64,000 bases of DNA, taken from NCBI GenBank assembly GCA_052055015.1, contig JBQJIT010000006.1; one strand, 5' to 3'. Within the stretch, counting starts at the first letter, position 1. Each line of letters opens with the position of its first letter. Positions 1-64,000 of this stretch are shown here, in pieces. This DNA is from Malassezia furfur (Eukaryota). A model generated the notes under the pieces. That model was not told the origin of the DNA, ran no database searches, and was given only the letters and a program-made list of their open reading frames with translations. Position numbers and translations under genes: made by a program.

Positions 1-909
1 CACGGCGATGCGCGCGCCGCGTCGCTGCTGCTCGCGCGCGCGCGCCGCGAGGTCGACACGCCGCGTGTCTGGCTCAAGAGCGTGCAGTGGGAGCGCACCG
101 ACGGCACGCCCGAAGCGGCCCTTGCGCTCGTCCAGGAGGCGCTGCAAAAGTTCCCTCGCGCACCCAAGCTGCACATGGTGCACGGCCAGCTGCACGAGGC
201 GCGCAGCGACGATGCGGGCCTTCGCGCCGCGCGCGATGCGTACGCGGCGGGGCGCCCGCAGTGCCCCGACGCCCTGCCGCTGTGGCTGCTGAGCAGCCGG
301 CTCGAGGAGCGGGCGGGGCATGCGCCCCGTGCGCGTGCGCTGCTCGAAAAGGCGCGCAAGGCGCACGAGCGGAGCGACGTGCTCTGGGCCGAGTCGGCCG
401 CCGTCGAGCTGCGCGCGGGCAGCTTCGCGCAGGCCAAGAGCCTGCTGGCGCGTGGGCTGCAGGCGTGCCCGGCGTCTGGCGTGCTGTGGACCATGTCGAT
501 CTGGCTCGAGCCGCGCCCGGCGCGCAAGACGCGCGCGGCCGACGCGCTGCGGCGCACAGGCGACCACGCGCAGGTGATCTGCACCGTGGCGCGCCTCTTC
601 TGGGACGAGGGCAAGGTCGCGCAGGCGCGCAGCTGGTTCGGCAAGGCCGTCGCCGCCGACCGCGACGACGGCGACGTGTGGGGCTGGTGGTACGCGTTCG
701 AGGACGCGCACGCGCGCACCGAGGGTGACGCGCCGCGTGCGCAGGTGCTGGAGCAGGCGGTGCGCGCTGCGCCGCGCCACGGTGCGGCGTGGGCGCCGCT
801 GCGCAAGGACCCGCGCCATGTGCGCGAAGACGTGCGCACGCTGCTGCCGGTGCTCGCGGCGCAGCTCGTGGCGGCGCACGCGGCGCATGCGGGCGCCGCT
901 GGGCCGTAG
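1..909 (+). CDS. PRP6: Pre-mRNA splicing factor Prp6, C-terminal HAT/TPR repeats (5' end outside window)
   Basis: Frame open from base 1 (RVWLKSVQWER...LWLLSSRLEE...ARGLQACPASGVLW...DGDVWGWWYAFE...PRHGAAW), typical of the Prp6 C-terminus. Confidence 0.9.
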   Translation, partial: HGDARAASLLLARARREVDTPRVWLKSVQWERTDGTPEAALALVQEALQKFPRAPKLHMVHGQLHEARSDDAGLRAARDAYAAGRPQCPDALPLWLLSSRLEERAGHAPRARALLEKARKAHERSDVLWAESAAVELRAGSFAQAKSLLARGLQACPASGVLWTMSIWLEPRPARKTRAADALRRTGDHAQVICTVARLFWDEGKVAQARSWFGKAVAADRDDGDVWGWWYAFEDAHARTEGDAPRAQVLEQAVRAAPRHGAAWAPLRKDPRHVREDVRTLLPVLAAQLVAAHAAHAGAAGP

Positions 910-945
910 TCGTACACACATCGAATCTATATACCATTACGTTCG

Positions 946-2790
946 TCACACTTTGTTGTCGTCCGCGGACCGCTTCGGCTTCTTGCTCGAGCGTGGCTTC
1001 ATGCTGGCGAGCCACTGCTCCTGCCCGCGCCGGAAGCGCGGGTGCGCAAAGCTCGAGTGCGCGCCGTACAGCTCCGCGGCCGTGTTGTAAGCGGTGGGGG
1101 ATTTGTGGAAGGGCAGGGCGTCGCTGGCGCCCGCGCCGCCGCCCGCGCTGCGCGCCGAGAGGGCCTGCAGCTCGGCGGCATCGAGCAGGCGCGACGACGA
1201 GACGCGCTGGAAGCCGTACAGGTTCAGCTGGCGCACGAAGCTCGCATTGTTTCCGTGCTTGAACAGCTTCGGCAGCACGTCCGAGGCAAACTCGGCCGCG
1301 ACACCGGGATCGTTGCTCAGGATGATGGTGTCGCCCGCCTCGTTCCAGCGGATGTATTTTCCATACAGGTCAGGGTTGATCATGAGGTGCCATAGCTTCG
1401 AGATGAACGCCGAGCAGTTCGCCGCGCCGCCGAGCCGATCGCGGATCGCCGCCACCTCGTCGTTCTCGTCGACAACACGAGGCGCGCCCTCGCGCCGCGG
1501 CGCCTCGTCGTACTCGCCCGCCATCGACAGCCGGTCGAGCGCAGCTGCGGCCATATGTACCTGCGCGCGCTGCTGCGTGTCGTCCGCAGACCACGGCGTG
1601 TACGACGTGCGCCGCGACGGCACCGACGACGCATACGGCATGCCGCCGGGCGCAACGCGCGCCGCCGGTGCGCCACGCACGCGCGCTGCGCTCGCGCCGC
1701 GCACACCGGCGTACACGTACCGCTCGTCGCGCGTGCGGCTGCGCCGGTGCCGCGTAGAGAGGTCGTCGTCGTCGTACGCGGGCGACGGCGAGCGGCTAAA
1801 GCTCGGCGCAACGCCACGCACACGCACCGTCTCGCCCTCGTCCTCGGTTGCGTCGTCGTCGGGCAGGCCGGGCTCGTCGTCGGTCTCGTCGTCATCGAGC
1901 GCAAACACGGAGGCGTGTGCGGGCGCCGAGGTGCTAGGGCCCACGGAGCGCCGCACCCACGCACGCGGCTGGCCCGCCCAGAGCGGCAGGCGCGCCGGCA
2001 CCCGTGGAACGCCGTGCGACGGCGTCATGCCCATCGCGTACGCCTGGCTGAGCGGGCCCATCGCACCGGGCGAGCGGCTCGGCACGCTGTACGGCGACCG
2101 CCGTGCGCTGGTGCCGGGCGTCATCGACAGCCCACTGGCCTCGACGGGCGAGCCGACGCTGCGCATCGATAGCCAGCGCGACGATGCCGAGGAGCTCGCA
2201 CGGCTAGGCACGGGCACGGGCGCGCGCCCGCTGCTCGACAGCGACGACTCGAACGCTGGCGTCGCGTCGTCGTTCTCGTACGAGCGCGACGCGAAACAAG
2301 GGCTCGTATCGGGTGCATCGAGGACGTCGACGTCGGCGCTTGTCATGCGCTCGCGGCGCCCATCGCGCTGCGAGGCCACCGAGAACACGTCGTCGACCGA
2401 CATGTCGGCGTCGTCCATCGCCTCGTCGTCGCTCACGCGGCTCTGCCGCTCAGCAGACATTTGGAAGGGTGATACGCCAAACGGGCGGAAGCCGGCGTAT
2501 CGGAACGCGGAGCGCGACGGCGCGTCAAACTGCGACGCACGGTACAGCGCCGCGAGTGGCGACGCCACGGGCTTCTCGTCCGCAGACCGGGGATACAGAG
2601 GGGGGAAGAGACGCGGTGCCTCTTTCACCGGCGCCACATGGGCGCGATCGCTTGATACGGCCTCGCCGAGCATCATCTCGTCGGGGGGAGTCGGGATCTC
2701 GACTGGCGAATGCGAGGCATGTAGTTCCGTGTCCGGCACATCCGCACCGAGCCCAGGAGGGGGCGAGTGCGAGGCGACCAGGTTCGTCAT
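946..2790 (-). CDS. HSF-type DNA-binding-domain transcription factor with the DBD at the C-terminus
   Basis: AFISKLWHLM...IRWNEAGDTII...LPKLFKHGNNASFVRQLNLYGFQRV...FAHPRFRRG = HSF DBD. Long Ser/Pro-rich N-terminus; ATG chosen at 2790. Confidence 0.8.
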   Translation of the reverse strand: MTNLVASHSPPPGLGADVPDTELHASHSPVEIPTPPDEMMLGEAVSSDRAHVAPVKEAPRLFPPLYPRSADEKPVASPLAALYRASQFDAPSRSAFRYAGFRPFGVSPFQMSAERQSRVSDDEAMDDADMSVDDVFSVASQRDGRRERMTSADVDVLDAPDTSPCFASRSYENDDATPAFESSLSSSGRAPVPVPSRASSSASSRWLSMRSVGSPVEASGLSMTPGTSARRSPYSVPSRSPGAMGPLSQAYAMGMTPSHGVPRVPARLPLWAGQPRAWVRRSVGPSTSAPAHASVFALDDDETDDEPGLPDDDATEDEGETVRVRGVAPSFSRSPSPAYDDDDLSTRHRRSRTRDERYVYAGVRGASAARVRGAPAARVAPGGMPYASSVPSRRTSYTPWSADDTQQRAQVHMAAAALDRLSMAGEYDEAPRREGAPRVVDENDEVAAIRDRLGGAANCSAFISKLWHLMINPDLYGKYIRWNEAGDTIILSNDPGVAAEFASDVLPKLFKHGNNASFVRQLNLYGFQRVSSSRLLDAAELQALSARSAGGGAGASDALPFHKSPTAYNTAAELYGAHSSFAHPRFRRGQEQWLASMKPRSSKKPKRSADDNKV

Positions 2791-3487
2791 CTTACACTGT
2801 ACGCGGGGGGGAGGTACATGCGTATCGTAAACGGACACGAAGACCGGAAGATTGGGTCGGGTGATATCTTGAGGACCCTGCGTCCGTGAATATCGCCACA
2901 CTGCGTGCCACACAACCCCATTGCGGGGGCGTATCGAGGCGCATGGTGCAGTTTGTTGTGATTGGCACACGCTCATTGGTCAGCCGGCGCACGGACACCC
3001 ACAATTAGCTTGTGGATGCATCGCCTGCGCGCAGATGCAGCCTGGGGAGAATTGCGCCACTTATCTCCGGAAGTGCCAATCACACACGCTGCGTGCCTGT
3101 CGCGCCCCTATCAGCACCCGAGACGGCCACGCGCACCGCGGCCTCACCGATGGCGCGATTGCCACACGCCGCATGCGCGTGGCCCGTCCCTTGGGAGCAC
3201 GTGGTTACGCGCCCTCTCACAGCGCCGTCCGACACCGTAAGTGGCCAATGCGCGGCCCCACAATTTTTTTTGTTTGAGTTGGGATGCCAGATGCAGTCGT
3301 GTCCAGCGTCTCCCGGACGTGGCGAGCACGCCACACCACACCCAGGCGTCACGCAAGGGAATCCAAAAACACAATAGTTGCTCTACTTCGTCGCAATACC
3401 AGACGGCATGATCCAGTCTATCTGGCTATTCGTCCAACAGGAGTGGGGGGCGAGCAAGGACCGCACGTCACAGCAACGCGCGCACAT

Positions 3488-4551
3488 CTAGATGATCCGC
3501 TGTGGCGCCAGCTGCGCGGGTGCGGGGCTCGACTCGACCACTGCCGGCGGCTTGGACGGGTTCGCTTCCGGAGCCGAGAACAGCTCGGCGTTGCTCGTCA
3601 GCGGCCGACCATCGGAGGCAGCGCGCTGCTTGGCGTTCGCCTCGTGCAGCGGCAGTCCCTCGGCTTTCCAGCGTTTGATGTAGTCGCGCACCTTGGCCAG
3701 CACCTCCTCCTTCGTCGTGCTCTTGCCGAACGCGTCCACAAACTTGCCCTCGGGATCCATCAGGTAGAAGAAGATGGAGTGATCCACGAGGTAATCCTGC
3801 GTCGGATCCGCACCCGGCGGCGTGCTAAAGTATACGCGGTACGCCTTGCACGCCTTCTTCACGTCGTCATACGAGCCCGTGAGGCCGACCATGCGGGGGT
3901 GGAAGTCCGCAATGTACTCAGCCACGAGCGGTACACGGTCGCGCGCGGGGTCGCACGTAATAAACACGGGGTTGATCACCGGGCCTGCCTCCCGGTCCAC
4001 GACATCTACCACCTGCGACATCTTGTCAAGCTCCTCGGGGCAGATGTCGGGGCAGTTGGTGAAGCCAAAGTAGATCAGGCTAAAGCTGCCAAGCAGGTCC
4101 TCGTCCGTGATGGGATGACCAGTGGATGACACCAGCGTGAAGGGGCCGCCGATCATCGGACGGCCGACCGACTGTTCTTGCATCTGTTGCAGGCGCCGCT
4201 CATCGATCTTACGCTTCTCATGCTGGAAGTAGTAGTAGAGGCCGACACCGGTCGCGATGAACAGAAGAGCCGCAGGCACATTGAAAGGCTGTGTGAGTCT
4301 CGCAGTTTACGTACGCCCGTCAGCTGCTTGCTCGATGCAGCGCTACGTTTGGGCTGTCCAGAGGCTGCCTCGTGTTCGAGCCGCTCGGCGGCGGACTTCA
4401 TCTGTTCCGTGAGCGACGGCTTCTCTGGCCCCTTGCCATCGGTGGAGTAGGTGCGGAGTGCGTACGGCACACGCGCATACCCCTGTGCCACAGCAGTAGG
4501 GGACACGCAGAGCGCCCTCGCGCCGCTCGTCATTCTTCGTGCCCAGAGCAT
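3488..4551 (-). CDS. SCO1: Mitochondrial copper chaperone Sco1; 26-nt intron 4289-4314
   Basis: IGGPFTL, YFGFTNCPDICPEEL (CxxxC), YLVDHSIFFYLMDP. Splicing joins QLTG|PFNVPAALLF to a presequence-like exon. Confidence 0.92.
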
Positions 4552-4609
4552 CGGTGGGTGGTCGGTGCGTTGCGAAGACCGCACTTCGGCCGAAGACGCC
4601 ACGACGCGA

Positions 4610-6852
4610 ATGAGCCGCCGGCTGAATCGACGTCAGCAGCGCGAGCTCGAAGAGCTCAAGGAGCTCGATGCCATCAAAGCGGATGTCGACGAAGAGGCTG
4701 CGCCGGAGCGCGAAGATCCGGAGCCGTCTGCGCCGATGCTAGGGTTTGCCGCGGTATGTGGTGCCTGCTGACCCAGCTCCAAGTTGCCGACGACGACGAA
4801 CCGGCAGACGAGCCTGAGCCTGAGCCTGAGCCGGCGCCCGCCAAGAAGAAGAAGAACAAGAAGAAGAACAAGCGCAAAGATACCACAAAAAGTACGCCGG
4901 CCGCCGATGCGCCGCCCAAGCGCGAAGAGAAGCCGGCAAAGGACATCAACGAGATGTCGATCGAAGAGATGACCGCCTTCCTCCAGGCGCAGCAGCCGCA
5001 AGATGCGCCGCGTACTGAGCCCAAGGCCAAGAGCGAGCCTGTGTCGCCGCATGCCGTGCTGCGTGGTTCGCTCGCGCTCGATGCGCCGCAGCTCGACCCT
5101 GCGCTGGAGCTACGCCGCCAGTTTGGTGCGGCGGCGATCAAGGCGTACGAGCGTGAGAAGAATGCGGCAGGGATGCCGACGCGCGCCGGCGCACGCAGCC
5201 GCGAGAACCGTGGTGCTATGTTCAACTCGAATACGCGTGCGCGCACGCTGCTGTGCACGCCCAAGGCCACCTGGCCGGACATTGCGCGGACGTTTGTGGG
5301 TCTGAGTATGACCACGGACGAAAACGCCTCGGGCCGTGTGTGCAACTGGGTGCACAGCCGTGCGTACCGCCAGGCGCAGTTCCAGTTTGCGCAGGCGGTC
5401 AACTCGCACGACACGGGTGCACTGATGGCGCTGATGCGCGTCTTTCCCTGGCACATTGACACGCTTCTCCAGCTCTCCGACGTGTCGCGCTACCAGGGCG
5501 ATCTCGGGCAGGCGGCCGACTTTATTGACCGCGCGCTGTTTGCCATGGAGCGCTCGGCCGCGCCGCCGTTCACCGCGGGCCTCACTTCGTCGAGTGGGCC
5601 GCCGCAGGTCGACTTTTTGCGCGCCGAGAACCGCGCCTTTTGGCTCGCCGGGCACCGCAACGTCGACCTGTTTGGCCGGCGTGGTACGTGGCGCACGGCA
5701 CTCGAGTGGTGCAAGCTGCTGCTTGGCCTGGACACGACCGACCCACACGGTATGCTGTTGTGGATCGACTTCTTGGCGATCAAGAGCAAGCAGCATGCGT
5801 GGTTGCTGACGTTCCTCGACGCGCTCGAGGCCGAGCGCCGCGAGGTCATCGCCGCCCACGGCCACCTCGACAACGTCGCGGCACGCACCCCGCTCGACGC
5901 ACAGAAAGAGGCCGCGCACGAAACGTGGGACGGCGCACTTGACTGGAGCGTCGGAGCCTCGTTCGCACGGGCGCTGGCGTTGCGCGCCGTGGAGAAGGAC
6001 GAGGGCGACAAAACGCACACGCGCAGCAATGCCGCGCTGCGTCTCGCCCTCGCACGCCACCCGTGTGCGGCCGCGCTGCTCTGCGAAAAGCTCGACCTGC
6101 CCGTCCCGTCGTTTGTCCAGATGCGGGGGCAGTGGAGCGCCAAGGACCCGGCATTTGACGAGCTGCTGGCGCACCTCTATGTGCATCGCTCCATCTCGCT
6201 CTGGAAAGAGGCACCCGTCGCCGCATGGTTCCGCACCGTCTGGGACGAGGTTCGTCCGCAGCTTGAGCAAGCACGCGTCACGCCGGGCGCCGCCGACGAG
6301 GTGACGCGCATGGGCGTGTACCGCCACGTGGTCGTCGCCGACCTGCCTGAGGCGCTGCAGCAGCAGCTCATGCGCTACTTCCCGCCGGCGGTGCGCAATC
6401 CGCCGGGCGGGATGGAGACGTTTGATCCGCTGCCACCCGCACACGGATCGCGGTACGACGACGCATACTTTGCTGTGGTTGGTGACCAGCTGCGGCAGCA
6501 GCAGCCTGCGGGTAGCCAGCGCGGCGCGTGGGAGATTTTGCGCCACCTGCAGAACCTGGGCGCCGACGAGCTGCAGCAGCTCATGGACTTTGTCGACCCC
6601 GAGACCCGCGACCTACTGCTGCAGGCGCACGGCGCGCGCGAAGCGGGCGAGCTGGGCGACGTGGGCGACGTCGAGGAAGACGACGGCTTCGAGACGGAGG
6701 AGGAGCCGCTCGACGGACCAGACGACGAAGCGCCTACGGCGGCGGCGCCCGCCGCACCCGACGCGCCTGCCGATGCGTCTGCCGACACGTCTGCCGAGGC
6801 TGCGCCCGCGCCCGGCCTCATGCAACGTGCGTGGAATGCACTGTGGGGATAG
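4610..6852 (+). CDS. RQC1: Ribosome quality control subunit Rqc1/TCF25; 23-nt intron 4754-4776
   Basis: MSRRLNRRQQRELEEL start, poly-K patch, ELRRQFG, FPWHIDTLLQLS, ENRAFWLA, RRGTWRTALEWCKLLLGLD...DPHG (TCF25 family). Confidence 0.85.
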
Positions 6853-8031
6853 CTACGACTGCTGTAGGAAAAAGGCCTTTTGGTGCGCACAGGCCTCGTT
6901 GACGCACCCCGGGCACCGGAGCGCCATCTGGTGGCTGCCCTTGCCCTGGGCCCATGGCACGGCGTTCTGCAACGACTCGCTCGATGCCAGGTGCTCTGCA
7001 ACAATGTCGGCAAGCGCACGGAGGAACACGGGCTCGTCATTTAGCGACGGCGCACGCTCGAGGTGGATGCCGTGCTTCTCGGCGTCCTCCTTGAGCTCAA
7101 TGTCCAGCTCATAGAGCGTCTCAATGTGGTCGCTGGTAAACGCGATCGGCACCGCCAGCACGTTCTTGTGGCCCTGCTTGGCCCATCCCTCGACCGTGTC
7201 CGAGGTCTGCGGCCCCAGCCACGCCGAGGGCCCCACCTGGCTCTGCCACGTGAGGCGGTACGGGTTCCGCCACCCGAGGTTCTGCATCACACCCGCGACG
7301 GTCGCGGCCACCTCGGCGGGGTACGGGTCGCCGCGCCCCGAGACGACCTGCATCGGCAGCGAGTGCGCACTGAACATGATCGGCACTTGGTCGCGGATCT
7401 CGGCGGGGAAGCGCGACAGGCCCTCGCGCACGCGGTTCGCAAACGCCTGCACGAGCCCTGGGTGTGTCGGCCACCGGTCAATCACGGACCACTGGATGTT
7501 GCCCTCAGGCGCGTCCTTCGCCTTGCGTGCGGCAATTTCGCGGTACAGCTGGTTCAGCGAGCTGCCGGTGGTGCTGCACGAGTATTGCGGATACTGCGTG
7601 AACGCAACGGCGCGCGTCACGCCATCGCGCGCGAGGTCCTCCAAACAGTCTTCGGTGAGCGGGCGTGCGTAGCGGAATGCGACGTAGGCCTTGTGCGGTG
7701 CGGTGCTAGGGCTCAGCTCGTCAAGCATCTCTGCCATTTTTTCGCCTTGGAGGCGCGTCCACTGCAGGATCGGCGAGCCGCCGCCGATTTCGTCGTACTG
7801 CTGCCGGATCTTGGGCGTGCGTCTCCGTGCGATCATCGGCGCGAGGCGGGACTGGAACGGCAGGCGCATCAGGTCGCGGTCCAAGAAGAGGCGCGTCAGA
7901 AACGGGTTGACCTCGTCGAGGTCGCGTGGCCCGCCCATGTTCATCATGACCACCGCCGTCGGAGGCTTTGCGGCGGCCTGCGTCGAGAGCAGGCGCGCTG
8001 GAATGCGCAGACCAGTCGTGCGCCACGACAT
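6853..8031 (-). CDS. HEM15: Ferrochelatase
   Basis: MNMGGP, GGGSPI, FTQYPQYSCSTTGSS, FSAHSLP, WQSQVGP, FTSDHIETLYELD, C-terminal CPGC cluster ligands. Confidence 0.95.
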   Translation of the reverse strand: MSWRTTGLRIPARLLSTQAAAKPPTAVVMMNMGGPRDLDEVNPFLTRLFLDRDLMRLPFQSRLAPMIARRRTPKIRQQYDEIGGGSPILQWTRLQGEKMAEMLDELSPSTAPHKAYVAFRYARPLTEDCLEDLARDGVTRAVAFTQYPQYSCSTTGSSLNQLYREIAARKAKDAPEGNIQWSVIDRWPTHPGLVQAFANRVREGLSRFPAEIRDQVPIMFSAHSLPMQVVSGRGDPYPAEVAATVAGVMQNLGWRNPYRLTWQSQVGPSAWLGPQTSDTVEGWAKQGHKNVLAVPIAFTSDHIETLYELDIELKEDAEKHGIHLERAPSLNDEPVFLRALADIVAEHLASSESLQNAVPWAQGKGSHQMALRCPGCVNEACAHQKAFFLQQS

Positions 8032-8230
8032 GCTGCAAGAAGCGAAGAGGTTGGAAATCCCCGGGCCTCCACTGGCTCCAGCGCGCCGCCCAGGCCACCG
8101 GGCACCTGCCGCGGCGCCCCTGCCTGGGTCCAGGTCACGTGCGTGCAGCGTGCGCCGCGTTCCTTTCAGTGTTGCGTAGAAGACGGATCGATTTTGTCGG
8201 CGCGGACGCATGCTTTGATTGGTGTGCTAG

Positions 8231-11200
8231 ATGGATTCCAACGAGGTTCAGCTGGCACAAGCTGTGGAAATTGCGTCCAATGCAGCGGCAGTGACCGACA
8301 CGAACCTGGTGTCGCAGGCGCTCGCGTACCTGGAACAGCTTAAACAGGCCACCGACGAGTCCTGGAGCACCGGGTGGGCCGTGTGGGTTGCGCGCGACGA
8401 CGGGCACGCCAAATATGCGCATGCCGTGCGTCTGTTCGGTTTGAACCTGGTCGATGACTTTCTCGAGCGACGGTACGTGGCGCACACCACTCACGCAGCG
8501 TGCATGCCGTGGCCAACCCCGGAGAAACGCTGGCCTTCCTGCAAGAGTCAACGCTCGCCTACCTGCAGATTGAGTTTGTTGCAGGCAACGGCGAACAGGG
8601 TGTGGTATTCATGAAAAACAAGCTCGCGCAGACGCTCTCGCTGCTCGTGCTGCAGACGTACAGTTTGACGAACTCCTACTCCTTCCTGATGGCGCTGCTT
8701 ACCCTGTGCACGACGACCGAGGCGCAGGACGGCTCGCTGAACGCGCTGACCACAGACCTTGTGCTGCGTGTGCTGCATGACCTGTCGCTCAGCCTCGGCT
8801 CGGACGTGACGCTGCGCTCGGTGCGCTCCAAGGAGCGCCTCCAGCGCGATGCCGTCGTCCGCGATGAGATTCGCGCGCACCATGCGTCTAACATTGCCGA
8901 GCTGCTCTGGAAGGTGATCCGCGACGCGCTGAGTGCCCTGACTTCCGAGGCGCCGGTCGCGAACCCGTCGCCACACAGCCTGTACGGTGGTGCGGCCGGC
9001 AGCCTGGCGCAGGTCGCGATGGCGGTGGTCGGCGACTTTGCGACGTGGATCGACATTGGGCTCGTGATCAACATGGACACGGTGCCGATCCTGTTCAACG
9101 CGCTGCACTCGCAGCACCCCCAGCTGCGCTGCGTCACGGCGGATACCCTGTGTGAGATTGTGTCGAAGGGCATGAAGCCGGCTGACAAGCTGGCGCTTAT
9201 CCAAGGGCTCAAGCTCGACGAGGTCGTTGCCTCGCTTGAGTCGTCCACGCGCAGCGCCGCACAGGGCGGCGGCGGCGGCGAGGATGCAGCGAGCGAGCTG
9301 CGCGAGCATCTCGCCAAGCTCGTCAATGTGGTCAGCATCGAGCTGTGCAAAATCGCCGAGGACCAGGCGGGTGCCGAAGCCGAGACGCGCGAGGCGGCAC
9401 AGGCCAAGCTGCTCGACTTTTTGCAGCTCGTGCTGGCATTCTTGCAGGACGAGTACGACGAGCCGGCCGAGCAGGTGTTGCCGAGCATCCACCTCGTCCT
9501 CTCGCTGTACAAGAAGAACAAGCGTCAGGGCGAGGCCATGGGCGCTGGTCTGAGCGGCGCGCAGGCCGAGTTTATTGCGCGGCTCATCCAGCTCGTCCTG
9601 GCCAAGTTCCGGTTCGACGGTGAGGTGGACTGGGAGGACTCGTCGCTGGTCGGTGGCCCTGCGGACGCCGACGCCGACGATGCCGAGGAGGACGACGAAC
9701 AGTTGCTCAAGTTTTACGAGCTGCGCAAGCAGCTGCAGATGATCATGGGCGCCATCGCGGCGATTGACGAGCCGCTTGTCTCCAACACGATTCACTCGCT
9801 CGTCTCCTCGACGCTGGCGCTCGGCGAGCAACAGGAGCTGCCCTGGGAGCAAGCGGAGCTGTGCCTGTACGCAATCTACTCGTGCGGCGAAGTGCTCAGC
9901 TCGATCCGCGGCAACAAGGTGGGCCTTGGCCCGCACTCCTACGTGCAGCTCCCCGACGAGCCCGGCAAGGCGCGCAACGTGCGCCAGTCCGTCTCGGTAT
10001 ACCAGAGCTTGCCGCTGAACCAGCTTGGCGAGATGCTTCAGCTCGTGTTCCGCTCGCGGCTCTCGGAGCATCTGCACCCCGTCGTTCAGCTGCAGTACTT
10101 TGAGTGTGTGGTGCGCTATGCGTCGAGCTTCCTGCTCTGGCCCGAGTTCCTGCCCGGCGCGCTGTCCGCGTTCCTGGACGCACGCGGACTGCGCAACCCG
10201 CGCGTGGGGATGCGGCGGCGCATCAACTACCTGTTCTACCGCTTTGTGCGCGATACCCGCTCGGCGATCCCCGCAGAGTTTGTCCCGCGGCTGCTCGAGG
10301 GCATGCAGGAGTCGTTCTATGTGCAGGCCAAGCTCCCCGAGGTCACGCCGGAGGAGGACCCGCTGCAAAAGGCGACGGAGCGCGCGAGTGCGTTCGACAG
10401 TCAGCTGTATCTCTTTGACACGGCGGGCCTGCTCATTGCGCAGCTCAGCCCGTCGCCCGACACGCAGGTGATGCTGTTCAAGGCCATCACGCAGCCGCTC
10501 GCCGAGCAGCTGCAGCAGGCCGTGCAGGCGTTTGGCGCAGACAACACGAACCTGCAGCCCGTGCTGCAGGCGCACCATCTGATCCTTGCGCTCAGCACGC
10601 TCGCCAAGGGTTTCCCGGACTACGACGCGAGCCGCACGACGGAGCCCGCGTGGATCCCCGAGTTCAAGCCCGTTACGGAGCAGATCCTGCTTGCGCTCAC
10701 CGCGCTGAACCAGTTTATGATCATCCGCGAGGCGGCGCGCGGTGCATTTGCGCGGATCGTCACGTCCGCAGGCCCGGCGGTGCTGCCCTACATACCCACA
10801 CTAATCCATGCGCTCGTGAACGAAGTGAGCGAAGGCGAGCTTGTCGACCTGCTCAACTTCTTTGGCCTGATCACACACAAGTACAAAAAGGATGTGCGCG
10901 ATGTGATGGACGACCTGTTCATGGTGCTGGTCAACCGCATCTTCTCCTTCCTGAACCAGAGCGTCCAGGGCACCGACGACTACGTGCGCCGCGCCGACAT
11001 GGAGCGCGCCTACTTTGGCCTCGTCAATGCGCTCCTCTCGGCGGGCCTCGACGGGGTGCTCGTCTCGGAAAAGAACCAGCAGCAGCTCCAGTCGGTGCTG
11101 CAGAGCCTCGTGTTCTACGCAGAAAACGGCGAGCCGCTCACGCAACGCTCAGCGATCGGCGTCCTGGTGCGCCTCGTGACACTGTGGGGCACGCGCTCGG

Positions 11201-11529
11201 ACAATGACGCGAGCACTTTGCCGGGCTTTGAGCAGTTCCTGTACGACGCCATTCTCCCGCTCGTGTTCCAGATCCCGAGCAAGCCGTCGTTCGATGCCAG
11301 CGATGCACAGGCTCAGCAGGTGCTCACCGAGCTCAGCGTGCTGCTCAAAACCATCCACCAGGCGCGCGGCGACGAACTGATCCAGTACCTCACCGCCGTG
11401 TACCTGCCGAGTGTCCAGTGCCCCCTTGACATGGGCATGGAGCTCGCCCAAAACATCCAAACCCTTGAGGCGAAACCGCTGAAACGCTACCTCGAAACAT
11501 TCATCGCCAAGTCGCGTGGCGCTGCGTAG
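8231..11529 (+). CDS. LOS1: Exportin-T (tRNA exportin); 26-nt intron 8473-8498
   Basis: Importin-beta-like HEAT protein of ~1090 aa: [55 protein letters not shown]. Confidence 0.85.
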
Positions 11530-11537
11530 GAGATTTG

Positions 11538-12392
11538 CTATGTAGACGCGAAAGGCATGGACCCCATCCACGATCCGCGCCGATGCACCGCTGGCAGCAC
11601 GGTGTGCTCTTGTACCGTTGTGCCGCATCGTGCGCGATTCCGCAGCGGTGAGACGTCGGCAGACCCGCTCACGCACGCAGTCGATGGCGGTGGCAGTGAC
11701 TTGCGCAGGGAGTACGATTCGAGACTTGCCAGCAACTCGCTAAAACACGCATCGATCAGGGGACTCGTCAGCTCGGCTCGCCGCGGCACAATCCCATAGC
11801 AGTGCAAATCGTTCTGCAACAAGGGCTCAGCCAATGGTGAGGCGGTACCCAATAGCCACTCGACTTTGCTCTTGTACACCGGCTGGTTGGGATGGTCAGG
11901 GTCCGTGTACAGCTTTACGCTACCGCCGAGTCGGAACTCCCGGTCCAGCCGCGAAAGACGGCGCACAAGTCCTCGGACCTTGTGTAGGCATGTGTTCGCC
12001 TCATCTTCTGTCCCACACAGCTGAATGACCCACTGCACCTCGGGCGCCCGCTCCTGCTCAAACCCAGTGAGAGAAAGGAAGCACGCATGACCCTCGCTGC
12101 AATCCTCAGTCCAGAGGTCAATTTGGCTGCGGGCATGTAGCTCAAGTTGCGCAACGGTGGTTGTGTGTCCTTTCTTGATTGCATACAGGGTTGTGTGGAA
12201 TGCGAGCGGCTCTTCGTCATGCACCACTACGTATTCGCGTCCGGACCCCGCCTTGGACGACAAAAACCGCACCGGCCACGCCCGAGACCGCCGCGGCTGG
12301 CCCGCTTGCGCGTGGCTCGGCTCGCGCGCGATATGTCTGGCACCACAGAATTGGTACACGCTTTGGTCACGGACATTGCATGCGCGCGGCAT
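11538..12392 (-). CDS. Hypothetical protein, possibly a divergent Rec114-like meiotic double-strand-break factor
   Basis: 284-aa ORF filling the space between LOS1 and CAP1. N-terminal WPVRFLS, then VIQLCGTEDEANTCLHKV, and LIDACFSELLASLE resemble Rec114 signature segments. Confidence 0.5.
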   Translation of the reverse strand: MPRACNVRDQSVYQFCGARHIAREPSHAQAGQPRRSRAWPVRFLSSKAGSGREYVVVHDEEPLAFHTTLYAIKKGHTTTVAQLELHARSQIDLWTEDCSEGHACFLSLTGFEQERAPEVQWVIQLCGTEDEANTCLHKVRGLVRRLSRLDREFRLGGSVKLYTDPDHPNQPVYKSKVEWLLGTASPLAEPLLQNDLHCYGIVPRRAELTSPLIDACFSELLASLESYSLRKSLPPPSTACVSGSADVSPLRNRARCGTTVQEHTVLPAVHRRGSWMGSMPFAST

Positions 12393-12494
12393 GCATGCAC
12401 TCCTTCACGCTGGCAGGGTTTATATGTACGAAAGGTCATCCTTGTCTATTCATTGTTGGTGCACGGACCACCCCGAACAAAGAAGCTCCACGTG

Positions 12495-13712
12495 CTACTG
12501 ATTGGCCAGCTCGGCACCGAGTTTGTAGCTCACGGCTTTGTCCCAATCAATCTTTTGCCGCGTGATGGGCAGAGTGCGACGCAGCGCTTTGAATGCCCGA
12601 TCGCGCAACATGTCCGTTGTAGCAAACAAAGCAGTTTGATAGTCCTGCTCATGTTTCTCAATCGCCGCCGCGACAGCCTTCGCGAAGGTCTCCGGCGACC
12701 CACCTTCAACATCCATCACCGGAAGGTCATTGTTTTCCGTGTTCAACTGGACATTCCCATTCTCAAAATAGTGTGCATTGACATGAATTGAGGCAGACAC
12801 GAACTTAGCAGTGTTCGGGTCAATGACGTACGTAGACCGCCAACGGCCCGACCAGAAATTGCGGAGATTGTATTTGTTGCCCACGATGTGAACGGTAAGA
12901 TGAGCATGGCCTTCGGTGTGGCTCGCAGCAGAGGATGCAGGCACAGCTTCTGCTGCAGACTCCTCACTGGGTTCCTGCGCATCCGTCTTCGCTTCGCCCT
13001 CGGGCTCCGCAGACGGGGTAGTAGCTTTGGTGTCGGCCTTGGCGTCTTCGGTGCTCTCTTCCAGTGGCGCAGCCGAGGATGCTTCGGTTTCGGGAGCCTC
13101 TTTGGCTTCAGAAAGCGTGTTCATAGCCTCTGATGACTCTGTCTTCGCTTCAGCGCTCGCATCTGGTTCAATCTGAACACTCTCGGTCTCCATGGTGGAC
13201 AACCCCTCCTCTTGCGGCTCGGGAAGATGCTCCGCTTCCGCAAAGGGCGTCGGGGTAAACACCGAGGAGACGCCCGTGTGGAAGTGATTGTACACGTATT
13301 TGCCGAGGCGCTCATCGATCTCGCTGCGTAGGGTTTCGAGCGTGCTAACGCCGGCATACGGCTCAATGTTGGTTGCGGTTTCCTGTGCATGATCGTAGGT
13401 AAACGCGTGCTTCGTCTTGGGATGCAGATAGCGTGCGCCCTTCTCAGAGTTGACTTTCGCTTCGTGGCACACAATGGCATCGTGCTTCTTGCCATCCACC
13501 TCGATGGGAGCCACCATGAGCTGCTCGTGATTGTGCTGCTCTAGGTATGGCTGGGCATGTGTTAGCAAAGAATCGGTCGAGCTAGACGAATTAGCCGAGC
13601 CTCCAGAAACTATCCCCTGCAAGTCGTGAAGTACATGCTTGAGTTGACCTGGGGGTGTTTGGAGTAGAAGCGGAAGGCACTGTTCAGCTGTGTTGCTCTT
13701 CCCCTCACTCAT
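12495..13712 (-). CDS. CAP1: F-actin capping protein alpha subunit with a long acidic insertion
   Basis: LLQTPPGQLKHVLHDL, IVGNKYNLRNFWSGRWRS, HYFENGNVQL, FKALRRTLPITRQKIDWDK. Confidence 0.92.
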   Translation of the reverse strand: MSEGKSNTAEQCLPLLLQTPPGQLKHVLHDLQGIVSGGSANSSSSTDSLLTHAQPYLEQHNHEQLMVAPIEVDGKKHDAIVCHEAKVNSEKGARYLHPKTKHAFTYDHAQETATNIEPYAGVSTLETLRSEIDERLGKYVYNHFHTGVSSVFTPTPFAEAEHLPEPQEEGLSTMETESVQIEPDASAEAKTESSEAMNTLSEAKEAPETEASSAAPLEESTEDAKADTKATTPSAEPEGEAKTDAQEPSEESAAEAVPASSAASHTEGHAHLTVHIVGNKYNLRNFWSGRWRSTYVIDPNTAKFVSASIHVNAHYFENGNVQLNTENNDLPVMDVEGGSPETFAKAVAAAIEKHEQDYQTALFATTDMLRDRAFKALRRTLPITRQKIDWDKAVSYKLGAELANQ

Positions 13713-13804
13713 CGTGGTGACAGACGACCGATGTGGAGGGGTTGTGCCGCGGGGTGCGACACGTGGAAACACTTGGTTGCGGCCACCACGGCGCACGGTG
13801 CACG

Positions 13805-14492
13805 ATGAATGTCGAGAACTTGCCACCGTTCACGACAGTGTGGGTGGTGAGTGCCTTGACACTTTCTGCTCTTGAGAAACTGGAATTTGTGTCTCGATAC
13901 CAACTCTTTTACTCTTCCCACTTGGTTTTCCATGCGGGCCAATATTGGCGGCTGCTAACGTCCTTCATGTACTTTGGTTCCTTCAGCAGCTACTATTTGT
14001 TCAATCTGCTGGTAACCATGCGGTACTCTTACATGCTGGAAGTGGAAACGTTCGGGACGACAAGACGCGCAGACTACGCATGGCTCCTGCTCGTCTCTTC
14101 TCTCATCCTCCTAAGCCTTAGCTCGCTCCTTTCTATGCCATTCCCCGGAGACGGACTATCGTATGTGCTCATGTATATCTGGAGCCGCAAAAACCGACAC
14201 ATCCGCATGGGCTTGTTTGGTCTAATCGTATTCTCGGCCCCGTACCAGCCGTACATCATCACCGCTATCAATTGGGCACTGCAAGGCAACAGTGCCGAAT
14301 TCCTGCATGATGTGGCATCCTTGCTTGTGGGACATCTAGGTATGTGCGGACAACTCTGACCCAGTGTTCTTCTTGACTGACATTTGGCCAAACGAATACG
14401 AGTCGAACGGCTACAAATTCCTGGAACCACCACTTTTATGGTACGTCACAAGTTCTTTTCGCTTATACAGGCGACGGTTATGGGATTTCTAA
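13805..14492 (+). CDS. DER1: Derlin (ERAD); introns 14340-14364 (25 nt) and 14441-14470 (30 nt)
   Basis: LPPFTTVW, QYWRLLTSFMYFG, YIWSRKN, APYQPY; splicing gives VGHL|VFFLTDIWP. Confidence 0.85.
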
Positions 14493-14625
14493 AAGCATTC
14501 AGCCATCCCTGCCAGGATCTGGGCCGCCCTGCCTTGGCCCCCATCATACCCCCGTCCAGTAGTGCAGCGGCTGGCAGCTGACTAATTTGTATTTTTTGGT
14601 TCCGATTGCACGCCGGTGTCGAAGA

Positions 14626-16883
14626 ATGTCGGCAGCATGGCGCAGATGGCTCGGACTTGCGGTTGTGAGCGAGCCTCGAGCGCTGTATGTGCCTTCGAGG
14701 ACGCTTCATAGCACTTCGTGTGCTCCCAAAAAGGCGGCGTCGAAATACACCAAATATATGATGCTCAATGCACGGAACAAGCGGAGCAGTGAGCGTGCAT
14801 CGAAAACTCCCCGACCTGAGCCAGCAGCGAAAGCGACCAAAAAGACAAAGAAGGAGAAGGCCGTGTCAGAAAAGATGGCAAACTCGGTCGAGAAAGCGGA
14901 CAGTGCGCCAAAACCCGCGGTAGTTGCAGCGTCCTCGGCAGCCCCCGCCCCTGCGGCTTCGCCCCCACCGAAAGTGGTTTCCTTCCCGCGGCCGTCCGCG
15001 CGTCGTATACCTCGTCCTACCAGTTTCCTTCGTGGGGAAGATGCGGACCGTGCTCGTACCGTGCGTCTAGAAGAGTACAAGGATGGACAAGGAAGAGACG
15101 GCGAGCGAGTAGGTCGATTGGCCGCATCCGATGTGACGGTCGAAAGTATGTGCCTTTGACTGACCCAGCCGTGCCTCCGCTGCGGAAAATGCAGGTTGCT
15201 ACTTTGGCTCATGGACTGGACAGGGTATTGTTCAAGTACGTCGACAACTAACGCAGCCCTGGTGTGCACTGGCTCCGCGACCGACACTCGGGCATTTACA
15301 ATTACGACCGCCAGCTCCAAAAAGTGCTCGACGTGGACCTGTTTGACTACGGTGCTCTTCCGCCCTATCTTACATCTAGCAAGGACCCTGAGCTGCTCGC
15401 CATCACCAAAAAGTATGGCAAACGTTTCTGTGGCAGCACCAGCAGTATGACGGGTTTGTTAAGTCACTGTTACTATCTGCTGAGCCGTTGGAAAGAGCCT
15501 GAACTGCATGGTTTTAGCCCGAGTTTCTGTGACATGCCCACCGGGTTTAGTGAGGGTGCTAAGCTACCGGTGTCGGTCCGGCTGCAGCGCCAGCCGGACG
15601 GATTTTACGCCATCGATGCAGACAAAGGCTCGGATGGCGAAATTGACAATTCCAACTACGTGTTGACGTCGCTGGGCAAAAGCCTGGAGAAGTATCTAAC
15701 GGTGCCGCTCAAGGAGTACGCTATGTACGAGCGCATCAACAGCCACAAACTTCCCAAGAGCGCACGGGAGGCGAAGGAGGCATACCATTACGCACAGTCC
15801 TCCCAATTCCTCATGCGGTCGCAGCTGGATTGCTCTGATGAGCGCCTTCCAAACCGCACGTTTGATTTGAAGACGCGGGCGTGCGTCTCCATTCGGCATG
15901 ACCGCGCAAACTACGCTGAGAGTAGCGGCTACCAAATTCTGCAATCCAACGGCCTGTGGGAGTCGTTCGAGCGTGAGTATTGGGACATGGTTCGCGCCGC
16001 ATTCCTCAAGTACAACTTCCAGGTGCGCATTGGCAACATGGATGGGATTTTTGTGGCGTATCACAACACCTCCCAGTTGTTCGGTTTCCAGTATATCACG
16101 TTGGATGAGATGAGTGAGCGTCTGTTTGGCAGTGCGCAGATGGGAGAGCTGGCGTACCGCCTCTCGCTTGGCCTCCTTGAAAAGATTCTGGAGGCCGCCG
16201 TGGAGCATTTCCCCGACGAGTCATTGGGCATCACGCTTGAGACGCGCGCAGGAGCGAGTGCAATGAATGTACTGGTGCAGAGCGAAGACGGCTCTCGCAT
16301 CATGCAGTTTGACGTGACCATGGACCGCTATCTGAACAATGCGCTGGTGCGCGGCCCGGTCGACCCCGCTGGAATCAATGGAACACTGAGCGATGCACAG
16401 CTGGAGGAGGTGCGGACGGGACGGTCTAGCCAAACCAACCTATCGGACTTGACATGGCACGTTGACTACTGTATCACGCCGCGTCACGATCTGAGCCCCG
16501 TGCATATGCGGAGCAATTTGCAGGATATCCGGCAACGACAGCAGGCGCTGCAGTCGATGGTGCTTCCTAATGTCGAGAAGCTCAACGAACGCGAAGAATA
16601 CCGCATCGATGTACTTTCTGAGCGCCCTCGCGCTCTGGCACGGTTCCTGGAAGAGCGCGAGAATGGTACTGCGATCGGTATGCCCCGTGCCCCCGGCCAA
16701 CTGAGCACTCGCGAGATTATGGAGCGCAAAGGCATGGCACTGGTCAAGTCGGTGCCCAAGCCTACGCAGCTCCCCGACCAGCCCGACATCAAGTGGCAGC
16801 GCATCCCCGATGCCACCACCCGCAAGCTGCGCGAGCTGAGCCGCCAGGGTGCGGAAGAGTACAAAGCACATGGCACAAAATAG
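14626..16883 (+). CDS. PET127: Mitochondrial 5'-3' exoribonuclease Pet127; introns 15146-15168 (23 nt) and 15236-15256 (21 nt)
   Basis: Spliced LAHGLDRVLFN|PGVHWL, GSTSSMTGLLSH, MRSQLD, FDLKTRA, FEREYWDMVRAAFLKY, QVRIGNMDGIFVAYHN. Confidence 0.92.
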
Positions 16884-17097
16884 CCATGCAAACAGTGTAA
16901 CATAGCCTACAATACGCGATGGGCAAACGCGCAAAGAGCGCTGTTCGATTCCGGTCTATTTTGAAAACAGATACAGCTCACGCAGCTCAGTGTGCGCCAC
17001 TAAATACGCGGTGCATCTAGACCAAGCGGGTGCAGCACCGTACCGTGCGCGATTCAAATACAAATCGCGAGATGGACATCACTTGCAGCATACTCGC

Positions 17098-17811
17098 TTA
17101 GAAGCGGAGGGCGTGCGGCTTGTCGCCCTTGGAGAGGGAGAAGGTAGCAGCCAGGTATTTGGCAAGGATCGGGCCCTGCTTCTTGACCGAAGCAACGACC
17201 TCCTTGTCGATCGCCTTCTGGTCCGCCACCTTGTTCTCCGGCAGCGGGGCCTTGTTGGCGGGGTCAGCAAAGAACGAGGCCTCCGCCTTGGTCTTCGCGG
17301 CCTTCTCGCGGCGGAAGTATGCGTCGTCAAGCTTAGCATCAACCTGGACGTTGCTCAAGTCGACCTTGGTGCTGGTGGCGATCACGTACGCCTGGTTGAC
17401 ACGGCGGAGGGGAACACCGTTCAGCTTGAAGGGGCCCGTAACCAGAAGCAGACCGCTCTCGAGCTGCTTCAGGAACACCACGCGCTTGCCACGGAAGCGG
17501 CCGGCGAGGAGGATCAGCACCGTACCGGGGGTGATGCTCTCACGCAGCTTGGTGGGCTTGGGCGTCTTGCGGTTCACCTTTTTGGTGCGCACGTCGTCAG
17601 CCGGGTAGAAGCGCTGCGCCTTGCTGGTCGGCACCACACGCTTGCCAGCGTTCTTGGCACCACCAACCGCCTTCTCCTTGGTGGCAGCGGGCTCCTCAGC
17701 AGCCTTGGCAACGGGCTTGCGCTCGGCGTGCTTGTAGCCACCCTTCTTGGAGTAGAGCTTGCTGCGACCGAGACGGCCAACGTAGGGGCTAATCGTGCTG
17801 TTGCGGGCCAT
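17098..17811 (-). CDS. RPL6: 60S ribosomal protein L6 (eL6), intronless
   Basis: [29 protein letters not shown]...[24 protein letters not shown]. Confidence 0.96.
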
Positions 17812-18156
17812 GGTTGGCTGTTCGGTGTTAGTATCTGGGCTCTCGGATGGCGACGAAAAGCGGGCTTTGAAACAGCCAGCACGTAGAACAATGATATGTT
17901 CACGTAAAGGATGTATCGCGCGCCTTTGCGCAAATGCACACGTACCAAAAGTGAATCCACTCAGTTGGCCTTGATGGTTAAGAGCAGAAATCGGCCGCAG
18001 CGGCTCCACTGCTTTCCCTGAGCGCGTCCGAAGAACTGGCGGCGGCCCCCATCCATGATATCACGTGCTCTGTGTAAAACTAGATAGTGACCCGGCCGAG
18101 ACCACGTGGGATGAGTCATCATTTGGTCCAAACGCAGGGTCCACCGCCGACGTGCC

Positions 18157-19822
18157 ATGCGCATCGGCGCAGCTTGGGCCAGGTGTGGAGTGTGGTGGCT
18201 TCGCAAAGGATACGCATCCATGAGCAACGCACGCCGCGGCTATGCGGAGGCAATTGACGCACTCAACTCGCTTCAATCCAATGCAGCAACGATTGAAGCG
18301 ATGCGCAAGAGCGGAAAGACGGTTAACGAGCTTAATGAGCCTGAAATGACCGAGTACTTGGAACGCATCGGACACAAGCGCCATGAGCTCGACCAGATCA
18401 ATGTCGTGCACATCACCGGCACCAAGGGCAAAGGATCAACTGCTTCTTTCTGTGATTCGCTCCTTCGTGAATTTCGCACAAGCGAAACGCAAAAGATCGG
18501 CCTGTATACCTCGCCTCATATGGTTGCTGCTCGCGAGCGCATCCGTATCGACGGTGTGCCACTGTCAGAAGACGATTTCGCTCGTTTTTTCTGGGAGGTC
18601 TGGGACCGCCTGGAGACCAACTCTGAGCGTAAATTTGAAGTGACTCCGCTCCGACCTATCTACTTTCGTTTCATGACCTTGTTGGCATTCCATGTCTTCA
18701 TTACCGAGCGCGTTGCTGCGACGCTACTCGAGGTGGGCATTGGTGGAATGTACGACTCCACAAACATTGTGAACCATCCCATTGTGACTGGTGTGACGCC
18801 TTTGGGTCTGGACCACACCGCCATTCTCGGAAATACTATTGAGGAGATCGCCGTGCAAAAAGCAGGGATCTTCAAAAGCGGTGCCCCAGCCATGACCACC
18901 GCACAGCCTGAGAATGCTTTGGATGCCATGCGTGCGTATGCCGAAAAAGTGAACGTCTCGAAATTCGAGGTCGTCCCTGAACTCGCGTGCTTGAAGTCGG
19001 TTGCACTTGGTCTGCCGGGTATGCATCAGCGCACAAACGCGAGTCTTGCCGTTGCACTGGTCCGTGCCTTTGCTGAGTCGGAGGCTGGGAAGTCCATTGT
19101 GCCCGATGCAGCCGATGCACTGCAGACGGACGGCAGCCAGGTGTCGAACAAGGCAGTCAAGGCGCTCGAGACGGCCTTTTGGCCCGGGCGCTGTCAGGTG
19201 GTACCGGCACTCGAAACCGCTGGTGCAACCTATTTCTTGGATGGTGCGCATACGATCGAAAGCATTCAGTTCTGTGTGCGTTGGTACCTCGATCAGGTGT
19301 TGCACTCGCCGGAGAAGCGTGTGCTTGTGTTTAACTGCACCAACATGCGGTCCGGCACCACACTTTTGGGTGCGCTGATTGGCGAGTTAAAGCATCGGGT
19401 TCCCAAAGATGACATTCCTACCTTCTTTTCGCGCGTCTATTTCTGCACCAACAACACGTTTGCAGATGGCGGCTCGGCGAGCGGTACGTAACGAAACTGA
19501 CGCAGACTTGGTGTCGCGCGCCGTGGACAGCAAAGACCTGGAGAGCATGAAGCTACAGCAGGAACTACTCCGCGCCTGGTGCTCACTGCTGCAGCTTTCC
19601 GAGCCGGCTACTGGTCAATTGACGGTAAGCGTCGGAGAGTCGTCAGTTGTGCAAGTGATGCCGAGCATCGAACATGTCATGCGCGCCGTCAAGGATTTGA
19701 ACAACACTCCCAATGTCTTTGTGGCGGGCAGTCTGCACTTAGTGGGCGGTTTCATGGCCCATCTGCAAAACCAAGGCGTGCTCGATGAGCGCCTGGCCAG
19801 CTGCAGTGCCAAGACTGCGTAA
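18157..19822 (+). CDS. MET7: Folylpolyglutamate synthase; 22-nt intron 19484-19505; second in-frame ATG at 18220
   Basis: HITGTKGKGST, YTSPH, RERIRIDG, EVGIGGMYDSTN, WPGRCQ, LDGAHT, and VFVAGSLHLVG in exon 2. Confidence 0.93.
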
Positions 19823-19890
19823 TTTCTCCACATAGCATACCCGGAAGTCCCCACCTCCACTTGAGCGGACCGAGCTGCACCGGGAATACC

Positions 19891-21843
19891 ATGACGTGGG
19901 CAACAGTGCAATGCGTGCGAGCTGTCAGCTCAGCAGCTCGTAGTCATGCATGGGCACGAGCATCTGGGATCCATGGAAGCCATGGGCGTGTCTTAACACC
20001 TACGTGCTGGTGTACGCGCCGGCCACTGACCTCCTCTGCTGTGCAGCCGAATAAGTCCGAACACGCTCGGCAGCAGTTCCGCGAGGACGGCCTGGCCGAA
20101 CGTGAGGCCGATTCCAAGGACGTGAAGGAAGCCGAGAAACGGGGGTTTGATCCGTCCAATTACAAGTCCCAGGACGGCGAAGAGCTTAACGAACGACTCA
20201 CCTTCCGTGAGGAAGCCTCAGCGGAGCGCGTGGCCGATGCACAGGACGTCGACGAGGCGGAACGACGCGGGTACAATCCAAACGACTACAAGAAGCCTCC
20301 TAGTGAAGAGGATGTGCGTAAAGACTTTGAACAGGATGCGGCTGCCGAGCGTGAAGCCGATGCGAAAGACTTGGCCGCCGCCAAAGAGCGTGGATACAAC
20401 CCAGCTGATTATGAAAAGAGCGGTGAAAGCGAGCAAGACAAAATGCGTGACGATTTCCGCGAGGATGCTCTGGCAGAGAGCGAAGCGAATCAAGAGAACA
20501 ACGCTGCAGCTCAGAGGCGGGGCTTTAACCGATACCCTGCATCGTTTGTTCTGCCGACGACGGTGCCCCACATTGATCGCCTCACCAAATCCGAGGCCCA
20601 CCACCGCCAGAAACTTTTGCATCTGCTCAACCTGATGAACTTGCCGCAATTTTTGCACGCGTTTGCCTATGGCTCGGGAGTGTTCAGTCAGACGCCTACG
20701 GCCAAGCGACAGCCAAACGGGACGCCACCCATGATCGACATGGTCATTTCCGTGCAGAATCCCGTGCATTGGCACAGCCGAAATATGATTAACAATCCCT
20801 CACATTATCCTTGGTGGGTGCGTATGGCGCCGTCGTGGGTGCTTCGTCGGGTGCAAAACATGGGTGCCGGTGTGTGGTACATCCCCTACGTAAAGGTCGA
20901 AGACAAGGTATGTGCAAGTGCTCACGCAGATCGTCAAATACGGTGTCGTCTCCGTCGACCGGTTGTGCAAGGATCTCCTTCAGTGGGACAGTCTGTATCT
21001 GAGCGGGCGTATGCAGAAGCCGGTGGCCACCCTATTCGACTCCACGGAAGGCCGCGTGCCCCTTGCAGAGCAGGCGAACTTGGCGTCTGCGCTGCGTGCG
21101 TCATTTTTGCTGTTGCCCGAGCGCTTCAATGAGCGAGACCTGTACACCAAAATGGCGTCGCTGAGTTACATGGGCGACTTCCGTATGCGTGTCCCGGGCG
21201 GTGAGAACAAGAATAAGATCCGCAACATCGTCGAGAACCAGCACACCTGGTTCCGTTTCATGTGCGCAGACCTGGTCACGCGCTTCCGTTTCGTGACGGT
21301 GGAATCAAACCCTAACATGGAATGGCTCCAGCTCAAGGTAGGCAGTCCACACTGACCCAGCAAAACGTTTCGCCTAGCATGCGTGCCTCCATTGCATCCA
21401 ACCTCCCTAAGACCCTTCGCAAGCGCATCATCAAGCACTACCTCTCGACGCCTTCAGAGCACCCCTTGTTCAAAGAGCTGGCAGAAATGGGGATGGAAGC
21501 GTTTGACCGGAGCGCAACGACCCCACAGACTCTTCCTCGAAGTCATGACCTGAGTGAAGAGGAAGCCAAGATCGAGAACCTTGCGTCGGGGGCCACCTCG
21601 AACGAGGACCAGTTACCGCCGCTCATTACGCGGTTTTGGCTAGCCGTCGTGCAACAGGACAATTTCAAGGATGTGCTTATGGAGCTCATTGCTCAGACGG
21701 TGAAGAAGCCTGCAGAGGTTCAGTCGCTCAAAGGTCTGTTTACCGCAGGCGTAACGCGTTCGATCCGCTATCTGCTCTCCAAGTTGTCCAAGGTACGTTG
21801 TATGTTACTTACTCAGTATCGCGAGGGCCAAAAGTCGGAGTAG
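19891..21843 (+). CDS. TAM41: Mitochondrial phosphatidate cytidylyltransferase Tam41 with an N-terminal repeat array; introns 20908-20929, 21338-21360, 21793-21816
   Basis: AFAYGSGVFSQ, MIDMVISV, WHSRN, spliced EDK|IVKYGVVS, YLSGRMQKPV, SYMGDFRM, GENKNKIRNIV, QSLKGLFTAG. Confidence 0.9.
20077..20535 (+). repeat. Four coding tandem repeats of 41-43 aa inside TAM41
   Basis: Units begin at 20077, 20203, 20326 and 20455; consensus F(R/E)(E/Q)(D/E)xxAExxA(D/N)xx(D/N)xxxAxxRG(F/Y)(D/N)PxxY. Confidence 0.85.
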
Positions 21844-21874
21844 TTGAAATTTGGCGTATTCTCCACAATGACAC

Positions 21875-22125
21875 CTAGGTGGACTTCGGTCAGCTATCAA
21901 GGAAAGTGAGCAAGGCGCTAGCCCGATGGCGCAAACCCAAATGAAGCTGCAGTGTGATGCTTTGTCATACAAATGAAGATGGTGATGGGCAATTATGACA
22001 GAGCGCGACGTAGACCTACTTTTGCTCGGCCGTTGGTCTGTGCGGTACCCGCCTGCTTCGTACCATAAGCCCGTGACCCCATTTTTGGCGAGCTTCAGAA
22101 TCAACCAATGTACGCTCGCCTATGA
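21875..22125 (+). ncRNA. Putative structured ncRNA (several hairpins, Sm-like ATTTTTGG, terminal hairpin); family unidentified
   Basis: Stems 21959-69/21994-22004, 22009-16/22035-42, 22044-48/22060-64 and 22087-93/22114-20. G-U pairs favour the + strand. Confidence 0.4.
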
Positions 22126-22314
22126 TGTGTATGCTAGTTTTGTGCCATTTGGCGGCCATCCTGAAAGCAAGGCAACTTTCGCGCGCACACCCCTTCTCCC
22201 ACGCTCCCTATCGGCGCGAGCACAAGAATGAATGTGTGTATGTAAGCAAGCCCGCACGGACCCAAGCGCGTCGATCGGGTGGAGTAGCCAGACTCCCGTA
22301 CTCGATTGCCCAAC

Positions 22315-22753
22315 ATGAGCGCGGATCCCGTTGAGAAAGACAAAGAGGTCGCTTCGTCGACGGAAGCTCCTGAGAATGAGACCACTATCTCGGAGGTGAA
22401 GTCTGGAAAAGCGCGTGCGACGGACGAGCAGCCCACCAACGAGGAGGACGAGGAGGAGGAATACAACGAGGAAGAAGACGAGGATTTCGTGCGTGTCCCG
22501 CTCTGACCCCAGGTGGAAGAGGAGACCGATGAGGAGGAGGATGAAGAGGAGGATGAAGATGATGAGGACGAAGATGATGACGACGATGAAGACGATGAGG
22601 GTGAAGCGTACGTGTTTTGATTGACGCAGCGAACACGGCCACAAGCGGAAAGCCGACGAGGACGAGGACGATGACGATGACGATGACGACGACGACGACG
22701 ACGATGAAGAAGAGAAGTCCGACCCGCACAAGATGCGCAAGACCGACGAATAA
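22315..22753 (+). CDS. 130-aa highly acidic, probably nuclear protein (prothymosin-like or histone-chaperone-like); introns 22489-22512 and 22608-22629
   Basis: Three exons of 174+95+124 nt are in frame. D/E tracts with HKRKA...KMRKTDE* as a bipartite NLS-like end. Confidence 0.75.
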
Positions 22754-22769
22754 TGTCCGAGCATTCGTT

Positions 22770-25700
22770 CTATGTACGTAGAGCTTTGCGGTACTCGGTA
22801 ATTTGCGCCTCGAGAGCTTGGAGACGGTGCTGCAGAGGTAGCACCGCCTGGTCGTCTGTGTCGAATTTTGTCGCTGCCCGTGCATCCAGCAGAGCAGCGA
22901 GTGTGTCACGGAAGTGCTGTTGCGATGCGCGCAGGGCGGGCGGAGGGAGGCCGCTAAACTGGTACAGTGCGTCGAAGCCGTGCGGCGCAGGGTTGTCCTC
23001 ACTCTTCTCGGCGTCGTTTTCGGCCGCTTGGCTCGGCGCGTCTTTGCTGACGGTGCGGCGCCGCAAGCCGGAGGAGCGCTCGTCTTTCACGTCGGCAGTA
23101 TCGATGAGCTGGGCGGGTGCGGCCGAGGGATCTGCACGCTGCAACCGGTCCTCTACCCACCGCACCGATGCCTTCATCCGCGCGTCATAGGCGTCCTGGC
23201 TGACGCGCTGCCCAAACGCACCGCCCAGCACAAACTTGGCGCGGGAGAGCTGTACGAATCCAGCGGCCAGTGCCGAGGCGGCGCGCGTGCGTGCGTCCAT
23301 GTACGCCTCGAGCGTCGCGAGGTACGTTTCGAGGGTCTGCTCGAGTTGCTCCTGCAGCGTGCGCCTTTCGGCGTCGTCCACAGACTTTCGTTCATGGCGT
23401 GCCTCGGATGCGACACTTGCCGGTACAGACGCGCGCTCGTCTGATGTGGTGCGTACAGGCGTAGAGGCCTGTTTGTTGGGCGCCGCACTAGCATTCTGCA
23501 GTGCGGGCGGCAGGGCCAGGTGCATCGGCTCGAGCACGAAAACCTCGCGCTCTTCCCGCGTAGCCTGCACCGGCGCTGGCCGCGTGTGCAGCGCGTACAG
23601 GCGATGCGCGACCTCCCAGACCAGCACTACCTGGAAGACCTCGTGCTGGACGTAGGCAAAGCGGATGCCATACGCCAGCGATGCGAGGAAGAGCGCAAAG
23701 TACATGGCGCGCGTCACGCGCGTGTACCGCTCGCTTCTTGGCCGCTCGTACACCTTGGAACTGGCGTAAAGGTAGACGATGGCGAGCACCCCGACGCTTG
23801 CGCCGATGCTGTGCTGTGTGCGCGAGAGGCCCATGCGGACGCCGATATTGACGTTGCGTACCCACACGACGAGCGCAGGAAGGTGCAGCGGGAGCATCCA
23901 TGCGAGGAAGAGGTGCAGCCAGGAGTGTTGCGCATAGCGCGTCTGGAGCGCACGGATCGTGCGTACCTGCTGCGTCTCGTGCGGGGGGACGTTGACCTCC
24001 CATTCCTCGACGCGGCGCGGCTGGCTCTCGGCTTCCTGGCACGCGATGTACGAGCCGAGCAGCGTGGTGCAATGCACCAAGAAGCACGCGACAATCAGCA
24101 CCTGGTACGGCAGCAGGACCCAGCACGACACCAACAGGCCCGCAGAGAGGAGTGTGCGCCGCTGCGTCGCCCACTGCATCATTTCCAAGCGGCTGGGCAG
24201 CGACGTCTCCGGCAAGGCAGGGCGTGCCGCCCAGCTCGACACCCAGCGTGGGGCAAAGCGGGCGAAGCCGACGTACGCGAGGTGCAGGCCGAGTTCGGTG
24301 AGCAGCGCGCCGACAAGCGTCATGCCGTACGCGACCAGCATCAACACGGGGCCCAGCAGCGCAAAGCGCGCGTCGGTCGTGCCGATGCCCAGTGCGTACC
24401 AGCGGCCAGGCAGGTGCAGTGCCTCGGCTATGCGCACCGCCCCTTGGAGGAGGAGCGGCGCGCCGAGGAGCATGCCGAGCGTCCGGCGCGTCGTCAGCGC
24501 ACACAGCGCATCGATCGGCATCGCATGGGCGCCCGTAAAGAAGAGCGCATGTGCCAGAGCGAGCACGGCGACGGGCCAGACGAGCAGCGCAAAACGGTAG
24601 CGTAGCACCAGCAGCGCGGCACTACCACGCCAGTTGACGCGCAACTGCACACGTCTGTACGGCAGCGGACATGAGCGGCCGTACGTGCTGGTAAACACGG
24701 TGCCGCGGAAATCGTCCGGCACCCACAGCTCGAGCAGAGTACCGCGCTGCGGGCGTTGCGCGCGCGGCATGAACGGTGCGCTGCCGTGCAAGGCGACGGG
24801 CACACGGACGGTCGACATCACGTCGAGCGACGGGTAGGTGCGTGCGTCGCTGGTCGCGCGGTTGGTGACGCGCAGCATGGGCGCGGTGCGGGGCACCATG
24901 GTATAGTTGAAGCGCAGTGCACATGGCGCCGGCTCGAGTTCGAGGTCATAGGCGACGAGCGACGAGTCAACGTCGGGCCAGAGCCACTGCCAACGCGGCC
25001 CATGGCCGTCGGAGGCGAAGAAGGAGAGCAGTTTGGTGACGTCGGTCCCCGGCAAGTCCCACGACCGCCGGCCGAGCCAGGGGACGCCGCGCAGCGGGAT
25101 GGCCTCCTCGTCGACCCAGCCCGAGGTGAGCAGCGTCTGGCGGTGCAGCGTGTTGTCGCCGCTGTATGTGGCCGCATTCAGGTTGCGCTCCAGGCGGATG
25201 AACGTGACGTGGTTCTCGCGCAGGTAGTCGGCGCTAAAGTGCAGACGCTTGATCGAGGTGCTCGGCACCTCGTACAGCAGCGACGCGTTCGGAAACGGGC
25301 CCGCATCAATGCTCGTGTCGTGCGGTGGCGGCGAGGCGGGCAGCGTCTCGTATGCGTTGGGCAGCACCACCTGGCAGTACGCCTTTTTCAGCTGTGTCGG
25401 GTTGCTGGGCAAAATCGAGCGGAAGCACACCTGCGTCACCAGCTCAATGTCCTGCTGCACGGGCGCCCCTCGGTTGGCACTCGCGCCGACGCACAGGTTC
25501 GTCAGCAGCTCAAACGACACCGTCTCGTCCGGCTGCACGTGCCAGTCGTGCGTCGCGCGCGGGCCCGGCGAGGTGAGCACGGCATGCAGCTCCGCGCCAG
25601 GCTGGTGCATCAGCACGCCCTCCTGGCCCTCGGTGTCGCGGCCCATGGACGGCGACAGGTCGCGCAGACGGAGCGGGCCCTGCTGCGCGACCTGCGCCTC

Positions 25701-26822
25701 CATGTGGCGCTCTTCGGGCGAGGCCGCATCGTTCGACACGCCCAGCAGCTTGCGCCACATCTCGCGCCGCTCGATGCGCACGAGCGGCAGCGCACGGTGC
25801 TCCGACTCCTTCCCAAAAAACTTGTAGTCGAGCAGCAGCCCGCGCGCGATTTTGTATCGCAGCTGGTCGCACCACACCACCGCGAGATGGTCGACGCTAC
25901 TCCACAGCATCGCCAGCGCCGTCGTAAAGGTCGACAGCCGCGCCACGGGGGCCTGAATGTGCGCGAGGCTCAGCGACGACGCGTCCGACGACAGCTGCGT
26001 ATCCAACACACCACCGGCAACCGACAGCAGCAGCGGCTCTTCTTCTGGGAGCGTCCACTTGTCGTTTACCATGTTGTACACGCGCTCCACGGAGCGGTCA
26101 AAGGGCACGGGGGGGAAGGCGTGCGGCGTCGAGAGCGTCACAATCGTGTCGACGCTGCGCGGCACGTAGTTGGGCAGCCGCTGCGTGAGGCGCGCAACGA
26201 CCCCGCCCATGCTGTGACCCACCAGCACGACCGTGGTGTTTTTCTCCTCGCCCCGCAGCATCTGGTCGTCCATGCCGGGGTACAACGAGCGCAGGTAGTG
26301 GATCGCTTCATTCACAAAAAACGCCTGGTCGCGCAGCGTCTGGCCATGGAACGCAGAAAAGTCCTCGTTGAAGTCGAGCGCATACCAGTCAATGGGTCCT
26401 GGCGCCTCCTTCCACTCGTCGTTTGGATCGTCGCGCCCAGGACCGCTCACGGGTACGTTCAACCGGTAGTACTGGTACGCACCGCTGCTGGCCAGACTGC
26501 GCACCTGCCCGTAACTTCCTGCATTGCCTGGGATGAACAGCGCAGGCATCGCGCTACGCCGGCCAATCCCATGCTTGACGCCGGCCTCGCGGTACTCGAG
26601 CAGCGAGTACTTGTGCATCACCGGGGACGACGAGCGCGAGTGCATCCGCAGTGCTTCATTGTGCGACACGTACGATGGCCGCATGTACGCCATGCGGCAC
26701 CCGGGCTGCAAGTCCAGCAGCCTCGGTAATGCCAGAAACGATAGCAGTGCATAGCACAGCAGCACCGCGCTTGTGAGCATGAGCAGCACGGGCGCGGTGC
26801 CCATCGCCCCGCTGCGCGCCAT
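22770..26822 (-). CDS. BST1: GPI inositol-deacylase Bst1/PGAP1, running in frame into a C-terminal Vma22/CCDC115-like domain
   Basis: CRMAYMRPSY, FIPGNAGSYGQVRS, DFNEDFSAFHG, GHSMGG, TLSTPH, DHLAVVWCDQL and TM helices. The last ~200 aa read YLATLEAY...GFVQLSRAKF...YDARM...QFSGLPPPALRASQQHF. Confidence 0.85.
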   Translation of the reverse strand: MARSGAMGTAPVLLMLTSAVLLCYALLSFLALPRLLDLQPGCRMAYMRPSYVSHNEALRMHSRSSSPVMHKYSLLEYREAGVKHGIGRRSAMPALFIPGNAGSYGQVRSLASSGAYQYYRLNVPVSGPGRDDPNDEWKEAPGPIDWYALDFNEDFSAFHGQTLRDQAFFVNEAIHYLRSLYPGMDDQMLRGEEKNTTVVLVGHSMGGVVARLTQRLPNYVPRSVDTIVTLSTPHAFPPVPFDRSVERVYNMVNDKWTLPEEEPLLLSVAGGVLDTQLSSDASSLSLAHIQAPVARLSTFTTALAMLWSSVDHLAVVWCDQLRYKIARGLLLDYKFFGKESEHRALPLVRIERREMWRKLLGVSNDAASPEERHMEAQVAQQGPLRLRDLSPSMGRDTEGQEGVLMHQPGAELHAVLTSPGPRATHDWHVQPDETVSFELLTNLCVGASANRGAPVQQDIELVTQVCFRSILPSNPTQLKKAYCQVVLPNAYETLPASPPPHDTSIDAGPFPNASLLYEVPSTSIKRLHFSADYLRENHVTFIRLERNLNAATYSGDNTLHRQTLLTSGWVDEEAIPLRGVPWLGRRSWDLPGTDVTKLLSFFASDGHGPRWQWLWPDVDSSLVAYDLELEPAPCALRFNYTMVPRTAPMLRVTNRATSDARTYPSLDVMSTVRVPVALHGSAPFMPRAQRPQRGTLLELWVPDDFRGTVFTSTYGRSCPLPYRRVQLRVNWRGSAALLVLRYRFALLVWPVAVLALAHALFFTGAHAMPIDALCALTTRRTLGMLLGAPLLLQGAVRIAEALHLPGRWYALGIGTTDARFALLGPVLMLVAYGMTLVGALLTELGLHLAYVGFARFAPRWVSSWAARPALPETSLPSRLEMMQWATQRRTLLSAGLLVSCWVLLPYQVLIVACFLVHCTTLLGSYIACQEAESQPRRVEEWEVNVPPHETQQVRTIRALQTRYAQHSWLHLFLAWMLPLHLPALVVWVRNVNIGVRMGLSRTQHSIGASVGVLAIVYLYASSKVYERPRSERYTRVTRAMYFALFLASLAYGIRFAYVQHEVFQVVLVWEVAHRLYALHTRPAPVQATREEREVFVLEPMHLALPPALQNASAAPNKQASTPVRTTSDERASVPASVASEARHERKSVDDAERRTLQEQLEQTLETYLATLEAYMDARTRAASALAAGFVQLSRAKFVLGGAFGQRVSQDAYDARMKASVRWVEDRLQRADPSAAPAQLIDTADVKDERSSGLRRRTVSKDAPSQAAENDAEKSEDNPAPHGFDALYQFSGLPPPALRASQQHFRDTLAALLDARAATKFDTDDQAVLPLQHRLQALEAQITEYRKALRT

Positions 26823-26874
26823 GCCGGCGTGGTCAATGTGGAGGGGGAATGAACACGCTCCCCCACTTACTACG

Positions 26875-27792
26875 ATGCCGAGCTTGGAGGAAATCAAGGC
26901 AATGGCCCGTCGCACGGGGCAGCAGGCGAACATGTACGCACAGAATGCCACCTCGCAGTTCCAGTCCGGCTTCAATCTCCCGAGCGAGTGCAACCGGGCG
27001 GCCAAGATCCTCAAGAGTTTCCTTGCCGACCCCACACGCCCGGATACGGTGATGTCCTCGATCCCGAAGCGCGTGCTGCTGCGCGCCAAGGGCCTAGCCA
27101 TCTTCACCGTGGCCAAGGCCGGGTTTGGTTGGTCAGCCAAGGCGGGCAGCGGTGTAGTGACCGCACGCCTCCCGGATGGCTCGTGGTCGGCGCCCTCGTG
27201 CATTGCCACGGGCGGCGTCGGCTTCGGCTGGCAGATCGGCGCGGACCTGACCGAGTTTGTGGTGGTGATGAATACCGAGGAGGCCGTGCGCTCGTTTGGT
27301 CTGTCGGGGAACATGACGTTCGGCGGTAACATGAGTGCGGCCGCGGGCCCGATCGGCCGGGGAAGTGCCGCCATGATGTCGGTGGGGCACATGGCGCCCA
27401 TGTTCTCTTACTCGCGCAGCAAGGGTTTGTACGTCGGCATCTCGCTCGAGGGCACCGCACTCATGGAGCGCAAGGATGCCAACCGCGAGTTCTATGGGCA
27501 GCCGATCCCTGCGATGGATCTGCTCCTCGGCAAGGTGCCGGCGCCCGAGGCCGCCTCGGCCATGTACGAGGTGATCGAGGCCGCCGAGGACTTTGACGAG
27601 ACGGCCTTCCTGCGTGCCGCGTACCCGAACTCGAGCCACCGCACGCAGCCCGTTCCGGACAGCCAGGAGCCGATGTACGCCGCCGAGGCGTACGAGGCCG
27701 AGGAGGAACAGCACAAGGAGACCACTTCGGCGCCACCGGCTGACGCCGAGACCACGGCGCCTGCGGCCGCCTCGAAGGAGTCCAAGGATTAG
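26875..27792 (+). CDS. Ysc84/SH3YL1 SYLF-domain protein lacking an SH3 domain
   Basis: ECNRAAKILKSF, IPKRVLLRAKGLAIFTV, AGSGVVTARLPDGSWSAPS, GWQIGADLTEFV, SYSRSKGLYVGISLEG. Confidence 0.85.
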   Translation: MPSLEEIKAMARRTGQQANMYAQNATSQFQSGFNLPSECNRAAKILKSFLADPTRPDTVMSSIPKRVLLRAKGLAIFTVAKAGFGWSAKAGSGVVTARLPDGSWSAPSCIATGGVGFGWQIGADLTEFVVVMNTEEAVRSFGLSGNMTFGGNMSAAAGPIGRGSAAMMSVGHMAPMFSYSRSKGLYVGISLEGTALMERKDANREFYGQPIPAMDLLLGKVPAPEAASAMYEVIEAAEDFDETAFLRAAYPNSSHRTQPVPDSQEPMYAAEAYEAEEEQHKETTSAPPADAETTAPAAASKESKD

Positions 27793-27796
27793 ATAT

Positions 27797-28585
27797 TTAC
27801 ATAGGCGGGCGCGCCGTCGGTGCCGGGCGCCCATGCAGGCTATCTACGCCTGCTTTGACTGAAGATATGGGTTGCGTCGGAATCGGCAGCAGGCCGGTAT
27901 CCTCGGCATGGTGCACCACTAGGCCGGGATACCGCGCCGTATCGGTCCCTGGCTCCACAACCACCACGGAGCCCGTGGACGGCGCCGCGTCGGCCTGCGC
28001 CGCGGCGTCCGTGTGGGGCTCCTCTACCAGCTTTTGCAGCGCATCGATCAGGTCCTGCGCCAGCGTCTCCTTGTTCGGCCCGTCCTCCTCGCGCGGTTCC
28101 CAGCCGACCGGTGGACTGCCGGGCGGACTAATGAGAAACTCACGCTCCGGTGCAGGCGGCGCAAGGTGCTGCTGGTGAGCCTCAGCGCTCCGCGCCACGA
28201 CGTAGTCACCATCGGGCATGAGCACCAGGGGCGTCGGCACACAAAAGTACACGCGCAACACGCTAGGTAAGCCGAATTGGGCGTACTCTTCGCTGTTTTT
28301 CGCACGGATCGGGGCGTCGCTCGTGTGCACACGCGCCTGGTCGTCTTCGTACAGCAAGAGAAGACGGTCCAGTGCGTATTTGACGCGTGCGGCATCCTCA
28401 GCTCGTTCAAACACGGCAATGCCACGTCCAAAGGCGGGGAGTACAGTCCAGTCCACCAGGGGGCCATAGGTCTGTAGTAGATGCAGTAGTTGCTCCACCA
28501 GCTCCTCGGAAGCGAAAAAACCGGGGGGCAGATTGGCGAACATGAGCGTATTCGATGGTTCAGGAGTCTGTTGCCAGGTAAGCAT
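27797..28585 (-). CDS. RCN1: Calcipressin (calcineurin regulator); probable in-frame 24-nt intron 28263-28286
   Basis: HLAPPAPEREFLISPPGSPPVGWEPREEDGPN and C-terminal PTARPP. Confidence 0.88.
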   Translation of the reverse strand: MLTWQQTPEPSNTLMFANLPPGFFASEELVEQLLHLLQTYGPLVDWTVLPAFGRGIAVFERAEDAARVKYALDRLLLLYEDDQARVHTSDAPIRAKNSEEYAQFGLPSVLRVYFCVPTPLVLMPDGDYVVARSAEAHQQHLAPPAPEREFLISPPGSPPVGWEPREEDGPNKETLAQDLIDALQKLVEEPHTDAAAQADAAPSTGSVVVVEPGTDTARYPGLVVHHAEDTGLLPIPTQPISSVKAGVDSLHGRPAPTARPPM

Positions 28586-28635
28586 TGTTCTATGCAGACC
28601 CACGACAAGTCGGACTGCACCGAGTATCGAGGCGT

Positions 28636-29350
28636 CTAGTTCTCAGTCCTCACCCTTTTCGTCTCCCGGTCGTCTGCCGCAGGCCGTTCCGTGTCCTCGG
28701 TGTCGTCCTCTTCGTTGCCCTCTTCGTCGTCATCCGAATGGGCACCTGTGCCAAACGGCGCAAACCCAGAAAAGGGGTGTGCATCACCGCCGTCTGCACC
28801 GTTCGCCGCGGGGTACAACCCGGCGCAGTGCGACAGCGCATCGAACAATTTCTCCACTGGGTCAGTAGCACAACATACGAGTGTCTGCATCGTGCACCAA
28901 GATCCACAGCTCAAAGATGGTCTCTTCTTCCTCGTCCTCATCCTCGTCGCGCTCGGGATGGTCATCGAGCTGGCAGTAGATGCAAGATTCGCTACTATAG
29001 GCACCCGCATCCGTGGCCTTGTCCAAAACGTCGTCTGGCACAGACCGTGAGACTGCATGCAGCGCAATTGACGGGAACGGAATCTGAAAACCGGTGCTTC
29101 CCGATGCGGACGGCAAAAACGAAAGGCTCTGCTCCGTGACCCAGAGGCGGCCTTCCATCAGGAGCTCGTCCTTCTCATCTCCGTTCAGCGCAGCAGGCAC
29201 GGGCTGCAACTTAACGAGCACAGAATTTAGTTCCGAAACAAGCAAAGGCGGCAAGTCGCTAAACGAGTTTGGCGTAGACGACTGGAGCTCGGTGTGCTCC
29301 TCCTGCACGACGTACGTCGGCGGGGCCTCGAGCCGGGCAACCGGCGGCAT
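28636..29350 (-). CDS. LOT5: pICln/Lot5-like protein; 22-nt intron 28857-28878
   Basis: QSSTPNSF, GRLWVTEQSLSF, GFQIPFPSIALHAVSR, CIYCQLD, spliced DT|LEKLFDALSHCAGLYP. Confidence 0.85.
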
Positions 29351-29488
29351 GGTGTGTGGAGGAGCGCGCACGGGCATCTGACTAAGCCATCCAGATAATT
29401 GTAGTCTATCACGTGACTTTTTCAGGCAGAGTCTAGGGGCGAAGAGTAGCTCCGACCCTGCTCCTACACTAACCGTCAAGCCATCAAG

Positions 29489-30005
29489 ATGGGCAGCTCT
29501 TCGAACCCGGCTCACAAGGCAGGCGTCCCTCGCACTGGTGTGTATTTGACGACGCAGATGAGAGACAGAGGCTAACACATTGTGCAGGTATCGTTTGGGG
29601 CATTAACCGTGGTCACCCCACCACCCGCCGTGTGCTGCCCACCCGGCGCGTCAACAAGAAGGGCGTCGCGAGCGAGCGCGTCAAGACCATTCGCAGCATT
29701 GTGCGTGAGGTCACTGGCTTTGCGCCCTACGAGCGCCGCGCCATGGAGCTGATCCGCAACTCGAAGGTATGTTGTGACGGAGCCCTGCACGATGCACATG
29801 GCTGTGTCATGTGGGACTGCCTAGGCCGGCTTGAACAGTTCTAACGTTCAGGACAAGCGTGCCCGCAAGTTCATCAAGCGCCGCGTCGGCACCATGCGCC
29901 GGGCGAAGGTGTACGTATTGCATCGAGCCCCCATGTATACTTACCGTCAGTAAGATGGAGATCCTTACCAACGTCATTGCGGAGCAGCGCCGCGCTGGTC
30001 ACTAA
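29489..30005 (+). CDS. RPL36: 60S ribosomal protein L36; introns 29538-29587, 29767-29851, 29911-29950
   Basis: Spliced [16 protein letters not shown]...[59 protein letters not shown]. Confidence 0.93.
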
Positions 30006-30115
30006 TGGAGCTCACCCTGTTCCTGTCACATTAGCCACGTAGTGGTCAAAAAAAGCACACAGCATGACGATATTCCCTGTGTTTTCTCAATCACTTGCGA
30101 GCGGCAAATGACTTA

Positions 30116-30290
30116 CTGGAAACGGCTAGTGCGATGTGGATGTACGACAAGCATAGATGTGAAGTCGCTACGCGGCTGTTCCCAGAACGCTGTCGAGCGC
30201 CTTGCGCGCTAGGCTCGAAGGCTTGGTGGCATACATAGACGAAAGAATAAGGAGCTTTGTGCGCACTACCTCTTGGCTCAAATTCTATAA
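30116..30290 (+). ncRNA. Possible H/ACA-like multi-hairpin RNA
   Basis: Hairpins 30116-30185 and 30189-30230, then ATACATAGACGA, then a third stem AGAAT..GAGC/GCTC..ATTCT. Confidence 0.3.
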
Positions 30291-30533
30291 TATGTGCAGT
30301 TACATTTAGCCATGGACGACGGTCAATCCGTGCTGAGAAGGGCGGTCCTGGTGAGGCCCGCAGCCGCCGCGCGCCCGGCCGCGTACGGTGCATGCGAAGC
30401 GTCCCTCCTTTTCCGCAGGAGGTGCTGATCACGTGTTAGGGACTTGGCCTAGTAGGCCCCTGCTCTCGTTAGAAGAAAAGTCGGCGCGCGTTTTGCCCAG
30501 CCTCTTGCGCAACGAGACCGGCGTGCTGCGAGA

Positions 30534-32030
30534 ATGACGGCACAATACGACTTGACGCAAAAGCTCCTTGCGTACTTGGATCCCCACCTTGGGTTCCCTC
30601 TGCTGTCGCACCTGAGCTCGACAAACTTGTTCGATGCGAGCGATCTCGCGAAGGCGCAATATGAGCTCGCGAGGCACACGAATATGGTCGAGTACTCGCT
30701 CCAGTTCCACAAGCAGGCGTTCCCGAGTGAGGCGGAGCCCAAGGAGCTTCTTGAGCGCCGCGAGCAGCTCGCGGAAAAGAATGCGGCTCTCGAGAAGGAG
30801 TCCGAAAAGGTTCTCTCGGTGATCGAGGATCCCAACGTCGCGCAGGCGCTGAAGCAGGACAAGGCGCACAACCTCGAGTGGCTCCAGCAGAACTACAAGC
30901 TGACTCTGGACCAGATTGATGCGCTGTTCCGCTACGGCTACTTCCAGTTCTCCTGCGGCAACTACAAGGAGGCGTCGTCGTACCTATACCACTATTGCGT
31001 GCTGGCGACCGACAACAAGCTCACTGCGTCCTCGCTGTGGGGCAAGCTCGCCTGTGACACGCTCACGGGCGAGTGGGAGCGTGCAATGGAGGACGTGCGC
31101 CAGCTGCGCGAGCACATCGATGCGCAGCGTGCGACGACGTCGGCGGTTGCCGGCGCGGGCAACGAAGTCGCGCACGAAGACATCCTGCAGAAGCGCATTT
31201 GGCTGCTGCACTGGAGCCTGTTCGTGTTCTTCAACCACCCTGCTGGGCGCGTCAAGCTGGTCGAGCTGTTCATGAGCCCTGCATACCTCGCGACCATGCA
31301 AATGTCCTGCTGGTGGCTCCTGCGCTACCTTGTCGTGGCGCTCGTCATTACCCGGCGGCAGGTGTCGCGCGGATACGTCCTGGAGACGAGCGGAAACCCG
31401 GCGGGACAGCAGAGCAGTGGCACGAACAAGCTGTCGACGCAGGCTGCGCTGCGTGAGCTGTCCAAGGTGATCCAGATGGAGTCGTACCGCCGTGACCCGG
31501 ATCCGTTTGTCGACTTCTTCCACTACCTCTACATCGAGCTTGACTTTGACCGTGCGCAGGAGGAGCTAGCCAAGGCCGAGCAGGTTGCCAAGCAGGACTT
31601 CTTCCTCCAGGAGCACGCGGACGAGTTTGTGGAGAACGCGCGCTTCCTGGTGAGCGAGGTGTACTGCCGCATCCACCAAAACGTGGACATCGCTGACCTG
31701 TCCAAGCGTCTCAACCTGTCCAAGGAAGACGGCGAGAAGTGGATCGTGAAGGTCATCTCCGAATCCAAGACCGACAGCAAGATCGACTTCAAGGAGGGCG
31801 TCGTGCGCATGAACCAACCGCGTCCGATCGTATACCAGTCGGTGATCGACAAGACGCGGGGGATCACCTTCCGTACCTCGGCGCTCACGCAGGCCATGGA
31901 CCGCCGCGCGAACGGCGACGCGCGCCGTAAGAACGGCAACAAGTCCGCTACGCCTGAGCCGGAGGCGCCGGCGGCCGAGGCGCCCGCTGCCGAGGCGCCC
32001 GCTAGCGAGGCGCCCGCCGCCGAGGCATAG
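30534..32030 (+). CDS. INT6: Translation initiation factor eIF3 subunit e (Int6)
   Basis: YDLTQKLLAYLDPHLGFPLL, LWGKLA, RIWLLHWSLFVFFNH, ENARFLVSEVYCRIH, PCI domain; EAPAA repeats in the tail. Confidence 0.95.
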   Translation: MTAQYDLTQKLLAYLDPHLGFPLLSHLSSTNLFDASDLAKAQYELARHTNMVEYSLQFHKQAFPSEAEPKELLERREQLAEKNAALEKESEKVLSVIEDPNVAQALKQDKAHNLEWLQQNYKLTLDQIDALFRYGYFQFSCGNYKEASSYLYHYCVLATDNKLTASSLWGKLACDTLTGEWERAMEDVRQLREHIDAQRATTSAVAGAGNEVAHEDILQKRIWLLHWSLFVFFNHPAGRVKLVELFMSPAYLATMQMSCWWLLRYLVVALVITRRQVSRGYVLETSGNPAGQQSSGTNKLSTQAALRELSKVIQMESYRRDPDPFVDFFHYLYIELDFDRAQEELAKAEQVAKQDFFLQEHADEFVENARFLVSEVYCRIHQNVDIADLSKRLNLSKEDGEKWIVKVISESKTDSKIDFKEGVVRMNQPRPIVYQSVIDKTRGITFRTSALTQAMDRRANGDARRKNGNKSATPEPEAPAAEAPAAEAPASEAPAAEA

Positions 32031-32084
32031 TCGATACAAGGATGTAGGAGGACAAAAGCGCACCCATGTGGTAACCTGTGGTCT

Positions 32085-33548
32085 CTACAGGAACGGATAG
32101 ATCTCTTCGGGCTCGCGCTCGCCTGCATGTTCCGCACGCTCCGCAGAGACGCACATCACTTTGTATTGCGTGCCCATCCCCGTGGCATCGACCAGGCGTG
32201 CCGCAGCCTGCTCAATGTCCTTGGTCCGGTCCGCCGGGTTGTCCTCCACGAGCTTCTTCACACGGAGGTTCAGGCCAAGCCCGGCAAGGAACTCGCGCTG
32301 CGTCATGGGGCCGTAGCTGCGTGCATCGGTCGTGCTGATCGCATGGCCTAGGAAGGAGAAATCGACGTTCGCCGTCAGGTCCGATTGGCCAGGCAGCTCC
32401 AGCGGATTGACAATCTTGTGCTGGCGGAAAGCACGGAAACTCTCGCTAAAGAAGCGCGCCGCACCGTAGTCCACCACCAGACCACACCCACCGAGCGAGG
32501 GACGTGCACGCGCCTGACGCAGCTCCTCATTGGGCTCCTCTGCAGCTCCTTCGTTGTTCACACGGAGTGCGTCGTAGCCCGAGATCCACTCGCCCATGCG
32601 CCGTGCCACGGCCCAGCTCACCGGGCTCACCTCGACGCGCTGGCCGGGCTGGAAGTGCTTGAACCGCTCGTTCCGTGCAGCGAGCAGCTGCGACCACGGC
32701 GTAGCGCCCGGCGAGACGACGAAGCGCAACTTGGGCTCCGTGCTCGGCTGCTTCTCTTTCAAAAGGTCCGCGGCTTTGAGCACCGTGACGCCCGGCTTCT
32801 CGCCGTGGTCGACGTCCACCAGAACTTCGCGCCATCCCTCAAGTTTCTTCTCGAAGATGTGAATCGGAAGTGCGTCAAAGAACTCATGTGCAATGACAAT
32901 CGTCCACGACTCGGGGTCGACATTCACGCCGTGGTACGACGGGAACCACTCGGCGCGGATCTGATCCGCCTCCAGCTCGGCGACGGGCGTTGCCGGCGAC
33001 ACAATCTTCTTGTTCGCCCGACGCAGCGCCGAGGAGATGCTCTGCTCTTGCTGCGCCAGTAGCGCCGGCGATGCCTCGACCATCTCGAGCGTCTTGATTG
33101 CATTAAACATCTGGGGGAACGCGGAGAAAGTGCGCAGCATATCGCTCAAGAGTGTTCCGCGGCCCGGCCCAAGCTCCACGATGCGAATGCGCTGCGGCGA
33201 CCCAGCGGCCTGCCAGCGCGACACAAAGAACACGGCAAGCAACTCGCCAAACACCTGGCTGATCTCGGGGCTCGTGATAAAGTCACCCCCCGAACCAAGA
33301 ATGCCATGCGTATCTTGCTGAAGTTTGCCAGCGTAGTAGCCGTGGTCCGGGTTCGTCAGGCACGCCTGCATGTACGTTGGCACCGTCATGGGCCCATTCG
33401 CCTTGATGGAGTCGGCGAGGACACGCAGGAGCGCACCCTTGCCCTCATCGCTGTTCGTCGTATCGCTGCTGAGCGCACGCATCGGCACGCGTGTGCGCAC
33501 AGACGCGCGTGCCGCCACGCGCAAGAGGCCGGCTCGTGCTGCCAACAT
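32085..33548 (-). CDS. NDUFAF7/MidA protein arginine methyltransferase
   Basis: GDFITSPEISQVFGEL, VELGPGRGTL, AHEFFDALP, DYG, PGQSDLTANVDF, MGTQYKV. Confidence 0.92.
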   Translation of the reverse strand: MLAARAGLLRVAARASVRTRVPMRALSSDTTNSDEGKGALLRVLADSIKANGPMTVPTYMQACLTNPDHGYYAGKLQQDTHGILGSGGDFITSPEISQVFGELLAVFFVSRWQAAGSPQRIRIVELGPGRGTLLSDMLRTFSAFPQMFNAIKTLEMVEASPALLAQQEQSISSALRRANKKIVSPATPVAELEADQIRAEWFPSYHGVNVDPESWTIVIAHEFFDALPIHIFEKKLEGWREVLVDVDHGEKPGVTVLKAADLLKEKQPSTEPKLRFVVSPGATPWSQLLAARNERFKHFQPGQRVEVSPVSWAVARRMGEWISGYDALRVNNEGAAEEPNEELRQARARPSLGGCGLVVDYGAARFFSESFRAFRQHKIVNPLELPGQSDLTANVDFSFLGHAISTTDARSYGPMTQREFLAGLGLNLRVKKLVEDNPADRTKDIEQAAARLVDATGMGTQYKVMCVSAERAEHAGEREPEEIYPFL

Positions 33549-33643
33549 GGCGTCGTCCAAGAAGGGTGGAGGAGCAAGCGGCCTGTTTAGTCAGGGCGCG
33601 ACAAAAAAAAGCGGCGCGCGCATCGTTCTAGATTCGGTGCACC

Positions 33644-35126
33644 ATGGCGGCCGCCAAGGACAGGTCCTCCAAACGCCGCGCGAAGGACGGTGACGCGGAG
33701 CCATCCAAAAAGAAGGCCAAGACTCAGTCAGAGCCCGCACAAGGGCAGGTCGTGTTCCGCGTCGAGAGCGACGATGCGCCGGTCGGCCCGGTGCTAGCAG
33801 AGATGGCCGAATTTGAGCCGTCGTCGACCGACTTTGCGCTGTACAGTGCGCCAAGCGACGGATCAAATGGGTCCGAATCGGAAAAGAGTGCGACGATGAA
33901 TGACCGTCTTCTCCTTGCGGGAGACACGCCTAAGATCCAGTATCTGTCAAGTAACTGGGGCTGGGGTGCATCGTCGCAGGCCCCGCCCGACCTGCGCCGC
34001 GAGACGCGCGGATACGCGGGCGAGTATTTGCTCGGTGTGTACGACAAGCAGAAGAAACAGGTGACTCTGCGTGCTGTACCTGTCTTTACGATCACCCGCT
34101 CGATCAAGGCGCTCGCGAACGTCAGTGCCATGGCGGTCGAAAGCGGTGCCGACTCTGGGTTTGACTACTCGCGTGCGCGGCGCGATCTGGGCGAGGCATT
34201 CGGTAACAAAAAGCAGAAGCAGGCCGCGCGTAATATGGACCGCATGAAAGTCAACACGGAGAATATGGACGATGTGCTTGAGCATGTCGCCAGTGGCATC
34301 GACGAGTCGGTCAGTGCGCTCCCGTCCGAGAACGAGCTGGCAGCCGCGTTGAACGTGAGCCGCGCACTGCCGCGCGCAAACCTGGAGGCCGAGGACCCCG
34401 CGGATGTATATGCGCTCGACACCATCTTGCCGCCGACTGTGCGCAAAGCACTCTCGACCAAGCCGTTGCTTGCGTGCCAGTCGCAGTCCGAACTGGGCAA
34501 AACGCTACGTTCCTTGCCGCATCCCTCGCCCTGGCTGCTGCCGCGGCTGTGGGAGGTGGTGCAGACCGCTCAGCGGGACGGCTCGGGGTCGAAGGCGGCG
34601 GAATTGGTCCAGGTGGGCTACTATATGGCACTGCTTCTTGCCTTCCGTCGGCAGGCGCGCGTCCTGGGCAAGGGCAACGAAGACCCGCGTGCAACGCTGG
34701 CGCACAAAATGCGCCTTCCAGAGCGCGAGAAGGAGGTGGTGCTGGACGACCTGCTGTCGCGCTTCGCTGAAACTCCGCGCGGCTCCCAAGCGTATGTACA
34801 AGCCGACTCACCCAGACCGATGATGACGGCCACGAGTGACACCAAGCTGTTTGCAGTGATTTTGGTTCTGGCGCTGTACATGGACAACTTCAGCGTCGCG
34901 CCGCAACAGCTCGCGCAGGAACTCAGTGTGCCGACCCAACGGTACGTCGCAGTTGCTCACACGCAGAGTCAGCGAACTGTATCGCTCGTTGGGATGCACC
35001 TCGTCGCAGTCGACGCAGCACGATGTGGAAGAGGGCCAGGCGGTATCGCATGCCGTCAAGCGGTGGCGCCTCAAGATCCCGCTCGTGTTCCCACAGCAGC
35101 GGAAGCGAGGCCCTCCACGGCGCTAG
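33644..35126 (+). CDS. RPA49: RNA polymerase I subunit A49; introns 34792-34815 (24 nt) and 34942-34966 (25 nt)
   Basis: YLLGVYDK, ARRDLGEAFGNKKQK, LPRANLEAEDPADVY, spliced QR|VSELYRSLGC...LKIPLVFP. Confidence 0.85.
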
Positions 35127-35139
35127 GGTCGTAGATATT

Positions 35140-35458
35140 TTATTCCATGGCATCCGGCAGACTGGCCATAGCGAGCGGCGGGAGCTGGCGCCCGCGCTCC
35201 GAGCCTGCGGTGGACGCGTGCATGTCGTAGTAGGTCTGGAGCGAGACGTTACGCACGTCCTGTGGGATCTTGTGTAGACGCGCCTCCATCTGAGCACGCG
35301 CTGCCTCAACACACCGGTAGGCGCCGCGCTCGAGCCGCGTAAGCAGTTTTTCGCCTGGGATGAGCCGGTCACGTACATTCGAGGTCGTAGTTGGCAAGCA
35401 CCTCCTCAATCTGCTCCTCCGTCAGCCGCGTCGTCGGGCGCGTACGCTTGCTGCTCAT
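35140..35458 (-). CDS. Small Nbl1/Borealin N-terminal-domain protein; 22-nt intron 35355-35376
   Basis: Spliced MSSKRTRPTTRLTEEQIEEVLANYDLE|CEKLLTRLER...MEARLHKIPQDVRNVSLQTY matches the Nbl1_Borealin_N pattern. Confidence 0.7.
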
Positions 35459-35517
35459 GGTGAGGATAACAACACCTGTCACGTGAGGTCTGTGCACGCG
35501 TTGCCACGCCCAGAGCC

Positions 35518-36366
35518 ATGCCGCGCGCAGGCACCGCGGTCGCGGACGGCGTGTGGACGCATGCGTATCTCATTTGTGCGCACTTGGCATTACCGGGATG
35601 GGATGCGGTAGCGCCTGCGCGGCACGACCTTTTTGGTGGCTATTTGGTATTGGACACGCACCACATTCTCACTGTCGCCCAACGCGACGCACCAGGGGCG
35701 CCAGGCGCATACGTGCGCGTCCGACCGGGACAGTGGGCCCTCGCACGGCACATCGACCGGGGCGAGGCCATCCCAGATACGGAGCACGACTTGCCACAAC
35801 CCACCGATGCACCCGTCCCTCCATGGGCATGTGCGGCATTCCGGTTGGGAATGCGGTGGCTTGTGCGCCTGCACGCACATACCCCGATGGCACGATGGCG
35901 CGACCCCAGCGCCGCGGCGTACATCTGCACCCGCGCACCATACATCCAATGTCGCACAATGTGGACAGTGTACGCTGCGCCGCCCGGTCATGAGAGCGAT
36001 TATGCATTACACATCGACGGAACGCTAGCGTCCCAACGGAGGACCGCACTATGTGTCCGCGTCGAGCGCGAGCGGGAAGCCGTTGTGGTCGAGCAGTCTG
36101 AATATCACCCGCGCACACGCCGCAGCACACATGCGCAAACGCGCCTCCCACGAACGCGCGCGTCTCACAGCGCCGGCTCGACGTCCTGGCTTGTACAGTA
36201 TGTGCTCGCGAGTGATGCACGTATTGCGCAAGTGTGTGCGATGATGCACCAGACGCCTGACACCTCAGCCACTGCGCCAAGTCTCACACCGCGTCGACAA
36301 ACGGAGCTGTATGCGCTGGAGCAGCGCTGGTACCGTCAACGGCCCATGACACGTCAGCCATTCTAA
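35518..36366 (+). CDS. Hypothetical protein (282 aa)
   Basis: Longest ORF filling the gap between the Borealin-like gene and ARF1; no motif recognised; true exon structure uncertain. Confidence 0.45.
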   Translation: MPRAGTAVADGVWTHAYLICAHLALPGWDAVAPARHDLFGGYLVLDTHHILTVAQRDAPGAPGAYVRVRPGQWALARHIDRGEAIPDTEHDLPQPTDAPVPPWACAAFRLGMRWLVRLHAHTPMARWRDPSAAAYICTRAPYIQCRTMWTVYAAPPGHESDYALHIDGTLASQRRTALCVRVEREREAVVVEQSEYHPRTRRSTHAQTRLPRTRASHSAGSTSWLVQYVLASDARIAQVCAMMHQTPDTSATAPSLTPRRQTELYALEQRWYRQRPMTRQPF

Positions 36367-36613
36367 ACACGAGAATTGTCGGGAGGCAGCGAAGCAGCCC
36401 CAAGCATAGAGACAAGCTCTCTCGGCACGCATTAGTGGCCTCCCTTATCCGTCTAGTTCCGCGTCCATGTCGAAGAGCCACGCGAACGACCCACCAACTT
36501 GGTATAGCAGAACGGAGAGTGGAAGAAACCCGCGTGCGGCACGCGCTCACATAAGCAGCTGCGGCACCGCCAGCGCAGGACGCGCAGGCATGTGCCGTGG
36601 AGTAGCCTAGTAG

Positions 36614-37479
<866 letters not shown>

Positions 37480-38123
37480 ATGTGATGCATGGCTCGGACC
37501 CTGCATGGCGGCCCATTCATCGCACTTTTTGACGGTTGTGCAAAGAGATAGTGTCATGTATGGGTATTTCGATGCCTTGCTTTGCAATGTGGATGGGAAG
37601 CAGTGGGGTTGTGTGCCCCGCGCGCGTTGGACGCGGGTGCTGATCGGGGGCGATCAACGTGGAGAGCGCGTCAGACACGCGGGTGCCCTTGCTTGACGGC
37701 CAGTGTGTACGTAACAGGGAGCGCCCATACGATCTATGGTGCTATGTGCCATTGCAGTCGCGGTGCGATACGACTGGGATGCGGCCGGCCCCGGGCGCCT
37801 GCGTGGTGGATCACCGCGCGCGCGGCGGGTCCCTTTTCCTGTCTGCGTGCCCTGGCGGCGAGGGCGGTCTGCGTGGCGCTTAAGCTGCACATGGATTTCT
37901 GACCAATCACTAAGGTGCATTGGCCCGATCCGCGGAGGCCGTAGGCTGAAAAACCACATGACCTGATTGCGGACCAGACCGGATGGGGCACGCGCGTGAC
38001 GCTGGTCGGGCGCACGGGCGTTGCAATTTTTCACGCAGACGATCCCACGCGCGCTTGTGATTAACAGGGAAAGAGCGTCTTGACCTGCTTCTTGTTGGTG
38101 CCAGCGAGGCGTGGTGAGCCACG

Positions 38124-40940
38124 ATGGACACCCCCCCCCAGCCGCGATCGGCGCGGCGCAAGAGCATCCGGACGTTTGTGGACACGCTGGGCCAGCGGCT
38201 CCACAGACGCCCCAGTACGTCGGTGCCGCCGTCGCTCGATATGGAGCGGCCACATGAGCGCTCGCTGCATGCGCGCGTACGCCCACGCAGTGGCCGTGCT
38301 ACACCGTCCGATTCGGCACAGCCGCGGCCATATATGCTGCGCCCAGATGAGCTGACGCAACGGCTTTCGCCGAATCCCCGCGCGCCACTGCAAACGGACC
38401 GCGCGCTGCCACAAACGCCACTGGTATCGTCGCCAACGATGCCTGCGCACCCCGTCAAGCTCGAAGTGCCGCTGACGGAGCGCAATGCAATCTCGGCGCC
38501 CGTATCGCCGGCGCGCGAAGATTTGCCGCGGGGGTGGGACGAGCCACAGGCGCCTGGGCAGTTCCCTGGCGACAACGACGACGATGAGGACGAAGAGAAG
38601 GAGTCGTGGCTTTCGTTCCTTACACAGAGCATCCCGTTTCTGTCGGGTTGGACGTGGGAAGGTCTGCATCTGGGCGGCAATCCGCACCAGCCGCACCACC
38701 TGCACCACCCCCACTTCCTGCAGCACCTGCGTGAGGAGCATGCGTCGGCGTCAGAGAGCCAGCGTACCGACACCGAGTTCCCGTTCATCGAGTCCGAGGT
38801 GGAGATCGAGACGACGCCTGAGGCCGGCGAGGAGGCCCGTGCGGGAGCCAAAGACGACTACTTCGTCTACCCGACGCAGCGCGCGAGCAAGAAGCGGCAT
38901 TGGCACACAAGCACGCCGCTGAGCCATCCCTTTTCGCGGCACCGCAAGAGCAAGCACGCCAAGCTGCCCGAGGCGCCTCCGCCCAAAGAGGACGAGACCT
39001 GGAACCTGATCAGCGCCACCGAGACGCCGATCGCGTCGGCAGACAACGGTGCGCCCGAGTTCCACCCGAGTGCGCCGAGCTCGAGCGCGCTCAGCAAGAA
39101 GCTGCAGGAGCTCGACGAGGTGGAAATCAACATGTTTCTGCAAAACTTTGGGCGACACACGCGCGAGGTGCGGCTGCTGGGCAACACACAGCACTTTGCG
39201 CGCATGCCACAGTGGAGCGACTTTGCCTACTCGTCCGATGAGGACGAGGAGCACGGCGACGACGACGCGACCGCGACGCACCCCGACCCGCACCGGCGCT
39301 CGCGCCTGCTCATGCACATCGACCGAGGCCTGCAGCAGCTGCAGCCAGAAGGTCTGCCAAATGCGGTGCCGGAGCAAGGGACGGTGCCTGGCGGCCCTGA
39401 CCGCCTCGCAAAGACGACGTCGTGTGTGCTGCCGTCTAAGGGCACGTCCGGGTATGCCCTCTTTTGTGGCGACGAGCGCGAGGACAATGGGCGTGCGGAG
39501 CTCGTGCACGAATTGTACGCCGACTCGCCGCTGATTGCGCCGGCCTTGCCACGCCGCGCCGCCGAGGAGTCGGCGGGCGACTCCCAGTCCCACGCGAACT
39601 CGACCAACGACGACACGGACGCGTACGAGAGTGCCAGCAACGTGCTGCCCGAGCCGAAGCGGCGCAAGCGCCCGCGGGCGGAGCGCGGCGTGCGCGAGGA
39701 CCGTGTGGACGGCGTAGCGTTCTGCATCGCGTACATCCTCGCGATCATCGAGCAGTACGCGCCGAACGACTTGGACGAGGCGCCCATCACCGAGTACCGC
39801 GAGTCCCGTGCGCGGTCGCACTTGGAGCGCCTGTACATTATTGCGCCGTTCTGGGAGCAGCTCTTCCACCGCCTGCGTGAACTGTACTGCTGGCAGAACC
39901 CGCGGCGGACGGCGGCGGCGGCGATGATCTACTTTGTGCTGTGGTACACCGACATGCTGCCTGCAGCGTTCTTTGCAACGCTGCTCTACTACGTGTTGCA
40001 GTTCCGCTACATGCCGCCGGACGAGTCGTACCTACACCAAAAGGTGCAGCAGCGCATGCAGCGCGGTATCGATGCGAACCGTTTGGCCGAGCGGCTGAAG
40101 CGGCGCAGCCGCCTCGACATTCTCGACATCTACAAGCGCTGGCAGAACACATACGGCATCGCAAGCCAAGTGATGACGGGCGACATTGCCGACTTCCACG
40201 AAAAAGTGAAAAACATCCTGCTGTGGCGCAACCCGCGAGCGAGCCGTAGCACGGTCGCGATGCTCTCGGCGCTGACTGCATTCACGACCGTGTGCTCGGC
40301 ACACTGCGTGTTCAAGACGTTCATGTTTCTACTCGGCTTCACCTTCTTTGCGCTGATGCCGCTCCAGGCGCACTACCCGCGCTACCGCCGCCCGCTCAAC
40401 CCGCTCTGGTGGCTCGTGCTCGGCTCGCCGACCGATGCGCAGTACGCCGTGCAGCTCCTGCGCGAGCGCCACCAGCGGCAGCAGAACTGGCTGCAGCAGT
40501 ACCAGGCGAGCGACTCGGGCGCCAGCGACTCCCGCAAGCAGGCGTACGACGAACCGCTCTCACCCTCGCACATGCACGAGGTGCGCCGCGAGGAGCTGGA
40601 CGCGTCGCCCGTGCAGGACAAGCGGCCGCTAAGCAACAAGCGGCTAGGCAGCTTCTTGTGTCAGCACCACGGCATGCCCGGCCACCTCGTCATAACGCCG
40701 ACGCACCTCTACTTCAACCCGCTGCACATTGTCGGCTCCGGCAAGCACTACCTGACGCGCCTCGACGACATTGTCGGTCTGCGCAAGACGCACTCGCTGC
40801 GGCTCTGGCTGTGGAGCAGCAACGGGCTCAAGGTGTCGCTGCGCAACCGCGGCTCGCTCCAGTTCCAAAACATGACGCACCGCGACGATGCGTTCAATTT
40901 GTTGCTCACGTTTGGCTCCGAAGTGTGGCGCAAAGTGTAA
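38124..40940 (+). CDS. Membrane protein with a DUF3292-like hydrophobic region and a C-terminal GRAM/PH-like domain
   Basis: ELYCWQNPRRTAAAAMIYFVLW, IADFHEKVKNILLWRNP, and C-terminal SFLCQHHGMPGHLVIT...LDDIVGLRK. Confidence 0.65.
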   Translation: MDTPPQPRSARRKSIRTFVDTLGQRLHRRPSTSVPPSLDMERPHERSLHARVRPRSGRATPSDSAQPRPYMLRPDELTQRLSPNPRAPLQTDRALPQTPLVSSPTMPAHPVKLEVPLTERNAISAPVSPAREDLPRGWDEPQAPGQFPGDNDDDEDEEKESWLSFLTQSIPFLSGWTWEGLHLGGNPHQPHHLHHPHFLQHLREEHASASESQRTDTEFPFIESEVEIETTPEAGEEARAGAKDDYFVYPTQRASKKRHWHTSTPLSHPFSRHRKSKHAKLPEAPPPKEDETWNLISATETPIASADNGAPEFHPSAPSSSALSKKLQELDEVEINMFLQNFGRHTREVRLLGNTQHFARMPQWSDFAYSSDEDEEHGDDDATATHPDPHRRSRLLMHIDRGLQQLQPEGLPNAVPEQGTVPGGPDRLAKTTSCVLPSKGTSGYALFCGDEREDNGRAELVHELYADSPLIAPALPRRAAEESAGDSQSHANSTNDDTDAYESASNVLPEPKRRKRPRAERGVREDRVDGVAFCIAYILAIIEQYAPNDLDEAPITEYRESRARSHLERLYIIAPFWEQLFHRLRELYCWQNPRRTAAAAMIYFVLWYTDMLPAAFFATLLYYVLQFRYMPPDESYLHQKVQQRMQRGIDANRLAERLKRRSRLDILDIYKRWQNTYGIASQVMTGDIADFHEKVKNILLWRNPRASRSTVAMLSALTAFTTVCSAHCVFKTFMFLLGFTFFALMPLQAHYPRYRRPLNPLWWLVLGSPTDAQYAVQLLRERHQRQQNWLQQYQASDSGASDSRKQAYDEPLSPSHMHEVRREELDASPVQDKRPLSNKRLGSFLCQHHGMPGHLVITPTHLYFNPLHIVGSGKHYLTRLDDIVGLRKTHSLRLWLWSSNGLKVSLRNRGSLQFQNMTHRDDAFNLLLTFGSEVWRKV

Positions 40941-40955
40941 TTGTAAATAGACTCG

Positions 40956-42666
40956 CTACGGACGGAACGGCTTGCGCTTCTCGCGGTCCCACCCATCGTT
41001 GCGGATCAGCTCGGCGCCGCGCTCGGCGATCATGAGGATCGTGAGCATCGGGTTCACCGACGGGATCGTCGGCAGGACACTCGCATCGCACACACGCAGG
41101 CCCGTCAGGCCCACGACGCTCAGGTCTTTTTGGTCCACCACGACGGTGTCGGCGTCCGCGTTGCCCTTGCCGTAGCTCGGCGGCGTGCCCATACGGCACG
41201 TGCCCGCGGGGTGGTACACGGTGTGCGCCACCTTGCGGGCGTAGTCCGAGATCTGCTCGTCCGTCTGGCACTCGGGGCCCGGCGCCACCTCACGCAGGAG
41301 GTGCTTGGCAAACGGCTGCTGCTGCGCCACCTTGCGCGCAATCTTGATACCCTCCACAAACAGGCGCTCGTCGTACTTGTCCGAGTCCTGGAAGTAGCGG
41401 AAGTCGATGTGCGGCTTGGCGCGGGGGTCGTTGCTCTCCAGCCACACCTTGCCGCGGCCGCGCGAGCGCATCGCGTTGGGCGTCATGCAGATCGCGTGCT
41501 TCGGCACGTCGTAGCCGTGGCGCTCCGTGTTCTCCACAAACGGCACCTGGTAAATGTGGAACATCAGGTCGGGGCCGGGGTGCGGCACGGGCTCCGCGTC
41601 CTGCGGCAGGGCGCGCAGGAAAAGACCGGCATCGGACGCCATGACCGTCTCCTGCGGCGTCTCGGCCGTCTCCCAGATAATGATCGTCTCGGGGTGATCA
41701 TTCAGGTTCGCACCCACACCCGGCAGATCGTGCCGGCAGGGAATGCCGACACGCTCCAGGTCGGCGCGCGGGCCAATGCCCGACAGCAGCATCAGGCGCG
41801 GCGTGTCAAACGCACCGGCCGCGAGGATCACCTCACGACGCGCACGGATCACCTTGCGGTGGCCGTCCTTGGACTCGGCAAACACGCCGCGCACGCGCTT
41901 GGGGTCCTCGGCGTCAAACTCGAGGCAGTTGACCCACGTCTCGAGGAAGAGATGCAGGTTCTTGCGCGGCATCGACCCGTTTTTCATGATCGGGTGCATG
42001 TACGCCGTGCTCGCACTGCTGCGGTAGCCGTTGTACGGGTTGTACGAGATGTTGAAGAAGCCCACCGCCTTGTCAAAGCCGCCGCGGTACACGATCTGGG
42101 AGTTCATGTCCTCCATGATAGGCGCGCCCGTCGCCGCCTGGCATGCCTCGACCCAGTCCCACACGACATGGTTGCGCTGCTGCGGCGCAATCGGCGTCAC
42201 GTTCATCTTCAGACGCGAGCCGTACGGCTGCAGCGTGCCCGCACCCCAGTCGGGGCACCCGTGGTGGTCACGCCAGATGTTCAGGTCCTCGTTGAAAGGG
42301 AAGAAGGAGATCAGCGTGTTGTGCGACGAGCAGCCGCCCAGCACCTTGGCGCGCGAGTGGTGGATGTGCGAGTTACCCCGCGGCTGCTCGGTGATGGTAT
42401 AGTCGTAGTCGAGCTCACTCCCGAGCAGCTCAAGCCAGCGGCGCAGGTTCAGAACGCTGGATTAGCACAGGCCCCACGTACCGGTCCTCGTCCTCGTCCG
42501 TCTTGCCGCCCTCGATAACGGCGACGCTCACGCCGCTGTCCTCAGTCAGACGGTTGGCCAGCACACATCCGGCCGTGCCGCCACCAACAATCACATAGTC
42601 ATACTCCTCCGGCTTGCTATCGGAAAGGTGCGACGCAACGGCCTGCAACCGGTTCTGGGCGGACAT
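40956..42666 (-). CDS. Choline oxidase-like GMC flavoprotein with an N-terminal PTS2; 25-nt intron 42457-42481
   Basis: [72 protein letters not shown] = RLx5HL. Confidence 0.85.
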
Positions 42667-42765
42667 TTTTTGGCAGAAGAATGGGAAAAAATGCGCACGG
42701 CCGAACGCGCAGTTAAGTCGCCTGTCGAAATCACGTGGAGGTTTGATGGGTTGATCAGGGCAGAC

Positions 42766-44600
42766 CTACTTGCCAGGCACCTGGTAGTCCCAGCCCTGCG
42801 TCCGCAGGCGCTCGACCTTGTCCATGACGCCACGCTCCATCTCACGCTGGTAGGCTTCAAGCTTATCCATGTACGTAGGAATGCCGGTGCCGAGCATGCG
42901 CACGGCGAGCAGACCAGCATTCATGCCGTTATTGATCGCCACGCTCGCGACAGGTACACCGCGCTAGGAGGTCAGTAGGTCGTACGTACCGGCATCTGCA
43001 CGATGCTGTGCAGCGAGTCGACACCATCGAGTGTGCTGCCTTTCACAGGCACACCAATCACCGGCAGTGGCGTCTGTGCGGCCACCATACCAGGCAGATG
43101 CGCCGCACCGCCCGCACCGGCGATGATCACACGCAGCCCACGTGCGCGTGCGTCGTTCGCATACGTCTTCATCCGGTCCGGCGTGCGGTGCGCGCTCACG
43201 ATCGTCAGCTCAAACGGCACACCGAACTGCTTCAGAATCTGCGCGGCGGGCAGCATCACGGGCAGGTCGCTGTCAGAGCCCATGATCACCCCCACGAGGG
43301 GATGCGCGTGCGCAAAGTCACTCGGCGCATAGCCACCAGCAGCGCGCGTCGCCTGCGCGCGTGCCTCGGCCGCCGCAGTGTCCCAGGGTGTTCCGGCCTT
43401 GGCCGACTCCTTGGCAATCGCCAGCTCGTCCAGCAGCACCTGCACGCGTTCGGCGACCTCGGCGTCGGACTCGCCCACAATGTTGATGTGCCCCATCTTG
43501 CGGCCGGGGCGGCATCCCTCCTTGCCGTAAAGGTGCACCGTCGTGCCCGGTACGCTCAAGCTGCGCTTGGCCATCGCCAGCGTCTTGGCAATCGCGTCGC
43601 GGTCCTTGCTCAGGTCAGCAAGGCCCAGGATGTTGATCATCGCCGCTGCCGGCACCTTGAGTGCCGTGCTGCCGAGCGGCAGGCCCACCACTGCACGCAG
43701 GTGGTTCTCAAACTGCGTCGTGTCGGACGCCTCCTGCGTGTAATGCCCACTGTTGTGCGGCCGCGGCGCAATTTCGTTGATGAGCAGCTCGCCGTCGGGC
43801 ATCAAGAAGAGCTCGACGCCAAAGATGCCTGCACCGCTGAACGTGGCAATGGCGCGCTCCGCGACCTCGCGCGCGCGCTCGTCGAGTCCCGGGATCGCAT
43901 CGCGCAGCGGCGCATAGACGCGGTGACAGATGCTGTTCTCGTGGATCGTCTCCACGGCCGTGTACGCCACGACCTGGCCCTCGACGCTGCGCACCACCAT
44001 CACAGCCACCTCCTTGTCAAACGGCGCCCACTTTTCTGCATACAGCTCGCGCTTGCCGCCGCCGAGCGCCTCTAGCGCCGCGGGAATATCGTCCTTCGAG
44101 CGGAGCACATAGTTGCCCCGGCCGTCGTAGGCCTGCGTCCGCGATTTGAGCATGAGCGGGAGACCAAACTTCTCGATGGCCGCGTCCACGTTGCCGTTCT
44201 CAATCGCGACAAAGTCCACCACGGGCACCTTTTCGCGCTGCAGGTGTACCTTTTGCTGGTACTTGTCCTGGATGAGCTTGATCGTCGCGGGCGACGGGTG
44301 CACCGCCTTCACGAGGCCCTGGTCAAGCACGGCCTGCAGCTGGTCCGCATCTACATGCTCGATCTCGACCGTGAGCACGTCGACCTGCTTGGCGAGCTCG
44401 GCAATCTTGTCCGCATCCGAAAAAGCGCCGTCCACGTGCTGAGGCCCCCCGACCGAGGCCGGCACATTCGTGATCTGCTTCGCGGGCGTGTTGTCGCCCA
44501 CATCCAAGAAGCGCACAGTCACATTCAGACGCGCAGCTGCTTCGGCAAACATACGGCCCAGCTGGCCGCCGCCCAGCACGCCCACCACCGTGCTGTCCAT
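42766..44600 (-). CDS. ADE2: Phosphoribosylaminoimidazole carboxylase; 26-nt intron 42964-42989
   Basis: [44 protein letters not shown], spliced [15 protein letters not shown]. Confidence 0.96.
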
Positions 44601-44679
44601 GGTACGGAAAAAACCGAGCAAGAGTGCTGACTCAGCGCGTGGGGCGCACGGGCGCAGCGTGCAGCGAGCGTCCAAGGCC

Positions 44680-46062
44680 ATGCACCATGTGTCGTATGAT
44701 GTTGAGGACATGCCGCTGGACAAGCTGCTGCCGAGCATTGCGCGGGAGTCACACAGCGTATGTATGCTCACGGTGTCGTTTGCCGAGCTAAGCGATGTCG
44801 GGTGCCGCAAGTTCCTCGAGGAGATCGAACCCCATGCGCACTGGCGCCGCCTCCAGCCCGGTGATCGCAGCGACCGCATCCCACATGTCGGTGGCGTGCT
44901 GATCGAGCCCGGGATACGCGAGATAGATTTCTCGTCCAACCAGTTTACGTCGTTCGAACGGAGCGGGCTCACAGCCGCCGTGGAGAACAACGCGACGCTC
45001 TCGATCCTCGAGCTGCAGGGCAACGAGCTTGGGAGTGGTGCACCTGCCGAAGCGCGACTTGACGAGATCCGACGCTTTGCACAGGCCGTGGGAACCTCGA
45101 CGCTACGTACACTCAATATCACCGCCAATCGGCTAGGAGATGCAGGTCTGGCGGCGTTCTTCGATGCACTGCCACGCACCGGCACAACGCTCAAGACGTT
45201 GTATCTCTCGGTGAACACATTTGACGACGCATCCGAGTGTCTTGCAGCCGCCAAAAGCATTGCGCGATTCCTCAGCGACCCGCTCGCGAGCCGGGGCCTG
45301 GAGCGCGTGCACCTCAACGGCAACCAGTTCGGCTGGCAGGGCGTGCGCATCATTGTGGACGCTGTGGTGGGCTCGCGCACAGCTTGCACGTATGAATGCA
45401 ATGCTAAGCCTCCCGCTGACTTCGTGGATGCCTCGCCGCCGAACCGCTCACTGCTGTTTCTCGACCTCTTTTCTAACGGGATCGACTCCCTCGTGCCGTC
45501 GTCGGACACCGAGACGACGTACGCGTTTGCATGGGAGGCTGCGTCGCGCCTGACTCCTGCTAACTGGTCCATGTTACTGAGCAACCAGCTTGAGGCAAAC
45601 GAGCGGAACCGCGCCGCGTGTCGCAAAGCCGCCGCGCGGCTGCTGCCCATCGCGCGCGTTGTTGGGTGCCGATCGCGCGATGCGGGGGACCCCGTGGACG
45701 CAAACGCCTTCCCGATCCTGCGCCTTCCGCTCGAGTTGCGTGGCATGATTCTGGCGTACGTCGCGCCCGAGCTGCGCCACACACAGTGGACAGATGTGGT
45801 ACGCTATGCATGTGCACCCAGCACCATGGGCTATGGATTGCGGCAGGTAGACTACCCCATCGACACCGCGCCGCCCGCGGAGATGGTGTTGCCCGTGCCG
45901 CCGTGGTCGTGGGCCGAGTGCTTCGCGACGCGCTCGCGGCCGCGAAATTGGTACGGAGAATGGATCGACTTGCAGCGGGCGCTGCCGGACACGAGCCCAA
46001 CGGACCACACGAGTCCCGACTTGCTCGCGTTTTGGGAATGTACAGGGACCGATCATGCGTGA
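44680..46062 (+). CDS. RNI-like leucine-rich-repeat protein with an F-box-like segment near the C-terminus
   Basis: [62 protein letters not shown]. Confidence 0.7.
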
Positions 46063-46661
46063 GGATCCTCGCGCTTCTCCGTGGACCGCTCCTGGACGCC
46101 CTTGGCCCAAGCGCGCATGCCACCGGGTGGGATGGTATCCAATGGAGGCACGTCGGCAGGCGACGGCGAGTAGGGGTTGTAGTTGAGCAGTGGCGGCGCC
46201 AGGCCGATCCACGGTGCCACAAACGCACGGGCAAAGATTTCGCCAAACCCGAGAAAGACGCCGTTGATGAACGGCAGCCCCACATTGATCGCGACCGACG
46301 CCGAGAGCAGGAGAAGGCGGCGGGTCCAGGGAACATTGGGCGCAGACAGCGCCGCGAGCGTCAGTTCGCCCGTAGGCGCCGGCTCGATGGTCTCTTCCTC
46401 CGACTCGCCGTCCGAGATACTGATGTCGTCGTCGGGCACCGAGGTCTTTTCGTCCGTCTCCGCGTCGTGAGCGGCTGCTTCCTCGGCGGCCACTTCGTCG
46501 CGCGCCGCCTCCTGTGCCTCCTCCGCGACGAGGTCACCCTCGGTGGCCGCCTCGTCGAACGCTGACTGCATTGTGGGATTCGCCCACGCGGGGAGGCTCG
46601 CCAGCTCCGCGATCCCCTCGCCGGGCCCCTGCTCAGCCGCGTGCGGCGCACGAGACAGCAT
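46053..46661 (-). CDS. MIM1: Mitochondrial import protein Mim1/Tom13
   Basis: AINVGLPFINGVFLGFGEIFA signature. Confidence 0.85.
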   Translation of the reverse strand: MLSRAPHAAEQGPGEGIAELASLPAWANPTMQSAFDEAATEGDLVAEEAQEAARDEVAAEEAAAHDAETDEKTSVPDDDISISDGESEEETIEPAPTGELTLAALSAPNVPWTRRLLLLSASVAINVGLPFINGVFLGFGEIFARAFVAPWIGLAPPLLNYNPYSPSPADVPPLDTIPPGGMRAWAKGVQERSTEKREDPHA

Positions 46662-46713
46662 CGTGTGGAGTGACAAGTGTCGGCCGACGACATTTTCATT
46701 TGCCCTTACCACG

Positions 46714-47764
46714 ATGCCGCCCAAGAAAGGAGGAGGTGGGGGCGGCAGCGGCGCCCCCAAGGTGAAGATCGACAAGGTGCGTGTCTAGACTGACGCAGAC
46801 GTTCGGTATGAAGAACAAGAAAGGTGCCAAGGCCCAGCAGCAGGTCAAGATTATCCAGCAGCAGCAGCAGCAGGCGGGCAAGAGCCGTGAGGCGCTCGCC
46901 AAGCAGAAGCAGAAGGAGGAGGAGAAGCGGCTCAAGGCCGAGGCCGAGAAGAAGCTCAAGGCCGAGGGCCCGCCGATTGTGCAGCCGCGCGTGCCATTCG
47001 GTGTGGACCCGAAGAGCATTACGTGCAACTTCTGGAAAGCCGGCCGCTGTGACAAGGGCTCCAAGTGCAAGTTTGCGCACTCCAACGATGCCCAGCGCAA
47101 GCAGCAAAAGAAGGACCTGTACACCGACACCCGGGACCAGAAAGATGAGGACAAGGACAAGAAGGAGGATACGATGGACAAGTGGGACCAGGAGCGGCTG
47201 AACAAGGTCATCAATATGAAGCACGGCAACCCGCGCACGACCACCGATAAGGTGTGCAAATACTTCCTCCAGGCCGTCGAGGATGGCAAGTATGGCTGGT
47301 TCTGGGAGTGCCCGAACGGTGGTGAAAAGTGCATGTACCGTCACTGCCTGCCGCCGGGCTACGTGCTCAAGTCGGAGCGCAAGGAGCGCGAGGCGCTGGA
47401 AAAGGCCAGCGAGATCTCCCTAGAAGAGTTTTTGGAGTCGGCGCGGCACAAGCTCGGCCCGAACCTGACGCCCGTGACGCCCGAGTCGTTTGCCAAGTGG
47501 AAGAAGGAGCGGCAAGACAAGCGCGTCGCCGAGGAGGAGGCGCAGCGCCAGAAGAAGGCGACGCAGGCCCAGGCCAACAAGCTGGCGGGCCTGAGCGGCC
47601 GGGAGATGTTCGCGCTGAACCCCGACATGTTCGGCGACGAGGACGATGGCGACGACGACGACGGTGCGCTGGACATGACCTCCTACATGCCCTCCGGGTG
47701 GGAGCAGGGGCGCGACGAGGAGGCGCCTACGGAGGAGATGGAGCGGATGCGGGTGGAGGAGTAA
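46714..47764 (+). CDS. TMA46: Tma46/ZC3H15 CCCH zinc-finger DRG regulator; 22-nt intron 46777-46798
   Basis: MPPKK...IDK|TFGMKNK, GVDPKSITCNFWKAGRCDKGSKCKFAH, GKYGWFWECPNGG, LTPVTPESF. Confidence 0.93.
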
Positions 47765-47827
47765 TGCGAGGCGCACACGGCGCGGGGATCGACGTAGTAT
47801 ATGAATACAAAAGGCGCCTGATGGCGC

Positions 47828-50273
47828 TCACGCACGACTTGCGCCGCCGCGCCAGCCGGCGTTGCCGAGGTAGTTTTGCGCGCTCTGCGCCAAGGCGCTC
47901 CAGGCGATGCCCTCACCACCGCCCGCGTTCGTCCAGTGGTGGAGCGCGGTGCTGAGCAGGCCGCCCGTCTGGGTTTGCGACACGGCAGACATAATGGTCG
48001 GGCCGCTCTCGGGGATGTCGGGCATCGCCTCTTGCTTGACCTTGCGCCGGGCGCTTTCCATGAGCGCGGTGACATCGGCCTTTTCCATGTCGTCGCGCGC
48101 GCGCAGCAGCGCCTCGAGGAAGGCAAGGTTCGGCCCGTGCGCCTTGGCAAATGTCCAGTACGGCAGGAAGACCATCGCGGGCGAGGAGGAGAGGATCGCG
48201 TGGCTGCGTCAGTGGGCCCGGGGGAACGTACATCATGTGGAGGACCTCGACGCGGCTCGTGGCCTCTTCGGGCGGCCGCATCGACGAGATGAGCTGCGTG
48301 AGCTCCCCGATGTCGGTAATGAAACGCTCGGCGGCCTTGGGCATGCGCAGGCGCGCGGCGCGGCGCAGCGTCGTAAGGTAGGCAACGAACAGGCGCGACA
48401 CCAAGTCGTCGGAGAGCACGTCGAACAGGTTGGGCTCGAGGCGCGCGGCGTAGTCCGCGACGTAGTCGCGCACCGTTTCGCAGATGGTCGCCGTGGTGCC
48501 CTCGACGTACCACGCAGGGAACGTGAACAAATCGTGGAATGCGGGACGCAGGTCGAACAGCACGATCTCGACGAGGAGCTGCGTGCAGTGTTTGCTGATG
48601 TCCAAGAAGCCATTGAGGGTATTGTCGATGTTTTCGCGCACATGTGCCTTATACTGCGCCGCGACAAGCGGCTCGACGCGCGCCAGGAGCGCCTCGCTCT
48701 GGTCCGCGCTCGCAAGCTGGTCGTTTGCGAGGGCGATCATGTACTCGACGAGGCCGCCGTTGACCTCCTCGGGACGCTTCGCCGTGGTCTGCTTCTTGAA
48801 CTCCTGTTGGACGATCTGGAGCCAGGAGGCCTGGCGGTTGCGCATCACGGTGCACGCATGGTCGATCACGCGCACGAGCAGCTCGGCGTCGCCCGCGTGC
48901 GCCGCCGTGTCGATCTGCTGGTTGACCATGCGGAAGAGGATGACGCACGACGACAAGAGGTACATGCCGTTCGCGTCCTCGTCCGGCGCCTTTTCGCGGG
49001 TCACGAATGCGGTGATCTCGTCGTGCATCAGCGTCGCGGTCCACTCGTCCATCTTGCGCGTAAGCAGCGAGAGGTAGTCGTCCATGATGTTTTCCTCGCG
49101 CCCGCCGAGCAGCGACGGCTGGAGCCAGGCCTCTTCGATCCCGCGCGCGGGTTCGAGCAGGCGCGACTGGTGCTGCTGCGCTAACTGGTACAGCTCGAGG
49201 AGCTCGGTAGCGCCTGCGTCCTGGACCGCGACCTTGTCCTGGAGCAGCTGGCCGAGCGCGCGGTGGTAGGTCTGGACGTAGGTGCGGTAGATGTGGTAGG
49301 ACTCGGGGAAGAGGGACACGACCTGCGTGCGCACCACATTGAGGTCCGCGTACATCCACTGCGCCTGTTCAAAGAAGCTCAGCGGCGACGGCTCCTGCGC
49401 CTCCTCCCAGCTCGCCTCGAGTCGGCGCTGCGTGGTGAGGAGCAGCGTGTCTTGCAGCTTGATGCGGTACAACTTGATCGTGTGTCCGTACGTCGCCATG
49501 CTGCGGAAGCGTGCGGAGCCCTCGATGTTGGCGCGCTTTGCCAGACGGATCGCCGCCGTCTTTTCGTCCTCGCGGTTCTCGCGCTCGAGGATCGCGACGA
49601 GGCGCACCACGACGCCCTGCTGCCCCGCGCGCACGAGGTTCAGGATGTTGGCGCAGAGGAGCATGAGGTATGTCTCGAACGACGACAGGAGTGTCTCGAG
49701 CGGCTCGAGCATCTGGACAAGCTGCTGCTGTACGACGTCGCTGCTCCCCGCGGCGAGGTGCAGCGTCTCGTTCCGGAACGCCTCCCATTGCATGATGCGG
49801 TGGTGCAGGGAGAGCAGCTCGGGCGCGGGGCCGAGCAGGTTTGCCTGGTACTCTCCGAGCGTCTGCGCGAGCTCGCGTACCTCGATGGGCAGCTGCTCGA
49901 GCTTGGCGAGCAGCGCGGTGGTTTGGACGAGCGTGCGGCGCACCTGGGACAGCTCGCTGATTGTGCGGAAGCTGTTGCCGCCCCGTGTGTCCTTGGTGGA
50001 GCCCCCGCCCTCGCTCTGTGCATCGTTGCACATCGACTCGATCTGCGAAAAGACTTCGTGGATGCCGGCGGCCTCGCGGCGGGTCGACTGCAGCTGGAGA
50101 AGACCCTCGCGCACCGCCTCGAGCTGGTCCTTGGCGCCGACCTTGAGCTTGGCCGAGAGCGTCGCATGCTCGCGCGTGAGCTTGCGACGCAGTGCCGTGA
50201 TCTTAGCGAGGTCATCCGGCGACTTGAGGTGCTCGGCGATGAGGCCCGCCGGATTCGTCGCGTTCCACGCCAT
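47828..50273 (-). CDS. SEC6: Exocyst subunit Sec6; 28-nt intron 48204-48231
   Basis: PDDLAKI, LFRMVNQQID, GLVEYMIALANDQ, spliced HMI|HAILSSSPAMVFLPYWTFAKAHG...LLRARDD. Confidence 0.88.
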
Positions 50274-50341
50274 GGCGGGAGGGTACGTGCGTTGCGCGTG
50301 GAGAAGACCTATTAGGTACAAAACATGTTATGGTACAAAGC

Positions 50342-52822
50342 CTACGGGGCGTCCGGCGCCGGCGACGGCGCGCGGGGCGCCAAGTGTGGGTCGATGGGCG
50401 AACGCATGCGCGTGTCGACGGGGAACAAGTGGGTGGGCAGCGACGCGGTGGTCACCAAGGATGGGCGCCGCGACTCGAGCATCATGGGCGACGGACCGCG
50501 CGACGGCGGCCGCGACGCAAACCGCGAGCCGGACGCCACGGCGGCTGACGACGTGGCGTACGGCGTGCGCGGCGCACTGGGTGTGTCGCAGCGCGCATCG
50601 CCGATCGGCGACACGGCGCGCGACACGCGCCCCGAGCCGAGCGGCGTCGAAGGCTGCGACGGCGAAAAGACGGGCGTGTGTGGCGATGGGGAATGCTCGC
50701 GCACCAGCGCCGACGCCCACGGCGCCGGCACGCGCGGATAGCCGTCGCGCGTCAGCTGCTCGGGCTGCTGGTCGTGCAGCCGGCACGGCACAACGCGCAC
50801 GCTCAGCGCCGGCTCCGCGTCGCGCTTCGACGGGGGCACCGGCGGACCGCCCCGTACGAACCGCTTGAATTGGTGCTGCGCGTATGCGGCGGTGTCGTGC
50901 ACCATGGCCGATAGCGCGCTACGCCGCGCCTTGCGCGCCTGCTTGCGCCGCAGCGAGCGCCGCGTACGCAGCGGGACACGCTCGAGCGCGTCGCCGGTGT
51001 CAACCCACGCATCCTCGGCCGCCGCGCCGTCCAGCGGCTTGTCGCGGCTCGTGTCGTTGGTGGGGAGCGGCGTCCAGGCGGTGCGGTCCGCGCGTGTGCG
51101 CCAGCGCCACACAAGGCCGCACACCACGGCGAGCAGGACGAGGCACGGGGGCCATACAGCTGCGGCCGACCATGCGCTGCCGAGCGTGGGTGCGGCGCTG
51201 CCTGGCGCGCCGATGGGCAGCGCTGCGGCGTCGGCGGTGCACGTCGTGCACGGCGCGTCTGGGATGTGGGCGCTGGCCTCGAGGATCGCCTTGCCGAGCG
51301 CCCAGCTCACCGAGACGCCGCGCACGTCGTTGATGCTCTGGAACAGGTTCTTGTCGCTCGCCTTGTCCGGCAGGTCGTGCGTCTCGTCGGTGGCGTTCCA
51401 GCGCGCGTCGCCCTCGCCAAGGCGCGGCAGGCGGAGGCCCTCGTGGAGCACGGTGATGACCCACGCGGCCTTGAAGCACTGCATCTGCAGGCGCGAGAGC
51501 GTGACCTGCTCCTTGTAGTGCTTCTGCGAGAGCTTCGCCTCGAGCGTCGTCCACTCCTCGGCGCAGAACTTTTGTGCGGCCTGCTGGTAGGTGGTGTAGT
51601 CGTACGCGCCTCCCAGGTCAAACACGTCGTGCGAGCTGTACCAGTACTCGGACACGCCGATAAACTGGTTGCTCGTAAAATCGATCGCCGGCACATGCAC
51701 GCCGTGGAAGAGGCAGGGCGGGCGCGCACACTCCGCCTCGCGGTCGAGCAGCGGCTGCTGCAGCGCGAGGCATTGCGAGAAGCTGCCGGTGCCCACCACG
51801 TCGCCTACCTCCTCGTGGCTGATGCGCAGATTCTTGGGCAAGCACGGGTCCTGCATCGGCGCCGCCAGGCCGTGCGCCTCGGCGAGCGACGCAAGGTAGC
51901 GCGTACGCGCCGCGTTCGTGCCGAACCCGAGAAAAGTCGTGACAAACACCTGGTGCTTGACCGTCGATGCATCAAGCCGCCGGAAGTGCACGTCAAACAG
52001 GTCCTTCTGCAGCGGCGTACTGGCCTCGGTGCCGGTCGCATCCGAGACCGCCAGCGCCTCCGCGGAGGGCTCAAAGGCGATCTGCGTGCTCGCGCCGCCC
52101 ATGTCCAGAAATCCATACGTCGTGGTGCCGTTCATCGTCTCCGTCGCTTCGTCGCGCACACCGTCGGCGGGCAGCGACCGGAAGCCGTCCATGAGGTAGT
52201 TGATCGCAATCCACCCAAACAGGCCCTCTTCCTCGCCAGAGATGACACGCACCTGCCCACCGCATGCACTGTCCGCATCCTCGGTTGCCGTGCTGTTGCG
52301 TACGGCAAACGGGAGTGTATGCAGCACACGGCACGTCTCCTGCAAAATGGCCTTGCGCGCCGTCGGCTCGAGCATGCGCATGCCCGCGGTCGCCAGCACA
52401 TGGATCGGCGTGCGCGCCCATGCGTCGGGCGGCACAACGCTCTGGACGTGCGAAAAGAGTTCCTCGAGGTACACACGCACATCGTCGACGCGCCCGGCAA
52501 ACGACGACAGGCCGGGCTCGAGCTTGACTTGCCACGGCCGCTGCGAGCCCTCCCATGTGCCCTTCTCGACGACAGGCAACACGTCCAGCGGCATGTTCTT
52601 CTCCACACGCACGCTCCGCTCGCGCTCCACGTCACGCCACGAATACACCATCAGACGCGAGCCCGAGGAGCCGGCGTCCACGATCACAGCATAATGCCGG
52701 TGCGCCTGCCACTCGGCCTCCTCGGCGCTCTGGCCCGAGGGTGGGAAAATGATCGGCTTGCGCTTCTGCAGCCGCATACCTACACGGCGCTCGGTTCCAC
52801 GCGAACTCGTCTCGGTGCTCAT
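50342..52822 (-). CDS. YND1: GDA1/CD39-family apyrase with a C-terminal TM helix and cytosolic tail (Ynd1-like)
   Basis: VDAGSSGSR, ATAGMR, SGEEEGLFGW, DMGGASTQ, SWALG. Confidence 0.88.
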   Translation of the reverse strand: MSTETSSRGTERRVGMRLQKRKPIIFPPSGQSAEEAEWQAHRHYAVIVDAGSSGSRLMVYSWRDVERERSVRVEKNMPLDVLPVVEKGTWEGSQRPWQVKLEPGLSSFAGRVDDVRVYLEELFSHVQSVVPPDAWARTPIHVLATAGMRMLEPTARKAILQETCRVLHTLPFAVRNSTATEDADSACGGQVRVISGEEEGLFGWIAINYLMDGFRSLPADGVRDEATETMNGTTTYGFLDMGGASTQIAFEPSAEALAVSDATGTEASTPLQKDLFDVHFRRLDASTVKHQVFVTTFLGFGTNAARTRYLASLAEAHGLAAPMQDPCLPKNLRISHEEVGDVVGTGSFSQCLALQQPLLDREAECARPPCLFHGVHVPAIDFTSNQFIGVSEYWYSSHDVFDLGGAYDYTTYQQAAQKFCAEEWTTLEAKLSQKHYKEQVTLSRLQMQCFKAAWVITVLHEGLRLPRLGEGDARWNATDETHDLPDKASDKNLFQSINDVRGVSVSWALGKAILEASAHIPDAPCTTCTADAAALPIGAPGSAAPTLGSAWSAAAVWPPCLVLLAVVCGLVWRWRTRADRTAWTPLPTNDTSRDKPLDGAAAEDAWVDTGDALERVPLRTRRSLRRKQARKARRSALSAMVHDTAAYAQHQFKRFVRGGPPVPPSKRDAEPALSVRVVPCRLHDQQPEQLTRDGYPRVPAPWASALVREHSPSPHTPVFSPSQPSTPLGSGRVSRAVSPIGDARCDTPSAPRTPYATSSAAVASGSRFASRPPSRGPSPMMLESRRPSLVTTASLPTHLFPVDTRMRSPIDPHLAPRAPSPAPDAP

Positions 52823-53092
52823 TCCACAAGCGCCATCCGTCCGCCAGCGCCGATGCGTGGGCAAACAAGACTCGTTGTAGGCCGCCGTGTCGCAAAGTCG
52901 CTTCCAAAATCGGATACCAGCCAATCAGGGGCGACAAACCCTTTAGGGTGTGAAGTCACGTGCTCCTCCACACCCCAGGGTGCTATGCGTCAGGCGTCGA
53001 GCCCACACGGGCGAGCACGTCGACGGTCGCACGCGGAAGCTTATTACGCACAAGGACCCTTAGAGCACAGAGCAACAGAACAGCGGAATTCT

Positions 53093-53835
53093 ATGTCAAA
53101 GGTTAGCATACAGCATCGTTCCCTGACACCAGGCCCAGATCCTGCGTGAATACAAGCTCGTCGTGGTCGGCGGGGGAGGTGTAGGGAAGTCGGCCCTCAC
53201 CATCCAGTTCATGCAGAACCAATTTGTGGATGAGTATGATCCGACCATCGAAGGTACGCATTCGCATGCACTCTGACCTACAGACTCCTACCGAAAGCAG
53301 GGTGTCATCGATGAAGAACCAGCATTGCTCGATGTGCTCGACACGGCAGGCCAGGAAGAGTACAGCGCAATGCGCGAGCAATACATGCGCACCGGCGAGG
53401 GGTTCCTCCTCGTGTACAGCATCACAAGCCGGAGCTCGTTCGAGGAAGTCAGCACATTCTACCAACAGGTGCTCCGCGTAAAGGACCGAGACTACTTCCC
53501 CGTGGTCATGGTAGCCAACAAGTGCGACTTGGAAAGTGAACGACAGGTCAGCACTGCAGGTACGTGGGGTAAACGCAACTGACACACCAGAGGGCTACGA
53601 TGTTGCAAAGCGGTTCGGATGTCCATTCGTCGAGACTTCGGCCAAGCAGCGTGTCAACGTCGACGAGGCCTTCAACGACCTCGTTCGTGAAATCCGCCGG
53701 TACAACAAAGAGCAGACGTACGGACACATTGGACCGTATGGCATGAACGCTAGCGCACCGGGTGTCGCACACACTTCCAACGTGTCCGACTCTGACGTCG
53801 TCTCCAAGGGGTGCAAGGGCTGTGTCATCATGTAA
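53093..53835 (+). CDS. RAS1: Ras GTPase; introns 53102-53132, 53254-53283, 53560-53590
   Basis: [26 protein letters not shown]...YDPTIE|DSY...DTAGQEEY...NKCD...ETSAK...CVIM (CAAX). Confidence 0.95.
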
Positions 53836-54211
53836 CCTCGAGCCACTCTCACCTCGCGGCTCGACCGCTACACATCCATACCCTCCATCGGCTCTCCAAA
53901 GATGGTTTTCCTCTTTTGTAATGCTATAGAGTCACATGCTCACAATATGGTTCTCTCCAGATCGTGGCGGTGTTGCCACAGCACGCCAAGACTTCCCGCA
54001 AACTTGGGTCATGTGCAAACGCAAAGCACGGTTAGGGCCGGGCCGCCACAGTGCACCTCTCCAAACTCTTTCCAATGTCAAACAGTGTATTACCATACTT
54101 CTATCAAACAGCATAAACCCTCCTCATTAACCGCTAATGATGTGTGGGATAGTGACCCTTAGGAACGAAATATACTGGCTCTACCAAACCACAACACAAT
54201 TAATGCGGACT

Positions 54212-54925
54212 TTAGATGAGAGCGGCAACGGCAACGCCGACAACGCCAGCAACCATCGCGGGGAGACCCGAGAAGGTCGCGGCACCGTTCTGCGACGAGG
54301 ACGAGGAGCTGGGAGCCGACGAGCTCTCAGCAGCCGACGACGAGGGGCCGTTGTCCGACGAGGTGGGGCCGCTCGACTCCGAGCTCGACGCACCGGCGCC
54401 ACCAGCACCGCCCGACGAGGAGGAGCCCGAGTCGGACGAAGAGGCGGCCGACGACGACTGCTCCGACGACGAGCTGCGCGAGCGGTGCGAGGAACCGCCC
54501 GAGCTCGAAGCGGCACCGGCGCCACCGGCACCGCCGCTGCCGCCGCTCGAGCTGCTGCCACCGCTGCTCGACGAGCCGCCGCCGTTCGAGCAGTCAGTCG
54601 AGCCCTGGCCGACGGTGACGGGGGCCGAGGCGGCACCGGCACCGGTGCTGTCGGTCACGTAGATGGTGAACTTGTCACCGGCCGAGACGGTGGGCGACCA
54701 GGTGATGCTGGTGTCCGAGGTCTGGCTGGGGATGTCGGTCTTGATGACATCGGCGGTGTTGCCGGGGGCAGTGATCTTGGGGTAGTAAGGAGCCTGGCCA
54801 CCGTGCCACGAGATCTTCAGGGGCTGGCACTGCGAGGCCGACATGGGAGTGTCGACCTGGAAGCTCTGCGCCGTAACAACGGCGGCAGAGACAGCGGCGA
54901 AGGCAGCAATCGTCTTAGCGAACAT
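54212..54925 (-). CDS. Secreted Ser/Gly-rich, probably GPI-anchored cell-wall protein
   Basis: Signal peptide, ~95-aa domain (TPMSASQCQPLKISWHGGQAPY...STDC), Ser-rich stalk, NGA omega-like site and hydrophobic tail. Confidence 0.8.
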   Translation of the reverse strand: MFAKTIAAFAAVSAAVVTAQSFQVDTPMSASQCQPLKISWHGGQAPYYPKITAPGNTADVIKTDIPSQTSDTSITWSPTVSAGDKFTIYVTDSTGAGAASAPVTVGQGSTDCSNGGGSSSSGGSSSSGGSGGAGGAGAASSSGGSSHRSRSSSSEQSSSAASSSDSGSSSSGGAGGAGASSSESSGPTSSDNGPSSSAAESSSAPSSSSSSQNGAATFSGLPAMVAGVVGVAVAALI

Positions 54926-55452
54926 CTTTGGGTGATGTGGGTATGAGAAGAGAGTGGGCGGTGTGTGCGCTCGTTTTGAGTCTCGAGCGGGCCACGCCCG
55001 CGTGGCGGCTGCGGCTGGGTAGATGTATTCTCACGCGGGCAGAATGTCCGTGTTATTTCCATTCAAGCAAGCCCATGCCTAATTTCCGCAGCCCAGCGTT
55101 TACGTGGCACTCATCCGAATGGTTACAATGGGCCGAAGTCGAAGTCATGCATACGTAATATTTTGTGATTGGTTGGATTTGGAGTCTATTGACAGTCTGT
55201 GCAACATCGTGCACGGGCTTAACAAAATTTTGGCCTGTCCTGTTGGCGACCCAACACTGTGGCAGTGCCCAATAAACATCCCACCGAGCCGTGGAGTTAG
55301 GTCCATGCGCAGTTCGCATATTCGCGAACTGACCCGGTCCGTGGAGAAAGGGCCGCTGAGGAAGTTGTCACGCGAGCGCAAGAAAGGAACAGGCACGTGT
55401 TCGCGTTGCAAGTGGAGATCGATCGAAGCCGCCGGCCACAGGTTTGGCGTCC

Positions 55453-56779
55453 ATGCGGGGTACCGACGCACAGAATCCTTTGGCGACGCCAGAGCGCTTC
55501 TCGTATCCCCATGCAGCTCAGTCGGAGATAGTCCGTGCTCACCAAAAAGATGTATACTATCGTGATCAATTCTACGCACAATTAAAAGAGGTCGCGAGCG
55601 ACGTGTTGGGCTCACGGCGCAGCCATGTATATGGAGAACTGCTGTCGCTTGTCGCGAGTGTCGCTTATTTCGGGCTGAGCACGCTTGGAGGTGCTCAGTC
55701 CCTAGGTGAGGAGTATGTGAATGCGGTGATGCGGTACCGTCCAACAGGCCGGATCATTCACGCCAAGGTATGTTACAACACTCACGCGAAAGCGACGCGC
55801 TGTTTTCATTATCTTGCACATTGTCGCACCCTTTGTGCTGAAACAGGCATACAGTCTATTGCGTCTTTACCTCACGCGCAAAGACCAGCAAATTGCCCAG
55901 CGGAACCAGCGCGAGCTCGTTCGTGCACAAATTGCGGCGGCTCAGGAGAAGCCTACCGAAGTTGTTCGTCGAAACTGGTATAAGCGTCTGCAACAAAAAT
56001 ATGAGGCAACGGTGCAATGGCTGGCCCTTGTACTACCAGGATCGCATGTGCTCGAAGCATCCAATGGCCTCGTGGCCTATATATCCGCTGCTCAGCTCAC
56101 CGTGTTCTACTTGTTTGGCCGGTATTACACGTTGGCTCATCGCCTTGCAAAAGTGGACTATCTGTACGCAAGCGCGCATCGTCCCAACTCGCGCCCACAG
56201 TCGTATGAGGTTTTGGGTGTGCTCCTTGGAACACAACTGCTTGTCAAATTGGGTATGACGATCCATGCAAGCTACAAGAAATACAAGGAAAACACATTGC
56301 AGGCATCAGAGAACGATGCAATGATGAACGCAACCGATCCATCTAATTCTGTGCGCCCTTCCATGTCTGTGCAGCTCGATGATATTTACGTTTCGCACGG
56401 CGACCAAGCAGCCGCGCCATTGGGCCACAAACAGCCGGCGGGCCTTCCCCTGGATTACCCTGATGCGAGTGCACCGCTGACTCCCGAACAGCTGGGTTTC
56501 CCGCTTAAGATGGACGCGGCGGACCGGTCACGTTTTGAGGCGGCACAGGCCGCATGCCGTGCGAAGACCACCCAGCTTGAGACCGTTGCTGACGAGGTGC
56601 TGCGATGTACATTGTGCATGGACCGACGCACGCCCGAAATGGGCAACAGCGCGGTAACAGAATGTGGTCATGTCTTCTGTTGGGATTGTATCACGGGCTG
56701 GATCAAGGAGAAACCTGAATGCCCCCTCTGTCGCCAAGCGGTGCAGGCAAATAAGCTTATTCCGATCTACAATTTGTAA
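55453..56779 (+). CDS. PEX10: Peroxin Pex10; 25-nt intron 55768-55792
   Basis: AAQSEIVRAHQKD, QSLGEEY, FYLFGRYY, SYEVLG, C3HC4 RING CTLC...CGHVFCWDCI...ECPLCR. Confidence 0.93.
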
Positions 56780-56921
56780 GAACCGCACACAATTTCGTGT
56801 ATTGAACGGTGAGAGAAGACGCCAAGAGGAAGCATGAACTTGCCAAGGCATGGTTGGCTTGGTGTGATACAGGGGCCACATGGCCACCGGAGAGCCCCAA
56901 GTGTAATTGAATTTCGCCGAC

Positions 56922-57173
56922 TTAGTTCGCAGGAAGCGACACGGAGGGAGTGGGATCGTTCGCGCTACTAGACGGTAGGGTGAACGACACACTGCTCGTG
57001 GGAAGCAAGGAACTGAAGTCCGAAAAGGTCGTGGCTCTTTTCACGCGCGGCCTTACGGAGCTGGATTGTGATTCAGGGCTCGGAGCGCTAGCGGTCATGT
57101 TGCTTGGGTGAGCCTGGGCAGCGACAGCGGCAATGGCGAGCGCAGAGAAGACAACGGTCGACTTGATGAACAT
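56922..57173 (-). CDS. Small secreted Ser/Pro-rich protein (83 aa) with a KR site
   Basis: Signal peptide MFIKSTVVFSALAIAAVAA; RVKR followed by a 37-aa segment. Confidence 0.6.
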   Translation of the reverse strand: MFIKSTVVFSALAIAAVAAQAHPSNMTASAPSPESQSSSVRPRVKRATTFSDFSSLLPTSSVSFTLPSSSANDPTPSVSLPAN

Positions 57174-57475
57174 GGCCGCGTTGGACGATGTGGATCGTGC
57201 AAGCTAATGGCGCGCTTTTAAGCTCGGTCGTATTTTACGCCTTTGTGTCGCGTGCTTCTCAACCGATTCGCCGCGCCAAAAAAAAAAGCAGCTACGCGTC
57301 GGATTGCATACCTGCCAAGAGCTTAGCATAGGCTGTGATCAAGGAAAAAAGCCGCGCAGTCACAAGCCATTGGCCTGGACAAGCCGCCCGTGGATCATGA
57401 TGTTGTACCACATCCCGTCTGTGCCGACGAAGTTGTACCTTCCTGCTGTAAGCGGCAATATGCCGCAGCCGACCC

Positions 57476-57480
57476 AAAAA

Positions 57481-57514
<34 letters not shown>
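57476..57514. repeat. Poly(dA:dT) tract A5-C-A33
   Basis: Read directly from the sequence. Confidence 0.95.
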
Positions 57515-57518
<4 letters not shown>

Positions 57519-57570
57519 CATCAGGTCATGAAGCCCCACCCAGGCGTCGCCATACCCGCCCGGTCACCGC

Positions 57571-58206
57571 TCAATATGCGCTCGAGGGGTGTGCCGCACG
57601 CATACCGCTCGAGCCGCCCGGTGTCGTGCGCGACATGTGGCCGGACTGGCTACCAGTCGAAGACGAGTTGCTCGAGTGGCCAGTAGCGTACGGCTTGACG
57701 GACGAGGAAGAGAGCGGCATAGCTCCTGACGGCCCGCCAGGCATCGCTCCGTCCGGGCCCGAACCATCGCAGGGCGCATCGGGGTCGCCACCGTCCAAGG
57801 GAACCGACTGGCCGTCCGGACCGATGCCGACACCGGCACCAGGAATCACTCCGACACCGCCCATACCGTCGCCAAGGCAGTCGGCCGGTCCGTTGATGAC
57901 CGTGATGGGCTGGCACTTGACTGAGTTGCCCGCCTTGTCAGTGACGCGCACGGTGAACTTCTGGCCCTTTTGGAGCTGCGGCTTCCAGGTTAAACGCATG
58001 GCCGACGTCTTCTGCGGCGCATGAACCCCCTGGTTGCCGCCTTCCGGGACAATTTCGCAGTGGTACGGGCCTTCGCCGCCGCTCCAGGAGACATCAAAGG
58101 GCTGACACTGCGACACTGAGGAAGGGGCGTCGATCTTCAAACTCGTTTTGGCGGCGGCGGCGAGCACGGAAAGTGCGACAAGAACAGAAAACGCTTTGGT
58201 GTACAT
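57571..58206 (-). CDS. Secreted paralog of the 54212-54925 protein, without a GPI tail
   Basis: Signal peptide, then IDAPSSVSQCQPFDVSWSGGEGPY...TW...GQKFTVRVTDKAG...PADC; hydrophilic C-terminus. Confidence 0.78.
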   Translation of the reverse strand: MYTKAFSVLVALSVLAAAAKTSLKIDAPSSVSQCQPFDVSWSGGEGPYHCEIVPEGGNQGVHAPQKTSAMRLTWKPQLQKGQKFTVRVTDKAGNSVKCQPITVINGPADCLGDGMGGVGVIPGAGVGIGPDGQSVPLDGGDPDAPCDGSGPDGAMPGGPSGAMPLSSSSVKPYATGHSSNSSSTGSQSGHMSRTTPGGSSGMRAAHPSSAY

Positions 58207-58602
58207 AACTGGGAAGAGGAGGGTAGTGCTACGTACGACGACATGGCGCGCTTTTTGAGGCTGGCCGCGCCGCGCCCTTGTGTCGTAGACGTGCACGGCC
58301 TGTTCGAGCGCGGAGTCGAAGCTGTGTCTAGCAATAAGGTTATTGGACACGCTCGGTTGGATCTCTCGCGGCCTGTGCGCCAATCGGCCCCACGCGCGAA
58401 TCGGCCCTGCCGCGTGGTGCACAGAGGCCGTGGGGGTGCGAACGGACCGTTGGGCCGCGCTAGGGCCGCGCGCGCTGTGCCGCCGTGAGTTAGGGCGTGT
58501 GCCTGTCTGCACCCTCGACGATGCGCATGGGCCAGGCTCGCAGAGGTTCTGTATGTTTCGGATCCGGATAGGTATGGCATTATGGTAACAAAGACCGACT
58601 AT

Positions 58603-60621
58603 TTAGAGCTCGTCATGGTAGTTGGGCTCCTCGTCGCCGCTGCTGCCCGCCGCACCGCTGTCCTGGTACACCTTGGCAGTGATGGGCGTCACGGCGCTCT
58701 GGAGCTCAGAGATCTGCTCCTCAATGTCCTGCGCCTCGGCGTTCTCGCCGTTCTCCTCAAGCCACTTGTCAGCGTCCTTGAGGTGCTGCTGGATGGTCTC
58801 CTTGTCCTCCTTGCTCAGCTTACCGCCCAGGCCCTCCTTGTCGGTGATCTGGGTGCGGAGCGTCGAGACAAAGTTTTGGTAGTTGTTGAGCGCCTCAACG
58901 CGACGGCGCACCGCCTCGTCCTGCTCAGCGTACTCCTCGGCCTCCTGCACCATGCGGTCGATCTCCTCCTTGCTCAGACGACCCTTGTCGTTGGTGATGG
59001 TGATCGACTCGCTGCGGCCAGTACCCTTGTCCGCGGCCGACACCTTCATGATGCCGTTCGCGTCAATCTCGAACGTGACCTCGATTTGCGGCACACCACG
59101 CGGCGCGGGAGGAATGTTGTTCAGCTCGAACTTGCCGAGCATGTTGTTGTCGCGCGTCATGGAGCGCTCACCTTCGTACACCTGGATCATGACCGTGTTC
59201 TGGTTGTCGGCGGCCGTCGAGAAGATCTGGCTCTTCTTGGTGGGCACAACCGTGTTGCGGGGGATCAGCTTGGTCATCACACCGCCCGTCGTCTCGATAC
59301 CGAGCGTGAGCGGGTTGACGTCGATCAGCACCACACCGCCAAGCGACTCGTCGCCGCTGAGCACACCACCCTGGACGGCGGCACCCCAGGCGACGGCCTC
59401 GTCGGGGTTGATGCCTTTGGACGGTTCCTTGCCGTTGAAGAAGTCCTTGAGCATCTGCTGCACCTTGGGGATACGCGTAGAACCACCCACAAGCACCACG
59501 TCGTCCACCTCGTCCTTCTTCACGCCAGCGTCCTTGAGCACCTGCTCGACGGGCTTGAGCGTGCGGCGGAAGAGATCGGCGTTGAGCTCCTCGAACTTGG
59601 CGCGGGTGAGCGTCTCCGAGAGGTCCTGGCCGTCGAAGAAGCTCTCGATCTCAATCTTGGTGCTCATCTGGCTCGAGAGCGTGCGCTTGGCGCGCTCGAC
59701 CTCGCGCTTGAGCTTACCGACGCTGCGCTTGTTGCTCGCGGCGTCGAGACCCGTCTTCTTCTTGAACTGCTTGAGCATGTACTCCGAAACGCGGTTGTCA
59801 AAGTCCTCACCACCCAGGTGCGTGTCACCAGCGGTCGCCAGCACCTCAAACACACCCGAGTCGATCGACAGGAGCGACACATCGAAGGTACCACCACCGA
59901 GGTCGTACACGACAATCTGCGACTCGCCGTCCTTCTTGTCGAGACCGTAGGCGATCGCGGCAGCGGTCGGCTCGTTAACAATACGGAGCACCTCGAGACC
60001 CGCAATGGTACCGGCATCCTTGGTCGCCGTGCGCTGCGCATCGTTGAAGTAGGCAGGCACCGTCACGACGGCGTGCGACACCTTGTGGCCCAGGTAGGCC
60101 TCGGCGGTCTCCTTCATCTTTTGCAGGATCATGGCGCTGATCTCCTCGGGAGTGAAGACCTTCTTCTCGCCGTTCACCTCAACCTGGATCGCGGGCTTGC
60201 CCTTCTTCTCGACGAGCTTGAAGGGGAAGTGCTTGATGTCCTTCTTGACATCCGCCTCACCCCACTTGCGACCAATCAGACGCTTGGCGTCAAAGATGGT
60301 GTTGTCGGGGTTCTGCGAAGCCTGGTTCTTGGCGGCATCACCAATCAGACGCTCGCCATCCTTGGTGAAGGCCACGTACGAGGGCGTGATACGGTTGCCC
60401 TGGTCGTTCGCGATGATCTCCACGCGACCACCGCGCTGGACACCCACACAAGAGTAGGTCGTACCCAAGTCGATACCAATCACCGTGCCATAGTCGCTGC
60501 GCTTGTCCTGTGCGGCCACACCCGTGCCCCCGTAGGGAGCAGAGAGCAGGAGCGACACAGACAGCAGAGACAGGAGCGCAAACACCACACTAAGCAGTGC
60601 CGGCTTTACTTGCAAGAGCAT
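58603..60621 (-). CDS. KAR2: ER Hsp70 BiP
   Basis: Signal peptide, [11 protein letters not shown], Hsp70 signatures, C-terminal HDEL. Confidence 0.98.
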
Positions 60622-60833
60622 GGTTGGAACTTTGAATGTCGGTTCGTAGCGCGGGGGAGTCTGGCAATTATATGCTCAATGGGGAAGCGTCCTGTACGCC
60701 GCGTGCGCTGGCCTTCCACGTCGCCACACGCGCAGCCTGCAGCCACAACACGTAATCTTCCAGCTTCCACGGTGTTCTCCTGTTGTGATGACAGAGGATG
60801 AGGTAAGCAACACCACCGCGCACGATCCACCCC

Positions 60834-61633
60834 ATGGCATCGCGGCTGCTGGACCAGTCGCTCGCGGACGTGCGCCGCGAACGGAGAGCCTCGGGCGGTA
60901 GCGCTCGCGCCGCGCCATACGAGGTATGCGTTGATGTGATCGACTGACCATACAGCGTCTACAGCGTGCTTCCGATGACACGTGGAAGCACGACAAGTTT
61001 ACAGAGCGACGCGGCGCGCCGCGTCACGGCCCTCCGTCGGCGTCGCACGCAGACCAGGTCGCAACGAAGGTGGCCATCGATGGGCTGCACTACGAGGTGT
61101 CCGAGCAGGAGCTGAGGGTACGTACACACTTATTGTGTAGCTGACGCCAGGACCTGTTCAGCCAGGTGGGGCCCGTCGCCAAGGGACCCTCGATCAAGGT
61201 ACGCACCGTGCCTCTTACACCAGTTCGACGCATCGGGGAGATCAACTGGATCCGCCATGGTGTGGTACCACTCTGAGGAGGATGCCCAAGCCGCCGTGGA
61301 CGAGTTCGATGGTGCCAAAGCCAAGGGCGAAACGATCCAAGTCAAGGTGCTTGGAACGACGCGTCTAAACCCTGGTCCGTCCAAAAAGGGTACAGCAGGC
61401 CGCACCCCGTCCCTCGCAGACCGTCTTGCTGGGACTGCGCCGCAACCCAAACACAAAGTGCCCACGTCGAAACCGCGGGGCGCGCGCCGCGAGCGGAACG
61501 CACGCCGTGCGCCGGCGTCGGCAGCGGATTTGGATGCAGAGCTGGACGCGTTTATGAATGCGCCGGCTGCACAGCCGGACCAAGGGGTATGTCCTGCATT
61601 GCTGATCAACAGGAAGTGGCTATGGAAGAGTAA
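60834..61633 (+). CDS. YRA1: mRNA export adaptor of the Yra1/ALY family; introns 60924-60955, 61118-61150, 61199-61223, 61587-61612
   Basis: LLDQSLAD N-box, WKHDKF, RRM (IDGLHYEVSEQELR|DLF...FDASGRSTGSA), ADLDAELDAFM C-box. Confidence 0.8.
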
Positions 61634-64000
61634 TTAGGCCCCCTCCAGCTCCATTAGCGCCTCGCGGTCGCGCCGTTTCTTTACCAGCCCGTACTCGCGC
61701 GAAACCTGTGTTGTATTCATCCATCCCTCGGGAACAAAGTCGGCGATCTGGCATGAGCATAGCGAGTACGTACGCGTTTGTACAGTGCCTTGCGCGCATT
61801 AATCTCGCTGTAGGTCTCGGGTGAATTCTCGAGCTTCAGTTTCTCGTTCCGGATCTCGCTCATCGCATTCTCGACGGTGACGATGGTAAAGAGCTCGTCG
61901 CGCATCTCGTCGGTCCATCGGAACCGCTTCGCATGGTCTGTGGTAAGTGATGACACCTACCGTCGTTCGCGCCTGTCCCGTCCTCCTTCTCGGTGAGATC
62001 GACTTCGCGGTCGTCGTCGTCTTTTTCGTCGTCGTCGTCCTTTTCGTCGTCATCGGAGCCAGAAACCGACGCATTCGACGCATTCGTAGTGTTCTCAAAC
62101 GAGGTCTCCGACTTGTTCTCCTCGGGTGCTTTCTGTCGGCCCTTTTCTGAAGCCGCATACTCGGCGGCCTGCTGGGGGAACGAGTCCTGGATGAGCTTGT
62201 ACAGGACATCGAGCTGCTCCTCCTGCAGTTCGCGGTAGTATTCCATGTGTTTGTGGAAGAACTCGCGCTTGGTCAATTTCTAGGGTCAGCATCACACGGA
62301 AAACAGGCGTACCATCATAGTGAACCGATTGTACGGGAAAATGGACGGCAAGTAGTTGAAAAAATTGTCGTTGTACTCATCCAGCTCGACAGCCAGCTTC
62401 GCCGTATCGATCAGCGGAGGTTTGAGCTCGGGAGGGAACTTGGTCTTAACCGCAAAGCTTGCCCGCTGAACCAGGGTCTTGAGATGATCGAACATCGCTT
62501 GCAGCTGGGGATGGACGGGACGGGTAGGATACTTGTTCTTCTTCTTGTCCGCCTTGTCCGTAGACGAGCTGGGTACTGGTTGCGTCGGAGTCGCTTCCCG
62601 ATGCTGGCTCGGCTCCTGGGGGGCGGGGGGGGCGACACTGGTTTCTTTGTCTGGCTCAGCCTGCGGCGTCGGTGTCGCTTGGTCAGACGGCGTTGGCCCC
62701 TCCTCGCTGGTCTTGGGTTTCGGTGCCGGCGGTGCGATACTTTGGCTCTTGCGCGACGCTGCACGCTTGGCCAAGAGCTTGTTGGTCTGGCGCGCATAGC
62801 CAGACCAGCCACCACCCATACCCGACCCGTTGATGCTCGAGCGGAACGCCGATGCAGACCGGGAAGCGAGTTGGTTCGACTTGGCACGGGCCAATTCAAC
62901 AGGGCCCAAAGCCACATAGAACCCGTCGGAGCGCGTCTTGACAATGTGCGTGGGCTCGTCCAGACCTAGCTCAGAGTCGTCCACAAAGGGGTCCTTGGTA
63001 TCGTATGAGCCCACGTCGTATTCGTCCACACGCCGCTTGCGTTGGGGGCCGCCACTGCTTTGCGGCGGGTATTTCTGCAAAAGCTTGGCAAGGTCGCCCA
63101 GATCCTCGAGCTCTTGCTGAGAGAGGCCCACGCTTTGATAACTTGAATGCGACATTTCGGATTCCAAGTAGGTCGAGCGGTACCATGCAGCCCACTTGGG
63201 ATATTTGGATTCCAGCCGTTCGACCGACAGCTTTGGAATGGACGCGATATAGTCGCTCTTGCTAAGACTGCCTGGATGAATGTCAACTTGGAGCCGGATG
63301 GTCGGCCGGGGGAGCGTCGTCGGCGTTGCATCGTCCTCGTCCTCGTCAGGACTGGGACTACGAGGTCGCTTGCGCGACACTGCATCCGGTTCCTTCTCGT
63401 GCTTCTCAGGCTCGTCTTCTTCCATCCTTTCAGGCGCACCACTGCCTTGTTTGGACTCGTCACTGCGCACTTCCGACGACCGCGTCGCGGCCGGCTGTGA
63501 TGACGACACGGTGTCAGAGGCGGTGGATGATGTCTGCTCTGCGTTCGGTTTAACAGATGACGTCTCGGATTCCTTTGATGCCGAGCTCAGGGGAGTAGTT
63601 TGTAGTGCGACGCGACGTGGCTTGCCACGCTCATGTGAGGATTTCGGACGCTCCTGGGTATTAGAACCGCGCACTGGTTCAACTTCGCCCGTTCTTGGCT
63701 TGGGTGAGCTAGCTTTCGATGCCTTTTCGCCTCCCGTTTCCCCTGTCTCGTGTTCTGCAGACGGAAGCGGCGTATCGATGGATGGAGTTGGCTCCGTATC
63801 CCTGAATGGCTCCTCTCTCACCCGTGTAGGCTCTGAAAGCATCGCAGGCTGCTCACCTGGCATACTTCCTTGTGGTTCCTCGGACTCGGGCCGGCTCGGT
63901 TCACTTCGGGGCGCCGGCAGACTGGCTGGAGCACGCGTCAGGTTGCTCTCAGTATGTGGCCCGTTGACCTGGGTAGGCGGGCTGTCATCAATGGGGAATA
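61634..64000 (-). CDS. HPC2: Hpc2/ubinuclein subunit of the HIR complex (start at 63863 or upstream, possibly outside the window); introns 62280-62312, 61938-61960, 61748-61773
   Basis: HRD motif YDTKDPFVDDSE...GFYVALG; KFPPELKP...FFNYLPSIFPYNRFTM; last exon IADFVPEGWMNTTQVSREY. Confidence 0.8.

Follow-up and report, generated by a model that had tools for sequence, protein, structure and literature searches.

The 41 introns predicted in a 64,000-nucleotide stretch of the Malassezia furfur genome (hereafter the window; all coordinates are counted from its first letter) appear to obey a minimum made of two separate distances: no less than 16 nt between the donor and the branch-point A, and 5 nt or more between that A and the intron end. 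The 21 nt of the shortest introns would be the sum of the two. These introns also have no pyrimidine tract, and the RNA-binding face of U2AF65 has changed across Malassezia. The best reading of the sequences is that the introns are U2-type and would be excised by an ordinary major spliceosome. We consider the whole mechanism, consisting of U2-type splicing, a branch motif and AG fused into one element, and a U2AF65 that acts mainly as an adaptor, to be probable.

Independent gene models placed the introns in 22 genes of the window, which belongs to a genome of the two-subgenome M. furfur type with 62% GC. Their mean length is 30.4 nt and the median 26 nt; 36 lie in the range 21 to 35 nt, and 25 do not exceed 26 nt. 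According to gene models, profiles and protein comparison, removal of the predicted introns restores the conserved reading frame, and 13 of the predicted junctions join consecutive positions of Pfam profiles. Retention would shift the frame in 31 cases and bring in an in-frame stop in 6 more. Four introns would read through if retained; three of these have a counterpart in the other subgenome whose length is not divisible by three, and the fourth, in RCN1, is a segment missing from two NCBI Malassezia proteins. The second copy of the window, contig C7, was reached through a zinc-finger search, DNA searches having missed it; it retains donor, branch motif and AG for all 41 introns. Lengths differ between the copies in 14 of the 41, by 1–2 nt and never by a multiple of three, and in the 27 pairs of equal length identity is 0.68 for the intron spacer versus 0.89 for the flanking exon. 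A strict intron motif occurs 38 times, as compared to 9.4 ± 2.9 (maximum 18) in 100 dinucleotide shuffles, a control that is partly circular because the motif was derived from the same introns. On this comparative evidence the segments are almost certainly real introns.

Along the window (strand is given in brackets, with the length in nt here and, after the solidus, in C7), the first introns are those of SCO1 (4289..4314, −, 26/26), RQC1/TCF25 (4754..4776, +, 23/23) and the exportin-T gene LOS1 (8473..8498, +, 26/26), followed by two in DER1 (14340..14364, +, 25/23, with a GC donor in C7; 14441..14470, +, 30/29, no stop) and two in PET127, of which the first measures 23/24 (15146..15168, +) and the second, with its branch A at position 16 and an in-frame stop, is the shortest at 21/21 (15236..15256, +). 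One in MET7 (19484..19505, +, 22/22) precedes three in TAM41 (20908..20929, 22/23; 21338..21360, 23/23; 21793..21816, 24/22, no stop; all +) and two in a gene for an acidic protein (22489..22512, 24/23; 22608..22629, 22/22; both +). The 24-nt intron of the calcipressin gene RCN1 (28263..28286, −) is the weakest case, with no stop in either the window or the C7 copy; next to it lies that of LOT5 (28857..28878, −, 22/22). RPL36 has three (29538..29587, 50/50; 29767..29851, 85/83; 29911..29950, 40/39; all +), RPA49 two (34792..34815, 24/22, no stop; 34942..34966, 25/26; both +), and an Nbl1/Borealin-like gene one, again with the branch A at position 16 (35355..35376, −, 22/22). Five interrupt ARF1 (36761..36821, 61/61; 36915..36984, 70/69; 37078..37104, 27 nt, with an AAG acceptor in both copies; 37322..37356, 35/37; 37415..37449, 35/35; all +), and single ones a GMC oxidoreductase gene (42457..42481, −, 25/25), ADE2 (42964..42989, −, 26/25), TMA46 (46777..46798, +, 22/22) and SEC6 (48204..48231, −, 28/28). 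The remainder are found in RAS (53102..53132, 31/31, with donor GTTAGC here and GTAAGC in C7; 53254..53283, 30/30; 53560..53590, 31/31; all +), PEX10 (55768..55792, +, 25 nt, AAG acceptor in both copies), a gene that we label YRA1-like (60924..60955, 32/32; 61118..61150, 33/33; 61199..61223, 25/25; 61587..61612, 26/25; all +) and HPC2/ubinuclein (61748..61773, 26/26; 61938..61960, 23/23; 62280..62312, 33/33; all −).

All 41 have a GT or GC donor and an AG acceptor at the exon edges in both subgenome copies. The donor hexamers are GTACGT (18), GTATGT (12), GTACGC (4), GTGCGT (2) and five singletons; the acceptors are CAG (36), TAG (3) and AAG (2, in ARF1 and PEX10). A predicted branch motif, CTNAY or TTGAC, able to pair with the GUAGUA of U2, is present in every intron (CTGAC 19, CTCAC 6, CTTAC 6, CTAAC 4, others 6), with a purine at branch position −4 in 34. 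A sequence-only reading of the window had counted 36 of about 41 introns at 21–35 nt and 25 at 26 nt or less, and had described a layout of GTAYGT or GTGCGT, a branch motif and an AG soon after, with AAG in ARF1 and PEX10: the gene models return exactly the same counts, and the motif tallies match the layout. U12-type introns are marked by an ATCCT donor and a U12 branch box; no ATCCT donor occurs among the 41.

The two minima were recognized in a set of 113 introns, where branch points are motif calls (where motifs overlap, the call is the downstream one; use of an A further upstream would shorten the loop). The predicted branch A never falls before position 16 and never lies less than 5 nt from the intron end. 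If total length alone were limiting, 8.6 introns would be expected to have the A before position 16, as opposed to none observed, a result that none of 20000 permutations reproduced. The commonest spacing from branch A to end is 5 nt, found in 58 of the 113. In the shortest introns the donor G and the predicted branch A are 16–17 nt apart, so that the geometry proposed earlier, U1 and U2 sites about 15 nt apart, was right; this leaves only ~4–6 unpaired nt separating the U2 pairing site from that of U1/U6, and the conserved signal takes up 14 of the 21 nt of a minimal intron. A survey of 14 other contig pairs, in which known donor types were required, yielded 71 frame-forced introns up to 35 nt long, all of them 21 nt or longer in a search that admitted lengths down to 12; with four decoy donors the counts were 0, 4, 1 and 0, and in this survey too spacers diverged faster than exons. 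A search for shorter introns with any GT or GC donor left 2 calls after overlap handling and was uninformative.

We infer that the branch points are used as predicted, and that the 16-nt minimum has a physical basis. The distance would accommodate a 6-nt helix between U6 and the donor, a linker of ~5 nt and a U2/branch helix of ~5 bp. A minimal intron would begin with GTAYGT, a strong donor of 6 nt, and end in a single fused 3' element, namely R-CTNAY, 1–4 nt and YAG, the two being separated by ~5 nt or more of free spacer. No analysis of a length floor, branch geometry or splicing factors in Malassezia was found in the literature that we searched.

The normal target of U2AF65 is a tract of 9 nt, and Schwartz et al. 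(2008) reportedly observed that tract strength co-varies with U2AF65 residues. In the 41 introns the stretch between branch motif and NAG totals 95 nt, a mean of 2.3 nt, of which 55% is pyrimidine and 16% U; a pyrimidine run of 6 occurs in a single intron, and the spacer upstream of the branch is 51% pyrimidine. The tract of a canonical U2AF-dependent 3' splice site is therefore missing, as the sequence-only reading had maintained. Since there is no space for a 9-nt tract, U2AF65 would serve mainly as an adaptor linking SF1 and U2AF35, the presumed readers of the branch motif and of the adjoining AG, respectively. SF1, U2AF35 and the ULM/UHM links are all present.

The sequence of U2AF65 is in keeping with such a role. 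Malassezia retains only 0.43 of the conserved columns on the RNA face (20 columns, picked after viewing the alignment and partly on general background), versus 0.955 in the UHM, the SF1-binding domain (28 columns); the RRM columns off the RNA face have drifted as well, with 0.70 retained (61 columns). Phe occupies the position equivalent to F199 in 98 of 102 other fungi but in 2 of 18 Malassezia-like rows, K225 is kept in 93 of 102 versus 0 of 18, and R227 in 100 of 102 versus 3 of 18; these rows share kinship, and significance values are indicative only. The R227 position is Ala in the M. furfur genome studied, and in human U2AF65 the same change raises the KD from 35 to 166 nM (PMC4786784). 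The RRM2 changes N289 to D, K328 to Q and K300 to R are fixed across Malassezia. R228, V254, K260 and R334 are retained, and D256 and F304 largely so. A single-sequence fold of the protein (mean pLDDT 43) was left unused. At the level of sequence, the RNA face of RRM1 is decayed and that of RRM2 is changed, and the conserved RRM1–2 face that accompanies a canonical U2AF-dependent site is not seen; this pattern suggests that RNA binding by U2AF65 may have been lost in Malassezia. We found no description of this wear in the literature searched.

The same substitutions can be interpreted differently. With the introns and spliceosome unchanged, U2AF65 might still bind RNA through a remodelled RRM2 of altered specificity, its possible targets including the spacer, the following exon and the C-rich sequence around the branch motif. 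RRM1 varies freely among Malassezia, while the RRM2 substitutions are common to the genus and not scattered, and such fixed changes are as compatible with a new specificity as with loss; much of the set V254, D256, K260, F304 and R334 persists, and C makes up 37 of the 95 nt that follow the branch motifs, more than any other base. However, with a mean of 2.3 nt from branch to NAG and a spacer that shows no base preference past position −4, no target motif for U2AF65 is visible, and we regard altered specificity as unlikely, though it is the strongest competitor of the adaptor role.

What was found of the rest of the machinery fits an ordinary major spliceosome. The U2, U5 and U6 snRNAs are present with canonical pairing boxes (U2 GUAGUA, U6 ACAGAGA), U1-70K, U1C and Prp40 occur in two copies each, and RNP motifs are intact in U1-70K and SF3B4. 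Neither two Rfam models nor four pattern searches of the 1856-contig assembly revealed the U1 RNA, the model search having scored 41 of 173 candidates; the candidates inspected proved to be unrelated sites or donors read in reverse complement (26 of 27, 13 of 13 and 20 of 22 sites scanned, with all 22 of the last set viewed), and in a further pattern set, of which 2 of 15 were viewed, a RAD6-like intron donor was found. This result, together with a donor that has A at +4 in just 1 of 41 introns, a poor fit to canonical U1, and with U1 and U2 sites that would be ~4–6 nt apart, could be taken to mean that donor recognition falls mainly to U6, or to a U1 whose 5' end is altered, and that U1 and U2 need never be together on the intron. 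Against this stand the duplicate U1-70K (RRM intact), U1C and Prp40, and the fragmentation and partial scoring just described, and we judge it quite improbable. Loss of U1 itself is unlikely because its three protein partners are intact.

Several candidate losses were considered and rejected. Aquarius had no PF16399 match, in a search with no positive control, and was absent among 9 AAA_12 matches; Ustilago maydis also has no ortholog in Table 1 of PMC12511879, so that the absence of Aquarius is a precondition at most and not an adaptation to micro-introns. The N-terminal RN of Isy1, kept in 67 of 77 representatives, is altered in M. furfur, but M. pachydermatis keeps it, so that a genus-wide steric fix is not apparent. 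METTL16, whose loss might have caused the pyrimidine at +4, is present in two copies, and Cwc2 and Slt11/Ecm2 were both found, while the Cwc25 plug is kept. The main text of the Sales-Lee et al. preprint mentions neither Malassezia nor Ustilago. The factor loss or truncation suggested by the sequence-only reading was thus mostly not found (U2, U5, U6, SF1, U2AF35, U1-70K, U1C and Prp40 are present); its guess about a U2AF65 that has no tract to bind gains real support from the degenerate RNA-binding face across Malassezia.

That the segments are assembly errors, frameshifts or coding insertions has next to no credibility: several public predictions do read through them, including a 496-aa NCBI M. 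furfur RPA49, but independent second copies keep the signals while lengths shift by 1–2 nt, spacers diverge faster than exons, and, in the passages on M. sympodialis, 99% of 5350 curated introns have RNA-seq support (PMC5389616, PMC9241646, PMC6473144). RPA49 illustrates the annotation problem: an NCBI M. furfur entry and a 477-aa Logan entry carry both modelled junctions, whereas the 496-aa protein retains both introns and ends in the wrong frame; in M. sympodialis the 8-residue insert of an older annotation, corresponding to the orthologous 24-nt insert, is gone from the curated protein. Gene finders miss micro-introns, and Malassezia proteomes therefore contain errors.

A bolder version of the adaptor mechanism would have U2AF65 blind to tracts, a 10-nt 3' element read through SF1 and U2AF35, a 16-nt lariat loop at the physical limit and an otherwise complete fungal spliceosome without Aquarius, perhaps together with a U1 RNA too divergent for Rfam models to recognize and possibly adapted to GTAYGT; we put this combination forward tentatively, as somewhat less likely to hold than to fail.

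Tiny introns are known also from microsporidia and nucleomorphs; the introns of Yarrowia are long. Small intron size is already published for Malassezia: available passages give a mean of 30 bp for M. sympodialis, and a mean of 37.2 and a median of 30 for M. restricta, the same size class in the same genus (PMC5389616, PMC9241646, PMC6473144). The passages on M. sympodialis give means only, and 'branch' and 'short intron' are absent from the main text; the floor and the U2AF65 wear were not found reported. The earlier statement that Malassezia introns are known to be short was correct yet understated, given this RNA-seq-supported mean and the precedents in Yarrowia and S. pombe. Yarrowia lipolytica has a fused branch point and 3' splice site one nucleotide apart (PMC2911113), which is the commonest M. 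furfur spacing; unlike in M. furfur, the 5' half of its introns is not minimised. Introns of 15–16 nt are reported in Stentor (PMC9505925), of about 25 nt in Paramecium and of 22–27 nt in myxobolids and Dicyema (PMC13644364). As far as these accounts extend, such lineages share with M. furfur U2-type introns below 30 nt, canonical U2/U6 and the lack of a tract, and in Stentor, too, the branch A is followed by 5 nt, but the signals of these lineages are weak and AT-rich, in contrast to strong signals at 62% GC. Myxozoan U2AF is reported conserved (PMC13644364), whereas M. furfur U2AF65 is degenerate; Stentor has an altered Cwc25 plug, kept in M. furfur, and although the Isy1 N-terminus is altered in M. 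furfur, that of M. pachydermatis is not. In S. pombe more than 30% of introns are said, in the relevant passages, to have no tract, with U2AF65 conserved and a mean spacing of 13 nt, while S. cerevisiae has lost U2AF35 and its Mud2 retains the UHM alone (PMC8624252). By these accounts, U2AF65 can work via SF1 and U2AF35 and not via a tract, and Malassezia would be intermediate, keeping U2AF35, ULM and UHM with a worn RRM face.

It is puzzling how an intron of ~20 nt can accommodate a spliceosome, and introns of this size come mostly from parasites, organelle remnants or ciliates, where signals are weak. In M. furfur strong signals allow each of the two distances to be measured on its own, and 16 + 5 offers a sharp, testable rule for the intron minimum, while the change in U2AF65 amounts to a natural experiment on the role of this protein without a tract. 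M. furfur would be a usable model for the smallest possible intron and, if the mechanism is true, a culturable, transformable organism for the base-by-base dissection of minimum intron size.

Across 22 genes the window contains 41 introns (mean 30.4, median 26); 36 are 21-35 nt long and 25 no longer than 26 nt. Our gene models, built by coordinates with excision predicted from frame and signals, were made separately from the sequence-only reading and arrive at exactly its counts (41, 36 and 25). Splicing gives clean products (for example ARF1, 181 aa, and Ras, 216 aa), and retention of the 41 introns would cause a frameshift in 31 cases, a stop in 6 and read-through in 4. When 49 of the 52 exons of at least 20 aa (three acidic-gene exons were omitted) and the unspliced RCN1 frame were compared with Pfam, 13 junctions, in TAM41, RPA49, ARF1, ADE2, SEC6, RAS, PEX10 and HPC2, were found to join consecutive profile positions. 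The strict intron motif occurs 38 times in the window, versus 9.4 ± 2.9 times in 100 shuffles, a control that is partly circular. The five introns longer than 35 nt (40-85 nt) all lie in RPL36 (29538-29950) and ARF1 (36761-36984), which are probably highly expressed; their lengths are kept in C7, the homeologous contig, and the three introns with the greatest distance from branch to end (10-12 nt) are among them.

The assembly comprises 13.68 Mb in 1856 contigs, the window being contig C6. The window's proteins group with M. furfur entries at NCBI, many genes are present twice and paired contigs are 87.8% identical, which fits the hybrid M. furfur type, for which double-sized genomes are described in PMC9040865. 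C7, the reverse homeolog of the window from the second subgenome, carries all 41 introns between the same exon ends, each with its donor (GT or GC), branch motif and AG. Fourteen have changed in length, by 1 or 2 nt and never by three; the two AAG acceptors persist, and spacer identity is 0.68 versus 0.89 in the exon flanks. Three of the four read-through introns are non-triplet in C7, RCN1 being the exception. The intron at 14340-14364 has a GT donor in the window and GC in its C7 copy. C7, whose exon flanks are ~89% identical, went undetected when 20-kb pieces of the window were used in whole-genome DNA searches.

A wider survey ran over 241,881 aligned columns from 14 further contig pairs. 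To be called, an intron of 12-150 nt had to show the motif in each of the two copies, leave the frame open once spliced and have the support of a coding score. The looser cut-off yielded 136 calls, of which 90 were frame-forced; none of the 71 frame-forced introns of 35 nt or less was under 21 nt, though 12 nt was permitted. Spacer identity was 0.65 versus 0.92, and with four decoy donors the numbers of such calls were 0, 4, 1 and 0. Since decoys populate the longer range, survey calls above 40 nt were left out of the pooled set (n = 113), which joins 76 forced survey calls of up to 40 nt to the 37 window introns in the same size range. Branch points were called from motifs; where two motifs overlap, the later was used. 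The predicted branch A always lies at position 16 or later, 5-9 nt from the intron end (5 nt in 58 introns); no earlier branch was seen, where a limit on total length alone would predict 8.6 (0/20000 permutations). On these predicted branch points, therefore, the minimum of 21 nt is 16 + 5, that is, at least 16 nt from donor to branch A plus at least 5 nt from there to the intron end, and the limit acts on the loop.

The polypyrimidine tract, said by the earlier reading to be absent, is indeed missing: the segments between branch motif and NAG total 95 nt over the 41 introns, with 16% U. The upstream spacer is 51% pyrimidine, and information upstream of the branch motif is found only at position -4 (purine in 34/41). 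Tract strength has reportedly been linked to U2AF65 residues by Schwartz et al. in 2008. The M. furfur U2AF65 gene, on contig C938 with its N-terminus cut by the contig end, encodes a ULM, two RRMs and the SF1-binding UHM. Relative to human RRM1, the two RNP1 aromatics are replaced by R and V, K225 by S and R227 by A, in a residue numbering that is partly provisional, as are all but nine of the RNA-face positions used below. The R227A change lowers human U2AF65 binding about fivefold (PMC4786784). Among the best 120 of 645 homologs, we set the top 18 rows (6 named Malassezia and 12 assigned by rank, one of which clusters with M. furfur) against the other 102: F199 occurs in 2/18 versus 98/102, K225 in 0/18 versus 93/102 and R227 in 3/18 versus 100/102, and Y302 is I or M in 12/18, with F in 97/102 of the others. 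In a comparison of 19 with 101 rows, we took the columns with at least 90% conservation in the non-Malassezia rows; the fraction retained in the Malassezia rows is 0.43 for the RNA face (n = 20), 0.70 for the rest of RRM1-2 (n = 61) and 0.955 for the UHM (n = 28); nine face positions come from PMC4786784, and the face list was fixed after the alignment had been seen. Judged from these residues, Malassezia U2AF65 is degenerate. RRM1 varies freely across the Malassezia rows and RRM2 carries shared new residues; we think it rather unlikely that U2AF65 has instead gained a new specificity.

The simplest account would be intron definition by an ordinary spliceosome. A 16-nt loop could accommodate a 6-nt helix of U6 with the donor, a U2/branch helix of about 5 bp and some 5 unpaired nt, and would lack the extended contacts of larger introns. 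SF1 would occupy the branch motif and U2AF35 the adjoining AG, with U2AF65 as a bridge between both; for S. pombe, PMC8624252 discusses tract-independent action of U2AF65.

The sequence-only reading proposed inspecting splicing factors for loss or truncation. The RNA face of U2AF65 is degenerate in sequence; U2 snRNA (with GUAGUA), SF1 and Prp40 (two copies) are present. Two copies each were found of U5, U6 (with ACAGAGA), U2AF35, U1C, U1-70K (RRM intact) and METTL16 (contigs C507 and C146), along with Cwc25, Isy1, Cwc2 and Slt11; SF3B4 and Cwc24 are present by our reading. U1 RNA was not found in the assembly by Rfam-model and pattern searches, which we read as a search gap, an assembly gap or a diverged RNA, because the U1 proteins are intact. 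Reading of the donor U6-first or by an altered U1 seems to us improbable. Donor position +4 is C or T in 38/41 window introns and A in 1/41 (6/41 in C7), with METTL16, which is linked to +4 A, present. Profile searches of the assembly did not find Aquarius, which according to PMC10208982 binds upstream of the branch at a distance of 33-40 nt, a site that the micro-introns do not have; Table 1 of PMC12511879 lists no Ustilago maydis ortholog either. Some of these genes have micro-introns of their own: four of 23-28 nt in the U1-70K genes (L120/L121), others in the U1C genes (L197/L198), and two of 22-23 nt, with branch A at 16, in the Isy1 genes (L180/L181). M. furfur Isy1 begins MPPS (L180:1492-1503); RN stands at positions 3-4 in 67/77 representatives and is kept in M. 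pachydermatis.

Protein entries bear on the junctions themselves. Both RPA49 junctions are as modelled in one NCBI M. furfur protein and in a 477-aa Logan entry, carried by a 1607-nt contig that is probably a transcript; another NCBI entry retains both introns, and in M. sympodialis an 8-residue insert of the older annotation is gone from the curated protein. Among NCBI proteins, one from M. brasiliensis and one from M. furfur lack the RCN1 intron, and another M. furfur entry has it. That the introns are an artefact is scarcely credible; the micro-introns are real and correctly counted. LOT5 and RCN1 (27797-29377, minus strand, ~50 nt apart) are fused in one chain in six NCBI Malassezia proteins (P0022, P0026, P0031, P0035, P0441, P0453), probably a gene-finder artefact, though it may be real spliced read-through. 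Elsewhere in the window, two similar small genes on the minus strand (~54212-54926 and 57571-58207), secreted-looking and apparently Ser/Gly-rich by eye, lie near a run of ~33 A (57482-57514).

The size of these introns is already known. M. sympodialis has 5350 introns with a mean of 30 bp, 99% with RNA-seq support (Table 2 of PMC5389616); for M. restricta PMC9241646 gives a mean of 37.2 and a median of 30, and the annotation in PMC6473144 used a minimum intron of 15-20; a review mentions 'very short introns' (PMC7426719). A fused 3' end of the same type as in Malassezia is found in Yarrowia (PMC2911113). Introns of this size or below, with weak signals, occur in Stentor, myxobolids and Dicyema (PMC9505925, PMC13644364); Malassezia is not one of the exceptions named in the introduction of the latter, a 2026 myxozoan paper. 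The literature searched, mainly open access, yielded no study of branch geometry or of splicing factors in Malassezia. New relative to that literature are the 16 + 5 floor, on predicted branch points, and a U2AF65 whose sequence is degenerate.
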